NCBI GenBank assembly: GCA_051294905.1
Contig: CM119371.1
Coordinates: 8,992,001-9,052,000 of the forward strand
Reading direction: 5' to 3'
DNA: 60,000 nucleotides
From: Botryllus schlosseri
Taxonomy: Eukaryota
The notes beneath the pieces are model-generated. The model was not told where the DNA came from and searched no databases. It was given only the letters and a program-made list of their open reading frames with translations. Of the stretch, positions 1 to 60,000 are shown in pieces; within the stretch, counting starts at the first letter, position 1; the number at the start of each line of letters is the position of its first letter. Made by a program: the position numbers and the translations under genes.

Positions 1-2
1 CA

Positions 3-1027
3 AAACCATCTTCTTCGCATCAGAATAAACCGGTTGAATATTGTCTTATAGCGTCGAAGCAACCAGGACACCATCAACAAGCCAACGTTTTAACTGAACC
101 TACCGGGGAAAATCCCGCGAGACGATCTTCGAGAATTACAAGGCCGCCTCAACGATTTATAGAGCAATATTGATCATACACAGGTTTCAAGATCTGTGGC
201 AGAATAATCCCTTAACCTGTTGTATACCTTGGGAGTAGTCTACCTCCCTGGTGACTCTGTCTGTTAAGTTTAAATGCCCTGCTCTTGCTCACGTTGCAAG
301 GGTAGTGTCACCTTGTATATATTGTTATTGATGTTGTATTGTGGATGCGTTGTCACTTAGGCTTACCATATTTTGGAAATCTAAAAAGAGGACACTTTTC
401 AGAAATTTGAGACTTGCAAAACCGGAGAAGAATTCTCAAAAACCGGTGAATTTCTCCCACTTTGTAATCGGTTGACTAAAAAAAAGGTCATCTTTCCGCT
501 CAGAGCTCAAAATACCGTTTTTCTCTCCGCATTGCTAGGTGGTTGACTAAAAAAAAAAGTCATCTATTCGCTCAGAGCTAAAATCACCGTTTTTCACTCC
601 GAAATACCCGCCGAAGCGTCACTTCTATGCTAATTTACGGTATATCACTCGCAATTTGCTCTAAATCTGACCTAAATTTTCAAAAAAGAGAACAAAATCT
701 CAAAAAAGAGGACAAAAGGGCGTCCTCCGAGGACACTTTCAAAAATGTCAAAAAAGAGGACAAATCCTCTTAAAAGAGGACGTATGGTAACCCTATTGTC
801 ACTTGTATATTATGTAAGTAGTGTCGATGTCTCTCCCTCTTAAAAAGGGAGATGTGGTGTTATGATATGCTTGATTGACCCCGCGATGAGTTCCGAGTTT
901 GTTTTGATAACAGACATGCATGTGGTTTGCTGAGGAAATACACTTCGAGTTCGGCTTGTAAAGGTATCTGTCTAAGTAGTCAGTCTTACAGCTAGAAGCT
1001 CGGTGATAATACTACAGCATTATAACA
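3..1027 (+). mobile_element. 3' end of a Gypsy-like LTR retrotransposon: pol/integrase C-terminus (3-173), 3' UTR, polypurine tract (842-852) and 3' LTR (853-1027)
   Basis: Open frame 3-173 ends ...ENPARRSSRITRPPQRFIEQY*, the RRSxRxxxPPxR motif typical of Gypsy integrase tails. The purine run aaaaagggaga is followed immediately by a 175-bp TGT...ACA segment. Confidence 0.7.
358..795. mobile_element. hAT-type MITE (family TAGG(C/G)TTACCATA) inserted in the Gypsy 3' UTR
   Basis: TIRs taggcttaccata / tatggtaacccta. Perfect 8-bp TSD ttgtcact (350-357, 796-803). Subterminal AAAAGAGGAC repeats. Other copies at 14556-15009 and partially at ~6830-7102. Confidence 0.9.
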
Positions 1028-1318
1028 GTGTCTAGCAATATGTAGAGCAAACATTTATTTGGTGTGCGGATGACACGTCATCTGGCTAATAACCTAAATT
1101 ATGCTGGCATTAATCCTTGCTAGGTGCGAAAAAAAGTTTCAAATTGAAGAAATATATTTCGATATGTTCTTACTTTATATAAAATTTAACAACACAACTA
1201 GTGTGGCACCCTATTCAACTTTTCTATAGTGGGGGTTGAGGTGCGTCTTATGCGGACCAGACTGTTCTCTCAGTATTTGCCTCATTAATTTCCACCTTCT
1301 CATCAGTTGGTGTTGCAG

Positions 1319-2496
1319 ATAACGAAAATGGAAAAGAAGAACCGTCCGTTGTGATGGAGCAAGATCAACCAGCAATTATACCATGTGCCAGTGGAACCAG
1401 GCGTGTTAGAGAGACCGGATTACAGCTGAAGAAATATGATTCTATGGCGAAGCAAACATCAAGATCACGTGAGTTTGTTCAATATTTAGTATTTAGGGTT
1501 TTTCGTAGAATATTCAGTATCGTGTGATTCCCGTTCCTTTACCCAAATCTAGTTATCATCATTTCATTTTACATTGAAACCGGCGGAAACCACTGGAAAT
1601 CAAGTGCATGGTTACCAATGGTGGATTATCCACATTTTCTATGCACGGCGTGAGGTGCATTGTAAATAAATGTGTGGATAGCCGTTGGGTTCTTCAGATT
1701 TCCGCAATAGGTTCGGGCGCAAATCACGCCATCTCCACTTTCTGATTGAATATGTATCGTTTTCACTATCATTGCTGTAGGTGAAAACGAGCAGCACATA
1801 CCTATCTTCATCGATTGGGGTATGATGCATCTTATATCTTAAATGGTTCTGTACCGATAGAAAAGGTTATCTGTTTTCACCCGGGCTCTGGTGGATATCG
1901 ATAAAATGTCGATAAAATTCATGATGTCCAATTTAATTCAAGCTCACAACAAACCAAAAATGACGTAAAGAAATGAAATGAAAAATACCAATACCTTTGA
2001 CATAAAATGATATTTTGATTTCAGTTCAAAGTTTGTGATTGTATACTTATCAACAATGAAGCGACCAGAGTCTCAACAAATGACAGTGATGCATTATAAC
2101 ACTTTATAAATTCTTTCACCGATTTGTTGCGAAGAATATCCTACGTATACCAGCATTTAGGTATAATGAAAACCAAGTGTGTACTAGCTAGTAGTATCTG
2201 AATTCCGATTCCAACATTCTAATAGGTCGCCATTCAAAGATGACCCGCTGCCGACTCGGGCGTAGAGCTAGGCGCCGGCGAAATATGAAGATCTACATAG
2301 AATTGGAACAGCTGCAATCTCTTGCTACGCCATAATACTGAATGTCACTGGATTGATTTTGCTGTCGAATGCCGTTGTCGTTGATATAACGTTCAACATT
2401 TTACGTGGAGGTTGTCAGCGCGTCGTGTTTCTTAGTATCGTCCCCAACATACGTGTGTTGTGTTTCTGGGTTTATATAGTGACTGAAATGCTATAG
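1319..2496 (+). pseudogene. Copy 0 of the tandem 2-TM gene family: short middle coding exon 1319-1468 and frameshifted terminal exon from 2226
   Basis: Same splice junctions as the other copies (ttgcag|ATAACGAAAAT...TCAC|gtgagt; tag|GTCGCCATTCAAAG). The 150-nt exon is open (DNENGKEEPSVVMEQDQPAI...QLKKYDSMAKQTSRS). The terminal exon hits TAA at 2333-2335 while the TM-like sequence continues in another frame. The first coding exon is not in the window. Confidence 0.7.
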
Positions 2497-3665
2497 ATGT
2501 ACGAGATAATAAAAAAAAGATATAGTCGGTTTTCGGATGTCATGGCGAAACAATCGTAACAGCTGTAGTACAATTCGAGCGTGCGATTTAGTGTTACACG
2601 TTTTGTAACCGTATCACCATTGATCAGAATCTTCTGGAATTCAAAGTGATATGCCTCGGATGACCATGCTTTCTTAATGCCCCTTGTTCATTGTTCAGTT
2701 AGGCGCGGAATGATGGAAATGGCTTTCTGGGTCATATAGGAATTCCGCTTCATTTGCACATTCAGTTCTTTAAAGAAGTGGGCGCCGCAGAAAATGGGGC
2801 AACAGTGGACATGATGTCGTAGGCTAGTTTTCATAGGAAGCCAGCGTTTTATATATGTATATGGCCTTGAGATCTCATAGCAAAATTCATTCATTCATTC
2901 CAACAAAAATTCATCAATTATCCAAAATTTTCGTCGAGCTTTGTGCGAAATATACCGTGTACCGACAATTAAATGTAGTGTTTCCACGGATGTAGTGTCT
3001 ACTTTGTTCCATCTTAAATGCGGTTTTTTTACGCTTCATCCACGTATCTTTAGAGAGCGTGATTGAACTGTGGCAAAATCTCCCTTAACACAGTTCGATC
3101 ACAGTGGAGGAAATGATTTGCTAGCAGCTCACTGCGTCTCGAAGTCTGGAGGAGTGGTTCTGTACCACTTTTGAGTGTGAGAGCAATTTGTACAGTAGAC
3201 ATTATATGAAGCTTCCTGACCAGAATGATTGAATAATCATCCTTGTTTACGAGAGCTACGAAATACAACGTCACCAAATCGGGAGATGTACACCAGATAG
3301 GGATGAGCCCGTACCCAACAGTTGTTGTATGAACCTTGATTTGATCCCGAAATAGTGCATACAATTATTAGATTGTTAATTAGTCCGAGTGGTCATTGGT
3401 CGTAATTCAAGAGCGAGATATTCCAATAGCCATGTCCAAACCCATAAAAATGGCCCGCACTTCGACCTGCCCACCATCGTCCTTGGTACAGAACTTAAAA
3501 TATGTGGGGCACCAAACCATGAAAATTTCCGAGAGCGCTGCTGGGAATAAAAAAAAGTTCAGAACAACAGCTTTGAAGTATAAAACAAACAAATACGCAC
3601 TATAGAAATATGTTTTTTTTTGTGGTAATTAATTGGAAAGGTGCTTTTGTCGAACATTAATTGTA

Positions 3666-4627
3666 GGGGAGATGTGGTACCGATGGATCAAAAATTGCAA
3701 AATGATCTCTTGCCCTCAAATCTTCAGCCGAGAATGGCAGATCTTTTGCTGTCTCAACACTTCGATACAAGCTCTACCTATCGCGGACATTTACATGAAT
3801 ATTCGCCTTCTCAAAAAATATTTATAAACGTTTAAAATTTGTTGCTCGAACGTGTCATCGGTCCTCACCCGGTGGGTCCAACGGCACACAACCATGGGAC
3901 CTATGAGACATACGCTCAAAAACTAAAATTTGTTAACTTGTTTTGTTGTGTACTATATGCTAAGCTACAGCAACCCAATGAAGAATGTTTCGTCGCGACC
4001 TTCAAGAATAAAATAGATTATATCAACTGAAATATTGGCATAAAATCATGTTTTGATATACGCCTAAACTTACAAAATTAATGCGACATACATATTACCC
4101 ACAAATCGACATTTTGACTTTCAAATAACTCGTAATAGCGATAAAACACCACAGGTACCTATGATTTACAGCCTATATATATGTAGGCGAGTTTCTGTTG
4201 TTAAGTGATTAGTTGGCCCATCTATTTTGCTTCATTTGGCTATGGTACCATAGGTCCCCCACCCCATAAATATCGTAATTGACTTGAAAATAGTCCACTC
4301 GAGGATGGTATTGATTAAAAAAATATGTGCCATTATATACCCTGATATAAGCCCTATACTTCACAGCAAAAATTATGGCGGGTTTGTTAGTCTGGAAGGT
4401 GATATAGAAAAATGCAAATGTCGATCCAAATTTACTTTATACCCCCTAAAACGTAAATCATTCGTCACAGACCCCATAACTCACGCAGGTTGCATTTTTT
4501 TGCCTGTGAGGGAAGATTCTGTCAGCATGTAACGATAGACAAATTCACGGAGTGTAATCATGGAATTATCATGGAGAATTTTTCAAGTATTTTCGGTCCC
4601 AGTGATCCATCGGTACCACATTTCCCC
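3666..4627 (+). mobile_element. ~960-bp non-autonomous DNA transposon (TIR GGGGAGATGTGGTACCGATGGATC, TA-flanked), copy 1
   Basis: ~24-bp TIRs at both ends flanked by TA. Homologous along its length to 5507-6466 in the opposite orientation. Confidence 0.85.
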
Positions 4628-5506
4628 TACAATACATATTTCATCCTCGCTCTAAGCATACGCTACGCTAAGCTGAGGTTGCGAGAAACGTGAAAAGAAG
4701 AGGTATGTTCACGAAACTGATATTCTTATAATGCCATGTGACTGTCTGATTGCTGCTATGGCGTGATAACGGTTCGTGGAAGATAGGTTTGTAGTGGATT
4801 GATATGCCGGGCAAACCCTAAATAGGTTCGATTTCGAAGATAGCGTGTCATGGAAACTTTTCAACCTGCAGCCAGTCGGATTACACCGTTATAACTGCAT
4901 ACCCGATCGCCTGGTGCCTTCTCAGAGCAGGAATATATGTCGGGAATACACAATTCATTGGCTCGTAAATATGTATTGTATATATCGTTATCAAGGATTT
5001 ATACCAGCAGTGGGGATAGCCATGAGAGATTCTGCTCTTTTGATTACGATCGGTTTCTAGACATCGAAGAAAACAATCCGTTCTATTCACTGCGCATTCC
5101 CCGAACTGCAGTACGATAAGATTCCACAGTACTCTGACAGAAAAACGTTTCATCAAGTATAACTATATAATGTAAATTCTGAAAGCCGTTTTATTGTGTA
5201 CCAAATAAAATTTTGTTTTACACATAAATACAATGACCTGAAGTAAATCCAAGTCTTTCGTACACTTTATTTCACGAATAATCTTGATCGTAGGTCGGTT
5301 GGTCTTGGATTCCCTACGACCAACACCACACGCTTAGATGCGGATCTCCGTATTGGACATGTGGTGAGATATCTATTTGTAGCGGTAGTTCCTAACCTTT
5401 TTTCTTCCGGCGACCCCGTTCAAAAATTTCCTTGGTGTTGCGTCCCCATATTTTAAGTATGTACTTATAGAAATTGAGGTAGGCCTCGAAGTCCTGATAT
5501 GTGGTA

Positions 5507-6466
5507 GGGGATATGTGGTACCGATGGATCAATGGGACCGAAAATACTTTGAAAATTCTCTATGATAATTCCATGATTACACTCCATGAACTTGTCTACA
5601 GTTGCATGCTGGCAAAATCATTCCTCACATACACAAAAATACGACGTGCGCGAGCTATGGGGTCTCTCACACATGTTTTTTGTTTTTGGGGGTGTAAACT
5701 AAATTTAAATCGACATATACATTTTTCTTCGTAACCTTCAACACGAACAAACCAGCAATCATTTTTTTGTGAAGTGTAGGGCTTGTATCTGGCTATATAA
5801 TGGCACCTATGATTTTTTTCAGTACCTTTCTTGGATGGAATTTTATCGATTCATGCATAAAATTCGTAGGGTGGGGACCGATGATACAATAGCCAAATCA
5901 AGCACAATAATCAAGCATACTAATCATGAAACAAGTGAAACATGCCTACGTACAGAAAATCTTCATGTAATAATTGCATATGATGTTTTATCGCTATAAC
6001 GAGGTATTTGGAAGTCACACTGTCGATTTTCGGGCAATATGTATGTACCCTCAAATTTATAAGTTCGAGCCTGAATCGAAACGTGATTCTATGACAGCAT
6101 TTGAGTTAATATTTATTCTATTTTTTGACGGTTGCGACCAAACATTCTTCTTTGGCTTGCTGTAGCTTAGATTATAATACTGAGCAAGAAAAGTTGTCAC
6201 GTTTGAGTTTTTTAGGGTATATGTGTCATAGGTCCCCGGGTCGTGTGCCGTTGGACCCACCGGGTGGGGACCGATGATACGTTCGAGAATCAAATTTTGA
6301 ACGTCCATAGATATTTTTTGAAAAGACAGATATTCATGTATATGTGCGCGATAGGTAGAGCTTGTATCAAAGTGCTGAGCCAGCAAAAGATCTGATGTTT
6401 TCGGCTGAACATTTTGGGGCCAGCGATCATTTTCCAATTTTTGATCCATCGGTACCACATCTCCCC
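5507..6466 (-). mobile_element. Copy 2 of the same ~960-bp non-autonomous DNA transposon, inverted relative to copy 1
   Basis: Same TIRs and TA flanks. The shared ORF-track peptides at 3641/3839 and 6057-6458 reflect the homology. Confidence 0.85.
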
Positions 6467-8099
6467 TACATTTCGGGTGTGGACTTGGTTATCCGAAATA
6501 TGTCGCGCGGAATCGCGGCTGCTGATCTCTCGGCTAATTAACGATCTAATATTTGTATAAAATATTCAAAATTAAGAACGGTCTTGGTTTGAGCCTAATG
6601 TATTCTCAACTGAACATCTGTTATATACATTTACTAAGATTGAATTTAGTTGGGTAAAATCGGGGGAATACTGCACCTAGTTCTTAGTCGTAACTTTTAT
6701 GTAGCCTACATCTTCTCCAAACAGATGAATCCATAAATAACTGGCATGTGAGGTTGTGGATTACAACACCGAACAGTATCATTATTTATGGTTAGATCTT
6801 AGATGACGAAATGCACTGAACTTAGAATACCGGAGGACAATCTTGCAAAAATTGTAAATTTTACCCACTTCGTGGTCGGCTGACTAAATAAAAAGGTAAA
6901 CTTTTTCACCCAGCGCCCTTCACATTTTCATTTTAACTTTCCGGCTCAGCTACCAAAATTTTCGCCGAAGCCTTACTTCAGTGCTGATTTACTGTATCTC
7001 AGTACAATTTGGCACTATATTTAACCAAACTTCTCAAAAAAGAGAACAAAATCTCGAAGAGGAGGACATTTAGGCGTCCGCGGAGGACGTATGGTAACCC
7101 TACTACTGTACAAATGGATTAAATAAGGTTTGAAAACTGCAAAAATCATAACTTCACTCTCACACTGTTTTACTTCCACACCTTGTATACAAGGGCAACT
7201 CTCCCAGATTTCGACACGCGTAGTGTAAACTACTATATTTGTCTAGTTCGGAACATGTAGTTGAGAAAACCCCTATCTAGTCCGCTGGAACTGTGCTTAC
7301 GCGGACTTTACGATCGGAAAGTACACGTAAGAAGCGCGTAATCCACATTTCACATTAATTATAATAGCCACTCCGTTTGTGGAAACATATTGGGTGCACT
7401 ATGGGTAATATCTTTCGCGTAAATCGCGACTAATCATTTGATAAATTTTGTATAAATTTGCGACGAGAACACGGGCATATACAGAACTATATAGTTCTTC
7501 TATGTAGCTATATATCCTCATGTCAAATACCACACCATCTATACAACTAAGACGATTTTCGTCACCGCTCCCGCATAGTCCCAGTGCCCACCTTCGTCTT
7601 TCACGAATGCTTTTGTTCCCTATAAAATCCAATTTGGCTCCTCGGGGGCAGGGCTCTGGACACTCTGGAGTCACAGTTAATAACCACCAGAGGTGGTCAA
7701 AGTAGTCAAGGAAGCTACTTAAGTAGAAGAAGAAGTAGCGACGAAAAAATCTACTCAAGTACGAGTAGAAGTACTTCTTTCATAAGCAACCTAAAACTAC
7801 TTGAAGTAGAAGTAGAATTTACTGACTTTAAAAGTACTCAAGTAAGTAAGTAGTTGTGAAAACGATCCTAATTCGTATTGATGCGTACCAGCAGGTATCA
7901 AATTTTCGGTAGCATATGCATTCGTCCACATCATAGGATAAAAATGATAGTATTATTACGGAAATGCAATACGTATCCTCTGTTTTCTCGAACAGCACGT
8001 TTTAGAAAATAGCATGGTATGACGCCATCTCCCATATTATAAGGTTCGTAGTTTAGTCGAAGAGCAATACGTAGAAGTTGTATTGGATACGGTGTAAAC

Positions 8100-10061
8100 C
8101 AGTGGTTCCCAACCTTTTTCGGTGGCAGGCCAAATTTAGAATTTCAGAGTACGGTCAGGGCCGCACGAATACCAGGGCAATGAAAGGAACCCATAATAGT
8201 CACCAAAATATGGAAATTCGCGTTGCTCCGATCATTCGCTTGACGACATTGGCCATTGTGTTGCCGCGCTCCCGTTGTTCAGAACAATCAATCTTTGCTG
8301 GCTATTTCGGAGTAGTTTTATTGCACTGGCGAGATTTCAATTCGTATTTTTGGAATTAGTGCGACACCTGCTTTCGATAAACACCGACATATCAGATTAT
8401 TCGGACGCTTGGGTCGCGGGCTGTAGGACTAACAATTATGCTGCTTTTTGCCGGCTAGGCAGTACGCATCTCGGCGTATAGAATCGTGGGTCACTTGTTG
8501 CACATCTATCCGTAAATTAGTTATCAATACCTAGGGCCGTAACAGCACTTCGTCATTCCCCACCCAAACGTTGCTCTTGGGACCCCATAGGATGATAATC
8601 CGAACTTCGAAGCCCCCAAGACCCCCCAGGCTAGATGGCTGTTTACCGCTATTTATCATCTTAATCGGGTGTCTAGTTTAGGCAGCCCCTGTCGACTAAT
8701 CCGCGCGAAGCGCGAAAAATTTCTATAATTCATGATTGAATCGGTCAATATAATCAGGAATTGCATATATATTGGTATCAATTTTTTTCCTCGCTCTGCT
8801 TACGTAATCAGATTGACCGGTTGAGCCTAGTGAGTTGTGTTGGAAAAGGTAGGACCACTCAATAATAAGTAAACATCTTTGGGCGTATACCCGTTGGCAG
8901 GAACGAAACAGCACTTTGTCCGGCCCCTCAAAACACTTAGGTCTTGAGCTCCCATAGGGCGATAAACCGATCCCCCGTCCTGTTGTTCGCTTCTGCCACG
9001 AAATCAGGATCACCGTTTAGTGAGCCAGCGTGGAGCGCGAAAATTTCGATAATTCAAAATAAAATATGTCAATGAGATCGAGAATTGCGTATATATTGCT
9101 ATCAATTACTTGTCCCCTCTGCTCAGTGCTCACGTAATCAGATTTACCGGTAGAGCTGAATGAGGTGTCTTGGAAACTGTAGGGCCCGTAAATAATAATG
9201 AAACTTATTCGGACAGGCGGACCCGTTGGTACGACTTCGTTACATGATGTTATTTCGTGACCTCCAGTCTGCTATATCAAAAAATATAGAATCGCCCAAA
9301 CGTACTAACCTATAAAAGATGCACACGACTTCAAATTGGTAGTTCTTCACTGGCCTATAATTCTTCCCTGCGGGATGGTAGCCTATTTGTCTCGTGAGGT
9401 TAAGATTGTCATTTAGGCGCCTGTGGTCAATTATACCTGTATGTATTTTGTATATACATAACGAAGTTTACGGTCAGCGTAAGGGCAGTCCTTTTCGGTC
9501 AAGGTTTTCTCGCTGTCGATCGTTCCGGCACACTTCTTGGAGTCGCATGTTACATGCCCTAAAACTTTATATGTCTTCGTGCGTCGTGGCGCGGTAATGG
9601 CCAACGACGATATGCCCACTTTTATATATCTTGCGTATTTTATCTTGGTGGAAGAGTACCCAATAGTTAAGGTACTTGGAAACTTGAAATCGCGCGCAGG
9701 GCGAAAATTTTTTGAAAAAGTTGCATAAAACTTCATAAAATACTCTATAATGCATGCTAATTCACTAAATAATTTTTGGCCCCCTTCGAGCTCGCTCCCC
9801 CAATTGAGGGGCTTGAGGTGCGGCAGTTACGGTCTTGTCAATACCTATATCTATACCAATATCTATAGGTACTGCTCGTTCAACTGGAAAGTTAGGGCAC
9901 ATTGCATTGAAACAGCAGTGACATAATCTTAGCAGTCTACTCGCCACTTTCCTGCAATCCTAATTGAAAACTCCAACCAAGCAAGAGTATTTTATAAATA
10001 TAAATTTTTTTTTATATCGATTTCTCAATATTTTTGTGGGGGCAGCGGTTGGGAATCACTG
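8100..10061. mobile_element. hAT-Charlie-like MITE (TIR CAGTGGTTCCCAAC) nested in 7688-10892
   Basis: TSD gtgtaaac on both sides (8092-8099, 10062-10069), fitting the NTNTANAN target preference of Charlie-type hATs. Confidence 0.9.
8532..9837. mobile_element. hAT-type MITE (TIR AGGGCCGTAAC) nested in 8100-10061
   Basis: tagggccgtaac...gttacggtcttg with TSD tcaatacc (8524-8531, 9838-9845). Confidence 0.85.
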
Positions 10062-11070
10062 GTGTAAACACTCTGCGCGATTAGTAAACGTTATTAAAAA
10101 TGCCATATTGTGTAGCTATATTTCCGGAAATTAAAGGCATTACTACACTTGCTTTTATACTTCAACATGTATTTTATCCAGAAAAAAGAACTGATATTAA
10201 TTTTAATTCAAAGTATATGATACTGGGAATTGAAAATAAAACATAAATACTACTTCTAAAAGCGGAACACGTTTTCATGCCTTCAGTCCAGAAAGTTTCA
10301 AAGGCGGTATGCTAAAACAGCATTTAAACTAACAAAAAAGTCTGAGTCCACTTTTCCAGGTTAGGACGTGCCATGGACATGCTAGATTACGATATGACAA
10401 GTACATGATAGATTGCGAAACATCAGTTTCAAACGATATGATGAGCCATATACTGTGATGAATTATTTCATATGGGCGAAGGGCGACAATGTGGTGTGAA
10501 TGCAGGGATATTTATTTCTAGATATCCCTGTGTGAACGTAATCACGCCAACCCGCTACCTTACTTTCGTGAAATCATACTGGAAACGCCGCATCCACTGC
10601 GCGCGAAGCGCGACGAAAATTCTGGACTTTACTCAACTTTTATGAAAATTAAATGTTGATGCTCCGTGAAAACAGCCCCGAAATTCCTCAGGCTATCTTC
10701 CTGATTGGAAGATTGAACTACTTCTACTTGACAAACTGAAAATAACGAAAAGTAAGTAAGTAGGTCACAAAATATTACGAACTAGAAGTAGAAGTAGCGA
10801 AAATCAGATCTACTTGAGTAAGTACCAGAAGTAGAGGAAAACTACTTGAGTACTTCGAAAAAGTAGAAGTACTTCGTTACTGACCACCTCTGATAACCAC
10901 TGATTTATAGCGACCAGTTTGACAAAAAGCGTGCTAAAATTATAGTTTCCACCCTAATATTTGTTGCGATCAGTACATTTCCTCTCCGTTAGTAAGGCAT
11001 ATTCCGCCATTCACGTAATACATTGATGACCTATATGCTGTTTTCGCCGCTGCCACCATACCCCCTACAC

Positions 11071-11825
11071 CAGGGGTGGCAACCTTATTGCCATTCACGG
11101 CCGCATTTCGACTACTAATGTATCTCAAGGCCACATTCCAGGTCATAGTCGTAATTAACTAGCTGGATGCCCAATGCCCATGTTAGAGTGTCTATGTCCA
11201 TTTCTGGTGAAGTCCGGACTAATCTATTTATTCATATAGGCGTGCTATACGCACCGAAATCGCGAGTGGTCACTGGTTAGGTCATGAGACTGTATATTGT
11301 CGCGCGAAGCGCGAAAAAATTTTTCAGATATACTAATGAATTTCGTGATTAATATAAGTAGTTTTACATATTACTATCAAATATCTATCCTTTTTCGGCC
11401 GGTAGAGTTGATGGAGGGGATGTTTTCGATAATTTAGGGTAAATTGTAAATGATTGTTATTGCCAATTGTTATTATATTCACTTTGTTTCATGCTGTAAC
11501 TTCTCGACCTCTCATCAAGATTGTCGGTGTAGTGAGGAGTACAACATTCCTAGTTTGTATTTCTATATGGGATGCATCATTTTCATCTGCTGTTCCAATC
11601 TGTAATGCGGGACTCTAATTGCAAAGGGCCCTACTATATTAAATTCAAAAATGAAGTCACATTGAATCGCGTGCAGCGCAAAGGAAATTTCAAGATTAAA
11701 TAAAATCTATCAAGAAATCGGGAGTCAATTAGTAAATTCAAATTGCAGTCGACGGCCGCCAATACATACTAATTGAACTACGTGTCCACGGCCGCACAAA
11801 TTTCCTTCTACGGCCGCAGGTCGAC
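11071..11825 (+). mobile_element. hAT-Charlie-like MITE with degraded right end, related to 54685-55211
   Basis: Starts caggggtggcaacc, has cggccgca subterminal motifs, is absent from unit B, and is reverse-complement homologous to 54685-55211. Confidence 0.7.
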
Positions 11826-11863
11826 ATCCTATATTGAGTGCGCCAGCTATCTAATGTAACTAT

Positions 11864-12563
11864 TGGGGATAATGTGAACGAGAGGTTCACTTTCGCGTTC
11901 TGGGTGTGAACATCAGAAATTTAGAGGTTCAGGTTCACAAACGAACCTTGGTAGGTTCTGCATTGTGAACCTTTTTTCATGTACTACAACATCTTTGGTT
12001 GAAATTCTTTGCATTTCAACCTTGTACCACTCTGTGCATGGCTCTGGCGGCATAAAACAATCAGCACTACGAGTATGCACCTTGCCAATCTCAAAACGTT
12101 TACTTGCTTTGTCACAAAAGTTTGCTTGAAATATCTAGCTTTCCGTTTAGAATATTTAGTGACTCTCTGCTGTGAGCTTGACCTGCAATCACACAACATC
12201 AAGAGCGAAATACGAGATATGTAGATAGTTACTGAATGATTCTTATTCGGCCAAGCAATGTAATTTATATAAAGAATTCATCATTGATCTAGCCGGCGTA
12301 CTGGATCCGAGTATAGAACGCACGGAAAGTATACAATATCAATGTAGCAAATACTCAGACGCCGAATACATTGTTAGGTCTGGACTAGACTGTCACGGCG
12401 CAAGCTTATGTTCCCCTGCAAGTCAGCATGTACTTCAGCATTGTAGCATAATATGGCCTGAGTCGGCGTTAGGATGTACAGTACATTAATATATCAATTC
12501 ACTGAAATGTAGGGTTGGAATCAGCAATAGGTTCGCATTCGCGTTCACACATCACCATCGCCA
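11864..12563 (-). mobile_element. hAT-type MITE with GGTTC/GAACC subterminal repeats (family of 23949-26803)
   Basis: Degenerate TSD gtaactat/gtaacaat. Empty site in unit B (~29780). Inverted homology to 23949-24400 and 26256-26803. Confidence 0.8.
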
Positions 12564-13966
12564 GTAACAATCTGTTTATAGTCTGTGAGCAGTGAGCAGT
12601 GTTCGCATAACTTTGCTGACGATACGACGATGGATTTCGATATGCATATACTCTATTCCAGTGCTTTTCAACCTGTGTGACGGTTCGCACTAGTGCTAAT
12701 GAAAAAAATTTCAGTGCGAATGACAAGCGTGGTGCGAATGAAAAATCCGGATGAGTGCGAATGAAAATTGTGCATGTTTCTCACTTTTTCCGACGTGGAA
12801 TAATTATAATAAACTTAACACGATATTAAGTACAATGAGCCAGTAATTTTTGTCGTTTGGAAGCAATTCTATAAATTTGTTGGTAGCTAGGCTTTTCTAG
12901 TTCACGAGTGAGGAACGCTCCCGATGCGTGGAAATTGCAAAATTTGAGATAATATTTCCGCGCGAGAGGATTACGTCACTGCATGGAAAAAAAGGGTGGA
13001 ATCGGTATCAGTTGCTCGGAAACATCCACCGTGTTAGACAGAACTTGTAGGATTCTAGGTAATAGTAGCCGATGCCAGTGTTGACATTTGGCATATTTGA
13101 ATGCAAAATATTGGAATATTGGCACACATTCATGTTTGTTAACAGCATAATGCTCCTTCAACTATAACAATTAGCACATTAGATCTATAACAAGCGTTTC
13201 TTACTCGTGTACCTAACCAAGGATTGGAGGCTGTTAAAAATAAAATTAGTGTGCGCACATTGGTGTCTTACGCCCGATAAATATATATCTTGCATTACAT
13301 CGAATTATTAAGCCAATGGGCAGTTTATCTACTGACCATCGCAATGGCCTGTTTGTAATCCGAAAGCCACCATTTAGGCTTAGACACGCTTTCCTGTTCT
13401 TGGGCTGATGATCTCAGGCCAAGTCTAGATCGCAAAGGCATAGGCATATATATAATATATTGGTGATGCCACTAAGCTTGCTGATCCATATGAAAAGTTT
13501 GCCTAGTTCGTGTTCGCACCGCCTTTGTACTACAAACTTTGTAATATTCCAAACTCTACCGATTTAGCTTGAGCAGATGAGCAGTGAGCATCCTCTGCAG
13601 AGCAAAATCAAATCCACCAAGCCGTATGTGTTACGACATTCATTCTGCAGCCTAATTTAAGCTTAATTAGACTGTTGAAACCTATTACTCTTTTCGTACA
13701 AGTCAGTTTTCCAATATTGTACCATTGACCTAAGAGCCATCCCGCAGTTGGCTACCAGGGCCGATATAACTGTGTGTTAATCATGAATCTTATTTAAGTA
13801 ATAATTATTCAAGAATGTGTAAGTGTTGGCTTTGACAACACAAGGATGCCGAATGCTGTTCTTGAAAGATATGTTGATTTGTGTACTGCATAGATAAGAA
13901 GTGAATGAAGCCTAAGCCTATCCATAAATAACCGTCATCAATTACTCGGATTGTGTGGGTTTGTAT

Positions 13967-14435
13967 CAGAGATGAGCGGATTTGGAATTTCTATGTCCTA
14001 ATCCAATCCGAATCCGAAGCTTCAAATCCTAATCCAAATCCTAATCCATAACTTATGCATATTTAAGTCCATGTCCAATCCTAATCCGATTCCAACTTGA
14101 AATTCAGAAAAAATGCTAATTTCTGTAAGGAAATTATTCTTCCGCAACCAACAATCCTCTTGATTTAAGATAATTTGGCATAGGCATGTACCTCTCATGC
14201 TAATTGGCAACGAGTATACCATAGTGTAGTGCGCCATAAGTACATTATTAAATGATTTGAATAAAGTTTGTCGCCATTCGCCACACGACATATCAATCTC
14301 CCAGAAAATCGGTAAATCCAATCCAATCCTAATCCGTTCAGAAAAAAAATCTTTTATCCTAATCCAATCCAAATCCGAAAAAAATTCCCAAATCCTGTTT
14401 TTTCAAATCCTAATCCTAATCCATGCTCATCTCTG
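13967..14435 (+). mobile_element. hAT-type MITE (TIR CAGAGATGAGC) with AATCC/AATCCT repeats
   Basis: Perfect TSD gtttgtat. Second copy inverted at 34609-35015. Confidence 0.9.
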
Positions 14436-14555
14436 GTTTGTATAGCAATGCATTCCTGATTTTAAAGCTCACCGTACCATCCAATCGGCTAGCATACCGT
14501 AGTACGCGAAGCATCTTTTCGAATGTTGTCAGAAAATGAACCAAAGGTGCTAGTC

Positions 14556-15009
14556 TAGGCTTACCATACGTCCTCTTTTAAGTGGATTTGTCCTCTTTTT
14601 TGACTTTTTTGAAAGTGTCCTAGGAGGACTCCCTTTTGTCCTCTTTTTTGAGATTTTGTCCTCTTTTTGGAAAATTTAGGTCAGATTTAGAGGAAATTGC
14701 GAGTGATATGCCGCAAAATTAGCGCAGAAGTGAAGCTCCGGCGGGTATTTCGGAGGGAAAAGCGGTGATTTCAGCTCTGAGCGAAAAGAAGGGCTTTTTT
14801 TTTTAGTCATCTACCTGGCAATGTGGTGTGAAAAACGTTATTTTGAGCTCTGAGCGGAAGTGATAACCTTTTTTTTTTTTTTTTTGTCAGTGAACCGATC
14901 ACGAAGTGGGAGAAATTTACCGGTTTTTGAGAATTCTTCTCCAGTTTTGCATGTCTGAAATTTCTCAAAAAGTGTCCTCTTTTTACATTTCCAAATTATG
15001 GTAAGCCTA
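14556..15009 (-). mobile_element. hAT-type MITE, second copy of the 358-795 family
   Basis: TIR taggcttaccata...tatggtaagccta. Perfect TSD tgctagtc. Confidence 0.9.
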
Positions 15010-15880
15010 TGCTAGTCGCAACATTGATGCTACGATTCAAGAGCAGTTTCACTATTTTGTGCGAACACACCCACATCGCGATTACGTAACGTGTGGATTT
15101 AGTGGCAAAGTGATATTGTTGCGAGTGAATATTGTTCTTGGGCTCGCCCTTTAAGCTTCTAAGGAAATCACTGCACGATACCCCCGGAAAAATCAACGAA
15201 CTTCTTGAGAACAACGGGAGTGCGATATCTGTGATCTTTGTACTGCAGTGAATTTAGTGCTTGATTAATCAATAATACGATACGCTGAATGCAAAATAAA
15301 GAAGCTCTGTGTCTCAAAGAAGCTCTTCGAATACAAAAGTGATAATTTAATTCATTTTCCTTTCGTGTCCTAAATTCCGGCTGACTGGTGCGAATGAATT
15401 TTTTTTTTTTTAAAGTGTGAATGGACCTCACAAAGGTTGAAAAGCACTGCTCTACTCAATGTCACGACATCGGCTCCCATTATAGACACGTACCAGTAAT
15501 TATATACGAGTGCACTAATCGGAAAAGCGAGTTACAAATCAGCAATGTCGAATCGGTGAGCCTGTCTGCATTAGCATTGGTCTGGAGCGTGGCGTTTACG
15601 CTCAGCGTCGCGACAAGTGCATGGCATTCGTTCTTCAGCAAGATATCGTACTGTACAGCACTAACCCATTGCGTTGGTGCGTGGCGTTTATTTTCAGCGT
15701 TGAAGCAAGTGGCATTCATTCTTCAACAAGATGTCGTACTAGCGCTAACCAATTGCGTTGGTGCGTGGCGAATATGGGCAGATGTCTGCTGTTGCACATG
15801 ATACATGGGTCAATATAAGTCGCATTTACAATGAGAGTGCTTATTTTGATCTGAACAGTTGAAAGTATATTTTCTTAACC

Positions 15881-18564
15881 ATGAGTTTTGGTGGTGGGGA
15901 CCGACGACGGTCTAGATCGCCGCTTATCAAAGAAACCCGTCTTACCGATGATGATGAAGCCGACTCTGAACACGGAGATCAGAAACGGGGTAAGAGTATC
16001 AAATCATATCCCCATAGCATCATATATACGCAACATATATACTTGTACTGAGCATATTCTGCCTATATGTACATTGTACAAGTGTCGTTGATTCAAAATC
16101 CATCAACAGCATTTAAACCAAACTAGATGCATTTTCAATTAGAATTTTTTCAAATGTTAAGTAGGGGTGAAATTGTCATTACGAAGGAACTCCTGCGTTA
16201 AGTTAACATAATATACTCGATGCAATCTAATCGATGCAATCTAATCGCCAGGATCTATCTTGCAAGTTTCGAAGCTACCATTGCCGAGTGGCTGTAAAAT
16301 GAATGAGATTCCATATTCAATTCGTAATACACATGTAAATGCAATTTATCAGAATGTAGCGTAAATGTAAATAGTTCACTGTTACGAGTAGTACCGTCTT
16401 TTCTTAGCTAGCTATTTCTTGTGCGTGTCGTGGGATGCACATATCATTTTATGCAAGCACAAATAACGCCACTATGAATTTTAGTAACTGGTGCATACAA
16501 ATGGTCGTTCGTCATGTGAACGGGGTTCGGTCGTCTGGGGAGTAACGTAGATTAGCGAGACATCAACTATCGTGCCGCAAAGAAATGATATTGAATTGAA
16601 GAATGTACCCGGAAATAATCTATATATTGCTAAATTTGATAAATAACTTCAAGCCCGTTAGAGTTTGACCACTCCCATTTAGCGGTTACAGTTTCGAGTT
16701 ATAAAGCTTCCGACTGCAATCGTGTCACCTTTTGCTGGACACGGGTTATATACATTTAGTCTTGCATATAATGAAAGTGAGAATGAACCTGCGGCATTGA
16801 TCGAGTCGGACCAACCATCAATTACAGAAGTTGCAAGAAGCGGAACTAGCCAGACGGCGCCTGGTAAGATACTCAAAAACGAATCGAAATCGAATAACGT
16901 TGTAAGCGTTGGGAGAAGTAAACCGGCGATCGAGTCCGTTGTAGCTGACGAAGCCAGTCGACCTGTTTCCGAAGGATGGTTCCCGTCCAACATTATCCAC
17001 AGAAGATCGCAGCTTGGGGAAAATGCTCCTATGGCGGCGCCAACACCACCATCACGTGAGTTTGCTTGATAATATTAGCGCAATATAAAACACCTCGTAC
17101 GATTGGGCATCAACGCGGTTCTGGTGTTAGTTGACTCCCTTTACCTCACACGAGCTGCATGCATCATTAATTCATCTGAGCATTCATTGTCACCACGCTG
17201 TACATCAAATAGCTTGATACCTTTAGGTGATTTATCGCATTTCCAACATGCACAGTAAACACATGCGTGAATTATGGTGTATTTCCCAGATTTTCACAAT
17301 GGCGTAGATTGCATCAATTTCCGTCATGATATTTGTTGCTTTCTCTCATTACGATAGTGGAAAATGAATTAACAATACGGCAATTTTCGGGGAAATCCGC
17401 ACCCCAGGGGTGGAGCTGAAATGTGTATCTATGGAAGCACAGCTTCGTACCAGAAAGTCCCAATTCATGATTTTCACCGTATGGTCGGAATCGCCGAAAT
17501 ACATGAGTTTCAGTTACAGCTATGGTTGCATTCGAAGCAAAAATTACCTTAAAACAAACTTGGAAAAAGCTATTGTTTGAAACATGCTTTCATTTGTTTT
17601 TCGTTTCGTTCTTTGTTTTGGCCATAACGTCTCGAATCCCTAATTGTTAGTGCTAATTGACACTACGAATTGAATGTAGGCTGTCGCCGTCGACGAAAAA
17701 AGGCTTCCGACCCCTGTCATTAACGAGACAGAAAATATCTCCAACCTGACCTACATCGTTATGCAGTATTTTTACGGTCGGTGATCGTTACCATCTAAAC
17801 ATCAATTCCGTACAAAATGATCTATATCTACGTGCTACTACTGTCGAACCGACTGCGATTTCGAGGGTTCCAGCCACTCCACAACGGATACGTCAACTAT
17901 ATCGGGTGCAAATGGTCCTTAGGCTCATACTGCATGTATTTTCGAAAGTATTTATAAAGTTGTAGCATAATTTTACAAGAGGTTTCAATTTTTAGGGCCT
18001 ATTTCAGAACATTGTTTTAAACAAAGTGTTTTAAAACGTCTGTTTTATATTCAACCCTAGTTGCAGCGCCGTGTGAAAGCATCTTGAATTTTGCCCATCG
18101 GTGCCATGCCTCCCTTAGAAAGAGATAATTAGGAAGAGCTAAGTTGATAACGCTCGGTTCGTTACCTGCCCATTTATGCAAGACTTAATTCCGATTCGAA
18201 CACATCGACAGGTCAGCAAACAATGAGAATCCACCGTCTACTAGCACAGCGAACAGCGTGGCTTCTGAAGCTGAGGATCTACACCGCAGTGATAGCGGTT
18301 ATGTTCGTTATCGCCGTCATGGCTCTGATTATCGTCGGTGTGACTTGGCTGCCGAATGCCGATGGGAAAACGGTTTACGTTTACTCTGTGGCTGCCGTCG
18401 TAATCGTTGTGCTTTGTATTCTGGCTGGTCTGGGACTGTGGTTCGTGAGATGGCTGATGCGATTGTTAGATCCATTGAATGACGAAGAGGAAGAGGACAT
18501 GACGGTCTCCCAGGATGATGGCGAAGCCGACCTAGCGAGTAGATTACGAGATGCTCGATTATAG
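15881..18564 (+). CDS. Copy A, uncharacterised two-TM membrane protein; coding exons 15881-15989, 16768-17055 (acceptor mutated AG>AT), 18212-18564. 249 aa if all exons are used, 153 aa if the middle exon is skipped
   Basis: ATG in ttaaccATG, translating MSFGGGDRRRSRSPLIKETRLTDDDEADSEHGDQKR then G|gtaaga. Middle exon open and 288 nt like copy B. Terminal exon cag|GTCAGCAAACAATGAGAATC with two hydrophobic helices. AATAAA at ~18724. Confidence 0.7.
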
Positions 18565-19087
18565 CTTTCGCACCCCTATTGTATGATTGAACACATCACG
18601 ATTGACATGACATTGGTCCCCTGTTGAGTTCGAAACATCTTAGTTTAACGTTGCAGTATGGAATAAAATACATCGAAAGGTTTGTGTATGCAAAAAGTTA
18701 CGCCGCGAGATCTTGTGTATAAAAATAAACATGTGTGAGTTAATACATTATCTTGTACAATGTCGGTAAGGAAGCCCAGGGTATACCGTCGCATACCATT
18801 TGCACTTAGTTGTTGATTTGATTGATTTACCCATCCGCATTGCGTCACAGACAGATACCTAAAAAAAGTGTCGGACTTAAACACGACCGTGACCCACGTC
18901 TGCACGGAGTTTGGAATCCCAGAGTCGAGCAAGAGCAATTTGAACTGCAACTCGATAATTACCGTTTTAAGATACGACTCGTCTGTGGTTCATATTCTGT
19001 AAACCGTCCAAAGCGTACTTCGGCCTAGACTAAATCCGTCTGTTTGGAAAGTCTCTAACAAAGTACACGGTGTGGCGAGATAGCGTG

Positions 19088-19896
19088 TAAGTTCGAGTTT
19101 ATTCATAAAGTTTCATCACTTCAGACCCTCATAAGACTGGAATACAATGAATGATAGGAAGATGCCGAAACCACTAGGAGTAGTCTTAAGATCAGACATC
19201 CACCTGGGCCTAGGCGGTGTAAAGAGAAGGCATGCACTGCACACTGATAGAAAGTAAAGGAAGCTAATATAAAGTGGCAAGTGACGGAAGGCGAGATCGA
19301 AATGTCAGGTCGTGGCCCGGTAAATGGTGAGGGCTGACTAGTATTCACCCAGCAGAAATTGCTTGTATTTCGACTTGAATGTGGACATGCTCGACGACTG
19401 TTGGATAACCGACGAGATACTGTTCCACACTTCAGGCCCGGTAGATTTGATAGAGAGATGATCTTTTTTGTCAACCATATGATAGTTGGGCGACGTGGAC
19501 GCGCAAGTGTCGTACTTATGCACTTTTGATACCGAGGTAAAGAAGTCATTGAAGTTTTCGGGGCAATGGCCGCAGTGGAACTGATACATAAACTTTGCAA
19601 TTTCTAGTTTCCGCATATCTTTTATGTTTAGGACACCGAATTTTTTGAGCAGTGATTTGTTGGTTACACATCCTGGTCCCATTGGGGCCCTGGCTATAAT
19701 ACGCAGGACCTGATGTTGTAGTTTTTGTAGGGGCTTCAGTACCGTTTTACTGGCAGCCCCTTAACAGATGATGCCATATTGTAACTTCGCTAGGAAAAAT
19801 GATTCAAAGAGTATCAGAAGGACCCAGACTGGCATGTAGTCTCTAAGGCTGTAGAACAGACCACATTTTCGTGATAATTGTTTTTCATGGGACTGA
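19088..19896 (-). mobile_element. 5'-truncated L2/CR1-clade (Crack/Daphne-like) LINE: ORF2 C-terminal remnant and 3' UTR
   Basis: Minus-strand peptides ...FLAKLQYGIIC*GAASKTVLKPLQKLQHQVLRII and VLNIKDMRKLEIAKFMYQF...GPEVWNSISSVIQQSSSMSTFKSKYKQFLL match the typical post-RT tail of these LINEs. In-frame stop present. AATAAA near the 3' end. The insertion splits a SINE head. Confidence 0.85.
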
Positions 19897-20048
19897 TATA
19901 GTCCACAGCTACAGTATAGTAATGGTATAGTCCACAGCTACAGCACCAATGGGTTGTGGGTTTGGACTTGGTTACCCGAAATATATCGCGCCGAATCGGG
20001 GCTATTGATCTCTCGCCTAATTAACGATCTGATAATTTTATATAGGAC

Positions 20049-23000
20049 CAGGGGTGGGCAAACTACGACTCGCGAGCCGTATGCGGTTCTTTAATGATCG
20101 CACACATGCGTTTCGCCATTCTGCTAGAGATGTTTAACCTGATTATATATTGATGCATTTTGTCGCGTATTAACAGGTAGGCAGAAGTTTTCGTGTTTTT
20201 TTTTCTTATGGTTTGCGCAAGACTTGTGAAATGTAGTGAAAGTTGGCCCTAACAGAGTGAGAAATTTGCAATTGAACTCTTGAATCGAGTTCTCATGAAC
20301 GGTCAATTCCATCATGGATGCCTGGTCATCAATCAATGATAAATCGTGGTGTTCAAAAATAAACTTGATAATTAACTACGCCAGCGCAATGGTCAATACG
20401 GGTTCTCTACTTGTATCGTAAAGGCAGTGGCGGCTCGTCCTATAGGGCAACTGGGGCATTGCCCCACCTAAAATTCTGTTCAATAACAATTTAACCATTT
20501 ATAGACGCACAGCAATCAGTATATACCGAGATCACGGCGAAACCCGCATTATTCTTGTGCTTTCGCTAACAAATGCCCATACATAGCGAAGTCTCTGCGA
20601 AAATCGAATTCTCTTCTGTGTTTTCGCTTTGTGAATGCCTAGCCGGGGCTTGCCCCGGTAGCGCTCATAACAAGCTTTCACTATCTATTCTCTCAAAGCC
20701 GCGCACAATAAAGAAACGGTGATTTACTCTCTCCTATTCGTAAAATGGCCGAGCAAGTGGGGCAACTATGCCTGTCGCCCTTAAGGTGTGATGTAACAAT
20801 CGTATCTATATTTGAACTCGGTTACCGTGATATGCGTTGACTCGACCTTTGCTGGTATATGTCGATTTTGACGGTGTTTCGCACCATGATAATTCTTGAA
20901 ACTTGGTACGATATGTCGTGAAGATAGTATTTAGCACTGCTCCAAGTTTCAGGCTTGCTACTCAAAGATAAGGGTGGTAATTTCGTTTCCGAAGTTCAGT
21001 GTGTGCTGATCTATCATGTACATTGTACAGCAAACAGATTTTACTCAAAAGCCGGTATCGGTCTCCATTGATTTTGACGATGTTCCATACCGAGATCGGT
21101 CATGATATTTGGCACAGTAAGTCTTAATGTTAGTATCGACCGCTGTAATAAGTTTTAAGTTTGTCACTGAACTATGTGGGTGGTAATTTCGTTTCCAAAG
21201 TCGAGTGAGAGCTGACTCTTCATTTATCGCTAACAGATTTACGCAAAAGCCGTTATTGGTCTCTATTGATTTTAACGATGTTCCATACCTAGATCTGTCA
21301 TGAGCTTTTGCACGGTATGTCTTGATTTTAGTATCGAACGCGGTGCCAAGTCTTAAAGTTGACGCTCAATGATTGAGGCAGTTATTTCGTTTTCGAGGTC
21401 GAGTATGGTAGAGATGCGCGCTGATCTGATACTTAGCCTACCTACATCATTGCGGATCTCACGGAAAAGCCGGTGTCTGTCTGTGCTAATCTAGTCTGCG
21501 TTCCATAACGAGATCGGTGATGATATTTCCAATGGTATATCTCGATGATCGCATGAAACAGCTAACTAAGATTCTCGGTTTGCATTCAAATATTCACATA
21601 ATTTTATGTTCGCCAATGTGCATTTCACTGTGAAATTGTGGCCTTCAAACCTTACAATCCCCTGTCAAATGCGATAGCTATTTCATTTTCGATGTCGGCT
21701 AACAGCTGATCCTTCGATCAGCCTATTCCTCGATCTATTTTACTCAAAGTTCGGTGTTCGTCTGTTTGTATTGATTTTGACAGTGTACCATGCCGGAATG
21801 GGTTATGAGATTGCGAATGCTACTTCTCGATGATTTCACGTAACAGTATGCTAAGTTTACGGCTTTCATTCATGTATTTATTGATTAATATATTTGCCAA
21901 CGGCGATTTGGCAGCAGACAGTAAGCCGTATGTGTTGCGTCACAATCTCCAGTTTCAAGGCCAAAATGTACTATGTTGTTCCGAGACCGAAGTTCCGAGG
22001 CTGCTGTCCTTAGTTCTTCAAAGACCATTCAAATTGATGTTCTGGATTCAATATGACAGGCCCAATCTATGAGATAACAATTGCGTATGTGTCCGAAGTC
22101 GTTGACCTTTGCAGTTAGGCTTACGCAATCTCTCGAGTTCTAGTCATTGGAATTAGTCTGGTCAAGTCAAGTGCGAACATGAATCGTATTGAATCTTTGC
22201 TCCGTACGTAGGCTAGTTTACGCAGTTGCCTTTAGAGCGAAAATTAAAGGTCTAGAAGACTACTCCTTGTCGCTTCGACATCTTCCTGTCTTTTCATTGT
22301 ATCGCATTTTTGTGGTGTATTGAACTGATAAAATTGCTAATAAACCAATGATGATGATGATAGAAATTGTCCAGTCCATTGATCCAATCGTACGCCGGGT
22401 ACCTCCGCTTTGGTTGCCTATCACCTGGTCGTAACTCGTAACCACCAGCTCAGTGGTCGTAACACACCAGGATCGTGTACGAAACACTTTCGGACGGCCT
22501 ATCGATTTGCGTAATCTCTAACTCTACCATGAAATCATAACGCATGCTACTAAGGATGACCTGATAATTGATTCGTGGCATAGGGACGATTCTTAGTTCA
22601 CGTACATTATGTAAAATAATCCTTTGATTAAAAAAAAAATGAATAAAACATTTGTTACCACACTTCAAGTCACGGCTCACCGGCAAACCTCTCGCGGCAC
22701 CTACGTTAAAATCACTGTTGTCGGGAAATTCATGTGACCATCATATTGAAGTTACTTTTTTACGTTGGAAAACGCCATTGTGACGTCATGTTGATAAAAG
22801 TCGCTCGCAGCCCTTGCCCCACCACCCGATATTGTCACGAGCCGCCACTGCCTAAAGGCCTGCAATAACTGCAGAGTTTGTCCAAGATGACCGATCTGCA
22901 ATCTTCCTTAAATTCTTATCAGCACTTGAAAAAACTGCTTCGCACCGTTTTAATGTCATAACAGCATGATTTCAAACAACCCAGGTGGAGACGCATCGTA

Positions 23001-23156
23001 TCACCACACGACACAACGATAAACTTGATCTGCCGGCCTATATACATTTCATTGTGACGTCATGAATTCGTATTTTTGAATTTTTGTGTTGTGGCTCTTT
23101 TCAAGCTAAGAGTTTTGGAATGCGGCTCTCGCATGAAGCAGGTCTGTCTATACCTG
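20049..23156. mobile_element. Older hAT-Charlie-like MITE (caggggtgggcaaact...) split by the 20425-22850 element
   Basis: Charlie-type left end, gcggctc subterminal motifs and degenerate right end. Absent at the orthologous site in unit A (~6555). TSD degenerate. Confidence 0.7.
20425..22850 (+). mobile_element. hAT deletion derivative (TIR CAGTGGCGGCTCGT), transposase region deleted
   Basis: TSD cgtaaagg/cctaaagg. Collinear with 23686-29458 but joins ...caatcgtacgccgg directly to gtacctccgctttgg, removing ~700 bp of transposase. Confidence 0.9.
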
Positions 23157-24400
23157 GTATATACTAATCAAAATCAAAAACAGTCTGGGTTTGAGCCTAA
23201 TGTCTTCACACCTATTCCACCTCTGCGATAGGCGATGCGGTGAATTTATATTGGATTTTGTTGTGCGACCAGTAAATCAACTTGATGTACGTTATATACC
23301 ATTACTAAGATTGAATTTAGTTGAATGAAATAGGGGGAATACTGCACCTAGTGCTTAGTCTTAACTTTTATATAGGCTACATGTTCTCCTCCAAACAAAG
23401 AAATCCATAAATAACAGGCATGTGAGGTTGAGGATTACAACACTGAACAGTGTCATTATTTATGGCAAGAATAAGAAATGCACTGACAGTTTGATTTTGT
23501 GACTCTCAAATACAAGGATATTCTATTTTTTAGAAAGCTTCAAAACATGTCGCTCGTATCGCGACGAAACATTTGAAGATTTGATGAATTTTGTCAAAAT
23601 TTGCGACGAAAACTCAGGGATATACAGAACTATATAGTTCTCTTATGTAGCTATATATCCTCGTGTCAAATACTACACCATCTATCAGTGGCGGCTCGTC
23701 CTATAGGGCAACTGGGGCATTGCCCCACCTAAATTCTGTTCAATAACAATTTAACCATTTATAGACGCACAGCGCTCAATATATATCGAGATCACAGCGA
23801 AACCCGCGTTCTTCTTGTGCTTTCGCTTGCAAATGCCCATACATAGCGAAGTATCCGCGAAAATCGAATTCTCTTCTGTGTTTTCGCTTTGTGAATGCCT
23901 AGCCGGGGCTTGCCCCGGTAGCGCTCATAACAAGCTTTCACTATCTATTAGGGATGGTGCGAACCTCTGAAAGGTTCAGGTTCGTGTGAACGCGAACCTT
24001 TTTGAAAGGTTCTGTGTGAACGCGAACGTGAACCACGTGACGTCACGTGACGTCATATTGCTAATTCCAACCCTATCTTTCAATGAAGTGATAGCCTATA
24101 TTAATGTACACGATACCTAGCGACGACTGGGGTTACATATTGCCATAATGCTGAAGTACATTTTGGCGATTTAAACGTCGCTATATGTACCAACTGGGGC
24201 AATCAGATGATATAATACTCCCATAAAATCAATATCATGCGTGGCTTTGCCAATAATTTTGAAGAGGTGTTGCCAGGGAATATAAGCTTACGCCTTAACG
24301 GTCTTGACCAGACCAGGCAATGTATTCGTGTATGAGTATTGCTACATTGGTATTGGGCAGAGTGTAATACAGGTTGTTATACTTGCTAACGATATTAGGC

Positions 24401-26255
24401 CAGTGTTGGGATCAAGTCACTACCTTCGAGTCACGAGTCATCTCGAGTCATTAGAGATTTTGACTCGAGTCAAGTCAAGTCAATCGATTTTCAAAGGTGA
24501 CTCGAGTCAAGTCAAGTCACTCATTTTTTGGAGGTGACTCGAGTCAAGTCGAGTCAAGTCAAGTCAAGTCACGAGTCAAGTCACAATTCAAGTCAAATTG
24601 AATTTTCGAAGTATGAGTGATGATTCAAAGTCAATACATTTTGCTAGCTGTGTGAAAGACAGATTAAATAATCATTTATCTTAATCAAATAACGAATATC
24701 TAGTTAAATATGCATGCAAAAAGACGGTGTATCCCTCACGCACACGCAGAACTGCTAATAAAGTACGTGAGTAACTGTACAGCTACATACTACCGTCAGT
24801 TCTTATCAGCCAAAATATCGGACCTAATACGAAGCTTCGAGAAGTTGAAATAAACTGATATGGTACAATAGCCAAACTATTTATCTACACTTCCATGAGA
24901 ATATAAACGCACCCAATATATTCGTTCGATCTAAATCATACAGACATTGCCCAGACATTGCTTCATTGATCATTTGCTACCATTGTTTAATTTTTTTCTA
25001 TTTTCCTTTCCTAACTAAACATTTTTTTACAGCCAGACTGTTCTGAGTCAAGTGTACCTGTTTGATGCTGGTGTGATCAGACTAGATGACCTTCACGGTC
25101 TTATCGATCATTCCTATCTAATACCGAATACTGTGCACTAGGGTGGTTCAAAAATAACCTTTTTTCCTGAATCTTGCAGGTTACTTGATTAAATCGTTAG
25201 GTTGCCTTAAAAAACGACGCACACCAAATTTGAATTCATTCCAACCAATATTTGCGGATTTCGTAGAGTTTGAAAATTTTGAATTTGCCTAAAAATGCAA
25301 AAAAAAATTTTTTTCAAATTTTCCTTCCAACCTTATGAAATTGTTGCGCTGTCTTCAAAAACGATGGAAAACAAATTTGACTCAATTCCAAGCTGCAGAA
25401 GCGGAGTTATTCAAGTTTTTTGATGATAGTTCTGAGATGATCCACCAATCAAGGATAATCCCAGAATTATCAAAGAAAAACTGAAATAACTCCACTTCTA
25501 CGGCTTCGAAATGAGTCAAATTTGTTTTGCATCGTTTTCGAAGACAGCGCAACAATTTCATGGGGTTGGCAGAAAAATTTGAAAAATTTTTTTTTTTGCA
25601 TTTTTAGGCAAATTCAAAATTTTCAAACTCTACGAAATCCGCGAATATTGGTTGGAATGAATTCAAATTTGGTGTGCGTCGTTTTTTAAGGCAACCTAAC
25701 GATTTAATCAAGTAACCTGCAAGATTCAGGAAAAAAGGTTATTTTTGAACCACCCTACTGTGCACGCATATTTTCTGTACTACCATCACTGCCGTTTGTT
25801 ATGTATTTTGGTTCGATGAAAATAAAGACTCTCTCTACAAGAGGATTGGTAAGTGAGCACTGGACAACGTAAGCATTGAGCCGTCTAAGAAACAGAGACA
25901 CATTGTTAGATTAATTTTCTACATTGCTGTCAGTTTATTTGCGATCGAACAATGCAGGAACCTTGTAATGTACAACCAGTGAATGACTGGTTGTTTCTCA
26001 CAAGTGACACCGGCGTAGCTCGAACAATCCGAACATCCACAAGATACAGTGATTTATTCGACACCGCTTACTTAATGACTTGAAATTGACTCGTAAATTT
26101 TGCTCCGAGTCACGAGTCAATGCACATTTTTGAAGCTCCGAGTCAAGTCAAGTCAAGTCATTATTCCAAAGTGACTCGAGTCAAGTCAAGTCATACGAAA
26201 AAGTTGACTCGAGTCTGACTCGAGTCAAGTCATGACTCGAGTCATCCCAACACTG
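24401..26255 (+). mobile_element. hAT-type element (TIR CAGTGTTGGGAT) with dense GACTCGAGTC/AAGTC subterminal arrays, nested in 23949-26803
   Basis: Perfect TSD tattaggc. Related partial copies at ~39445-39555 and ~44780-45507. Confidence 0.9.
25139..25757. mobile_element. Foldback-type palindromic element (~280-bp near-perfect inverted arms), innermost nested element
   Basis: tagggtggttcaaaaataacc...ggttatttttgaaccacccta with TSD ctgtgcac. The arms are almost exact reverse complements. Confidence 0.92.
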
Positions 26256-28163
26256 TATTAGGCTACCCCAAAAGTTATACAGCTGTAGCCAACACCTCGA
26301 TCGCACGTATCTGGTTTTAATGATACACTCAGTAAACATATGAAGTGAAGATAGACCCCGTACGCTAGCTAGATTTGTCACATCAAAAAACGATATCAAT
26401 CTCATTGATTGGTTGAATCGCTCTCTACATGTTATGTATGTCGCTCGTGATGTTATGTGATTGCGGGTCAGCTCACAGCAGAGAGTCACTATATATTCAC
26501 AAACGGAAAGTTGGATATTTAGTGCAAAATTTTTGTAACAAAGCAAGTAAAATCTTTGAAATTGTCGAAGTGGATGCTCGTTTTGAGTTTTTTTTTTATG
26601 CTGCCGGCGTCATTCATAGGGTGGCCCGCAGTTGAAATGCAATAAATTCGAACCAAAGATGTCATCATGAAGTGAAAATTGTAATATATGAAAAAGGTTC
26701 ACAGTGCAGAACCTACCAAGGTTCTGTTGTGAACCCGAACCTTCAAATTCCCGAGGTTCACACACAGAACGCGAACGTGAACCTCGCGTTCACACCATCC
26801 CTACTATCTATTCTCTCAAAGCTGCGCACAATTAAGAAACGTTGCTTTACTCTCTCCTATTCGTAAAATAGCCGAGCAACCGGGGCAAATATGCTTGCTC
26901 GCCCCTAAGGTATCTATATCTGAACTCGGATACCGTGATATGCGTTGAGTCGACCGTTGCTGGTACAGGTCGATTTTGATGGTGTTTCACACCATGATAA
27001 TTCTTGAAACTCGGTATGTCATGTCGTGATGGTGGTATTTAACACTGTCCTAAGTTTCAGGGTTTCTACTTAAAGTTTAGGGTAGTAATTCCGTTTCCAA
27101 AGTCGAGTGTGTGCTGATCGGTCATGTATCGCAAACATATTTCACGCAAAGCCGGTATTGGTCTCCATTGATTTTAAAGATGCTCCTTAGCTAGATCCGT
27201 CATGAACTTTTACATGGTATGTCTTGATTTTAGTATCGAACGCTGTGCCAAGTCTCAAGGTTGACACTCAATGATTAGGGCAGCAATTTCGTTATTAAGT
27301 TAGAGTATGGTAGAGATGTGCGCTGATCTGACACTTAGCCTACCTAACGCATTGCGGGTTTCACGCAAAAGCCGGTGTATCTGTGTTCCATACTGAGATA
27401 GGCGATGAGATGATGATATCATGAAACAGTTTACTAACATCCTCGGTTTGCATTCAAATATTTAGTTTTATTTTATATTCTCCAATGTCAATTTCACCGT
27501 GGAATGGTGGCCTTCGGGCCATTTGCTCACAATTACAACCCCTATCAAGCGCAATAGCTGTTTCGTTTTCGATGGCGGCTAACAGCTGATCGCTTGATCA
27601 GCCGATTCCTCAGTAAATATTACGCAAAATTCGGCGTTGATCTGTTCGTATTAATTTTGACAGTGTACCATACCGAAAACGGTCATGAGGCTATACTTCT
27701 CGATGATTTCATGTAACAGTGTACCAAGTTTTCGGCTTTCATCCACGTATTTATTCGGTAATATATTTTCCGCAGGCGATTTTGCAGCAGACATATAAAC
27801 ACTATAGACCGTAAGCCGTATGTGTCGTGTGACAGTCTCCAGCCTCAAGGCCAGAATCTCCCAAGCTGTACCGGGACCGAATTTCCGAGGCTGCTATCCG
27901 TAGTTCTTCAGAATGATGTTTTGGATTCAATATGACATTTCCTTGTCCAATCTATGAGATAACAATTGCGTATGTGTCCGAACTCGTTGACCTTTCCAGT
28001 TAGGCATACGCAATCTCTCGATTTATAGTCATTTCCATTTCTGCAGATAAGTAGTCAGGTCAAGTGCGAACATGAATCGTGTTGAATCTTTGCTCCGTAC
28101 GCCGTTTAGCCAGCTGCCTTTAGAGCAAAGCGACTAGGTCCGTATCAGCTTAGAAATTGCCCA

Positions 28164-28670
28164 TTGATCCAATCGTACGCCGGAGGAAAGCGCACTCGTG
28201 CCTTTTCTTCAGCGCATTTCGATAAAAATGAATGGCTTACTTATGGCGAGGATAAAAACGCCTTGTTTTGCTTTTACTGTCTTTTATTCGACAGTGCCGG
28301 TACCGAAAGCAGTGGCTCTTGTTGCAACAAAATTGGTTATCGCGATCTGAAGCATTTGTCAGAGCGTCTGAAAACGCACCAAAAATCCCAAGTGCACATG
28401 GCTAGTGCAGTTAAATATAAATTGTTTGGCAGAGTAAATGTAATGTCGCAGCTCAATGAAAGTTATCGCGTATCAGTCTGCAAGCACAATGAGCTTGTAG
28501 ATAAGAATATGCATGTTCTCTCTCGGGTGATTGATGCCATTAAATTTATTGGAGTTCATTAATTGCCCCTTCGAGGCCACGATGAGAAGGAATGCTCTCT
28601 CAATAGGGGGGTATTTTTGGATCTAATTAAATACACGGCTTCCATTGATAGCATTTTACTCGAGGCACAC
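28164..28670 (+). pseudogene. hAT transposase fragment (ZnF-TTF domain plus start of DUF4371; ZMYM1-like/Tip100-group)
   Basis: RAFSSAHFDKNEWLTY..KNALFCFYCLLF...GYRDLKHLSERLKTHQKSQVH is a TTF-type zinc finger. After a TAA at 28560 the frame continues LPLRGHDEKECSLNRGVFLDLI. No catalytic core follows. Confidence 0.85.
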
Positions 28671-30197
28671 TGACAGTTAATTTACCGATATATTTTGTTA
28701 TGGCTATGGAAAAAAAGTGAAAAATTCATCAAGATGAAATAATTTATTCATGAAATTGTTTAATGCGATATGTGCTCGCATTTCAATTTAACACAATGCT
28801 TTGATTCCTGCTTGAATGATGGCAGGCAGACTCGTAATTAATCTTCCATGGATAACAGCTGGCTTTTTATAATGTTTTACGTTTATGGGTGCCACCGCTT
28901 TGATTGCCTATCCCCTGGTCGTAACGCATCAGGATCGTGTACCAAACACTTTCGGACGAGGGCAAATCGATTTGACTCGCTTTCGGGACGAGAATCCATA
29001 TACAAATCGGGTCGGAGGCGCTGCAGCACTTTACAGAATTGCTGAGCATGGAACGATTAAAACACCACAAGGTGTCATGCGAATGCTCTTTGTAGGTAGT
29101 TGGTCTGTGTATTTTTGGTATAGTCTTACTCGGCGCTTGCGTAATCTCTACCACGAAATCATAACGCATGCTACTAAGGATAACCTGATGATTGATTCGA
29201 GGCATGAGAACGATTCTTAGTTCGCGTACATTTTGTAAAATAATCATTTGAATAAAAAACAATGAATAAAACATTTGTTACCGCACTTCAAGTCACGCCA
29301 CCGGCAAACCTCTCGCGGCACCTACGTTATAAATCATTGTTTACGGGAAATTCATGTGGCCATCATGAACGTTGAAAAACGCTCCTGTGACGTCATATTG
29401 ATAACAAGTCGCTTGCGGCCCTTGCCCCACCACCCGATATTGTCACGAGCCGCCACTGCCATCTATACAACTAAGACGTTTTTCGCTAGCGCCCCCGTGG
29501 AGTCCCAGCTGGATTCAAGGTTCAGAACCACTGATTCATAGCGACCAGTTTGACAAAAACGTGATCAAATTATAGTTTCCATTTTAATATTTGTTGAGAT
29601 CAGCACCTTTCCTCTCCGTTAGTAAGGCATATACCGGAATTCACCTGATACATTGATGGCCGATATGCTGTTTCCGCTGCTGACACCATAACCCCCCCCC
29701 CCCCCCCCATATATATATATACATACACGTTCCTCGTCGGTCAATCTCACAACATATATTGAGTGCGCTAGCTATGTATTGCAACTATCTGTTTTTTGTC
29801 TGTGAGCAGTGTTCCCATAACTTTGTAGCCGATACGTACAGGGATTTTGGTAGGCCTACTACTAGAAGTCACGACATGGCTCCCATTATAGACGAGTACC
29901 AGTAATTATAGAGAAGTGCACTAATCGGAAAAGCGAGTTACAAATCAACAGTGTCGAATCGGTGAGCCTGTTTGCGTTAGCATTGGTCTGTTGCGTGGCG
30001 TTTATGTACAGCATCGAAGCAAGGGCCATTCATTCTTTAGCAAGATGTCGTACTGTACAGCACTAACGCATTGCGTAGGTGCGTGGCGAATATTGGGGAT
30101 GTCCGCTGTTGGCCACGATACATGGGTCAATATCAGTTACATTTACAACGAGACTGCTTATTTTGATCTGAACAGTTGAAATTTTACTTTCTTAACC

Positions 30198-33046
30198 ATG
30201 AGTTATTGGGGTGACGACCGACGAAAGTCTACATCGCAGCTTATCAAAGAAACCCGTCTTACCGACGATGATGAAGCCAGCTCTGAACACGGAGAGCAGA
30301 AAAGGGGTATGAGCATCAAATCATATACTTGTACTAAGCATGTTCTGCCTATATGCAAAAGTGTCGCAGATTTTAAAATCCATCACCAGCGTTTAAACCA
30401 AACTACCTGCAGTTTTATTTCAACTTTTGTCATGTCGAGTATAGGTGAAATTGACATTACGAAGGAACTCCTACATCAAGTTGAAATGATATGCTCTCGC
30501 CAGTTTGTTTCATTAGTTTTCTTTTAGCAATGTCGTCGCCGGGGTCTGTCTTGCAAGTTTCAAAGCTACCATTGTCGAGAGACTGTAACATGGATGAGAC
30601 GCCATAATTAAGTAGGCTAGCATAATAAATGTAAATGCCATATCTTAGAATGCACTGTGAATGTAAATGTAAATGCAAATAGTTTACTGTGGTCGAGTGG
30701 CGTGAGTGATTTTTCGCAAATGGTTATGAGACTATTATCCTTTAAGATCGTGAACCCCAGAGACAAGTCACCATACGAACATCAATATCACCATAGTGTC
30801 CTATATGGTGTGGACTACAAATCTCCAATGTTCAGTGAAATTGGTCTACGTCACACTTCCAATTTGGTCAAAGGCAATTTTACGGTAATTTTTGACCGGT
30901 TTGCCGAGCTTTAAATTTCATCACGTCGAATTTTTAGTAACTGGTGCATACCAATGGTCGTTCGTCATATGAACGGGGTTCGGTTGGTTCGGTTATCTGG
31001 GGAATGGCGTAAATTAGCGAGACATCAGCTATCACGCCACAAGAAAATGAGATTGGATTGAGGAAATGTATCCGGAAATAATCTGAAACATTTGAGACAT
31101 AACTTTGGACCCGTTAGAATTTGACCATTCCATTTAGTGGTTAGATTTGTGAGTTACTTATAATGTCACCTTTTGCTGGTCGCGGATCATATACAGTTAT
31201 TATTGCAGATAGTAAAATTGGGAATGAACCATTTACATTGATCGAGTCGGATCCACGATCAATTACACCAGTTGGGAGTAGCGGAACTAGTCAGAAGGCG
31301 TCTGATGAGATACTCCAAAACGAATCGACATCGAATAACGTGGTAAGCGTTGGGACAAGTAAATCGGCGATCGAGTCCGTTACTGCTCACGAAGCCAGTC
31401 AACCGATTTCCGAAGGGCGGATCCCGGCCAACGTTATTATCAGAAGAGCGCAACTTGGGGGAAATGCTCCTGCGGCGGCGCGATCACCCCCATCACGTGA
31501 GTTTGCTTGACAATATTAGCGCAATAGAAAACACCTCGTACGATTGAGCATCAACGCGGTTCTGGTGTTGGTTGACTCCCTTTACCTCACACGAATTGCA
31601 GGCATTATTAATTCATTTGCGCCTTCATTGTCACCACGCTGTACATTAAATAGCTTTATACACTGGGGTTATTTATCGCATTTTCAACATGCACTGTAAA
31701 CACAGGCGTGAATAATGATGTATTTCCCAGATTTTTACAATTGTTAGGCTGCAATTCATCTCGCTTCCAGCTACTAGAAAATATTTACTGTTTTCTCGCA
31801 TATTACAATCCCGGAAAAGGAATAAAATATGGCAATGAATATAATGTGGCAATATTCTAGGAAACACGCATCCCAGGGGTGGTAGGGAAAAGTGTATGGA
31901 AGGAAAGCTTCGTACTATAAAGTCCCATTCATGATTTTCACCGTATGCAATGGTCGAAATCGGCGAAATACAGGAATTTCGGTTACAGCTATGATTGCTC
32001 CAAAAATAAAAACCACCTTAAAACAAACTTGTTTGAAAGTGGTTCTTGTTTAAATAACGCTTTCGTCTATTTTTTTGTCTTTTTGTTTTGGCCATGACGT
32101 CACGGATCCCTAATTTTCATTGTTGATGGACATTGACTGATTGTCTATAGGCTGAATATGGCGCCTTCAACGAAAAAAGCTTACGACTCCTATCGTAGAC
32201 AAGACTAGAAATATCTTTGGGCAGGCCTACATCGTTATGCAGCGTTTTTACGTTCGGTGATCATTATCATCGAAACATCCATTCCGTACAAAATGATCTA
32301 TGTCTACATGCTATTACTGTCGTCCCGACTGCGATTTCGAGGGTTCCGGCCACGTCAACTATATCGGGTGCAAATGTTCCGTAGGCTCATACCACATGTG
32401 TTTTCGAAAGTATTTATACAAGCATATATTTAGACAAAGTTTGAAAAGATTGTTTTTAGGGGTTTTAAAAAAAAAATTAAAATCTGTTTAAATAAAGTGT
32501 TTTAAAACAGCATTTGTTTTATATGCAACCCTAGTTACACCACTGTGTGAAAGCATCTTGGATTTTGCCGTGTATCGCTACCATGCCACCCTTAGTTAAA
32601 GATAATTAGGAAATGCGAAGATAACCCCTGGTTCGTTAACTGACAACTGATGCGAGACTGACACCGATTCGTACATCTCGACAGGTCGGCAAATAAAAAG
32701 AATTCACCGCCTACTTGCTCAGCGAACTGCGTGGCGGCAGAAGCTGAAGATCTCCATGGCAGCAGTGTCGATTTCGATCGTGTTCGCCGTCTCGACTCTG
32801 AGTATCGCCGGTGCGGTTTGGCTACCGACTGCCGATAAGAGAACGGTCGAAATTTTCTCTGTGGTTGCCGTCGTAGCCGGCGTGCTTTGTATTCTCGCCT
32901 GTGTGGGACTGTGGTTCCTGGGGGTGCTGATGCGTTTATTGGATCCATTGAACGACGATAAGGAAGAGGAAGAGGAAAGGACGGTCTCCCAGGGTGATGG
33001 CGAAGCCGACCGAGCAAGTACATCACGTGAAGAACCGACTGATTGA
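30198..33046 (+). CDS. Copy B, uncharacterised two-TM membrane protein (252 aa); coding exons 30198-30306, 31209-31496, 32685-33046
   Basis: Canonical GT-AG, all phase 1 (G|gtatga; ttgcag|AT; TCAC|gtgagt; acag|GT). Continuous ORF MSYWGDDRRKSTSQLIKETRLTDDDEASSEHGEQKR-DSKIGNEP...PPS-RRQIKRIHRLLAQRTAWRQKLKISMAAV...EEPTD*. AATAAA downstream (~33258). Confidence 0.85.
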
Positions 33047-33704
33047 ATTATGCCATTGATGAGTGACGTTCGCAAGTCGAAAGTACCTCGCGTGACCTTT
33101 TCATGTGAAGAGCACGTCACGATTGACATGACGTTGGTACCCTGTTGACTACAAAGCGTTTCTTAGTTAAACGTTATAGTATGAAGTAAAAATACATGAA
33201 AAGGTTTGTTTACGCTAACGTTTGTTAAATGTCATGCTCGGAGATGTTGTGTAAAATAATAAACCTATTTGAAATGTAATACGTTTATCTTGTACATTGA
33301 CGGTATGGGAGCCCAGGGTCTTCCGTCGTGTACGATTCGCTTTTAGTTATTGATTTCATTTACTTATCCCTATTGCGTCACAGACACATACTTCTTCCTA
33401 AATTGTGAGTAGAAATTGGAAGTTGTCGAGTAATTTCTGATCCACATCTGCACGGAGGTTAATCCCAGAGTCTTGCGAGAGCAATTTAAACTGCAAACTC
33501 TACAATTACCGAGGTTTGATAGTATTTCTGATCCACATCTGCACGGAGGTTAACCCCGAGTCAGGCGAGAGCAATCTAAACTGCAAACTCGATAATTACC
33601 GTTAAGACGAGGCTCGGCTGTGGTTTATATTCTGTAAACCGTCCGGGGCGTACTTCCGACTTCAGCGAAATCCGTTTGTTTAGAATGTCTCGTACACAAT
33701 ACAC

Positions 33705-35381
33705 CTGACTTGGGCAATTAGAGAATTTTACGCATTTCCGAATTGAATTAGAATTAGAATTAGAGAGAGAATCAGTTTATTTTTTCAAATTGGATTAGAA
33801 TTAGAGCTATACAAGTTTTCTAAATTTGATTAGAATTATAATTGGAGCTACACGGCTTTTTCAAAATTAGACAAGAATTAGAATTGCTGAATTCGCAAGA
33901 ACTTGGAAATTGAGTGAAATTGTGAATGGAAATGAATACAGCAAAAATCAGTTTACATGATAATAGCACAGTGCATTCCCATAACCATGACAATTGTTAA
34001 CGTGTGTTCACCAAGCTTGACTCGTATTGAACTACCCAGGGGTCACCGCAATCGCCGCCGGCGACCTGATTTCAGATTTCGGAAATACGCGATGTAAAGC
34101 ATTTTTATATGCTAAAATTGATTTCAATTTCAAATTATTGTTGTTGTTTCAAATCAGCTATTCGCCTGTGCCCAACAACACTATTCCACACTAGCTGAAA
34201 CGGCTTCGGCGATGGCAACAGCATTCCATCGATGGAGAGTCTGCTGATATCAATAAACATTTTACCTTGATATGCAATTGCCCAGACACTGTCAAGACAG
34301 AGACGCTTAGAAAACGACGTAGGAAGTCCCCACATGATCAATATTTAGGATGAGATAGTCTGGCTAGCTCCAATATCGATCGATTATAGTTGGAAAGCGT
34401 TGTCGGGTATCGTGCGCAGCTCATAGTTCAAAATAAATTACGTTTATATTCATGATATTTCTTGTTATATTTGTACTACTTTAATAAAATATTACTTCTT
34501 TGTTGGTAACCAGCATGATATTCGCCCATGTTAGTCAGCACTGCGCTGTACTGACGTAAAGTTTCAAAAACTAGAATGTTGTTCCGCAGATCACCAGCTA
34601 CTATGCTACAGAGATGAGCATGGATTAGGATTAGGATTTGAAAAAACAGGATTTGTGAAATTTTTTCGGATTTGGATTGGATTAGGATTAAAGATTTTTT
34701 ACTGAACGGATTAGGATTTGGATTGGATTTAACTATTTTCTGGGAGATCGATATGTCGTGTGGCGAATGGTGACAAACTTTATTCAGATCAGTTATTACT
34801 GTACTTATGGTTGCTAAGTTATCTTGAATCAAGGGAATCGTTGGTTGTGAAAGAAAATTTTCCAATTCCTCCCTTGCATAAATTAGCATTTTTTCTGAAT
34901 TTCCACTTAGAATCGGATTAGGATTGGACATGGACTTGAATATGAAAAATATATGGATTAGGATTTGGATTTGGATTGGATTAGGACATAGAAATTCCAA
35001 ATCCGCTCATCTCTGCTATGCTAGCAGGTTATTAGCCTATATTCGTCACAATAGCTACTATGATTCGACGGTGTGAGAAAGACGATGGCGGCTTGGCACT
35101 GGATTTCCCTGCGTGAGAGAGATATATTCTTGTTAACTCGCTGCAAAATGCCGCGGACGAAGAGGCATTTTAGGGAAAGCAATAAATTAGATTAAAACTA
35201 ATATTATGGCAGAGAGACATTTCACAAATTAGATTAGAATTGGAATTGAAGCATAAGAACATTTCACAAATTCGATTATAATTTTCACAAATTATATTTC
35301 AAATTAAAATCAGATTACTGGCATTTCGCTCTAATTTAGTGAAATTAAACAACTGGTATTATCTATAGTTGTCCAAGTCTG
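33705..35381. mobile_element. hAT-type element (TIR CAGACTTGGACAA) with AATTAG subterminal repeats; hosts the 34609-35015 MITE
   Basis: TSD caatacac/caatacaa. Empty site in unit A at ~19062. Short relative at ~40395-40696. Confidence 0.8.
34609..35015 (-). mobile_element. hAT-type MITE (TIR CAGAGATGAGC), copy 2
   Basis: Perfect TSD ctatgcta. Reverse complement of 13967-14435. Confidence 0.9.
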
Positions 35382-35390
35382 CAATACAAA

Positions 35391-35685
35391 GTGTGGCGAG
35401 ATAGCGTAGTGGTATAGCCCAAAGCTACAGCTACAGGACCAACGGACTGTGGGTTCGAGTCCGACCGATGTCGACTCTGTAATTCCTACCTAAGTGGTGG
35501 AGGTTTATCTAAGCTCCTCCTCGCCATATCATCCGCGTACGTGGTGTCTTACAAAACGCCTAGACGTGGGCCGTGCTACAAGTCGGCAGGTACGGAATCA
35601 TAAATAAGGAATATCGGCCTGGTGTGAATAACCATAGTAGTAGACTAACACCATGAATACCACAAATAACAACAACACAGTAGAA
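35391..35685 (+). mobile_element. tRNA-derived SINE, family 1
   Basis: A-box-like tagcgtagtggt, B-box gggttcgagtcc, shared body and (AAC)n tail. Minus-strand copies at 38115-38318 plus 43453-43548 (split by the Harbinger element) and ~43590-43790. Confidence 0.8.
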
Positions 35686-36029
35686 CAAAGGCTATTTGGC
35701 CGTCACATAACAAGTTGAGTCCACTATACTGCAAGAGGAATTTCTGAAATTAGGCACCCTCGCTTTGATGGCCGTCAGTTCATCAGCAGCGTTGGGTTTA
35801 TGACGATATTGACATGACCAGCGTTGCATTTAAAACAAATGGTCTTTTTAAAAAAACAAAATTGTGTTTTTTTTAGGCTGTAAAATTATTCCATTATTGT
35901 GTAAACACTTTCCAAAACATGTTGTATGAGAATACGGACAATTTCCACCCTATTTAGCCGGCGCATATTGATATGTGATGGTTGGAACCCTTAAAAAAGC
36001 CGGTTCAACAGTTATAGTACAGATAGTTA

Positions 36030-36760
36030 GTAAAGGAGCTATATCTACCCATATTTTCAATTGTCAATGTCAATCCATTATGACGTCATAATTGAATATT
36101 CATGACGCCATGGCTTAAAATACACAAATTTAAAAACAATAAAAAACATGTTTTAAATTGGGGCCTCGTTATAAACATGCTTGTTTTTAATTGATTTTTG
36201 TTAATAAATTAAACCCTAGACATGATATTCTCCGTGTTGCAGTGATGCAACACTCTTTTCTAATCGTCTGCACTGGAATCCACCAATAATAAAAAGGTAC
36301 GCTGTACAACTGTATATGCACTATTGAGAACGGAAGCCGAAATATAAAAAAATAATACATGCTGGAATACAGTATTGATATGTAAACGAATCCACCTACA
36401 GAGGTACTGCGCCATGCGCAGTATTTGTAATGTCGTCGTTTGCTAACTTCAGCATCCAACCGGCACGCGTATAGTCGTAACGAGTGAAAATGTGTTCATC
36501 AATGATATTGAGATATCTTGGTCATCTCATTTCCTGACACTGTTACCCGCAGGTGTTCATATAAATGCTTGGGCAAGAATTGGCTATTTGCAATACCGAG
36601 TCTGCATGATCAGCATACATAGTATTTTGCGAGCCATCTATTAACAGCAACACTCAGCATATAGCCATGAAATGTCAGTTTCTAGGTTCCGATCGGTTCC
36701 TTTTCCTTAAAAAATGCAATCCATTTCTTTCTTGATACATTGTACGAAACGGCAGGATAA
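36030..36760 (-). mobile_element. Possible degraded Kolobok-like element with a P2RX7-C-terminal-like accessory gene remnant
   Basis: Minus-strand fragments ECCC, KRRHYKYCAWRS..FVY and IPVQTIRKE..(GEY)..GF resemble the Cys-rich P2X7-like domain. taaaggagc terminus and TGACGTCA motifs near 36031-36110. Multiple frameshifts. Confidence 0.35.
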
Positions 36761-36884
36761 TTGTGTCCCCTGAAACTAGTACGTTTAATAAAGTCGAGCC
36801 CTATTTTGAAAAAATGCTTCAAGTAACCTATTGCTATTTGCTACCGAGTACAGTTCTGTGTGTTATATTCATATATTTACAGTG

Positions 36885-37481
36885 TAGGGCTGTTCAAAAA
36901 TAACTTTTTCCCCCAGATTCAAGCCATTCACTGATTAAATTGTCAGGTTACCGTGAAAAACGCTGTACACAAAATTTGCTTCAATTCTAACAAGTATACG
37001 GCTCCGCAGATCCAATTAAAAATTTTAATTTATTATGATTTTTTTTTTAAATTATCGAATTTTTCTGTCGACCCCACGAAATTGTTGAGCTGTCTTCAAA
37101 TACGATGCAAAACAAATTTGAGTCAATTCCAACAAGTAGAAGCGGAGTTATTTGAGTTTTCCGTTGATAATTCAACAATCAAAGATAATCCGAGAATTAT
37201 CAACGAAAAACTTGAATAGCTCCGCTTCTACATATTGGAATTGACTCAAATTTGTTTTGCATCGTATTTAAAGACAGCTCAACAATTTCGTGGGGTCGAC
37301 AGAAAAATTCGATAACTTTAAAAGAAAAATTCCTAATAAATTAAAATTTTAACTGGATCTGCGGAGCCGTATACTTGTTAAAATTAAATCAAATTTGATG
37401 TGCAGCGTTTGTAGGGTAACCTGAAAATTTAATCAGTGAATGGCTGGAATCCGGGAGAAAAGGTTATTTCTGAACAGCCCT
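36885..37481. mobile_element. Foldback-type palindromic element related to 25139-25757
   Basis: tagggctgttcaaaaataac...gttatttctgaacagccct. Long inverted arms around a central aatcaaagataatccgagaatt. TSD not clear. Confidence 0.88.
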
Positions 37482-38789
37482 CATGCACAGATACCCCGGA
37501 TTTTGCCCACATTGACTCGTGTATAATATGCGCCATATAACCAACTCCAACTAAAGTTGATGGACTATGAGACCAGTCAACTTCAGTTGTTGTTGTTTGT
37601 TGAAACAAAGATTTGTCGCATGTCAGCAATGGCGCAAAAGACCTACAGTTGATAAGCGCTAAATTATTCTTTTAATAAACAACAAGAACAGTAACAACAA
37701 CAATAACTGAAGTTGACTGGTCTCATGGTCCATCGAACCACGACCTCACGCACTCACGTGGATCACTGTAGTGGTAGCGATATATATATTTCCAGCGACC
37801 AGACCTGGAAACGCCAATGAAATACTATTCCTCAAGTAGTTTCGTAGTATTCAGTGAGGTCAGCACCGTTACTCTCAGGCAGTCGGACATATTCCTAGAT
37901 GTAAGATCTAATTCATGGATGAGTGCAATTCCTAACAAGCTCCTTAAGCATCCCCCAATCAGCCACCATATCCCCAAAATACGCCGGCCATCAATTGTTA
38001 CTGTATCATAGAGTCTGCTATCATTCATACAGCAAGATCATTAGAACATTGTAACGAAACCACCCTGTATTTTTTTTGTTATATCACTAGGCTAGACAAC
38101 GGAGTCACAACTGGAAGTTGTTGTTGGTGGTGGTCTGTTTGTTTGCGGTATTCATTGTGTTTGGCGACTACTAATGGTCATTTACACCATAGGCCGATAT
38201 TGTTCATAATTTTCCGTAACTGCCGACTTATAGCACGGCCCACCTCTATGCTTTTCATAAGACACCGCGTACGCCAATGAGGTGGCAAGGAGGGGCCTAG
38301 CAAAACCTCCAACACTTAGGGTGGATTGCACAGATGTCGATTAATCCCTAATCGCCGATTAAACGTCAGTAATCGGCTGGCTTCCGTGGCACAGATGCCG
38401 ATCTGCCAGTAATCGGCGAATTTTAATCGGCAAAATGTTATCCGCCGAGCGAGGTGTCTAGAAAGTTAATCGGCTGTGTGCTTCGCGTTGACTGCGGTCT
38501 GGGTTGGCTACAGGTACACTAGTATTTGGTATTGAGATGGTGTTAACGGGATGCTCTGACGTGCAGTTGCGTTATTAGCTGAAAACATTGTACTCAGGCA
38601 CTACTACAACTGTTGGCGCATATTATGGGCGTGGGCCTACCACAGCCGATAGTACCTTATGCTATGATTACCGGTATGACATTTTTTACAGACTGTAATG
38701 TACAGTGTACAACTGTACATACACTGTACAGAATTCGATAGTATACTTTTGAAATAGAATACGAGGACGGAAAATTGCAACAGACAGGA

Positions 38790-40359
38790 AAAGTTTAGAA
38801 TAATAGCAAAAAAGTTATATGCATCACGACGCGTCGAACGGGCCAAACTGGCCCACCTCCAGTTGACGAACTCCTTGGAAAAGGTTTTCGATAGGTAATT
38901 TTACTGACAATTCTTTAAAATTCGCAGTAGGAGATGTATTGTTTCCATCTGTGTTTATCGTGACTCTCTGCGTGCTTCATACTCACGTTTTAACGCTCGT
39001 TTTGAACCGAATAGACAAATTTTGATGATCATGAGAAACATGGATTTATTGTCTTTTTGTAATTCCCAACAAACTAACCATATCCAGAGACTGCTGCACG
39101 TCATCAGCTATACGAAAACGCCACATGGGGAACACTGCTCAGCAAATTCCTAATCTGAACCGCTCCTTGATCAATCTGCAATTGATTTTTATAGCACTGG
39201 TATATTTATTATCACTTTTCAGACCTTATTCCATCTCAAATTGAATGTTTGAAACATCGGTATGACTACGATTGCGTATTCGATAGTCACACGAACAATG
39301 GTGAGTGCATTTAGGACATAAACTTTTTTAATATGTTACAACCAACGACAGAGGAACTTGCATCCAATTTTAACTTGCAACAGTCTGGCTACTGTGCTGT
39401 GCAGGTGCCTGAGCAGTATCGTTGGCCATATTATTGTTAGGCTTCCAACTTGACTTGAAGATATGACTTCGAGTCAGGATTTCTCATACCGTATGTCATA
39501 TTGAAGCAGTGACTCGAGTCAAATCCATTCATCCTATTCCAACTCGAGTCAAGACATGATTTTAGTCATCCATCCTTTCTATGTTTCGCGAGGTTAAGAT
39601 AAACCGTGAAAAAATAATTTGAAAGTAATTTTTCTAATGTATTTCTAACTAAAATTTTTAAATAAAATGTTTATTCAGATGCATAATCCGAAGATTCAGT
39701 TTGCACCTTCATCATCGACGAGGATGTGAACGCAGAGGCTGGTTCTTCATGTCATAACAGCGATGGTAAGTTGAGGTACTAATTTGAAATCCATATGAAT
39801 CGTGTTCGTACTAACATAGCCACACTAATACTTCAAATAGAACATTGCGGGTTGTTTTGATTGACATTAACATTGCTCTATTGAATTTGAACTCTATTGA
39901 ATCAATACAACTGTTGTTAACCATAGTTTTCTTGCAGCAAATGAAATTGCTGCCCTTTTCGTTGTTGATGGCGATGTGACGCTTCCTTCAGTTGCCTCGA
40001 CAGACTTCAGGATGGAACACCAGACCGGTAAGTGTTAGCATACAATGATGGTGATGCAACCCACAGTTTATTCATTACTACATTCAGATATGCAAGATGA
40101 GACAGCATTACGACATTCAGATATGCAAGATGAGACAGAGAACACAAAAAGCTCAACGCCAATTGTCTCGAAAAAGAGAGCCAGGTGTGTTGATGAAAAA
40201 AATCATATTTTAACTATAATGTTGGTGATCAAAATGTGGTGTTCAGAAATGAGCGTCCTGGAAATGGCAAAGGAGCAGCATGATATCAGAATGAAACATT
40301 TTGAATTACAGATGCATGTCAAGTACCAGAAACTGGAAATGGAAGAACTGCAAAATTGA
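38790..40359 (+). pseudogene. Harbinger accessory (Myb/SANT-like) gene remnant, multi-exon (e.g. 39679-39765, 39938-40027, ~40118-40183, 40247-40359)
   Basis: Series of short GT-AG exons encoding an acidic linker and a C-terminal coiled coil (EMAKEQHDIRMKHFELQMHVKYQKLEMEELQN*). TGPPP-like motif near 38850. In-frame stop at ~39684. The Myb domain itself is not clearly readable. Confidence 0.5.
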
Positions 40360-40786
40360 GAAAATACAGCAACGAATCAAAATAGCACAAAAACCAGACT
40401 TGGACAACTAGTTAATTGGGGCTGTATAATTAGAATAGTAAGTGCAAAATGCCAGTAATATAATTCTAACTTAATTTCTGGTTTTGCTGAAAATTCTACA
40501 GTAGAACTCTACAATACTAAGCGAGTTGTGCAGATTCAATTTCCAAATTTTCACATATTCAGTAATCCCTATTCTAATTTAATTGAAAAATAACTACTGT
40601 GTCTATAATTCTATTCTAATTTGGAAAAATATGCAGCCATAATTATCATTATAGTCTTAATTTTGAAAAGTTGATTTTCTAGTTGTCCAATTCTGACGAC
40701 AGCATAGGCTACTGGATCTCGTAATAAAAATAATTGACGAGGAATTGAATGTGGGGTTTTTGGTGTTCAAACACGAGATGAAATAC

Positions 40787-40960
40787 TCAAGACATTCCGA
40801 CAGAGAAGTGATTTTGAACAATCTGTCTGCGCTGAAGTTGTGCCGTCACGTTATCCGTGTCGCTAACCTCCAGGGTATATTCCAATGGATTTGCTCTGTC
40901 TTTGACCAATCTTCTTGGCACTCTCTCTTCTGCTTGGCTCTCTAACATCTGGAGGGCAGC
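40787..40960 (-). pseudogene. Harbinger DDE nuclease remnant: N-terminal and C-terminal motifs fused by internal deletion
   Basis: RRLVKDRANPLEY (typical HARBI1-like N-terminus) is followed ~15 aa later by QRRQIVQNHF (typical C-terminus). No DDE core. Confidence 0.55.
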
Positions 40961-41675
40961 AAGAACATTGGGGTATGGATCCGTGGTTATTCTCAGTCGA
41001 TATTGCACTATATTAATATAGCTCTCTATAAAAACAGGTTGTATTGAATTTTATGGTTTACCAAATTCTTGATAAACTGAAGCGGGGTTTGGCTGTCAAC
41101 AAACAAGATTACTCAACTGGGTAACAGCAGATAACTTTGCATTGCAAAATTGTAAAATAAATGCATTACTGTTTGTACAGCACTTGGGCACATGTATGCA
41201 TATGACTTATTATATGATAACATCGTCACATTGCACAACAGTTGGATCCTTGCAATGGCTGAAATTTACTTCTACACTCCTGCAGAACCAATTGTCATTG
41301 GTATGGAGAAATCAAAATCGTATGCAAATGTGTGTGTATGAACTCAATTTGTATATCTTCAACTTCATATTGGTGAAGTGGCTATCATGACTAATGCACC
41401 AATAAACGGAAAATAAAATTATATCTGAAAAGTGTCTATCTAGTTCTAGATGTCCCTGAGTAATGAGATAAATGTCCTGCAATATACGAAATTTGTAGTG
41501 GAGTTTCTGGCATAGCAATACCGGTATAAGACGATGATTTTGGTACGCTATTCCTACAATACCTCTTTTCATAACCTCAAAACGTTTGTTCTGACGCGTT
41601 CTGGCGTTCATGACCTTACACTGTGCAGTAGCAACAGTTTAGTTAGCTGCTACACGCACATGACATCAACTAAAC

Positions 41676-43206
41676 CAGTGGTTCTTAACCTTTTTTCGTC
41701 CAGCGCCCCCTTTCAAAAATTATCGTGCTCCAGCGCCCCCCTCAACTTCATATTATAAGGAATGTAATAAAGACAATGAGTACGAGGGAGGGCCGTAACA
41801 GCACTTCGTCAACCCCCCTAAAAACGATTGCCTTGCGCACCCATAGCGTGATAAACCGAACTTCTGAGGGCTTCGCCCCCAAGAACCCCATATCGTGATT
41901 TTGATGGTCAGCAAAGTTTGTGTGGCCTGGTCGCCCTAGGTACCAAAATTTGCTATAATGCATGGTAATTACATTTATAAGTCGCTATAAACTTTTTATC
42001 CTCTCAGCCCACGTAATCAGATTTACCAGTAGCACTGAGTGAGCTGTTGTATAGGAAAATAAGGGGCACGTAATTAATAACCAAACATATTCGGGCGTTC
42101 CCGCAGGTACAATTATTCGTTACCAGGGCCGTAACAGCACTTCGTCAGCCCCCCTCCCCAAACATAAAACGTTGGTCCTGGGCTCCCATCGGGTGATAAA
42201 CCAAACTTCCGGGGGACTTCGCTCCAAGACCCCCATTAGGCTGTCCGCTATTTGCTGATAGCCTATTAGGTCTCTACATTGGGTGTACATTTACTGAGGG
42301 AGCTATTCTCGCGTAGTCGCGCGATGTGCGAAAAATTTCACTAATTAATGATTGAATTGGTCAATATCATCGGGAATTGCATGTAAATTGAGATCAATTT
42401 TTATCCCCTCTCTGCTCACGTAAACACATTTACCGGTAGAGCTGAGTTAGGTGCAATGTTCCCTCTAAGCTGCGCACGTGCGCAGTGCTGACACGGTCTC
42501 TGCGCACAGAAAATCTACGTTGCGCACAACAAATCCGGAGTTATTACCTTTTTTTAGTCGTTACGCACTGTTGTCCAAGGATCAGCGCAGTGAGTTGTTG
42601 AGTGTGCGCAGACTCATCAAAACTTAAAGCGAACATTGTGAGGTTTCTTGGAAACTGTAGGGCCCGTTACCAATAATTAAACATATTCGGGCAGGCGAAC
42701 CCGTTGGTATGACCTCGTTACATGATGTTATTTCGTGACCCCCTGTCTGCAATATAAAAAATATAGAATCGCTCAACGGGGATATCGCCCAACAGGAATA
42801 TCCCTGTCGCCCAATCGTACTAAACTAAAAGACGCACACGATTTCAGATTGGTATTTCTTCACTGACGTATAATTTTTCCCTGCCAGATGGAATTCGTCT
42901 TCTGGGGTTCAGATTTCCAAGACAGGAACATTCGGTGTCAGCCATTTAGGCGCCCATGGACAATTAAACCTATATGTATTTTGAAGGTTATATGTAACGA
43001 AGTTTTCGGTGTTAATTTGCTCTGAATACTCATTAAGGATATGTCCTATCACCACATCATCTACTGCGAAGCCATTTTTCTCCAGCGCCCCCCATACCGC
43101 CCCCCTGAGCCCAGCGCCCCCCATATCGCCCCCTGAGCGTTTCCGCCCCCCTTCAACATCGCCAGCGCCCCCCGGGGGGCGCTGGGGGCAAGGTTAAGAA
43201 CCACTG
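41676..43206. mobile_element. hAT-Charlie-like MITE (TIR CAGTGGTTCTTAACCTT) with CCAGCGCCCCC repeats, nested in the Harbinger; contains a small nested element at 42454-42638
   Basis: Perfect TSD aactaaac. The inner element has TIR caatgttc...gaacattg. Confidence 0.9.
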
Positions 43207-44133
43207 AACTAAACATACATATCTATGAAGAGCGCATCTCTCCCTTATGACGACACAGTTCATATCGCCACCAACCGAAAACAGCTGATTGCTAACGTAC
43301 GTCATTTGCGTCAGTAATCCGCGATAAGATAACTCACAGGCGAATCCGTATCTGTACCACAGAGTCACCAGGTGACCTTGCTCGCTGATTAAATTATCGC
43401 CGATTAAGGCAATCGGTGATTACTTTTCAATCGGCATCCGTGCAATCCACCCTTAGGTATCATAATTCTGAAGTCGACCTCGGTCGGACTCAAACCCGCA
43501 CCCATTGGTGTTGCAGTCGCGGATTATTCCACTGCGCTATCTCGCCACTTGTTATAGTTATTTCACTAGGCTGGACAACGGGCCCAGAAGTTGTTGTTGG
43601 TGGTGGTGGTATTGGTGGCGTTTGTCAATCACAGTGGTCATTTACACCAGGCCGATATTCTTTACTGTGTTTCCATATCTTCCGATTTGTAGCACCGCCC
43701 AGTTTCAGGTTTTTATAAGTCACGACACACGGATGAAGTCACTGGAAGGAGCCTAGATAAACCTCCAACACCTGGGAAATGATTCCTTGAGTCGATGATT
43801 CTATTGCGATATGTCACAGTCAGAATTCGATCCGGTACCCCGATCAGACTTCAAGTAATGATGAACAAGACCACTAAGCGAAAAAACGAGATACCAATCA
43901 GCTTCGCAAATTAGTGAGCCCGTATCCGGATTCACTTTGACAAGTATCGTTGTAGCTGAAAGCGCCATTCTACTAGCAACATGTTGTCTTGTGCAGCACT
44001 TCCTCATTGCATTGCTCCGTACCTAATATTGACGAAAGCTACCACTAATGTCCAAGATGAAGGCGCGACTATGAATTAATCTATATTACCGAAGTGTTGA
44101 TATTGTTCTGAACAGTTGATAGCTTTTTAAATA

Positions 44134-47100
44134 ATGAGTTCTGGTAATGCGGACCAACAACGTTCTACTCCCAGTATGTCGAAGGATGGATCGCTGAAGG
44201 AAACGCGCGACAAGTCCGACGATGATGAAACCGGTTATGATGTCGAAGAAGAACAAAAAAGTAAGCTCATGAAATCATATGGGCAAAGCACCCTATTCGT
44301 GATAGATGTAGTTGTTCTGTTCTAGGCCTAATTGCTTGACGAAAGTATTTTCAGTAGAACAGGACTATGTATCTCTTACGTAAATAAGTATGGACTTGGG
44401 ATCGCGGTAATTACAGGAGGCAAGCCCCTCTAGACACATGACAAGAGGAATGTAGAAAAAATGATTGTAATCCACACTAATGACGATATTTTTCAACTGG
44501 AATTGCAAATGAATGTTTGAATATTGGCACAGTAAAATTGGTCACACCTATCTTAAAAAACAAAGAGGGGATGAGGTAATAAATACACGAGATGAAGCTT
44601 AGTATATGCCTCCTACTAGTTAGGGTATGAAGAACTACTAGCATCCGAGCTGAGCATTCTTCCTAATTGGGGAGAGACACAAAGATTACAGTACTCGAAT
44701 CGAGCATTACCTTTGATAGTTCTAGTCGGGCAGTGAGAACGGATTCTGCTGAAATTATGTGCGCCTTGCATTGCTGGGATGACTGCTGAGTCATGAATTG
44801 ACTCGAGTCACCTTTTTCGTAAAGTCCTCAAGTAATCGTTGTCGATAAAAATCATGTGCTCGGATTGTTCGCGAAACGCAGGTGTAAGTGTAACCCGTGA
44901 GAGCGACCAATCATTCAATGGTCGTGCGTTTTACTGAGCCTTCACAAACGGAGTGATCAAAGCTTACAGCTTACGTTGTCCTAAACTAGTGGTAAAGTAA
45001 TTTAATAGAAAAATATCCATTTCTGTTCTCAGCTCTTACCTTAATCTAACGTCTTGTTTTATTGAATTTGAATTCGAATATAGCTTATATACTCCTCAAC
45101 CATTGGCGCAGGCTCGAGTTGTATCATATCATAGCAATATGTAAATGGGTAAAGGGTAATGTATTGCATCTTATAAATTCGTTTCTCTATTCTCTATTTT
45201 GGTTGGTACCTATAAACTGAGGTTACGTATATGTGAGCGATACAGCTCCTTCTTGGGTTTATATTCAACTCTGTATTCGTTCATCGGTTCAGAATCGGTG
45301 ACCAATGGCCACTCAATCTGTATTACAGACAGCTAGCAAAATGTAATGACGTAATCATGCCTCTTACTCCGAGAGGTAACCTGACTCGTGATTTGACTTG
45401 ACTCGAGTCACTTCCAAAATTTGAGTGACTTGACTTGACTCGAGTCAACATGTGTCATAACTCTAAATGACTCGCAACTCGAAGGATGTGACTTGATCGA
45501 AACACTGGCGCATTGGCACTATTATTTAATTTATAAATGTGAATGAAACTTTCTATACTATTTACCGCGGTTGAAACCTCGATTAGTCGTATCGCAGCAT
45601 ACGAAACATGCAGACTTGTACAAAACAAACATTTAGTTAGTTGATTGTCAACTAACCAACGGTTTTTGAGAAGTTCTACTTCTAGTTCTGGTTGCTGATT
45701 TTGAAAATTGAGTAGTTGTAGTTCTAGTTCTAGTTGCAGATTTCAAAAATTCTATAGTTCTAGCGCGTGGCACATTTGAAAAAATTAGTTGCCGAACAAA
45801 TAGAAAACACGTGTCGTGGTTTTGGGCGAATTGAGATGCCGTTTTTTTATTGATTGATGTTTGTGCAGCCATTGCTCGCTCAGTTCCATCACTGCTAATA
45901 GTGGCGTAGCTTTTTTGGATCGTCATCTCCCATTTCAAACTAGAAATCCCATTTTTTGAAATATCGATTCAATTTCCGATATTTCCGATAAAATAAAAAT
46001 TATTGTGTTGACTAGGAGAATGAAATCCAGATGGGCAATAATTTTATGAGAATAACAGGCCGGAAAATGTTGGCGAGCTAAGTCAAAAGTTTGCACTATA
46101 CTTGGCGGTGCATCTATTTCTAATAATTTATAAAGTGAAAGCAGTGAATTACGTGATTAACACAAGCTTTGGGTGAATATGTTACTATTGGGAAATTAAG
46201 AATTTATAATTTAGGTTGCCAAATTAGTCAACATTGGTACTTAGGTAATGTCAAAACTACATCAAACTACATCAATTTTTCGGAACAGCTCAAACCTAAT
46301 CTTGCAGATAATGAAAATGCGAAAGACGCAGCGACCATGGGGATTGACAAAGAGCAACCATCAACTTCTTCGGGTGCCACTAGAACTAATCAGAAGGAGT
46401 CGGATAAGATACAGGAAAGCGTTGCATGCGGTGAGACAAGTAAATCAGCACAAGACTGCGAAATACCGCGCGAATCAGTATTGCATGCGGTCACCGCTGG
46501 AGGAGTCGGTCCACAGATCTCCGGAGAGTTGCTACCGACCAGAATTATATATAGAAGAGCGCAACTAGATGAATATGCTTCTATGGCAGCGCCAACACCA
46601 ATATCACGTGAGTTTTCCCTAGGGCAGTAAACCAGAAAACTAGTCAAGGATCAACTTGTTAGCCAATTTGGCGTTGTTTATTCCCGTGCTCCACTAGACG
46701 AACATCAATAACACTGGTCTACACCTTTCGAAAAACTTTTTGCGATAAAAATTTCATTGATTTATTTAGGCTAATTTAAGGTTGCTGAATCCGATTCTGT
46801 GCTCAGAATTTCTCTATCGCGCCAGATTTTTTCTGTATGAAATCGTCTCTTATCTATAAATTAATCGAATTTCGGCTTTCGTTAGTAACATCACGGTTTG
46901 CGGTTAGCATACACCAGCAACAGATCAAATATTGTTATTGTAATCATGTGTCATGAAACCAGGGTTTTGTATGTAGTTTTCTCATTTTCATAAATTAATC
47001 AAATTTCGGCATTCGTTAGCAACAGTTCAAGTATTGTTATTGAAATGATTTGTAATGATGAAACCTTGGTTGTTGTAGAACAAAATAACTGAGTTTTCGA

Positions 47101-49003
47101 TGACCTTCAATCCAATGGTTCTCTATATTCTTTCGATCAGGACCTTTTTGGAGCCATAATATATATGTGGATGCAACTATTTTTAGTCGGTAGCAGTTAT
47201 CAACTTGATATCCCATTCTTAGTTTAAATATTATGATAGATCCGTACCTAATTTAGTTCCCTACGTTCTCTATCTTTACATATCTGTCCTGCAGACTTAA
47301 CCGGTCAATGCATTTTTGACAGCGCACTGCTCATTTGTAACACGGTAATGGTTGCAAACAATAAACATTGTATTGTTGGTATATCATGAAGAAGAGAATT
47401 GTTCACTGCGGCACATGACCCAAATATGTGGCCCGTTCAGCTTGTTTAAACATTAAAAGAAACAGGATGTCTGCTTCTCCAAATAAAAAAGTGATTATTA
47501 TGATAACTTGAAAGAATTTGTCATCATTAATCTCCGCCTTTACTTTTCATGCTAATTCTTTTTCTCCAGTTTCCATATACTGTCACATTTTATCCGAATG
47601 GAGGAAAGCTGTTTCTGAACTGTTTTTCTTTTGTTTTATTGCCATGATACAAAGGGATACTTTTGCATTGTCTATTATAGACAACCAGAAGAATGGAGAC
47701 TGCTTACTAACACGAAACTTGAAGTGCGTGTTACTTCACAATATGAATACATACGCATCGGTTCTAGGACAGTCGATTCGTCTCGTCATAGGACATTCTG
47801 TGGCTTACACCAAATACCATTTGTTCTATGCTGAAACAGGGGCAGAGATGAACACTGGTTGATTTCTATTGATGTTTTTAAATGGTTTCGGGGCTTTTGG
47901 TTATTGTTTTGCATAATTAAACGCCAGTGACCTATTTAGACACGAAAAATAGGTCGACACTGTCGGGGGGAAAGTGATAACCTTCAGGCTGACAAATACT
48001 GATATAAGCGTTACGGAACATAAATAAATGCCCTAGGTATATGTATGCTCATCGTCCGACTTAGTCACAATGCCATATTCGCATTATTATTGGATAATTT
48101 TTTTTTATAATGCGTCTCTTCGACGCCTGGCGTCCCTATTCGCAAACGATCGAATGATGTCTCAGAGAGAGAGAAAGAGATATGGTATTCTTTTTCGCGT
48201 GCACCATCGAGATGCTTTGACGACGGAGATGCGATACGGCCTTTATAGTAAGGTCATCTAGTCTGCACCCCCGTTTTTTCTCCTCTCAAGTCGGGGTGTG
48301 GGCGATACGTATGTATCAGAAAATGCATTATCTTCGAGATTGAATCTAAATGTCATGATGTAACTTTATGCCTAAAACTTCGCAAGAAATGGCGCGTAGG
48401 TGAATGTCTCAATAATCCACAGGTCATTTGTGATTGAAGAAGCAATCTTTTGATAAGGCTGGCACTCCAGGATAAGAATTTAGGGTTGCTAATGATTAAA
48501 TCGAATGACTAATTGCTTTGCCGTTGTTGAATGCTTGCGAACCAGAAGTGTTTGCATTTTCCATCTATTGATCCCATGTCCAGTGGACATTGTCCACCAA
48601 ACGTTCCCTATTGCGGTAACGACAAACTCATGATAGCACTTCAATCTCAATAGGTCAGCAATCTAAAAGGATCCACCGCCATCTCGCAAGGCGAACGGTG
48701 TGCCGGAAGAAGGCGATGATCTATACGGTGGTGGTCGCAGCTTGCGTCACGTGCACCGTTTTGGTACTCATTGCCACCGGCGCGGCAGTGCTGCCGGACG
48801 CCGACATACGAACGGTCAGCATTTACGCGACGATTTCCAGCATGATCTTGCTTCTTTGTTTCTTCGCCTGTAGTAGTCTGTGGCTCGTGAGAGTATCGAC
48901 AAGTGTGCTAGATGTTCCAGCTGGGAAGAATGACAGGAAGGATTCCGGCGGTGATGACGACGCCAGCGCATCGACCCCTGTACAAGAAGACGCAGCGGAT
49001 TGA
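44134..49003 (+). CDS. Copy C, uncharacterised two-TM membrane protein (258 aa); coding exons 44134-44260, 46308-46607, 48654-49003
   Basis: Canonical phase-1 junctions (A|gtaagc; cttgcag|AT; TCAC|gtgagt; aatag|GT). Continuous ORF with conserved motifs LKETR..DDDE, LP.RII.RRAQL.E.A.MAAPTP, QQSKRIHRHLARRT, LPDAD and two TM helices. Confidence 0.85.
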
Positions 49004-50692
49004 ATGATGCGAGTTTAACTCGCCATCGTGTGGTTGATCAATAATAACTAAAATATTCTAAATCTCATTGTCAAGTTAGTGAAATTCTTGGGTTTTGCAG
49101 AAACCGTTGCCCATTAGATTTGGCTTCAAACTATTGTAGTAGATAACTTAGAATTGCGGCGAGAAATTCGATCTATAATAATAAATTGCCCCCTTCCAGT
49201 TTTATCATTAGCAAAGCTTCGCCACGTTGAAATTGGTCAAAGCTGATGTGTGGCGTTTTGTTTAGGGAACCCAATAATTTTATCGACCAGTCAGTAAACT
49301 ATCAGAACAAAAGTTATTCTTGAACATCGCATATTTAAGTAGTATTCAAAAATAAAAAGTGCTTTACCTCGGGTGATACGTTCTGTGCAACTATGGGTGC
49401 AAATATGGCTTCCCCGTCACGCACATTTATCGTTTGATCAGGCGCGAAATTGTCGGTCACTTTTCCGGCCGGAGTACTGCAATGCCTCTTGTAATCCCAC
49501 ATTCAATTTTAAGTACGTCTACATGCATGGAGTACCGAGTTTTCGTGTCGTAAAAGGAATTCATTTTGAATATGAAAAAATATATTTGTGTGTGGACTGG
49601 CATTGAAAAACATGTTCCGTGTGATCTTGGATAAGTGTATTACTTGTCATGGGCCATGTTCTGCCCAATGATGTGACAGAAGGGGAGCATCTGCAGATTG
49701 TCATTTGAGCCTGTTGAATACTTACGAAAATCTGATGATGTCAAGTAAACGTTACAGAACCATCTTTGAGAGGGAGAATAATTCGTGGCAATCTAGCACT
49801 TCGAGTATCCTGGGCGCCGAGATAGAGTACTATTACGTTGCGCCGCCGCAATGACGGATTGCAGGTTCACGTCCTATTAAGATCGTCTGCATAATCCCTC
49901 CGTGCGTGTCGGAGGTTTATATCGGCTCCTGTGAGCCATCCGTTCCCCGTAAATAGTCCAATCAGGAACGAAAGAGGGTCATGCTATAGATTGGCTTCTC
50001 AGGAATCATAATGAGCAGTTTCAGCAATACCTAAAGTCCAAGATTTGGCGAGATGATGATTAAGAAAAGAAAGGGGTAGTCTAATTGCATCATTTGATTG
50101 TTCGGCCCGAGGTTCTATGATGGCGGTGACTAGAAGAAAGGTAAACATTTTGGGCCACATCTTCAAATCACGACCCATTTACACGGGTGAAGACCTTTTG
50201 TTTAGTTGCCAGCTTCTAAAATTCTACTATATGTGGCTGAGTTGGCGTTCCATTGACATTGACAAATGGATGCCCCGGTTTTATTCTTGGCAGTATCGCG
50301 TTCTGAGCGTCCTAGGTATCCAAGATTCTAATCGCGTAAGTCGCTGAGCTTACATCGGACTTACAAGAAAGGCTCCGATCAAGGACGAATTCAGGGAAGA
50401 GAATGGAAATAGGGAGGGACCTAAAACATGAAAGATCAAGGTCGAACACCGCTACATTTCGCATTAGGTTATGATAATGACAGATTGAGAGAGCGTGCTT
50501 GGTCGTTTCACCGTTCTTTTGTTTGTTCATACATCGCTCTGTATGTTGCGTGTCTTCAGCGGACTATGCCATGCTAAGGATTTACTTAATTTTTGCTGTA
50601 CGTCGACCTTGTTTACCACAATGCTATGCAATTACATTCAAAACAGAAGTGACGATCTAACTCTGAATAGTTGACAGTTCATTTTCTTAAAC

Positions 50693-52390
50693 ATGAGTAC
50701 TAGTGATGAGGACCGACAACGGCCTGCTTCGAGATTGTTCAAGGTTAGCGCCTTGAAGAATACACGTAGCAACACCGACGATGATGAAACCGGCCTTGGT
50801 CGCGCATAACGACCAAAATATAAATCACCATATTCGTCATAGATATATACTTGTGCTAATGTTGGTTAGTTGTACGTTCGTACATTACTCAGGTGGTATT
50901 GATTTAGAATACTTCAACGGCTTTTTAGGCAAGCCGCGCTCAAATTTTACCAGATATGTTAGGAAGTATAAAGTAAGCTAATATTTAGATATAGCCAATA
51001 CTTGCATCGTTCTCCTGAGTGAAATTGTCATTGGGAGGGATGTTACTCCTTTCCTTAGTTATATATACCAACGAAATAGCGTAATGGTGAAGCATCTGGC
51101 TTCTTGATCCGTAAGTCGCGGGTTCGATCCCCGGCCGGGTCAGACCAAAGACCTGATTAGTAATACTGGTATCCGTGACTTCCCGGCTTAGTGCTCATGA
51201 ATTACTGGGATAGCATGGGAGGGTGGTCTAAGACTGAGAAAGCCGTAACAGCTATATATACACCTTCCATGTCCAGCGGCATATGCACATCATGCACTCA
51301 TGGTATGCATATGCACGGATCGTGTGTATGTGTATATCTCTATATCATGAGTCGGTGTGACCAAAATAAACAACGCCCTTTCCTTTTTACATGATACTCC
51401 CGAAGATTCAATTGCAAATTTGAAGGCTGTCATTGGCGATTTCCCGGAAATCGCTGCGTTGGGATAATCAATTCGCACAAATCGAAATTTGCAAACACAG
51501 TTTCTCGAGATTTACCTGTAGTAGTAGTAGTATGCCGAATGCCATTATTGTTTCCTAACCAACTATTATGACATATATTGAATACCTTGAAATCACCAGA
51601 GAAAACTCACTCAAGGTAATACTACCTTACAAAGAGTATGATTTTGTAGCAGTGTGGTATTTTCTAGCTAAGTATTGGAAATATTATCGGGGAATGTCTA
51701 TCAACGTTATATCATTTGGCGTAACAACAAATAATGACATACAGCATTTTTTAGAAACTGGATCATCCCGATCGCCTTTAGCTATATGAAGAGGGGAGAC
51801 CCTTATATCATAACAAGGTTAATGAGTAAGTTTTTGAGGAGGCGGTAATCAGGCGAGAAAGTTAAATTATCGAGACATCAATTCTTGCGCAACACAAAGA
51901 TAAAATTCCGAATTGAACAAATATACCAGAGAATACGCTATTTCACGTCGATTTGCGACATTATGTCGGGGCCTTTTTGATGTTGCCTCCCATCATTTGG
52001 GTTGCAGATTGCAGCTTTACGAGTGTGACTCTACTCTGAACCATCAGGTCACCATTTTCTAGTTACAGCTCATATAAGGTTGGTCTTGCAGATGATGAAC
52101 TATAGCAACTTTTGTAATTGAGCAAGACCAACTATCGATTACACCAATTCCAACAAGTGTAACTGGTTGGAAGGCGTCTGATAAGATGCAGCCAAATCAA
52201 TCGAATTCGAACAAGGTTATGAGTGTTCGTACAACGCATTCATCACGAAAGGTGCCACCACCGACCGAGTCAGTTGCTTCTAAAGGAGCCGTTGAACTTG
52301 CCCCTCTAGAGGTGCTTCCGACTAAGATTATTTACAGATGATCACAGCTACAGGAATATGTTTTAATGGCGGTGCCATCATCAATATCAC
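50693..52390 (+). pseudogene. Copy D pseudogene: first coding exon from 50693 with premature stop; middle exon 52092-52390 with frameshift, TGA and GC donor; no terminal exon found
   Basis: MSTSDEDRQRPASRLFKVSALKNTRSNTDDDETGLGRA*. Middle exon cttgcag|ATGATGAA...IEQDQLSITP...LPTKIIYR*SQLQEYVLMAVPSSIS then C|gcgagt. Confidence 0.8.
51072..51390 (+). mobile_element. tRNA-derived SINE, family 2, copy 1
   Basis: tagcgtaatggt A-box, gggttcgatcccc B-box, then cgggtcagaccaaagac and a body shared with the copies at 52634 and 58602. Confidence 0.85.
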
Positions 52391-52555
52391 GCGAGTTTGC
52401 TCCATAACCAAAAGAGAACACCTTACACCCTTATCGAGAATATTCTGTATATTTACACCCAAAAGGTGGTACACGAGAATAAAGCATACCTTAAAACGAT
52501 AAGCCGGTTTGATTAAAACAACATTTTGATCAAAATGAAACTTGTCAAACTACAA

Positions 52556-53624
52556 CAGGGCTGGGCAAACTTTTTAGCTCGCGAGCCGCATTCAACATTT
52601 GAATCCATTCGCGGGCCACACTGCGGGCCGTATCCGACAAGATAGCGTAATGGTCAAGCGTCCGGCTTCTTGATCGTTAGGTCGTGGGTTTGATCCCCGG
52701 CCGGGTCAGACCAAAGACCTGATTAGTAACACTGGTATCCATGGCTTCCCTGCTTGGCGCTGATGAATTACTGAGATCGCATGGAGGGGTGGTGCATGAC
52801 TTGGAAAGCCGTAAAGGCTATATCTGCACTTCCTTGTCCAGCGGCATTGGCACATCATGCACTCATGGTATGCATACGCTCAGATCGTATGTATGTGTAT
52901 CAAGCGTCGGTGTATGCCGCAAAAACATCAAGGACAAAAATAAACTACGTCCTTTCCTATATAAAATTGTGATACTGAGCCAAAATTCAACATTGTCATT
53001 TCATTATATAGCGACCGACGGCATGGAAATAATATATATCTACTTGTATATTAAAAAAAACATTGGGTTGATGATAACGTACACGCGTCAGAAACATTGA
53101 CGATGATTTATAAGCTAGTAGTCCTCATTGTCAAAATTAGGGATGAACGTCGGCTGTAACAACTCTTAGAACTGGACATAAATTTGAGTCTGTGAGCAGC
53201 GAACTGGTCATAGATTTGTTTATTGTACTTTTGGTTTACCTCCGGGACACAGAATGCTGACAGCATCATAACCATGCTACCTTCAAATACGTTTCTACAA
53301 TATAAATATAAATATTTCTAAACATACAAAGAACGAATCTATCTAACACGCTCGCCTGTCGGTTTTGTTAGTACAGCACTAAAAGTAATAAATTTGCTCG
53401 TGTTGCCAATCTAAAATCGCACTCGTGGTCCAAGTTAAGTCATTTACGTTTCTCTGTCTGTGACGTTTAGCAAGTGAATCCTTTCAAAATGCGCGAGCCC
53501 CGAGGTCGGGCTATTGTGCCATCAATGAGGTGGAAAAATACTATATGGTAAGAGTGTAACTTATCATTATCATGTTAAAATATAAGTAGAGAAAAAGCCG
53601 CGGGCCGTAGTTTGTCCACCGCTG
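52556..53624. mobile_element. Older Charlie-like MITE (cagggctgggcaaact...agtttgtccaccgctg) containing SINE family 2 copy 2 (~52634-52960)
   Basis: Degenerate TIRs and gcgggcc subterminal motifs. TSD not recognisable. The SINE is clearly homologous to 51072-51390. Confidence 0.65.
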
Positions 53625-53985
53625 ATCTTGGACAAGCACAAATGGATTAGAAAGGAACGTAGGAGCATTAGGGCGTTGGAAGGTATGCCCGCAGGCGCGT
53701 ACAGAATTTATGATTCACACCAGGAATTGATCAGAACCGTATAGATCTTTCTCAGAGTAACCAAAAAATGAGCTAGCGATCAAATATATGCATAGAAAGA
53801 ACACCCTCCTATTGATAATGATAATAGGCTCATACCGTGCAATAATTTAATCGAAACATACAGATAAGGAAATACTGTTCAGTTTCTACTAATCCTGGTA
53901 AAATAGTCGTTCGACACCCCGAGAACGGGCTTAACAAATATAGTCTATCAATGACGTTCACTGATATGCAAAGTACAGTCTAAGA

Positions 53986-55325
53986 CAGACGTTCTCAACC
54001 TGGGGGGCGCGGGAGGCTCTCAGGGGGGCGCGAGAGGCTCTCAGGGGGGCGCGAGAAATTTTTGTCAATTTTGTCAATGTCCGTATAAATTGTGACTAAA
54101 TATGTGTTTCACAACCATTCTGAAGATACGATTATTGAAGATTAAACTTAATTCGTAGTCTAGAAAGCTTGCCAAACTCAAACTCCAGCAGTCGCGCTCG
54201 ACGGAGTATAGGCTGACTTCAACTTCATTTCAGCAAATTTTTGATATTCTTTGAAGATTTAGTGAAATTCCTACGTGCAAGTCATTCATTACTTTATAGC
54301 TTTGGCATTAGCCTAAATCTCCGTGCGCTAGGTAGCTGTTGTTGATAGTTGGCGAACTGCACTGCCTAAGACAGACTTAGATGCAATATAGGTTGCCCGG
54401 TTTCGCCCTCAATTTGGCTATAAATCAACACAATTTAATTCATTTCCAAACCTGATCAAATTTAGCATGGCAGGACAGAACGACGCCGTGCTCTTTGTAG
54501 TCACTACCAGTATCAGGATTATTCTCAGTGCAACCTACCTTGAAATTAATTGATATCCTTTTCAATGTTTTTTTTTGTTATCTTCAAACAAGTTTGGGGA
54601 GGTTTGTCAGCAATGTAAAAGACTAAACAACTGGAATGCGGATTCAAAACTGGCGTAAGATATCCCTTATGTATACTATTAGATCAGCGGTGGGCAGACC
54701 GTACGGCCGCATACGGCCGTAGAAGGGAATTTGTGCGACCGTCGACGCCTAATTCAATTGGTATGTGTTGGCAGCCGCAGACATGCAAATTGCGATTACG
54801 AATTCACTCTCGAATTTTTCATTATTCTTGAAATTTTCTTCGCGCTCCGCGCAATTCAACAAGACTTCATTTTTCGATTTTCGTGCAGTAGCGCCCTTTT
54901 TAATTGGAGCAGAAATGGGAATCCACAAGAAATAACAATTCATTCGCGGCTCTGAAAAATTTTCGCGCTTGGCGCGACAATATGCACTCATAGCAAATAT
55001 TCAGAACATTGCCACTCTCGATTTCGGTGCGTACAATAGGCCGTTGTGAAAAGTAGAATATTCCGGACTTCACCGGGAATGAATATGGACAGTTTACCAT
55101 AGGTATTTTGCGTCTAGATCGTTCATTGTGGCTATGCACTGGAATGCGGCCTTATAGGCTACATAATAATCGAAATGCTGCCATGATTAGCAGGAAGGTT
55201 GCCCACCTCGATATTAGATGATGTGCTCTTTTTGACATGACGATAAATGTAAAGGGGGTCAGGGGGCGAGATTATTTTGACCATCGCCAATGGGGGCGCA
55301 TGTCAAAAAAGGTTGAGAACCGCTG
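53986..55325. mobile_element. hAT-Charlie-like MITE (TIR CAG..GTTCTCAACC) with nested MITE 54685-55211
   Basis: Perfect TSD gtctaaga. The inner element has TSD tattagat and homology to 11071-11825. Confidence 0.88.
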
Positions 55326-56519
55326 GTCTAAGATGTCTAGCGCAGTACCGTTTTAACTCGTACGCCAAAACCGTTAGCGATCTTGGGTCATGGAAGCATT
55401 TCATCGTTAGATACATAGATAGCTGTTGGATTGATTCTAATGCTGATGAAATATTCAGTGTTGTTAGTTTGCTACTTCCATTTCATCAAACAACATGTTG
55501 GTAATGGAGTATTTATTCAACTTGAAGCTTCTATATCTGGCAGTTAGCACGAGTAATCGTATAGAGTTCACGAGTGCGCTTACCAGTAATTATTGTTGTC
55601 TAGCACCGAGAGTTCTTGTTGCATTGTGAGTAGAACTTGAAGTCTACCCTGGAATAGTTTCACAACGAAGGTGTCCCGCGGGGGTTTCGAATTCCTATAC
55701 AGTCGAAGGAAAACTATCTGTACTGCAAACTCGATAAATCCAGGTTATCCTATAAGTCAGTCATACTTTTCTGATACAGCGACGTCACCATTGCTGAGCG
55801 TACTTCGTCTTCTCGTATTTAATAGAAGGAATCAACTTGAAAATCGCACTAGGCACGTGACGAGTCCGGCAGCCTCTGCTTGACGGCTAACAAGTTTTCT
55901 GCATAGTTGGGATTGTGATCATGGTGGCGAGTGATTTTCCATATAGGGGAGATGCCTCACACTTTTTCATCTGTCGAATCTCGAATCCTCCTTTAATAAT
56001 AACCCACCAACCACGCGTGTGTCATGAGAATTTTTTTTTATTCATTTTAAAGAGGTTATGATTTTAATATATTTTTATTATGAATATAATAAAGAAATTC
56101 TTATTAAAATTTTGTACCACGAAAGGTACAATGTAAAGTTAGAGGCACTATTGCGAACAATTAGGCCGAAATACAACCAAAAATGCTCGAAAACAGAATC
56201 CGTGGGTAAACAAATACATCCAGCAGAAAGAAGTAGTGTAATTAAAGTGAATTTGCGTCATGTGGGCGATCCAAATTGTAGTCGTATCTACATTTCTCCC
56301 TCCACCCGGCACGAAGTCTCAGTGGCTATCTATTCCAAGTTACAAATACGTTCAGCAACGAGGTTACAACACGGTATCATTGTTCAATCTTGGCCACTGG
56401 TAACGGTGACTTTAAATGTAACTGCGTGGGCGATATTGAGGCACGTTTACCATTTTCACTACGTTGTCAGCATGATGTGCATACTCAGTATAAGAAGTGT
56501 CCTTGCGGACGACGTATAG

Positions 56520-56836
56520 TTAGGAGTTTCCATACGCTGCTTGATATTGGATCGCCTGCTGCGCCCGCATTCTTTCTTCTCGTTTGCGTTTGATTTCTGC
56601 CTCCATCTTCCGAATTTTTCCAAACATCACGAGACCGATAACTATCATGCACACGGCCAGCAGCATAGCAACTGCCCCGACAGTTATGAATACAATGGAA
56701 ATGGCGCCTGTGAATGTCCCGACCGCCGTTTGCACTATGCCGTTGATGAGCAATGGAAGGCCCACCGTGAAACTAATAATTCCCACCACGTATATAATTA
56801 TCATCTTTATTCCGTTGCGTCTCATCAAAGCTTGAT
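56520..56836 (-). CDS. Terminal coding exon of a convergent gene encoding a two-TM protein with a C-terminal coiled-coil-like tail
   Basis: Strong acceptor tttttactttttactccatttcag|AT (phase 1). Open frame QALMRRNGIKMIIIYVVGIISFTVGLPLLINGIVQTAVGTFTGAISIVFITVGAVAMLLAVCMIVIGLVMFGKIRKMEAEIKRKREERMRAQQAIQYQAAYGNS*. AATAAA on the minus strand at ~56040-56080. Confidence 0.75.
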
Positions 56837-56967
56837 CTGAAATGGAGTAAAAAGTAAAAAAACGTATGGATGTAGCCTAATTTTAGGTTGTTTCATATAT
56901 CGTTTAATAAACATGGTATCACTCGACACCGTCCGTGAACTGGTGACCGGAGATGGTCAGTGACAAG

Positions 56968-57467
56968 TAGGGCTGGGCAAAATCGGATACCTGAGTGATT
57001 CGATTCTGAATCACGTTTTATGCTTCGAGTCGAGTATTCAAGTATTACTCTGTATGACGTCCTAAAAGAACGTAATATGTCAAAATTCAAATATGTACCT
57101 TTTATGTCACCACAAAGAATATAATGCCTCTTATCCATCATATTAAAGATACTTTAATATTTTTTTGGCCATGCCGATCTCATTGTACTTTGTGACATTG
57201 CTGTGGGATGATCATGACTTTAGAAATGTTTTATTTCCAGTAACGTACGTAGCTTTGGACTATGTTTAGTATGCTGCGATACGGCTAATCACTGCAGTGG
57301 CAAAGAGCATCGAAACTATATTTCATGTTGATAAATTAACGTTCAGTAGCGAGGAGCGTACCGGTATCATTTCAGTAGTCGGAAATATCATCTTTTACTA
57401 CTCGACTCGTTAAAATTGATACTGGATTCAGATTCCGAGTATACTCGAATCATTCTGCTCAGCTCCA
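56968..57467. mobile_element. hAT-type MITE (tagggctgggcaaaat...attctgctcagctcca) with GATTC/ACTCG repeats, in the intron of the minus-strand gene
   Basis: Degenerate TIRs and TSD gtgacaag/gtaacgag. Confidence 0.65.
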
Positions 57468-58090
57468 GTAACGAGGCACTTCGACTTATTCGGAGTAAGC
57501 CAGTTTGCTTTGCTTCCTTGCACCATAGCCACGGCGTGTTATTTTTGGCGTTACTGGAGCCAGATGCCAAAACTGCCAAAAATTAAAATTTGAAAATGTC
57601 CAAAATAACGAATTTTGGGCATATGCTAAAAATAGCACGGCCTGCCAATAGTGTATTTCGTGCATGGTGTTGTGTTCCCAAGACCGCGTTACAAGCGAGA
57701 AAAGCGTTTGTGCAGGGCAGGCTTCCTAATCTGGGCTCCAAGCCACCCAATAGGGGTGAAAGCATAGTGTTCTAAATGGTCTGAACACAGCGAGATGGAA
57801 CGACTCACTGCATTTGGTTTACGTCATACTTACTGTTAACATCACTTTCATATGTGAAATTTTTAGAACTGGAAATTTTCAGAACTGTGCGAAACGTTCA
57901 GCCTCGTATCACGGTATCTATATACTATATAGGCTATATATGTAAATATATTTTCGAAAATGCACCCATTTGTTGTATAATTGTTAATTGGTTATCACGG
58001 GATAGTCGTGAAAATGCACCCTGTAATTTCGAAAGTAGCGACCTTTGATCAACTGCGTATGTGATCAGTCGCACAAATCCTCTTTTTAAA

Positions 58091-58960
58091 ACGGTTGCCC
58101 GACACGTGAGCATGCGACACATTGAACAACGACAGATCAACATGCGACACTTCACCATGCGTCACTTTGGTATGTGGTTTCACAACCCCAAAACTTACCC
58201 TAACCTCAGCCATAACCCTGAAATCAACACTTACATAATCATAGGAAAGGACGCAGTTTATTTTTGTCCTATTGGTGAAAAAGCCGGACGCTTCACCAGT
58301 ACGCTATCTTGTCGGCGACTTTGATTGTTGCGACAACCTTGGCTACATTGGCTTTATTTTGAATCTGGAATATATGCGAGCCTGCGAGGGACGTAGTCAC
58401 TATAGTCAGCGTAATCTCGACTTATTAATTAATAGGATTTAAAGTAAACCAATTTCCGTTCCGGTTTAGTTTATACAGCCTATGGTTTTATTCCACGCAG
58501 CAATATTCAAAAGTAGGTTTTATGTTTTGAATTCCAAGCAACGGGCACGCGGGCCGCTCAGTATAGCTACTTTGCAAGGGTCTAGTCTAAACCATTACCA
58601 TCCGAGCGAGATAGTGTAATGGTTGTGCGTCCGGCTTCTCGATCGGTAGGTCGTGGGTTCGATCTCCGGCCGGGTCAGACCAAAGACTCGAAAACTGGTA
58701 TCCGCGATTATCCTGCTAGGCGCTCAGCAATCACGGATAGCATGGAGGAGAAAAAACCGGGGGTGCAGACTAGATGACCTTGCTATGAAGGTCGTATCGA
58801 ATCTCCGTCGTCAAAGCATCTCGATGGTGCAGGCGAAAAAGAATACCATATCTCTCTCAGCCCCGACCCAAAATTTTACCCACATGCTCATCTGTCGCAT
58901 ACCGAAATGTCGCACGCTGAAGTGTCGAATGTTATTATGTCGCATGCTCAGGGACCTATT
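58091..58960. mobile_element. Non-autonomous DNA element with inverted arrays of ~15-nt CATGCGACA repeats; contains SINE family 2 copy 3 (~58602-58800)
   Basis: Left array 58105-58175 and right inverted array 58880-58950, with cctaacc-like motifs. SINE head gagatagtgtaatggtt...gggttcgatctccggccgggtcagaccaaagac. Confidence 0.65.
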
Positions 58961-59756
58961 GAAACATCTTACCGGAGTACAATTACGAAATTGATTTCCT
59001 ATTTCCATTTCAAGTCGTTCTCACAAGTCTTGGAAATCCCTATCTCTGCTAGTAATTCAGAAGGAGCGAAAGCTCACCGAGGCCCGACACGTATTTTTTG
59101 CATACTGCCGTTGCAGTTACGGAATCGTACACACTCTTAGCGAAAAGGAGGTGTACTCACACTCAAAGCACCAAAAAGGGTGATACACGAAAACAGAACT
59201 TAACTCATAATTATGTCACGATCATAAACCCTACGTGCATACCTTCGTGCATTCCTACGTGCATATTGCATAATTTGGATAAAATTGTTGTACTCGAATT
59301 ATACCGTGATATAAATATGAGTTAGGTTCTGGTTTCGTGTGCCTTGAGTGTATATTCACACCCGTGTATCAGGGGTGGTACACGGGTGGAAACACACACC
59401 TCAAACACCCTAAAGGTAAAGGTTAATTTTACAGCGGTCTATACCAAACTCATTGTAATCTCAATGATAATTGACAAACTAAAATAAGTACCAATACAGT
59501 ACCAAGGAGCGTATGCATATTGCACATAGGAACGTTGGAAGGTGAACACGTAGGCGTGTAAGATTTATGACACCTACACCCACGAATCAATCAAAACGGT
59601 ATCTTTCACGAAGTTAACAAAAGAGCTAAACCAGTGTGAATTGGGGAAAGTAAAATGCCGATTGATGATAATGATTAGCTCAAAGTGGCTCGATAGAGAA
59701 AACACGGATATAATGAAATGCATTACAGTCGCTAACAAGTCCGGTGAAATATTCAA

Positions 59757-59969
59757 TCAAAACCCGAGAACGCGGCTTCCTATTACTGAGGTAGGTTCTG
59801 ATTCCGTAGATCGCATCTCGGGCGTGGATACACGCCCTTTTCGCTTCAGCTGCTCGTACCAGCCCGTATTGAAAGCAATCAATCGGCCGTCAAAATAAAC
59901 TGCGATGTATGCGTCAGCTCTTACTACCTCCATTGAAGGATTGACGACACTGTTTTGCTTGCTATTCAT
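59757..59969 (-). other. Candidate upstream coding exon(s) of the minus-strand 2-TM gene
   Basis: ATG at 59969 opens MNSKQNSVVNPSMEV... with possible donors (gtaaga, gtaata). I could not find a phase-1 donor matching the 56836 acceptor. Confidence 0.25.
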
Positions 59970-60000
59970 GCTGATTATACCACGGAAACGATATCACAAA

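Follow-up and report, generated by a model that had tools for sequence, protein, structure and literature searches.

What kind of protein is encoded by the tandem gene array in the window (the whole stretch of 60,000 nucleotides of Botryllus schlosseri DNA that was analysed), and are its copies functional genes or remains of genes? The original prediction described an unrecognised family of small membrane proteins with two hydrophobic helices. That the array represents a real, selected gene family with the architecture described below is, in our judgement, highly probable. The best overall explanation, to which we lean slightly and for which we blended our estimates for the reality of the gene family and for the adaptor mechanism, is that of a lineage-restricted, hairpin-anchored, cytosol-facing adaptor family subject to birth-and-death evolution.

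Gene models and expression of the array

The five predicted head-to-tail paralogs were indeed confirmed, all on the + strand, with middle exons at positions 1319, 16768, 31209, 46308 and 52092. Three copies have open reading frames (c2, c3 and c4) and two are decayed (c1 and c5). Using tblastn within the window, exon 1 was found in four copies (c2-c5) and exon 2 in five. Searches with both the window sequences and the outside relatives described below identified exon 3 in intact form in three copies (c2-c4, with pairwise E-values between copies of 1e-15 to 1e-41) and as a frameshifted remnant in c1, and no exon 3 downstream in c5.

Splicing in silico yielded open frames of 249, 252 and 258 amino acids for c2, c3 and c4, respectively, in line with the predicted three-exon build. 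Copy c2 consists of exon 1 (15881..15989; 109 nt, starting with ATG and followed by the donor GTAAGA), exon 2 (16768..17055; 288 nt, preceded by AT and not by AG) and exon 3 (18212..18564; encoding a basic stretch, two helices, an acidic tail and the stop). Copy c3 consists of exon 1 (30198..30306; 109 nt, donor GTATGA), exon 2 (31209..31496; 288 nt) and exon 3 (32685..33046), and copy c4 of exon 1 (44134..44260; 127 nt, donor GTAAGC), exon 2 (46308..46607; 300 nt, acceptor AG, donor GTGAGT) and exon 3 (48654..49003), with all its splice signals intact. It follows from the lengths of exons 1 and 2 that all junctions in these three copies are phase 1, as was predicted. The acceptor of exon 2 is AG in four of the five copies (AT in c2) and its donor is GTGAGT in four of the five (GCGAGT in c5). 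In c2 the closest AG sites would lead to out-of-frame exons, and those closest in frame are found only 60 and 63 nt into the exon.

The predicted junctions of c3 and c4 were compared with RNA reads from four runs. For c3, a copy with low RNA depth in these runs, both junctions were crossed by reads in one of the four (run X3), so that expression and splicing in accordance with the prediction are shown for this copy. The junction between exons 2 and 3 (31496 to 32685, GT..AG) was found exactly as predicted; in X3 it is supported by 9 reads with 7 different start places. For the junction between exons 1 and 2, predicted at 30306/31209, 8 reads in X3 join 30304 to 31207, which corresponds to the predicted junction if base 30305 is an A in that animal (a synonymous SNP). 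Copy c4 has the cleanest splice signals, yet it was represented by none of the junction reads listed and its depth was near zero in the four runs.

We also found a conserved 13-mer (TCTGAAYAGTTGA) that occurs in the window only upstream of the ATG of c2-c5, at a distance of 14-18 nt (4 matches, with 0.26 expected). On the + strand it precedes exon 1 of c2 (15850..15862, TCTGAACAGTTGA, with its end 18 nt upstream of the ATG), c3 (30167..30179) and c4 (44107..44119), and the exon 1 remnant of c5 (50662..50674, TCTGAATAGTTGA). Retained even between copies with a dS of ~0.8, it may point to a regulation that is common to the copies.

Decay and selection

Copies c1 and c5 are pseudogenes. The exon 2 remnant of c1 (1319..1468, + strand; 150 nt) is in frame and has retained the acceptor AG and the donor GTGAGT, with ~138 nt missing from its middle relative to c2. 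The exon 3 remnant of c1 (2226..2520, + strand) has retained the acceptor tag/GT; it was detected only with the outside relatives P0002, P0003 and P0005 (tblastn) and was recovered again in a later search (one TAG). The basic juxtamembrane part of this remnant lies in another frame than helix 1 and the loop, and several stops interrupt it, which marks it as a pseudo-exon. In c5, the exon 1 remnant (50693..50809, + strand) has retained its ATG and carries an in-frame TAA at 50807, directly after DDDETGLGRA, and the exon 2 remnant (52092..52390, + strand; 299 nt) has a frameshift (a 10-nt gap near its start), a TGA within the motif IIYR*SQL and the donor GC instead of GT. Six-frame searches of the whole 495-Mb genome with five exon queries gave matches only to the array and to one relic cluster, consisting of at least three relic exons in the opposite orientation at C1:8.357-8.366 Mb, ~630 kb away.

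The birth-and-death evolution that had been proposed, by tandem duplication and decay, is thus supported by three open copies, two decayed ones, the splice-site lesion in c2 and the distant relic exons. The tandem paralogs that stand alongside the pseudogenes are of differing age, with a dS of 0.25 between c2 and c3 and of ~0.8 between either of these and c4. Copies c2 and c3 are sister copies (support 99/98); they form the only well supported pair in a tree of nine exon-3 sequences, in which four of the six inner branches are open.

Fast divergence, another element of the original prediction, was likewise observed: dN/dS is 0.85 between c2 and c3 and 0.66-0.70 between these two and c4, so that constraint at the level of residues is weak. 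Between c2 and c3, identity is 77-87% in the exons and 76-82% in the introns. The introns contain 35 indel events in ~1840 aligned bases and the exons 2 indels (of 3 and 6 nt) in 750 bases, and when 144 random substitutions were simulated, no more than 1.06% of the coding sequences remained stop-free. The copies thus diverge almost at the rate of introns and nevertheless avoid stops and frameshifts, which shows that the open frames are under selection even though amino-acid change is near-neutral.

These data also bear on the possibility that the array is a decaying orphan cluster, which had a function in the past and is now drifting, with transcription of c3 as a leftover or as noise and with c2-c4 following c1 and c5. 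A dN/dS near 1, the two dead copies among five, the lost acceptor of c2, the absence of the MAAPTP motif from c3, the low RNA depth of c3 and the silence of c4 in the four runs, and the further relics at 8.36 Mb would all fit such a course. We consider it unlikely, however, given that the two exon indels, against 35 in introns, are both multiples of three, that the chance of staying stop-free after the observed c2-c3 changes is ~1%, that the rates of change are equal in c2 and c3 (23 versus 27 residues), that motifs are common to five outside relatives at 31-44% identity and that the 13-mer before the ATG has been kept between copies so far apart (dS ~0.8).

Protein architecture and outside relatives

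The N-terminal part of the protein (145-160 aa) is polar, with many Ser/Thr and acidic residues, and is probably disordered. In all three copies the charge-hydropathy line places its N-terminal 130 aa on the disordered side, and the model of exon 2 (pLDDT 49) contains one helix, covering the IIYRRAQLDEYA motif. Short conserved motifs are found in this part, namely KETR..DDDE and IIxRRxQLxExA (a short predicted helix), the latter followed by MAAPTPxSR. With only 0-2 tyrosines in the N-terminal 130 aa, signalling via tyrosine motifs is unlikely. A polybasic stretch (KRIHRxLAxRTxxRxK) directly precedes the membrane and is followed by a hairpin of two ~25-residue hydrophobic helices with a link of ~5 residues (LPxAD), and by a tail of ~30 residues, which carries a conserved [IV][ST]xGDxEA motif and has an acidic C-terminus. 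The tail is acidic as predicted (9-13 D/E versus 3-4 K/R).

The two predicted membrane helices agree with hydropathy (two hydrophobic stretches in 3/3 copies, with 19-residue Kyte-Doolittle maxima of 2.1-3.2) and with an AlphaFold model of middling confidence (pLDDT 66.5; helix 2-45, loop 46-50, helix 51-85, disordered tail), both of which show the two bilayer-long helices and short loop of the hairpin class. A hydrophobic N-terminus is absent, in keeping with the predicted lack of a signal peptide. The 15 residues before helix 1 hold 4-6 K/R and 0 D/E; by the positive-inside rule, in combination with hydropathy, the N- and C-termini are therefore both predicted to be cytosolic, as had been proposed, with almost nothing exposed on the other side.

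As for the motifs, LP.AD is present in three copies, KETR in three, DDDE in four and [KRM]RIHR in three, and the IIxRRxQL...MAAPTP block is complete in c2 and c4 but altered in c5 and in c3, which has lost MAAPTP. The Cys in the second helix is kept in the three window copies but is absent at that column in five of five outside relatives. The most conserved block between c2, c3 and c4 is the cytosolic stretch adjoining the membrane (21 of 40 columns invariant), followed by the 20-column block that holds the loop (8/20) and the two blocks that are mostly helix (3-4/20 each).

We observed no clear relation to any known family. None of the six exon translations reached a curated cut-off among 24,736 Pfam-A models, the best match being DUF2721 (E 0.0021, 18.4 bits versus a cut-off of 28.3). 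A profile search of PDB sequences gave no family (best E 0.0093, where the aligned region is a helix of an amino-acid transporter), nor did a search of the ESM Atlas. With the two-helix hairpin, which is a weak fold query, Foldseek found 0 matches at an E of up to 0.001. In an exhaustive profile search of 1.84 billion protein representatives the only relatives were five unnamed exon-3 fragments, 31-44% identical and with motifs in common with the window family; L38, G42, L46, P47, A49, A71, L75 and A103 are invariant in eight sequences. For the N-terminal exon 2 no relative was found outside the Botryllus schlosseri genome, and no full-length relatives were found in the collections searched. 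The family is therefore rightly called unrecognised, these fragments being its only relatives. Neither of the two outcomes that would have counted against the original prediction came about: spliced reads cross the c3 junctions, and a match to a named TMEM family is absent from the collections searched. The family is lineage-restricted and without annotation in these collections, and as a lineage-restricted gene family it is of a fairly ordinary kind.

Possible function and alternative explanations

With both ends cytosolic and little exposed outside, the protein would work on the cytosolic side of the membrane, as an adaptor or regulator anchored by its hairpin and not as a receptor for outside ligands. 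It may offer its short linear motifs and its polybasic, lipid-facing segment to cytosolic partners, or, alternatively, its hairpin may tune a partner membrane protein. We infer this adaptor mechanism from the architecture alone and regard it as possible rather than probable. A long disordered cytosolic region at the membrane, with almost no outside part, is a feature that the window family would have in common with LAT-type adaptors and with BHF, although LAT has one helix and tyrosine motifs where the window family has two helices. BHF (PMC12065747) is a Botryllus protein of no named family that is located beneath the plasma membrane; it lacks a membrane helix and is anchored through cysteines, which are probably palmitoylated.

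For the role in immunity, recognition or gametes that the original prediction had put forward as speculative, no support was found. A fast-evolving recognition, immune or reproductive family, in which purifying and positive selection would together give the observed dN/dS and an arms race would drive the turnover, could account for frames that stay open at a dN/dS of 0.66-0.85, for the tandem turnover with pseudogenes and for expression in only one of four runs. It would also fit the finding that the three best-supported differences between RNA and reference in c3 exon 3 are all amino-acid changes (A25V, V32A and V60I), but these are conservative swaps within the helices, and a site test would need more than three sequences. 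Moreover, only ~5 residues (LPxAD) could face outward, which argues against direct recognition of external ligands, and these are among the best-conserved parts. Such a role thus seems improbable to us. Less probable still is that diversifying selection acts on a disordered adaptor, anchored by its hairpin and restricted to tunicates, which on the cytosolic side would assemble polymorphic membrane receptor complexes or tune them, a role comparable to that proposed for BHF in Botryllus allorecognition; if true, copy number and sequence would vary among individuals.

The hairpin also raises the question whether the family is a very distant member of the PIRT, TMEM100, neurensin/TMEM74, CD225/dispanin or barttin family, beyond detection by sequence, since the build is the same (a small protein with charged cytosolic ends and two helices on either side of a short loop). 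PIRT is the phosphoinositide-interacting regulator of TRP channels, an accessory or regulator protein rather than a receptor. Like the window family, PIRT is small and without a signal peptide, with two helices, a very short loop, presumably cytosolic ends and a polybasic stretch adjoining the membrane, but this stretch follows helix 2 in PIRT and precedes helix 1 in the window family. Unlike PIRT, the latter has an acidic tail and, at its N-terminus, a probably disordered region of ~150 aa, and is known only from the Botryllus schlosseri genome and five unnamed fragments. TMEM100, a proposed modulator of partner membrane proteins, is a small two-helix hairpin protein as well, but the window family is about twice as long and its motifs differ. 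A long N-terminal region is not known as a feature of PIRT or TMEM100.

A further link to these families might be sought in the two-helix genes next to the array, on the - strand (window 56520-56876 and locus L016:3966-4385), which show weak Pfam matches to PIRT and TMEM100, below the cut-off. These neighbours resemble the array family in having two hydrophobic helices and a short loop and in their tandem arrangement directly beside the array, but they have a basic instead of an acidic C-terminal tail and no sequence relation to the array family (hhalign probability 1.2%). Among the matches of the six exon translations at E up to 1, PIRT (PF15099) and TMEM100 (PF16311) are both absent, and neurensin/TMEM74, CD225/dispanin and barttin, all of which we take to be Pfam families, gave no profile match either; nothing specific came from the PDB sequence search or Foldseek. 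Distant membership of one of these families is accordingly very unlikely.

Least credible of all is that the genes are cargo of a transposon or of an element derived from a virus, and that transposition instead of tandem duplication has multiplied them: the copies are several and include broken ones, repeats and transposon pieces fill the window and relics in the opposite orientation are found at a distance of 630 kb, but matches to the five exon queries in the 495-Mb genome are confined to the array and one relic cluster, the array copies all run in the same direction with conserved introns and promoter-proximal 13-mer, and the similarity between c2 and c3 forms one colinear block of ~3.6 kb without terminal repeats.

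Gene models and transcription

Translation around each of the five positions named in the original prediction gave related + strand reading frames, with exon 2 starting exactly where it had been placed, in what is C1:8992001-9052000 of a 495-Mb assembly (about 40% G+C, no N; C1 is the contig carrying the window). The observation of five head-to-tail gene copies (c1 to c5) is thus confirmed, and the core interpretation, an unrecognised family of two-helix membrane proteins, is supported. A motif scan and inspection of the junctions yielded a unit of three coding exons, in line with the earlier statement that the protein is split: exon 1 opens with the ATG and has a phase-1 end with a GT donor; exon 2 lies between a cag and the donor GTGAGT; and exon 3, which comes after cag or tag, is open up to its stop. 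When the exons were joined in silico by their coordinates, three copies were found open, namely c2 (15881-15989, 16768-17055 and 18212-18564, +; 249 aa), c3 (30198-30306, 31209-31496 and 32685-33046, +; 252 aa) and c4 (44134-44260, 46308-46607 and 48654-49003, +; 258 aa). Because all junctions are in phase 1, skipping of exon 2 would preserve the frame. The acceptor of c2 exon 2 is AT instead of AG, a detail absent from the original prediction; the AG sites closest to it shift the frame, and the closest that would keep it are 60 and 63 nt into the exon.

Four RNA read runs with the same species label (X3, X5, X6 and X7) were mapped to positions 30100-49100, a stretch outside which c2 falls, with 6-13% of each run read. 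Nine X3 reads from seven start places joined 31496 to 32685 (GT..AG), exactly the predicted junction of c3 exons 2 and 3. Eight further X3 reads from six start places joined 30304 to 31207, with reported ends GG..GC. The letters of this joint are those of the predicted GT..AG junction 30306/31209 between exons 1 and 2, with which we equate it provided that the animal sequenced has A at 30305, a change from AGG to AGA that encodes arginine either way. Such single-base differences between RNA and window are to be expected, since most mapped reads were only 95-99% similar to the window (849 of 1003 in X3). The spliced reads that had been proposed as a check on the gene model were therefore found, for exons 1 and 2 under the stated proviso, and the model now has exact exon coordinates and RNA-confirmed junctions for c3. 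Depth over c3 was near nil in X5, X6 and X7. For c4 it was 0-0.29 across the bins with exons 1 and 2, against 0.92 in the X3 exon-3 bin, and no c4 junction was listed in the four runs, a sample (6-13% of each) that does not show silence.

At three positions in c3 exon 3 (32760, 32781 and 32864) every X3 read differed from the window; the resulting changes (A25V, V32A and V60I) are conservative and all lie within helices. We also found a spliced, unannotated transcript between c3 and c4 (39299-41500), with GT..AG joints in X3 that link 39299 with 39678 and 40181 with 40309; its depth reaches about 16 in X7 and, in X3, 8-10, and neither of two ORFs taken from it matched Pfam. A repeat family at 38209-38255 and 43492-43662 was heavily represented in the RNA of three to four runs, with backward joints (from 43662 to 38209) and numerous loose ends, a pattern consistent with transcription of a repeated element from its other copies.

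Divergence of the copies

The c2 and c3 copies are colinear over a single duplicated block of about 3.6 kb and are sisters in the tree (support 99/98), in which four of the six inner branches are open. According to the method of Nei and Gojobori, dS is 0.25 and dN 0.21 between c2 and c3 (ratio 0.85), and dS is about 0.8, with a ratio of 0.66-0.70, between these two and c4. Rapid residue change of this kind could also reflect diversifying selection in recognition or reproduction, a less likely explanation. Between c2 and c3 the exons are no more similar than the introns (77-87% and 76-82% identity). A drifting cluster is likewise a less likely explanation, and the reading frames speak against it: 35 indel events were counted per about 1840 aligned bases of intron versus two (3 and 6 nt) per 750 bases of exon, and when the 144 observed substitutions were placed at random, the frame was stop-free in only 1.06% of 5000 trials.

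The copies very probably constitute a real, selected and lineage-restricted gene family that evolves through duplication and decay. The predicted tandem birth-and-death evolution is borne out by the c2/c3 duplication, the older split of c4, the decay of c1 and c5 and a cluster of relics elsewhere on the contig. It is a clear case of frames that stay open while amino acids change at a near-intron rate, a pattern useful for work on orphan genes and on disordered membrane adaptors of tunicates. The family appears sound and new, ordinary in kind and with no sign of an unusual mechanism, and the finding does not open a long-standing question; tandem arrays of lineage-restricted small membrane proteins are common in animal genomes. 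Since the c2/c3 split the two copies have changed equally (23 versus 27 residues, p 0.57), so the change in the c2 splice site is probably recent. Upstream of the genes, c2 to c5 share the 13-mer TCTGAAYAGTTGA, whose end lies 14-18 nt ahead of the ATG and which is absent elsewhere in the window (four matches versus 0.26 expected; four were reached in none of 100 shuffles). The conserved upstream sequence, divided as TCTGAACAG|TTGA, may act as an acceptor in trans-splicing or else belong to the start site.

Relatives and protein architecture

The family was described as unrecognised, and neither Pfam, PDB sequences, Foldseek nor the ESM Atlas identified it. In the Pfam scan none of six exon translations reached any curated cut-off (best DUF2721, 18.4 versus 28.3 bits), the PDB sequence search gave no specific match, Foldseek against PDB gave no match at E <=0.001 and the top ESM Atlas score of 0.81 was under the level counted as a lead. 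It is unlikely that the copies are very distant members of a named two-helix family. PIRT and TMEM100 have a general build like theirs; the Pfam profile tests of the six exon translations for PIRT and for TMEM100 both failed. Word-indexed homologue searches found no full-length and no exon-2 relative: no candidate scored among 608 with c4 exon 3 against longer proteins, among 216 with the exon-2 alignment against proteins of near length, or among 8000 with an eight-sequence exon-3 alignment against proteins of at least 234 aa. An exhaustive exon-3 profile search of 1.84 billion representatives gave six matches at E <=0.001, five of them genuine (E 3.8e-22 to 7.1e-14, 104-133 aa); the sixth, the 661 aa repeat protein P0006 (E 2.4e-4), was discarded, its match to a helix being attributed to chance. 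Each of these five outside relatives is the sole member of a nameless cluster from Logan assemblies, with a contig of 1.2-2.6 kb; they span exon 3 only and share 31-44% identity with the window copies. One is preceded by the same intron-end sequence and was therefore read from genomic DNA. Six-frame searches with two of them (P0001 and P0002) showed that the outside relatives are absent from this genome and therefore come from others. The public protein collections searched thus contain the family as five nameless fragments only. We found no description of it in the literature, which is weak evidence because word-based searching cannot retrieve by sequence.

Window copies and outside relatives have in common the basic stretch, LIVTGV..LPNA[SD], the tail motif [IV][ST]xGDxEA, a small helix-2 residue and, at the C-terminus, the acidic motif VQ[DE]. 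The helix-2 Cys of the original prediction is not among the shared features. An N-x-S sequon conserved in the loop of four of the five outside relatives was dropped as a glycosylation site, as the window copies have none; it would also be too near the membrane for glycosylation.

Both predicted membrane helices were recovered, with two hydropathy stretches above 1.6 in each of c2, c3 and c4, and so was the absence of a signal peptide, the N-terminus not being hydrophobic (hydropathy maximum below 0 in the first 60 aa). The 15 residues preceding helix 1 contain 4-6 K/R and no D/E, and the tail of about 30 residues contains 9-13 D/E versus 3-4 K/R. AlphaFold, run on the eight-sequence exon-3 alignment, predicted a helix (2-45), a 5-residue loop and a second helix (51-85) with a mean pLDDT of 66.5 and a low-confidence tail. 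The charge-hydropathy line places residues 1-130 of all three copies on its disordered side. The exon-2 model (pLDDT 49.2) has a single helix over the conserved IIYRRAQLDEYA stretch, its low confidence proving little by itself because the alignment holds three sequences only. The best-conserved block in c2, c3 and c4 runs over 40 columns from this helix to the basic KRIHRxLAxRT stretch (21 invariant); the number is 3-4 in each of two 20-column blocks made up mainly of membrane helix and 8 in the one that includes the loop. Selection acts on the frames, and residues are mostly exempt except in short motifs beside the membrane and in the tail.

From this architecture we tentatively propose that the proteins might act as cytosol-facing, hairpin-anchored adaptors or regulators. 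Such a role fits better than that of a receptor for outside ligands, because the N-terminus is likely disordered, the outside loop has about 5 residues and residue constraint is weak; the immune, recognition or gamete role of the original prediction is speculative, and outside recognition is unlikely. BHF of Botryllus is an ascidian disordered protein held at the membrane without a membrane helix (PMC12065747), which rules it out as a relative; the likeness to the family, whose disorder is predicted, is an analogy only.

Broken copies, relics and neighbouring genes

Partial pseudogenisation, also predicted, is evident from stops and frameshifts in c5 and c1. In c5 (+), exon 1 has an in-frame TAA at 50807, and exon 2 (299 nt) is frameshifted by a 10-nt gap close to its start, has its IIYR*SQL motif interrupted by a TGA and carries a GC donor; searches of the window, with the outside relatives among the queries, detected no exon 3. 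In c1 (+), exon 2 (1319-1468, 150 nt) is shortened, in frame and has kept both splice signals, and a frameshifted exon-3 remnant with stops (2226-2520) could be detected only when the outside relatives served as queries; exon 1 was found neither in the window nor in 20 kb upstream. An inverted repeat of about 970 bp (3659-4630 and 5504-6473, 79% identity) lies directly downstream of the c1 remnant.

That the genes are transposon cargo is very unlikely: the abundance of repeats across the 60 kb would fit, but in the five six-frame searches of the assembly, P0001 and P0002 being among the single-protein queries, family matches were confined to this array and a single cluster on the opposite strand, some 630 kb distant. 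This cluster (C1:8357627-8365931, -; loci L004, L006 and L009) consists of three pieces, an exon-3 relic without helix 1 (C1:8363474-8363683, -) and two exon-2 relics with one stop each (C1:8365629-8365931 and C1:8357627-8357812, both -). Separately, ORFs at 19338-19760 (-) and 28110-28562 (+) resemble transposon remnants by eye, one presumably reverse-transcriptase-like and one zinc-finger-like; neither had a Pfam match at E <=0.01.

Directly downstream of the array lies a second, unrelated pair of minus-strand two-helix membrane ORFs, at 56520-56876 (-) in the window and at L016:3966-4385 (-) in locus L016, which are paralogous to each other (E 7e-7). The former has sub-cut-off Pfam matches to PIRT (E 8.6e-4) and TMEM100 (E 0.008); it was compared with the family and found unrelated. 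The ORF at 56520-56876 may have an upstream exon in a proline-rich ORF at L016:1-342 (-).
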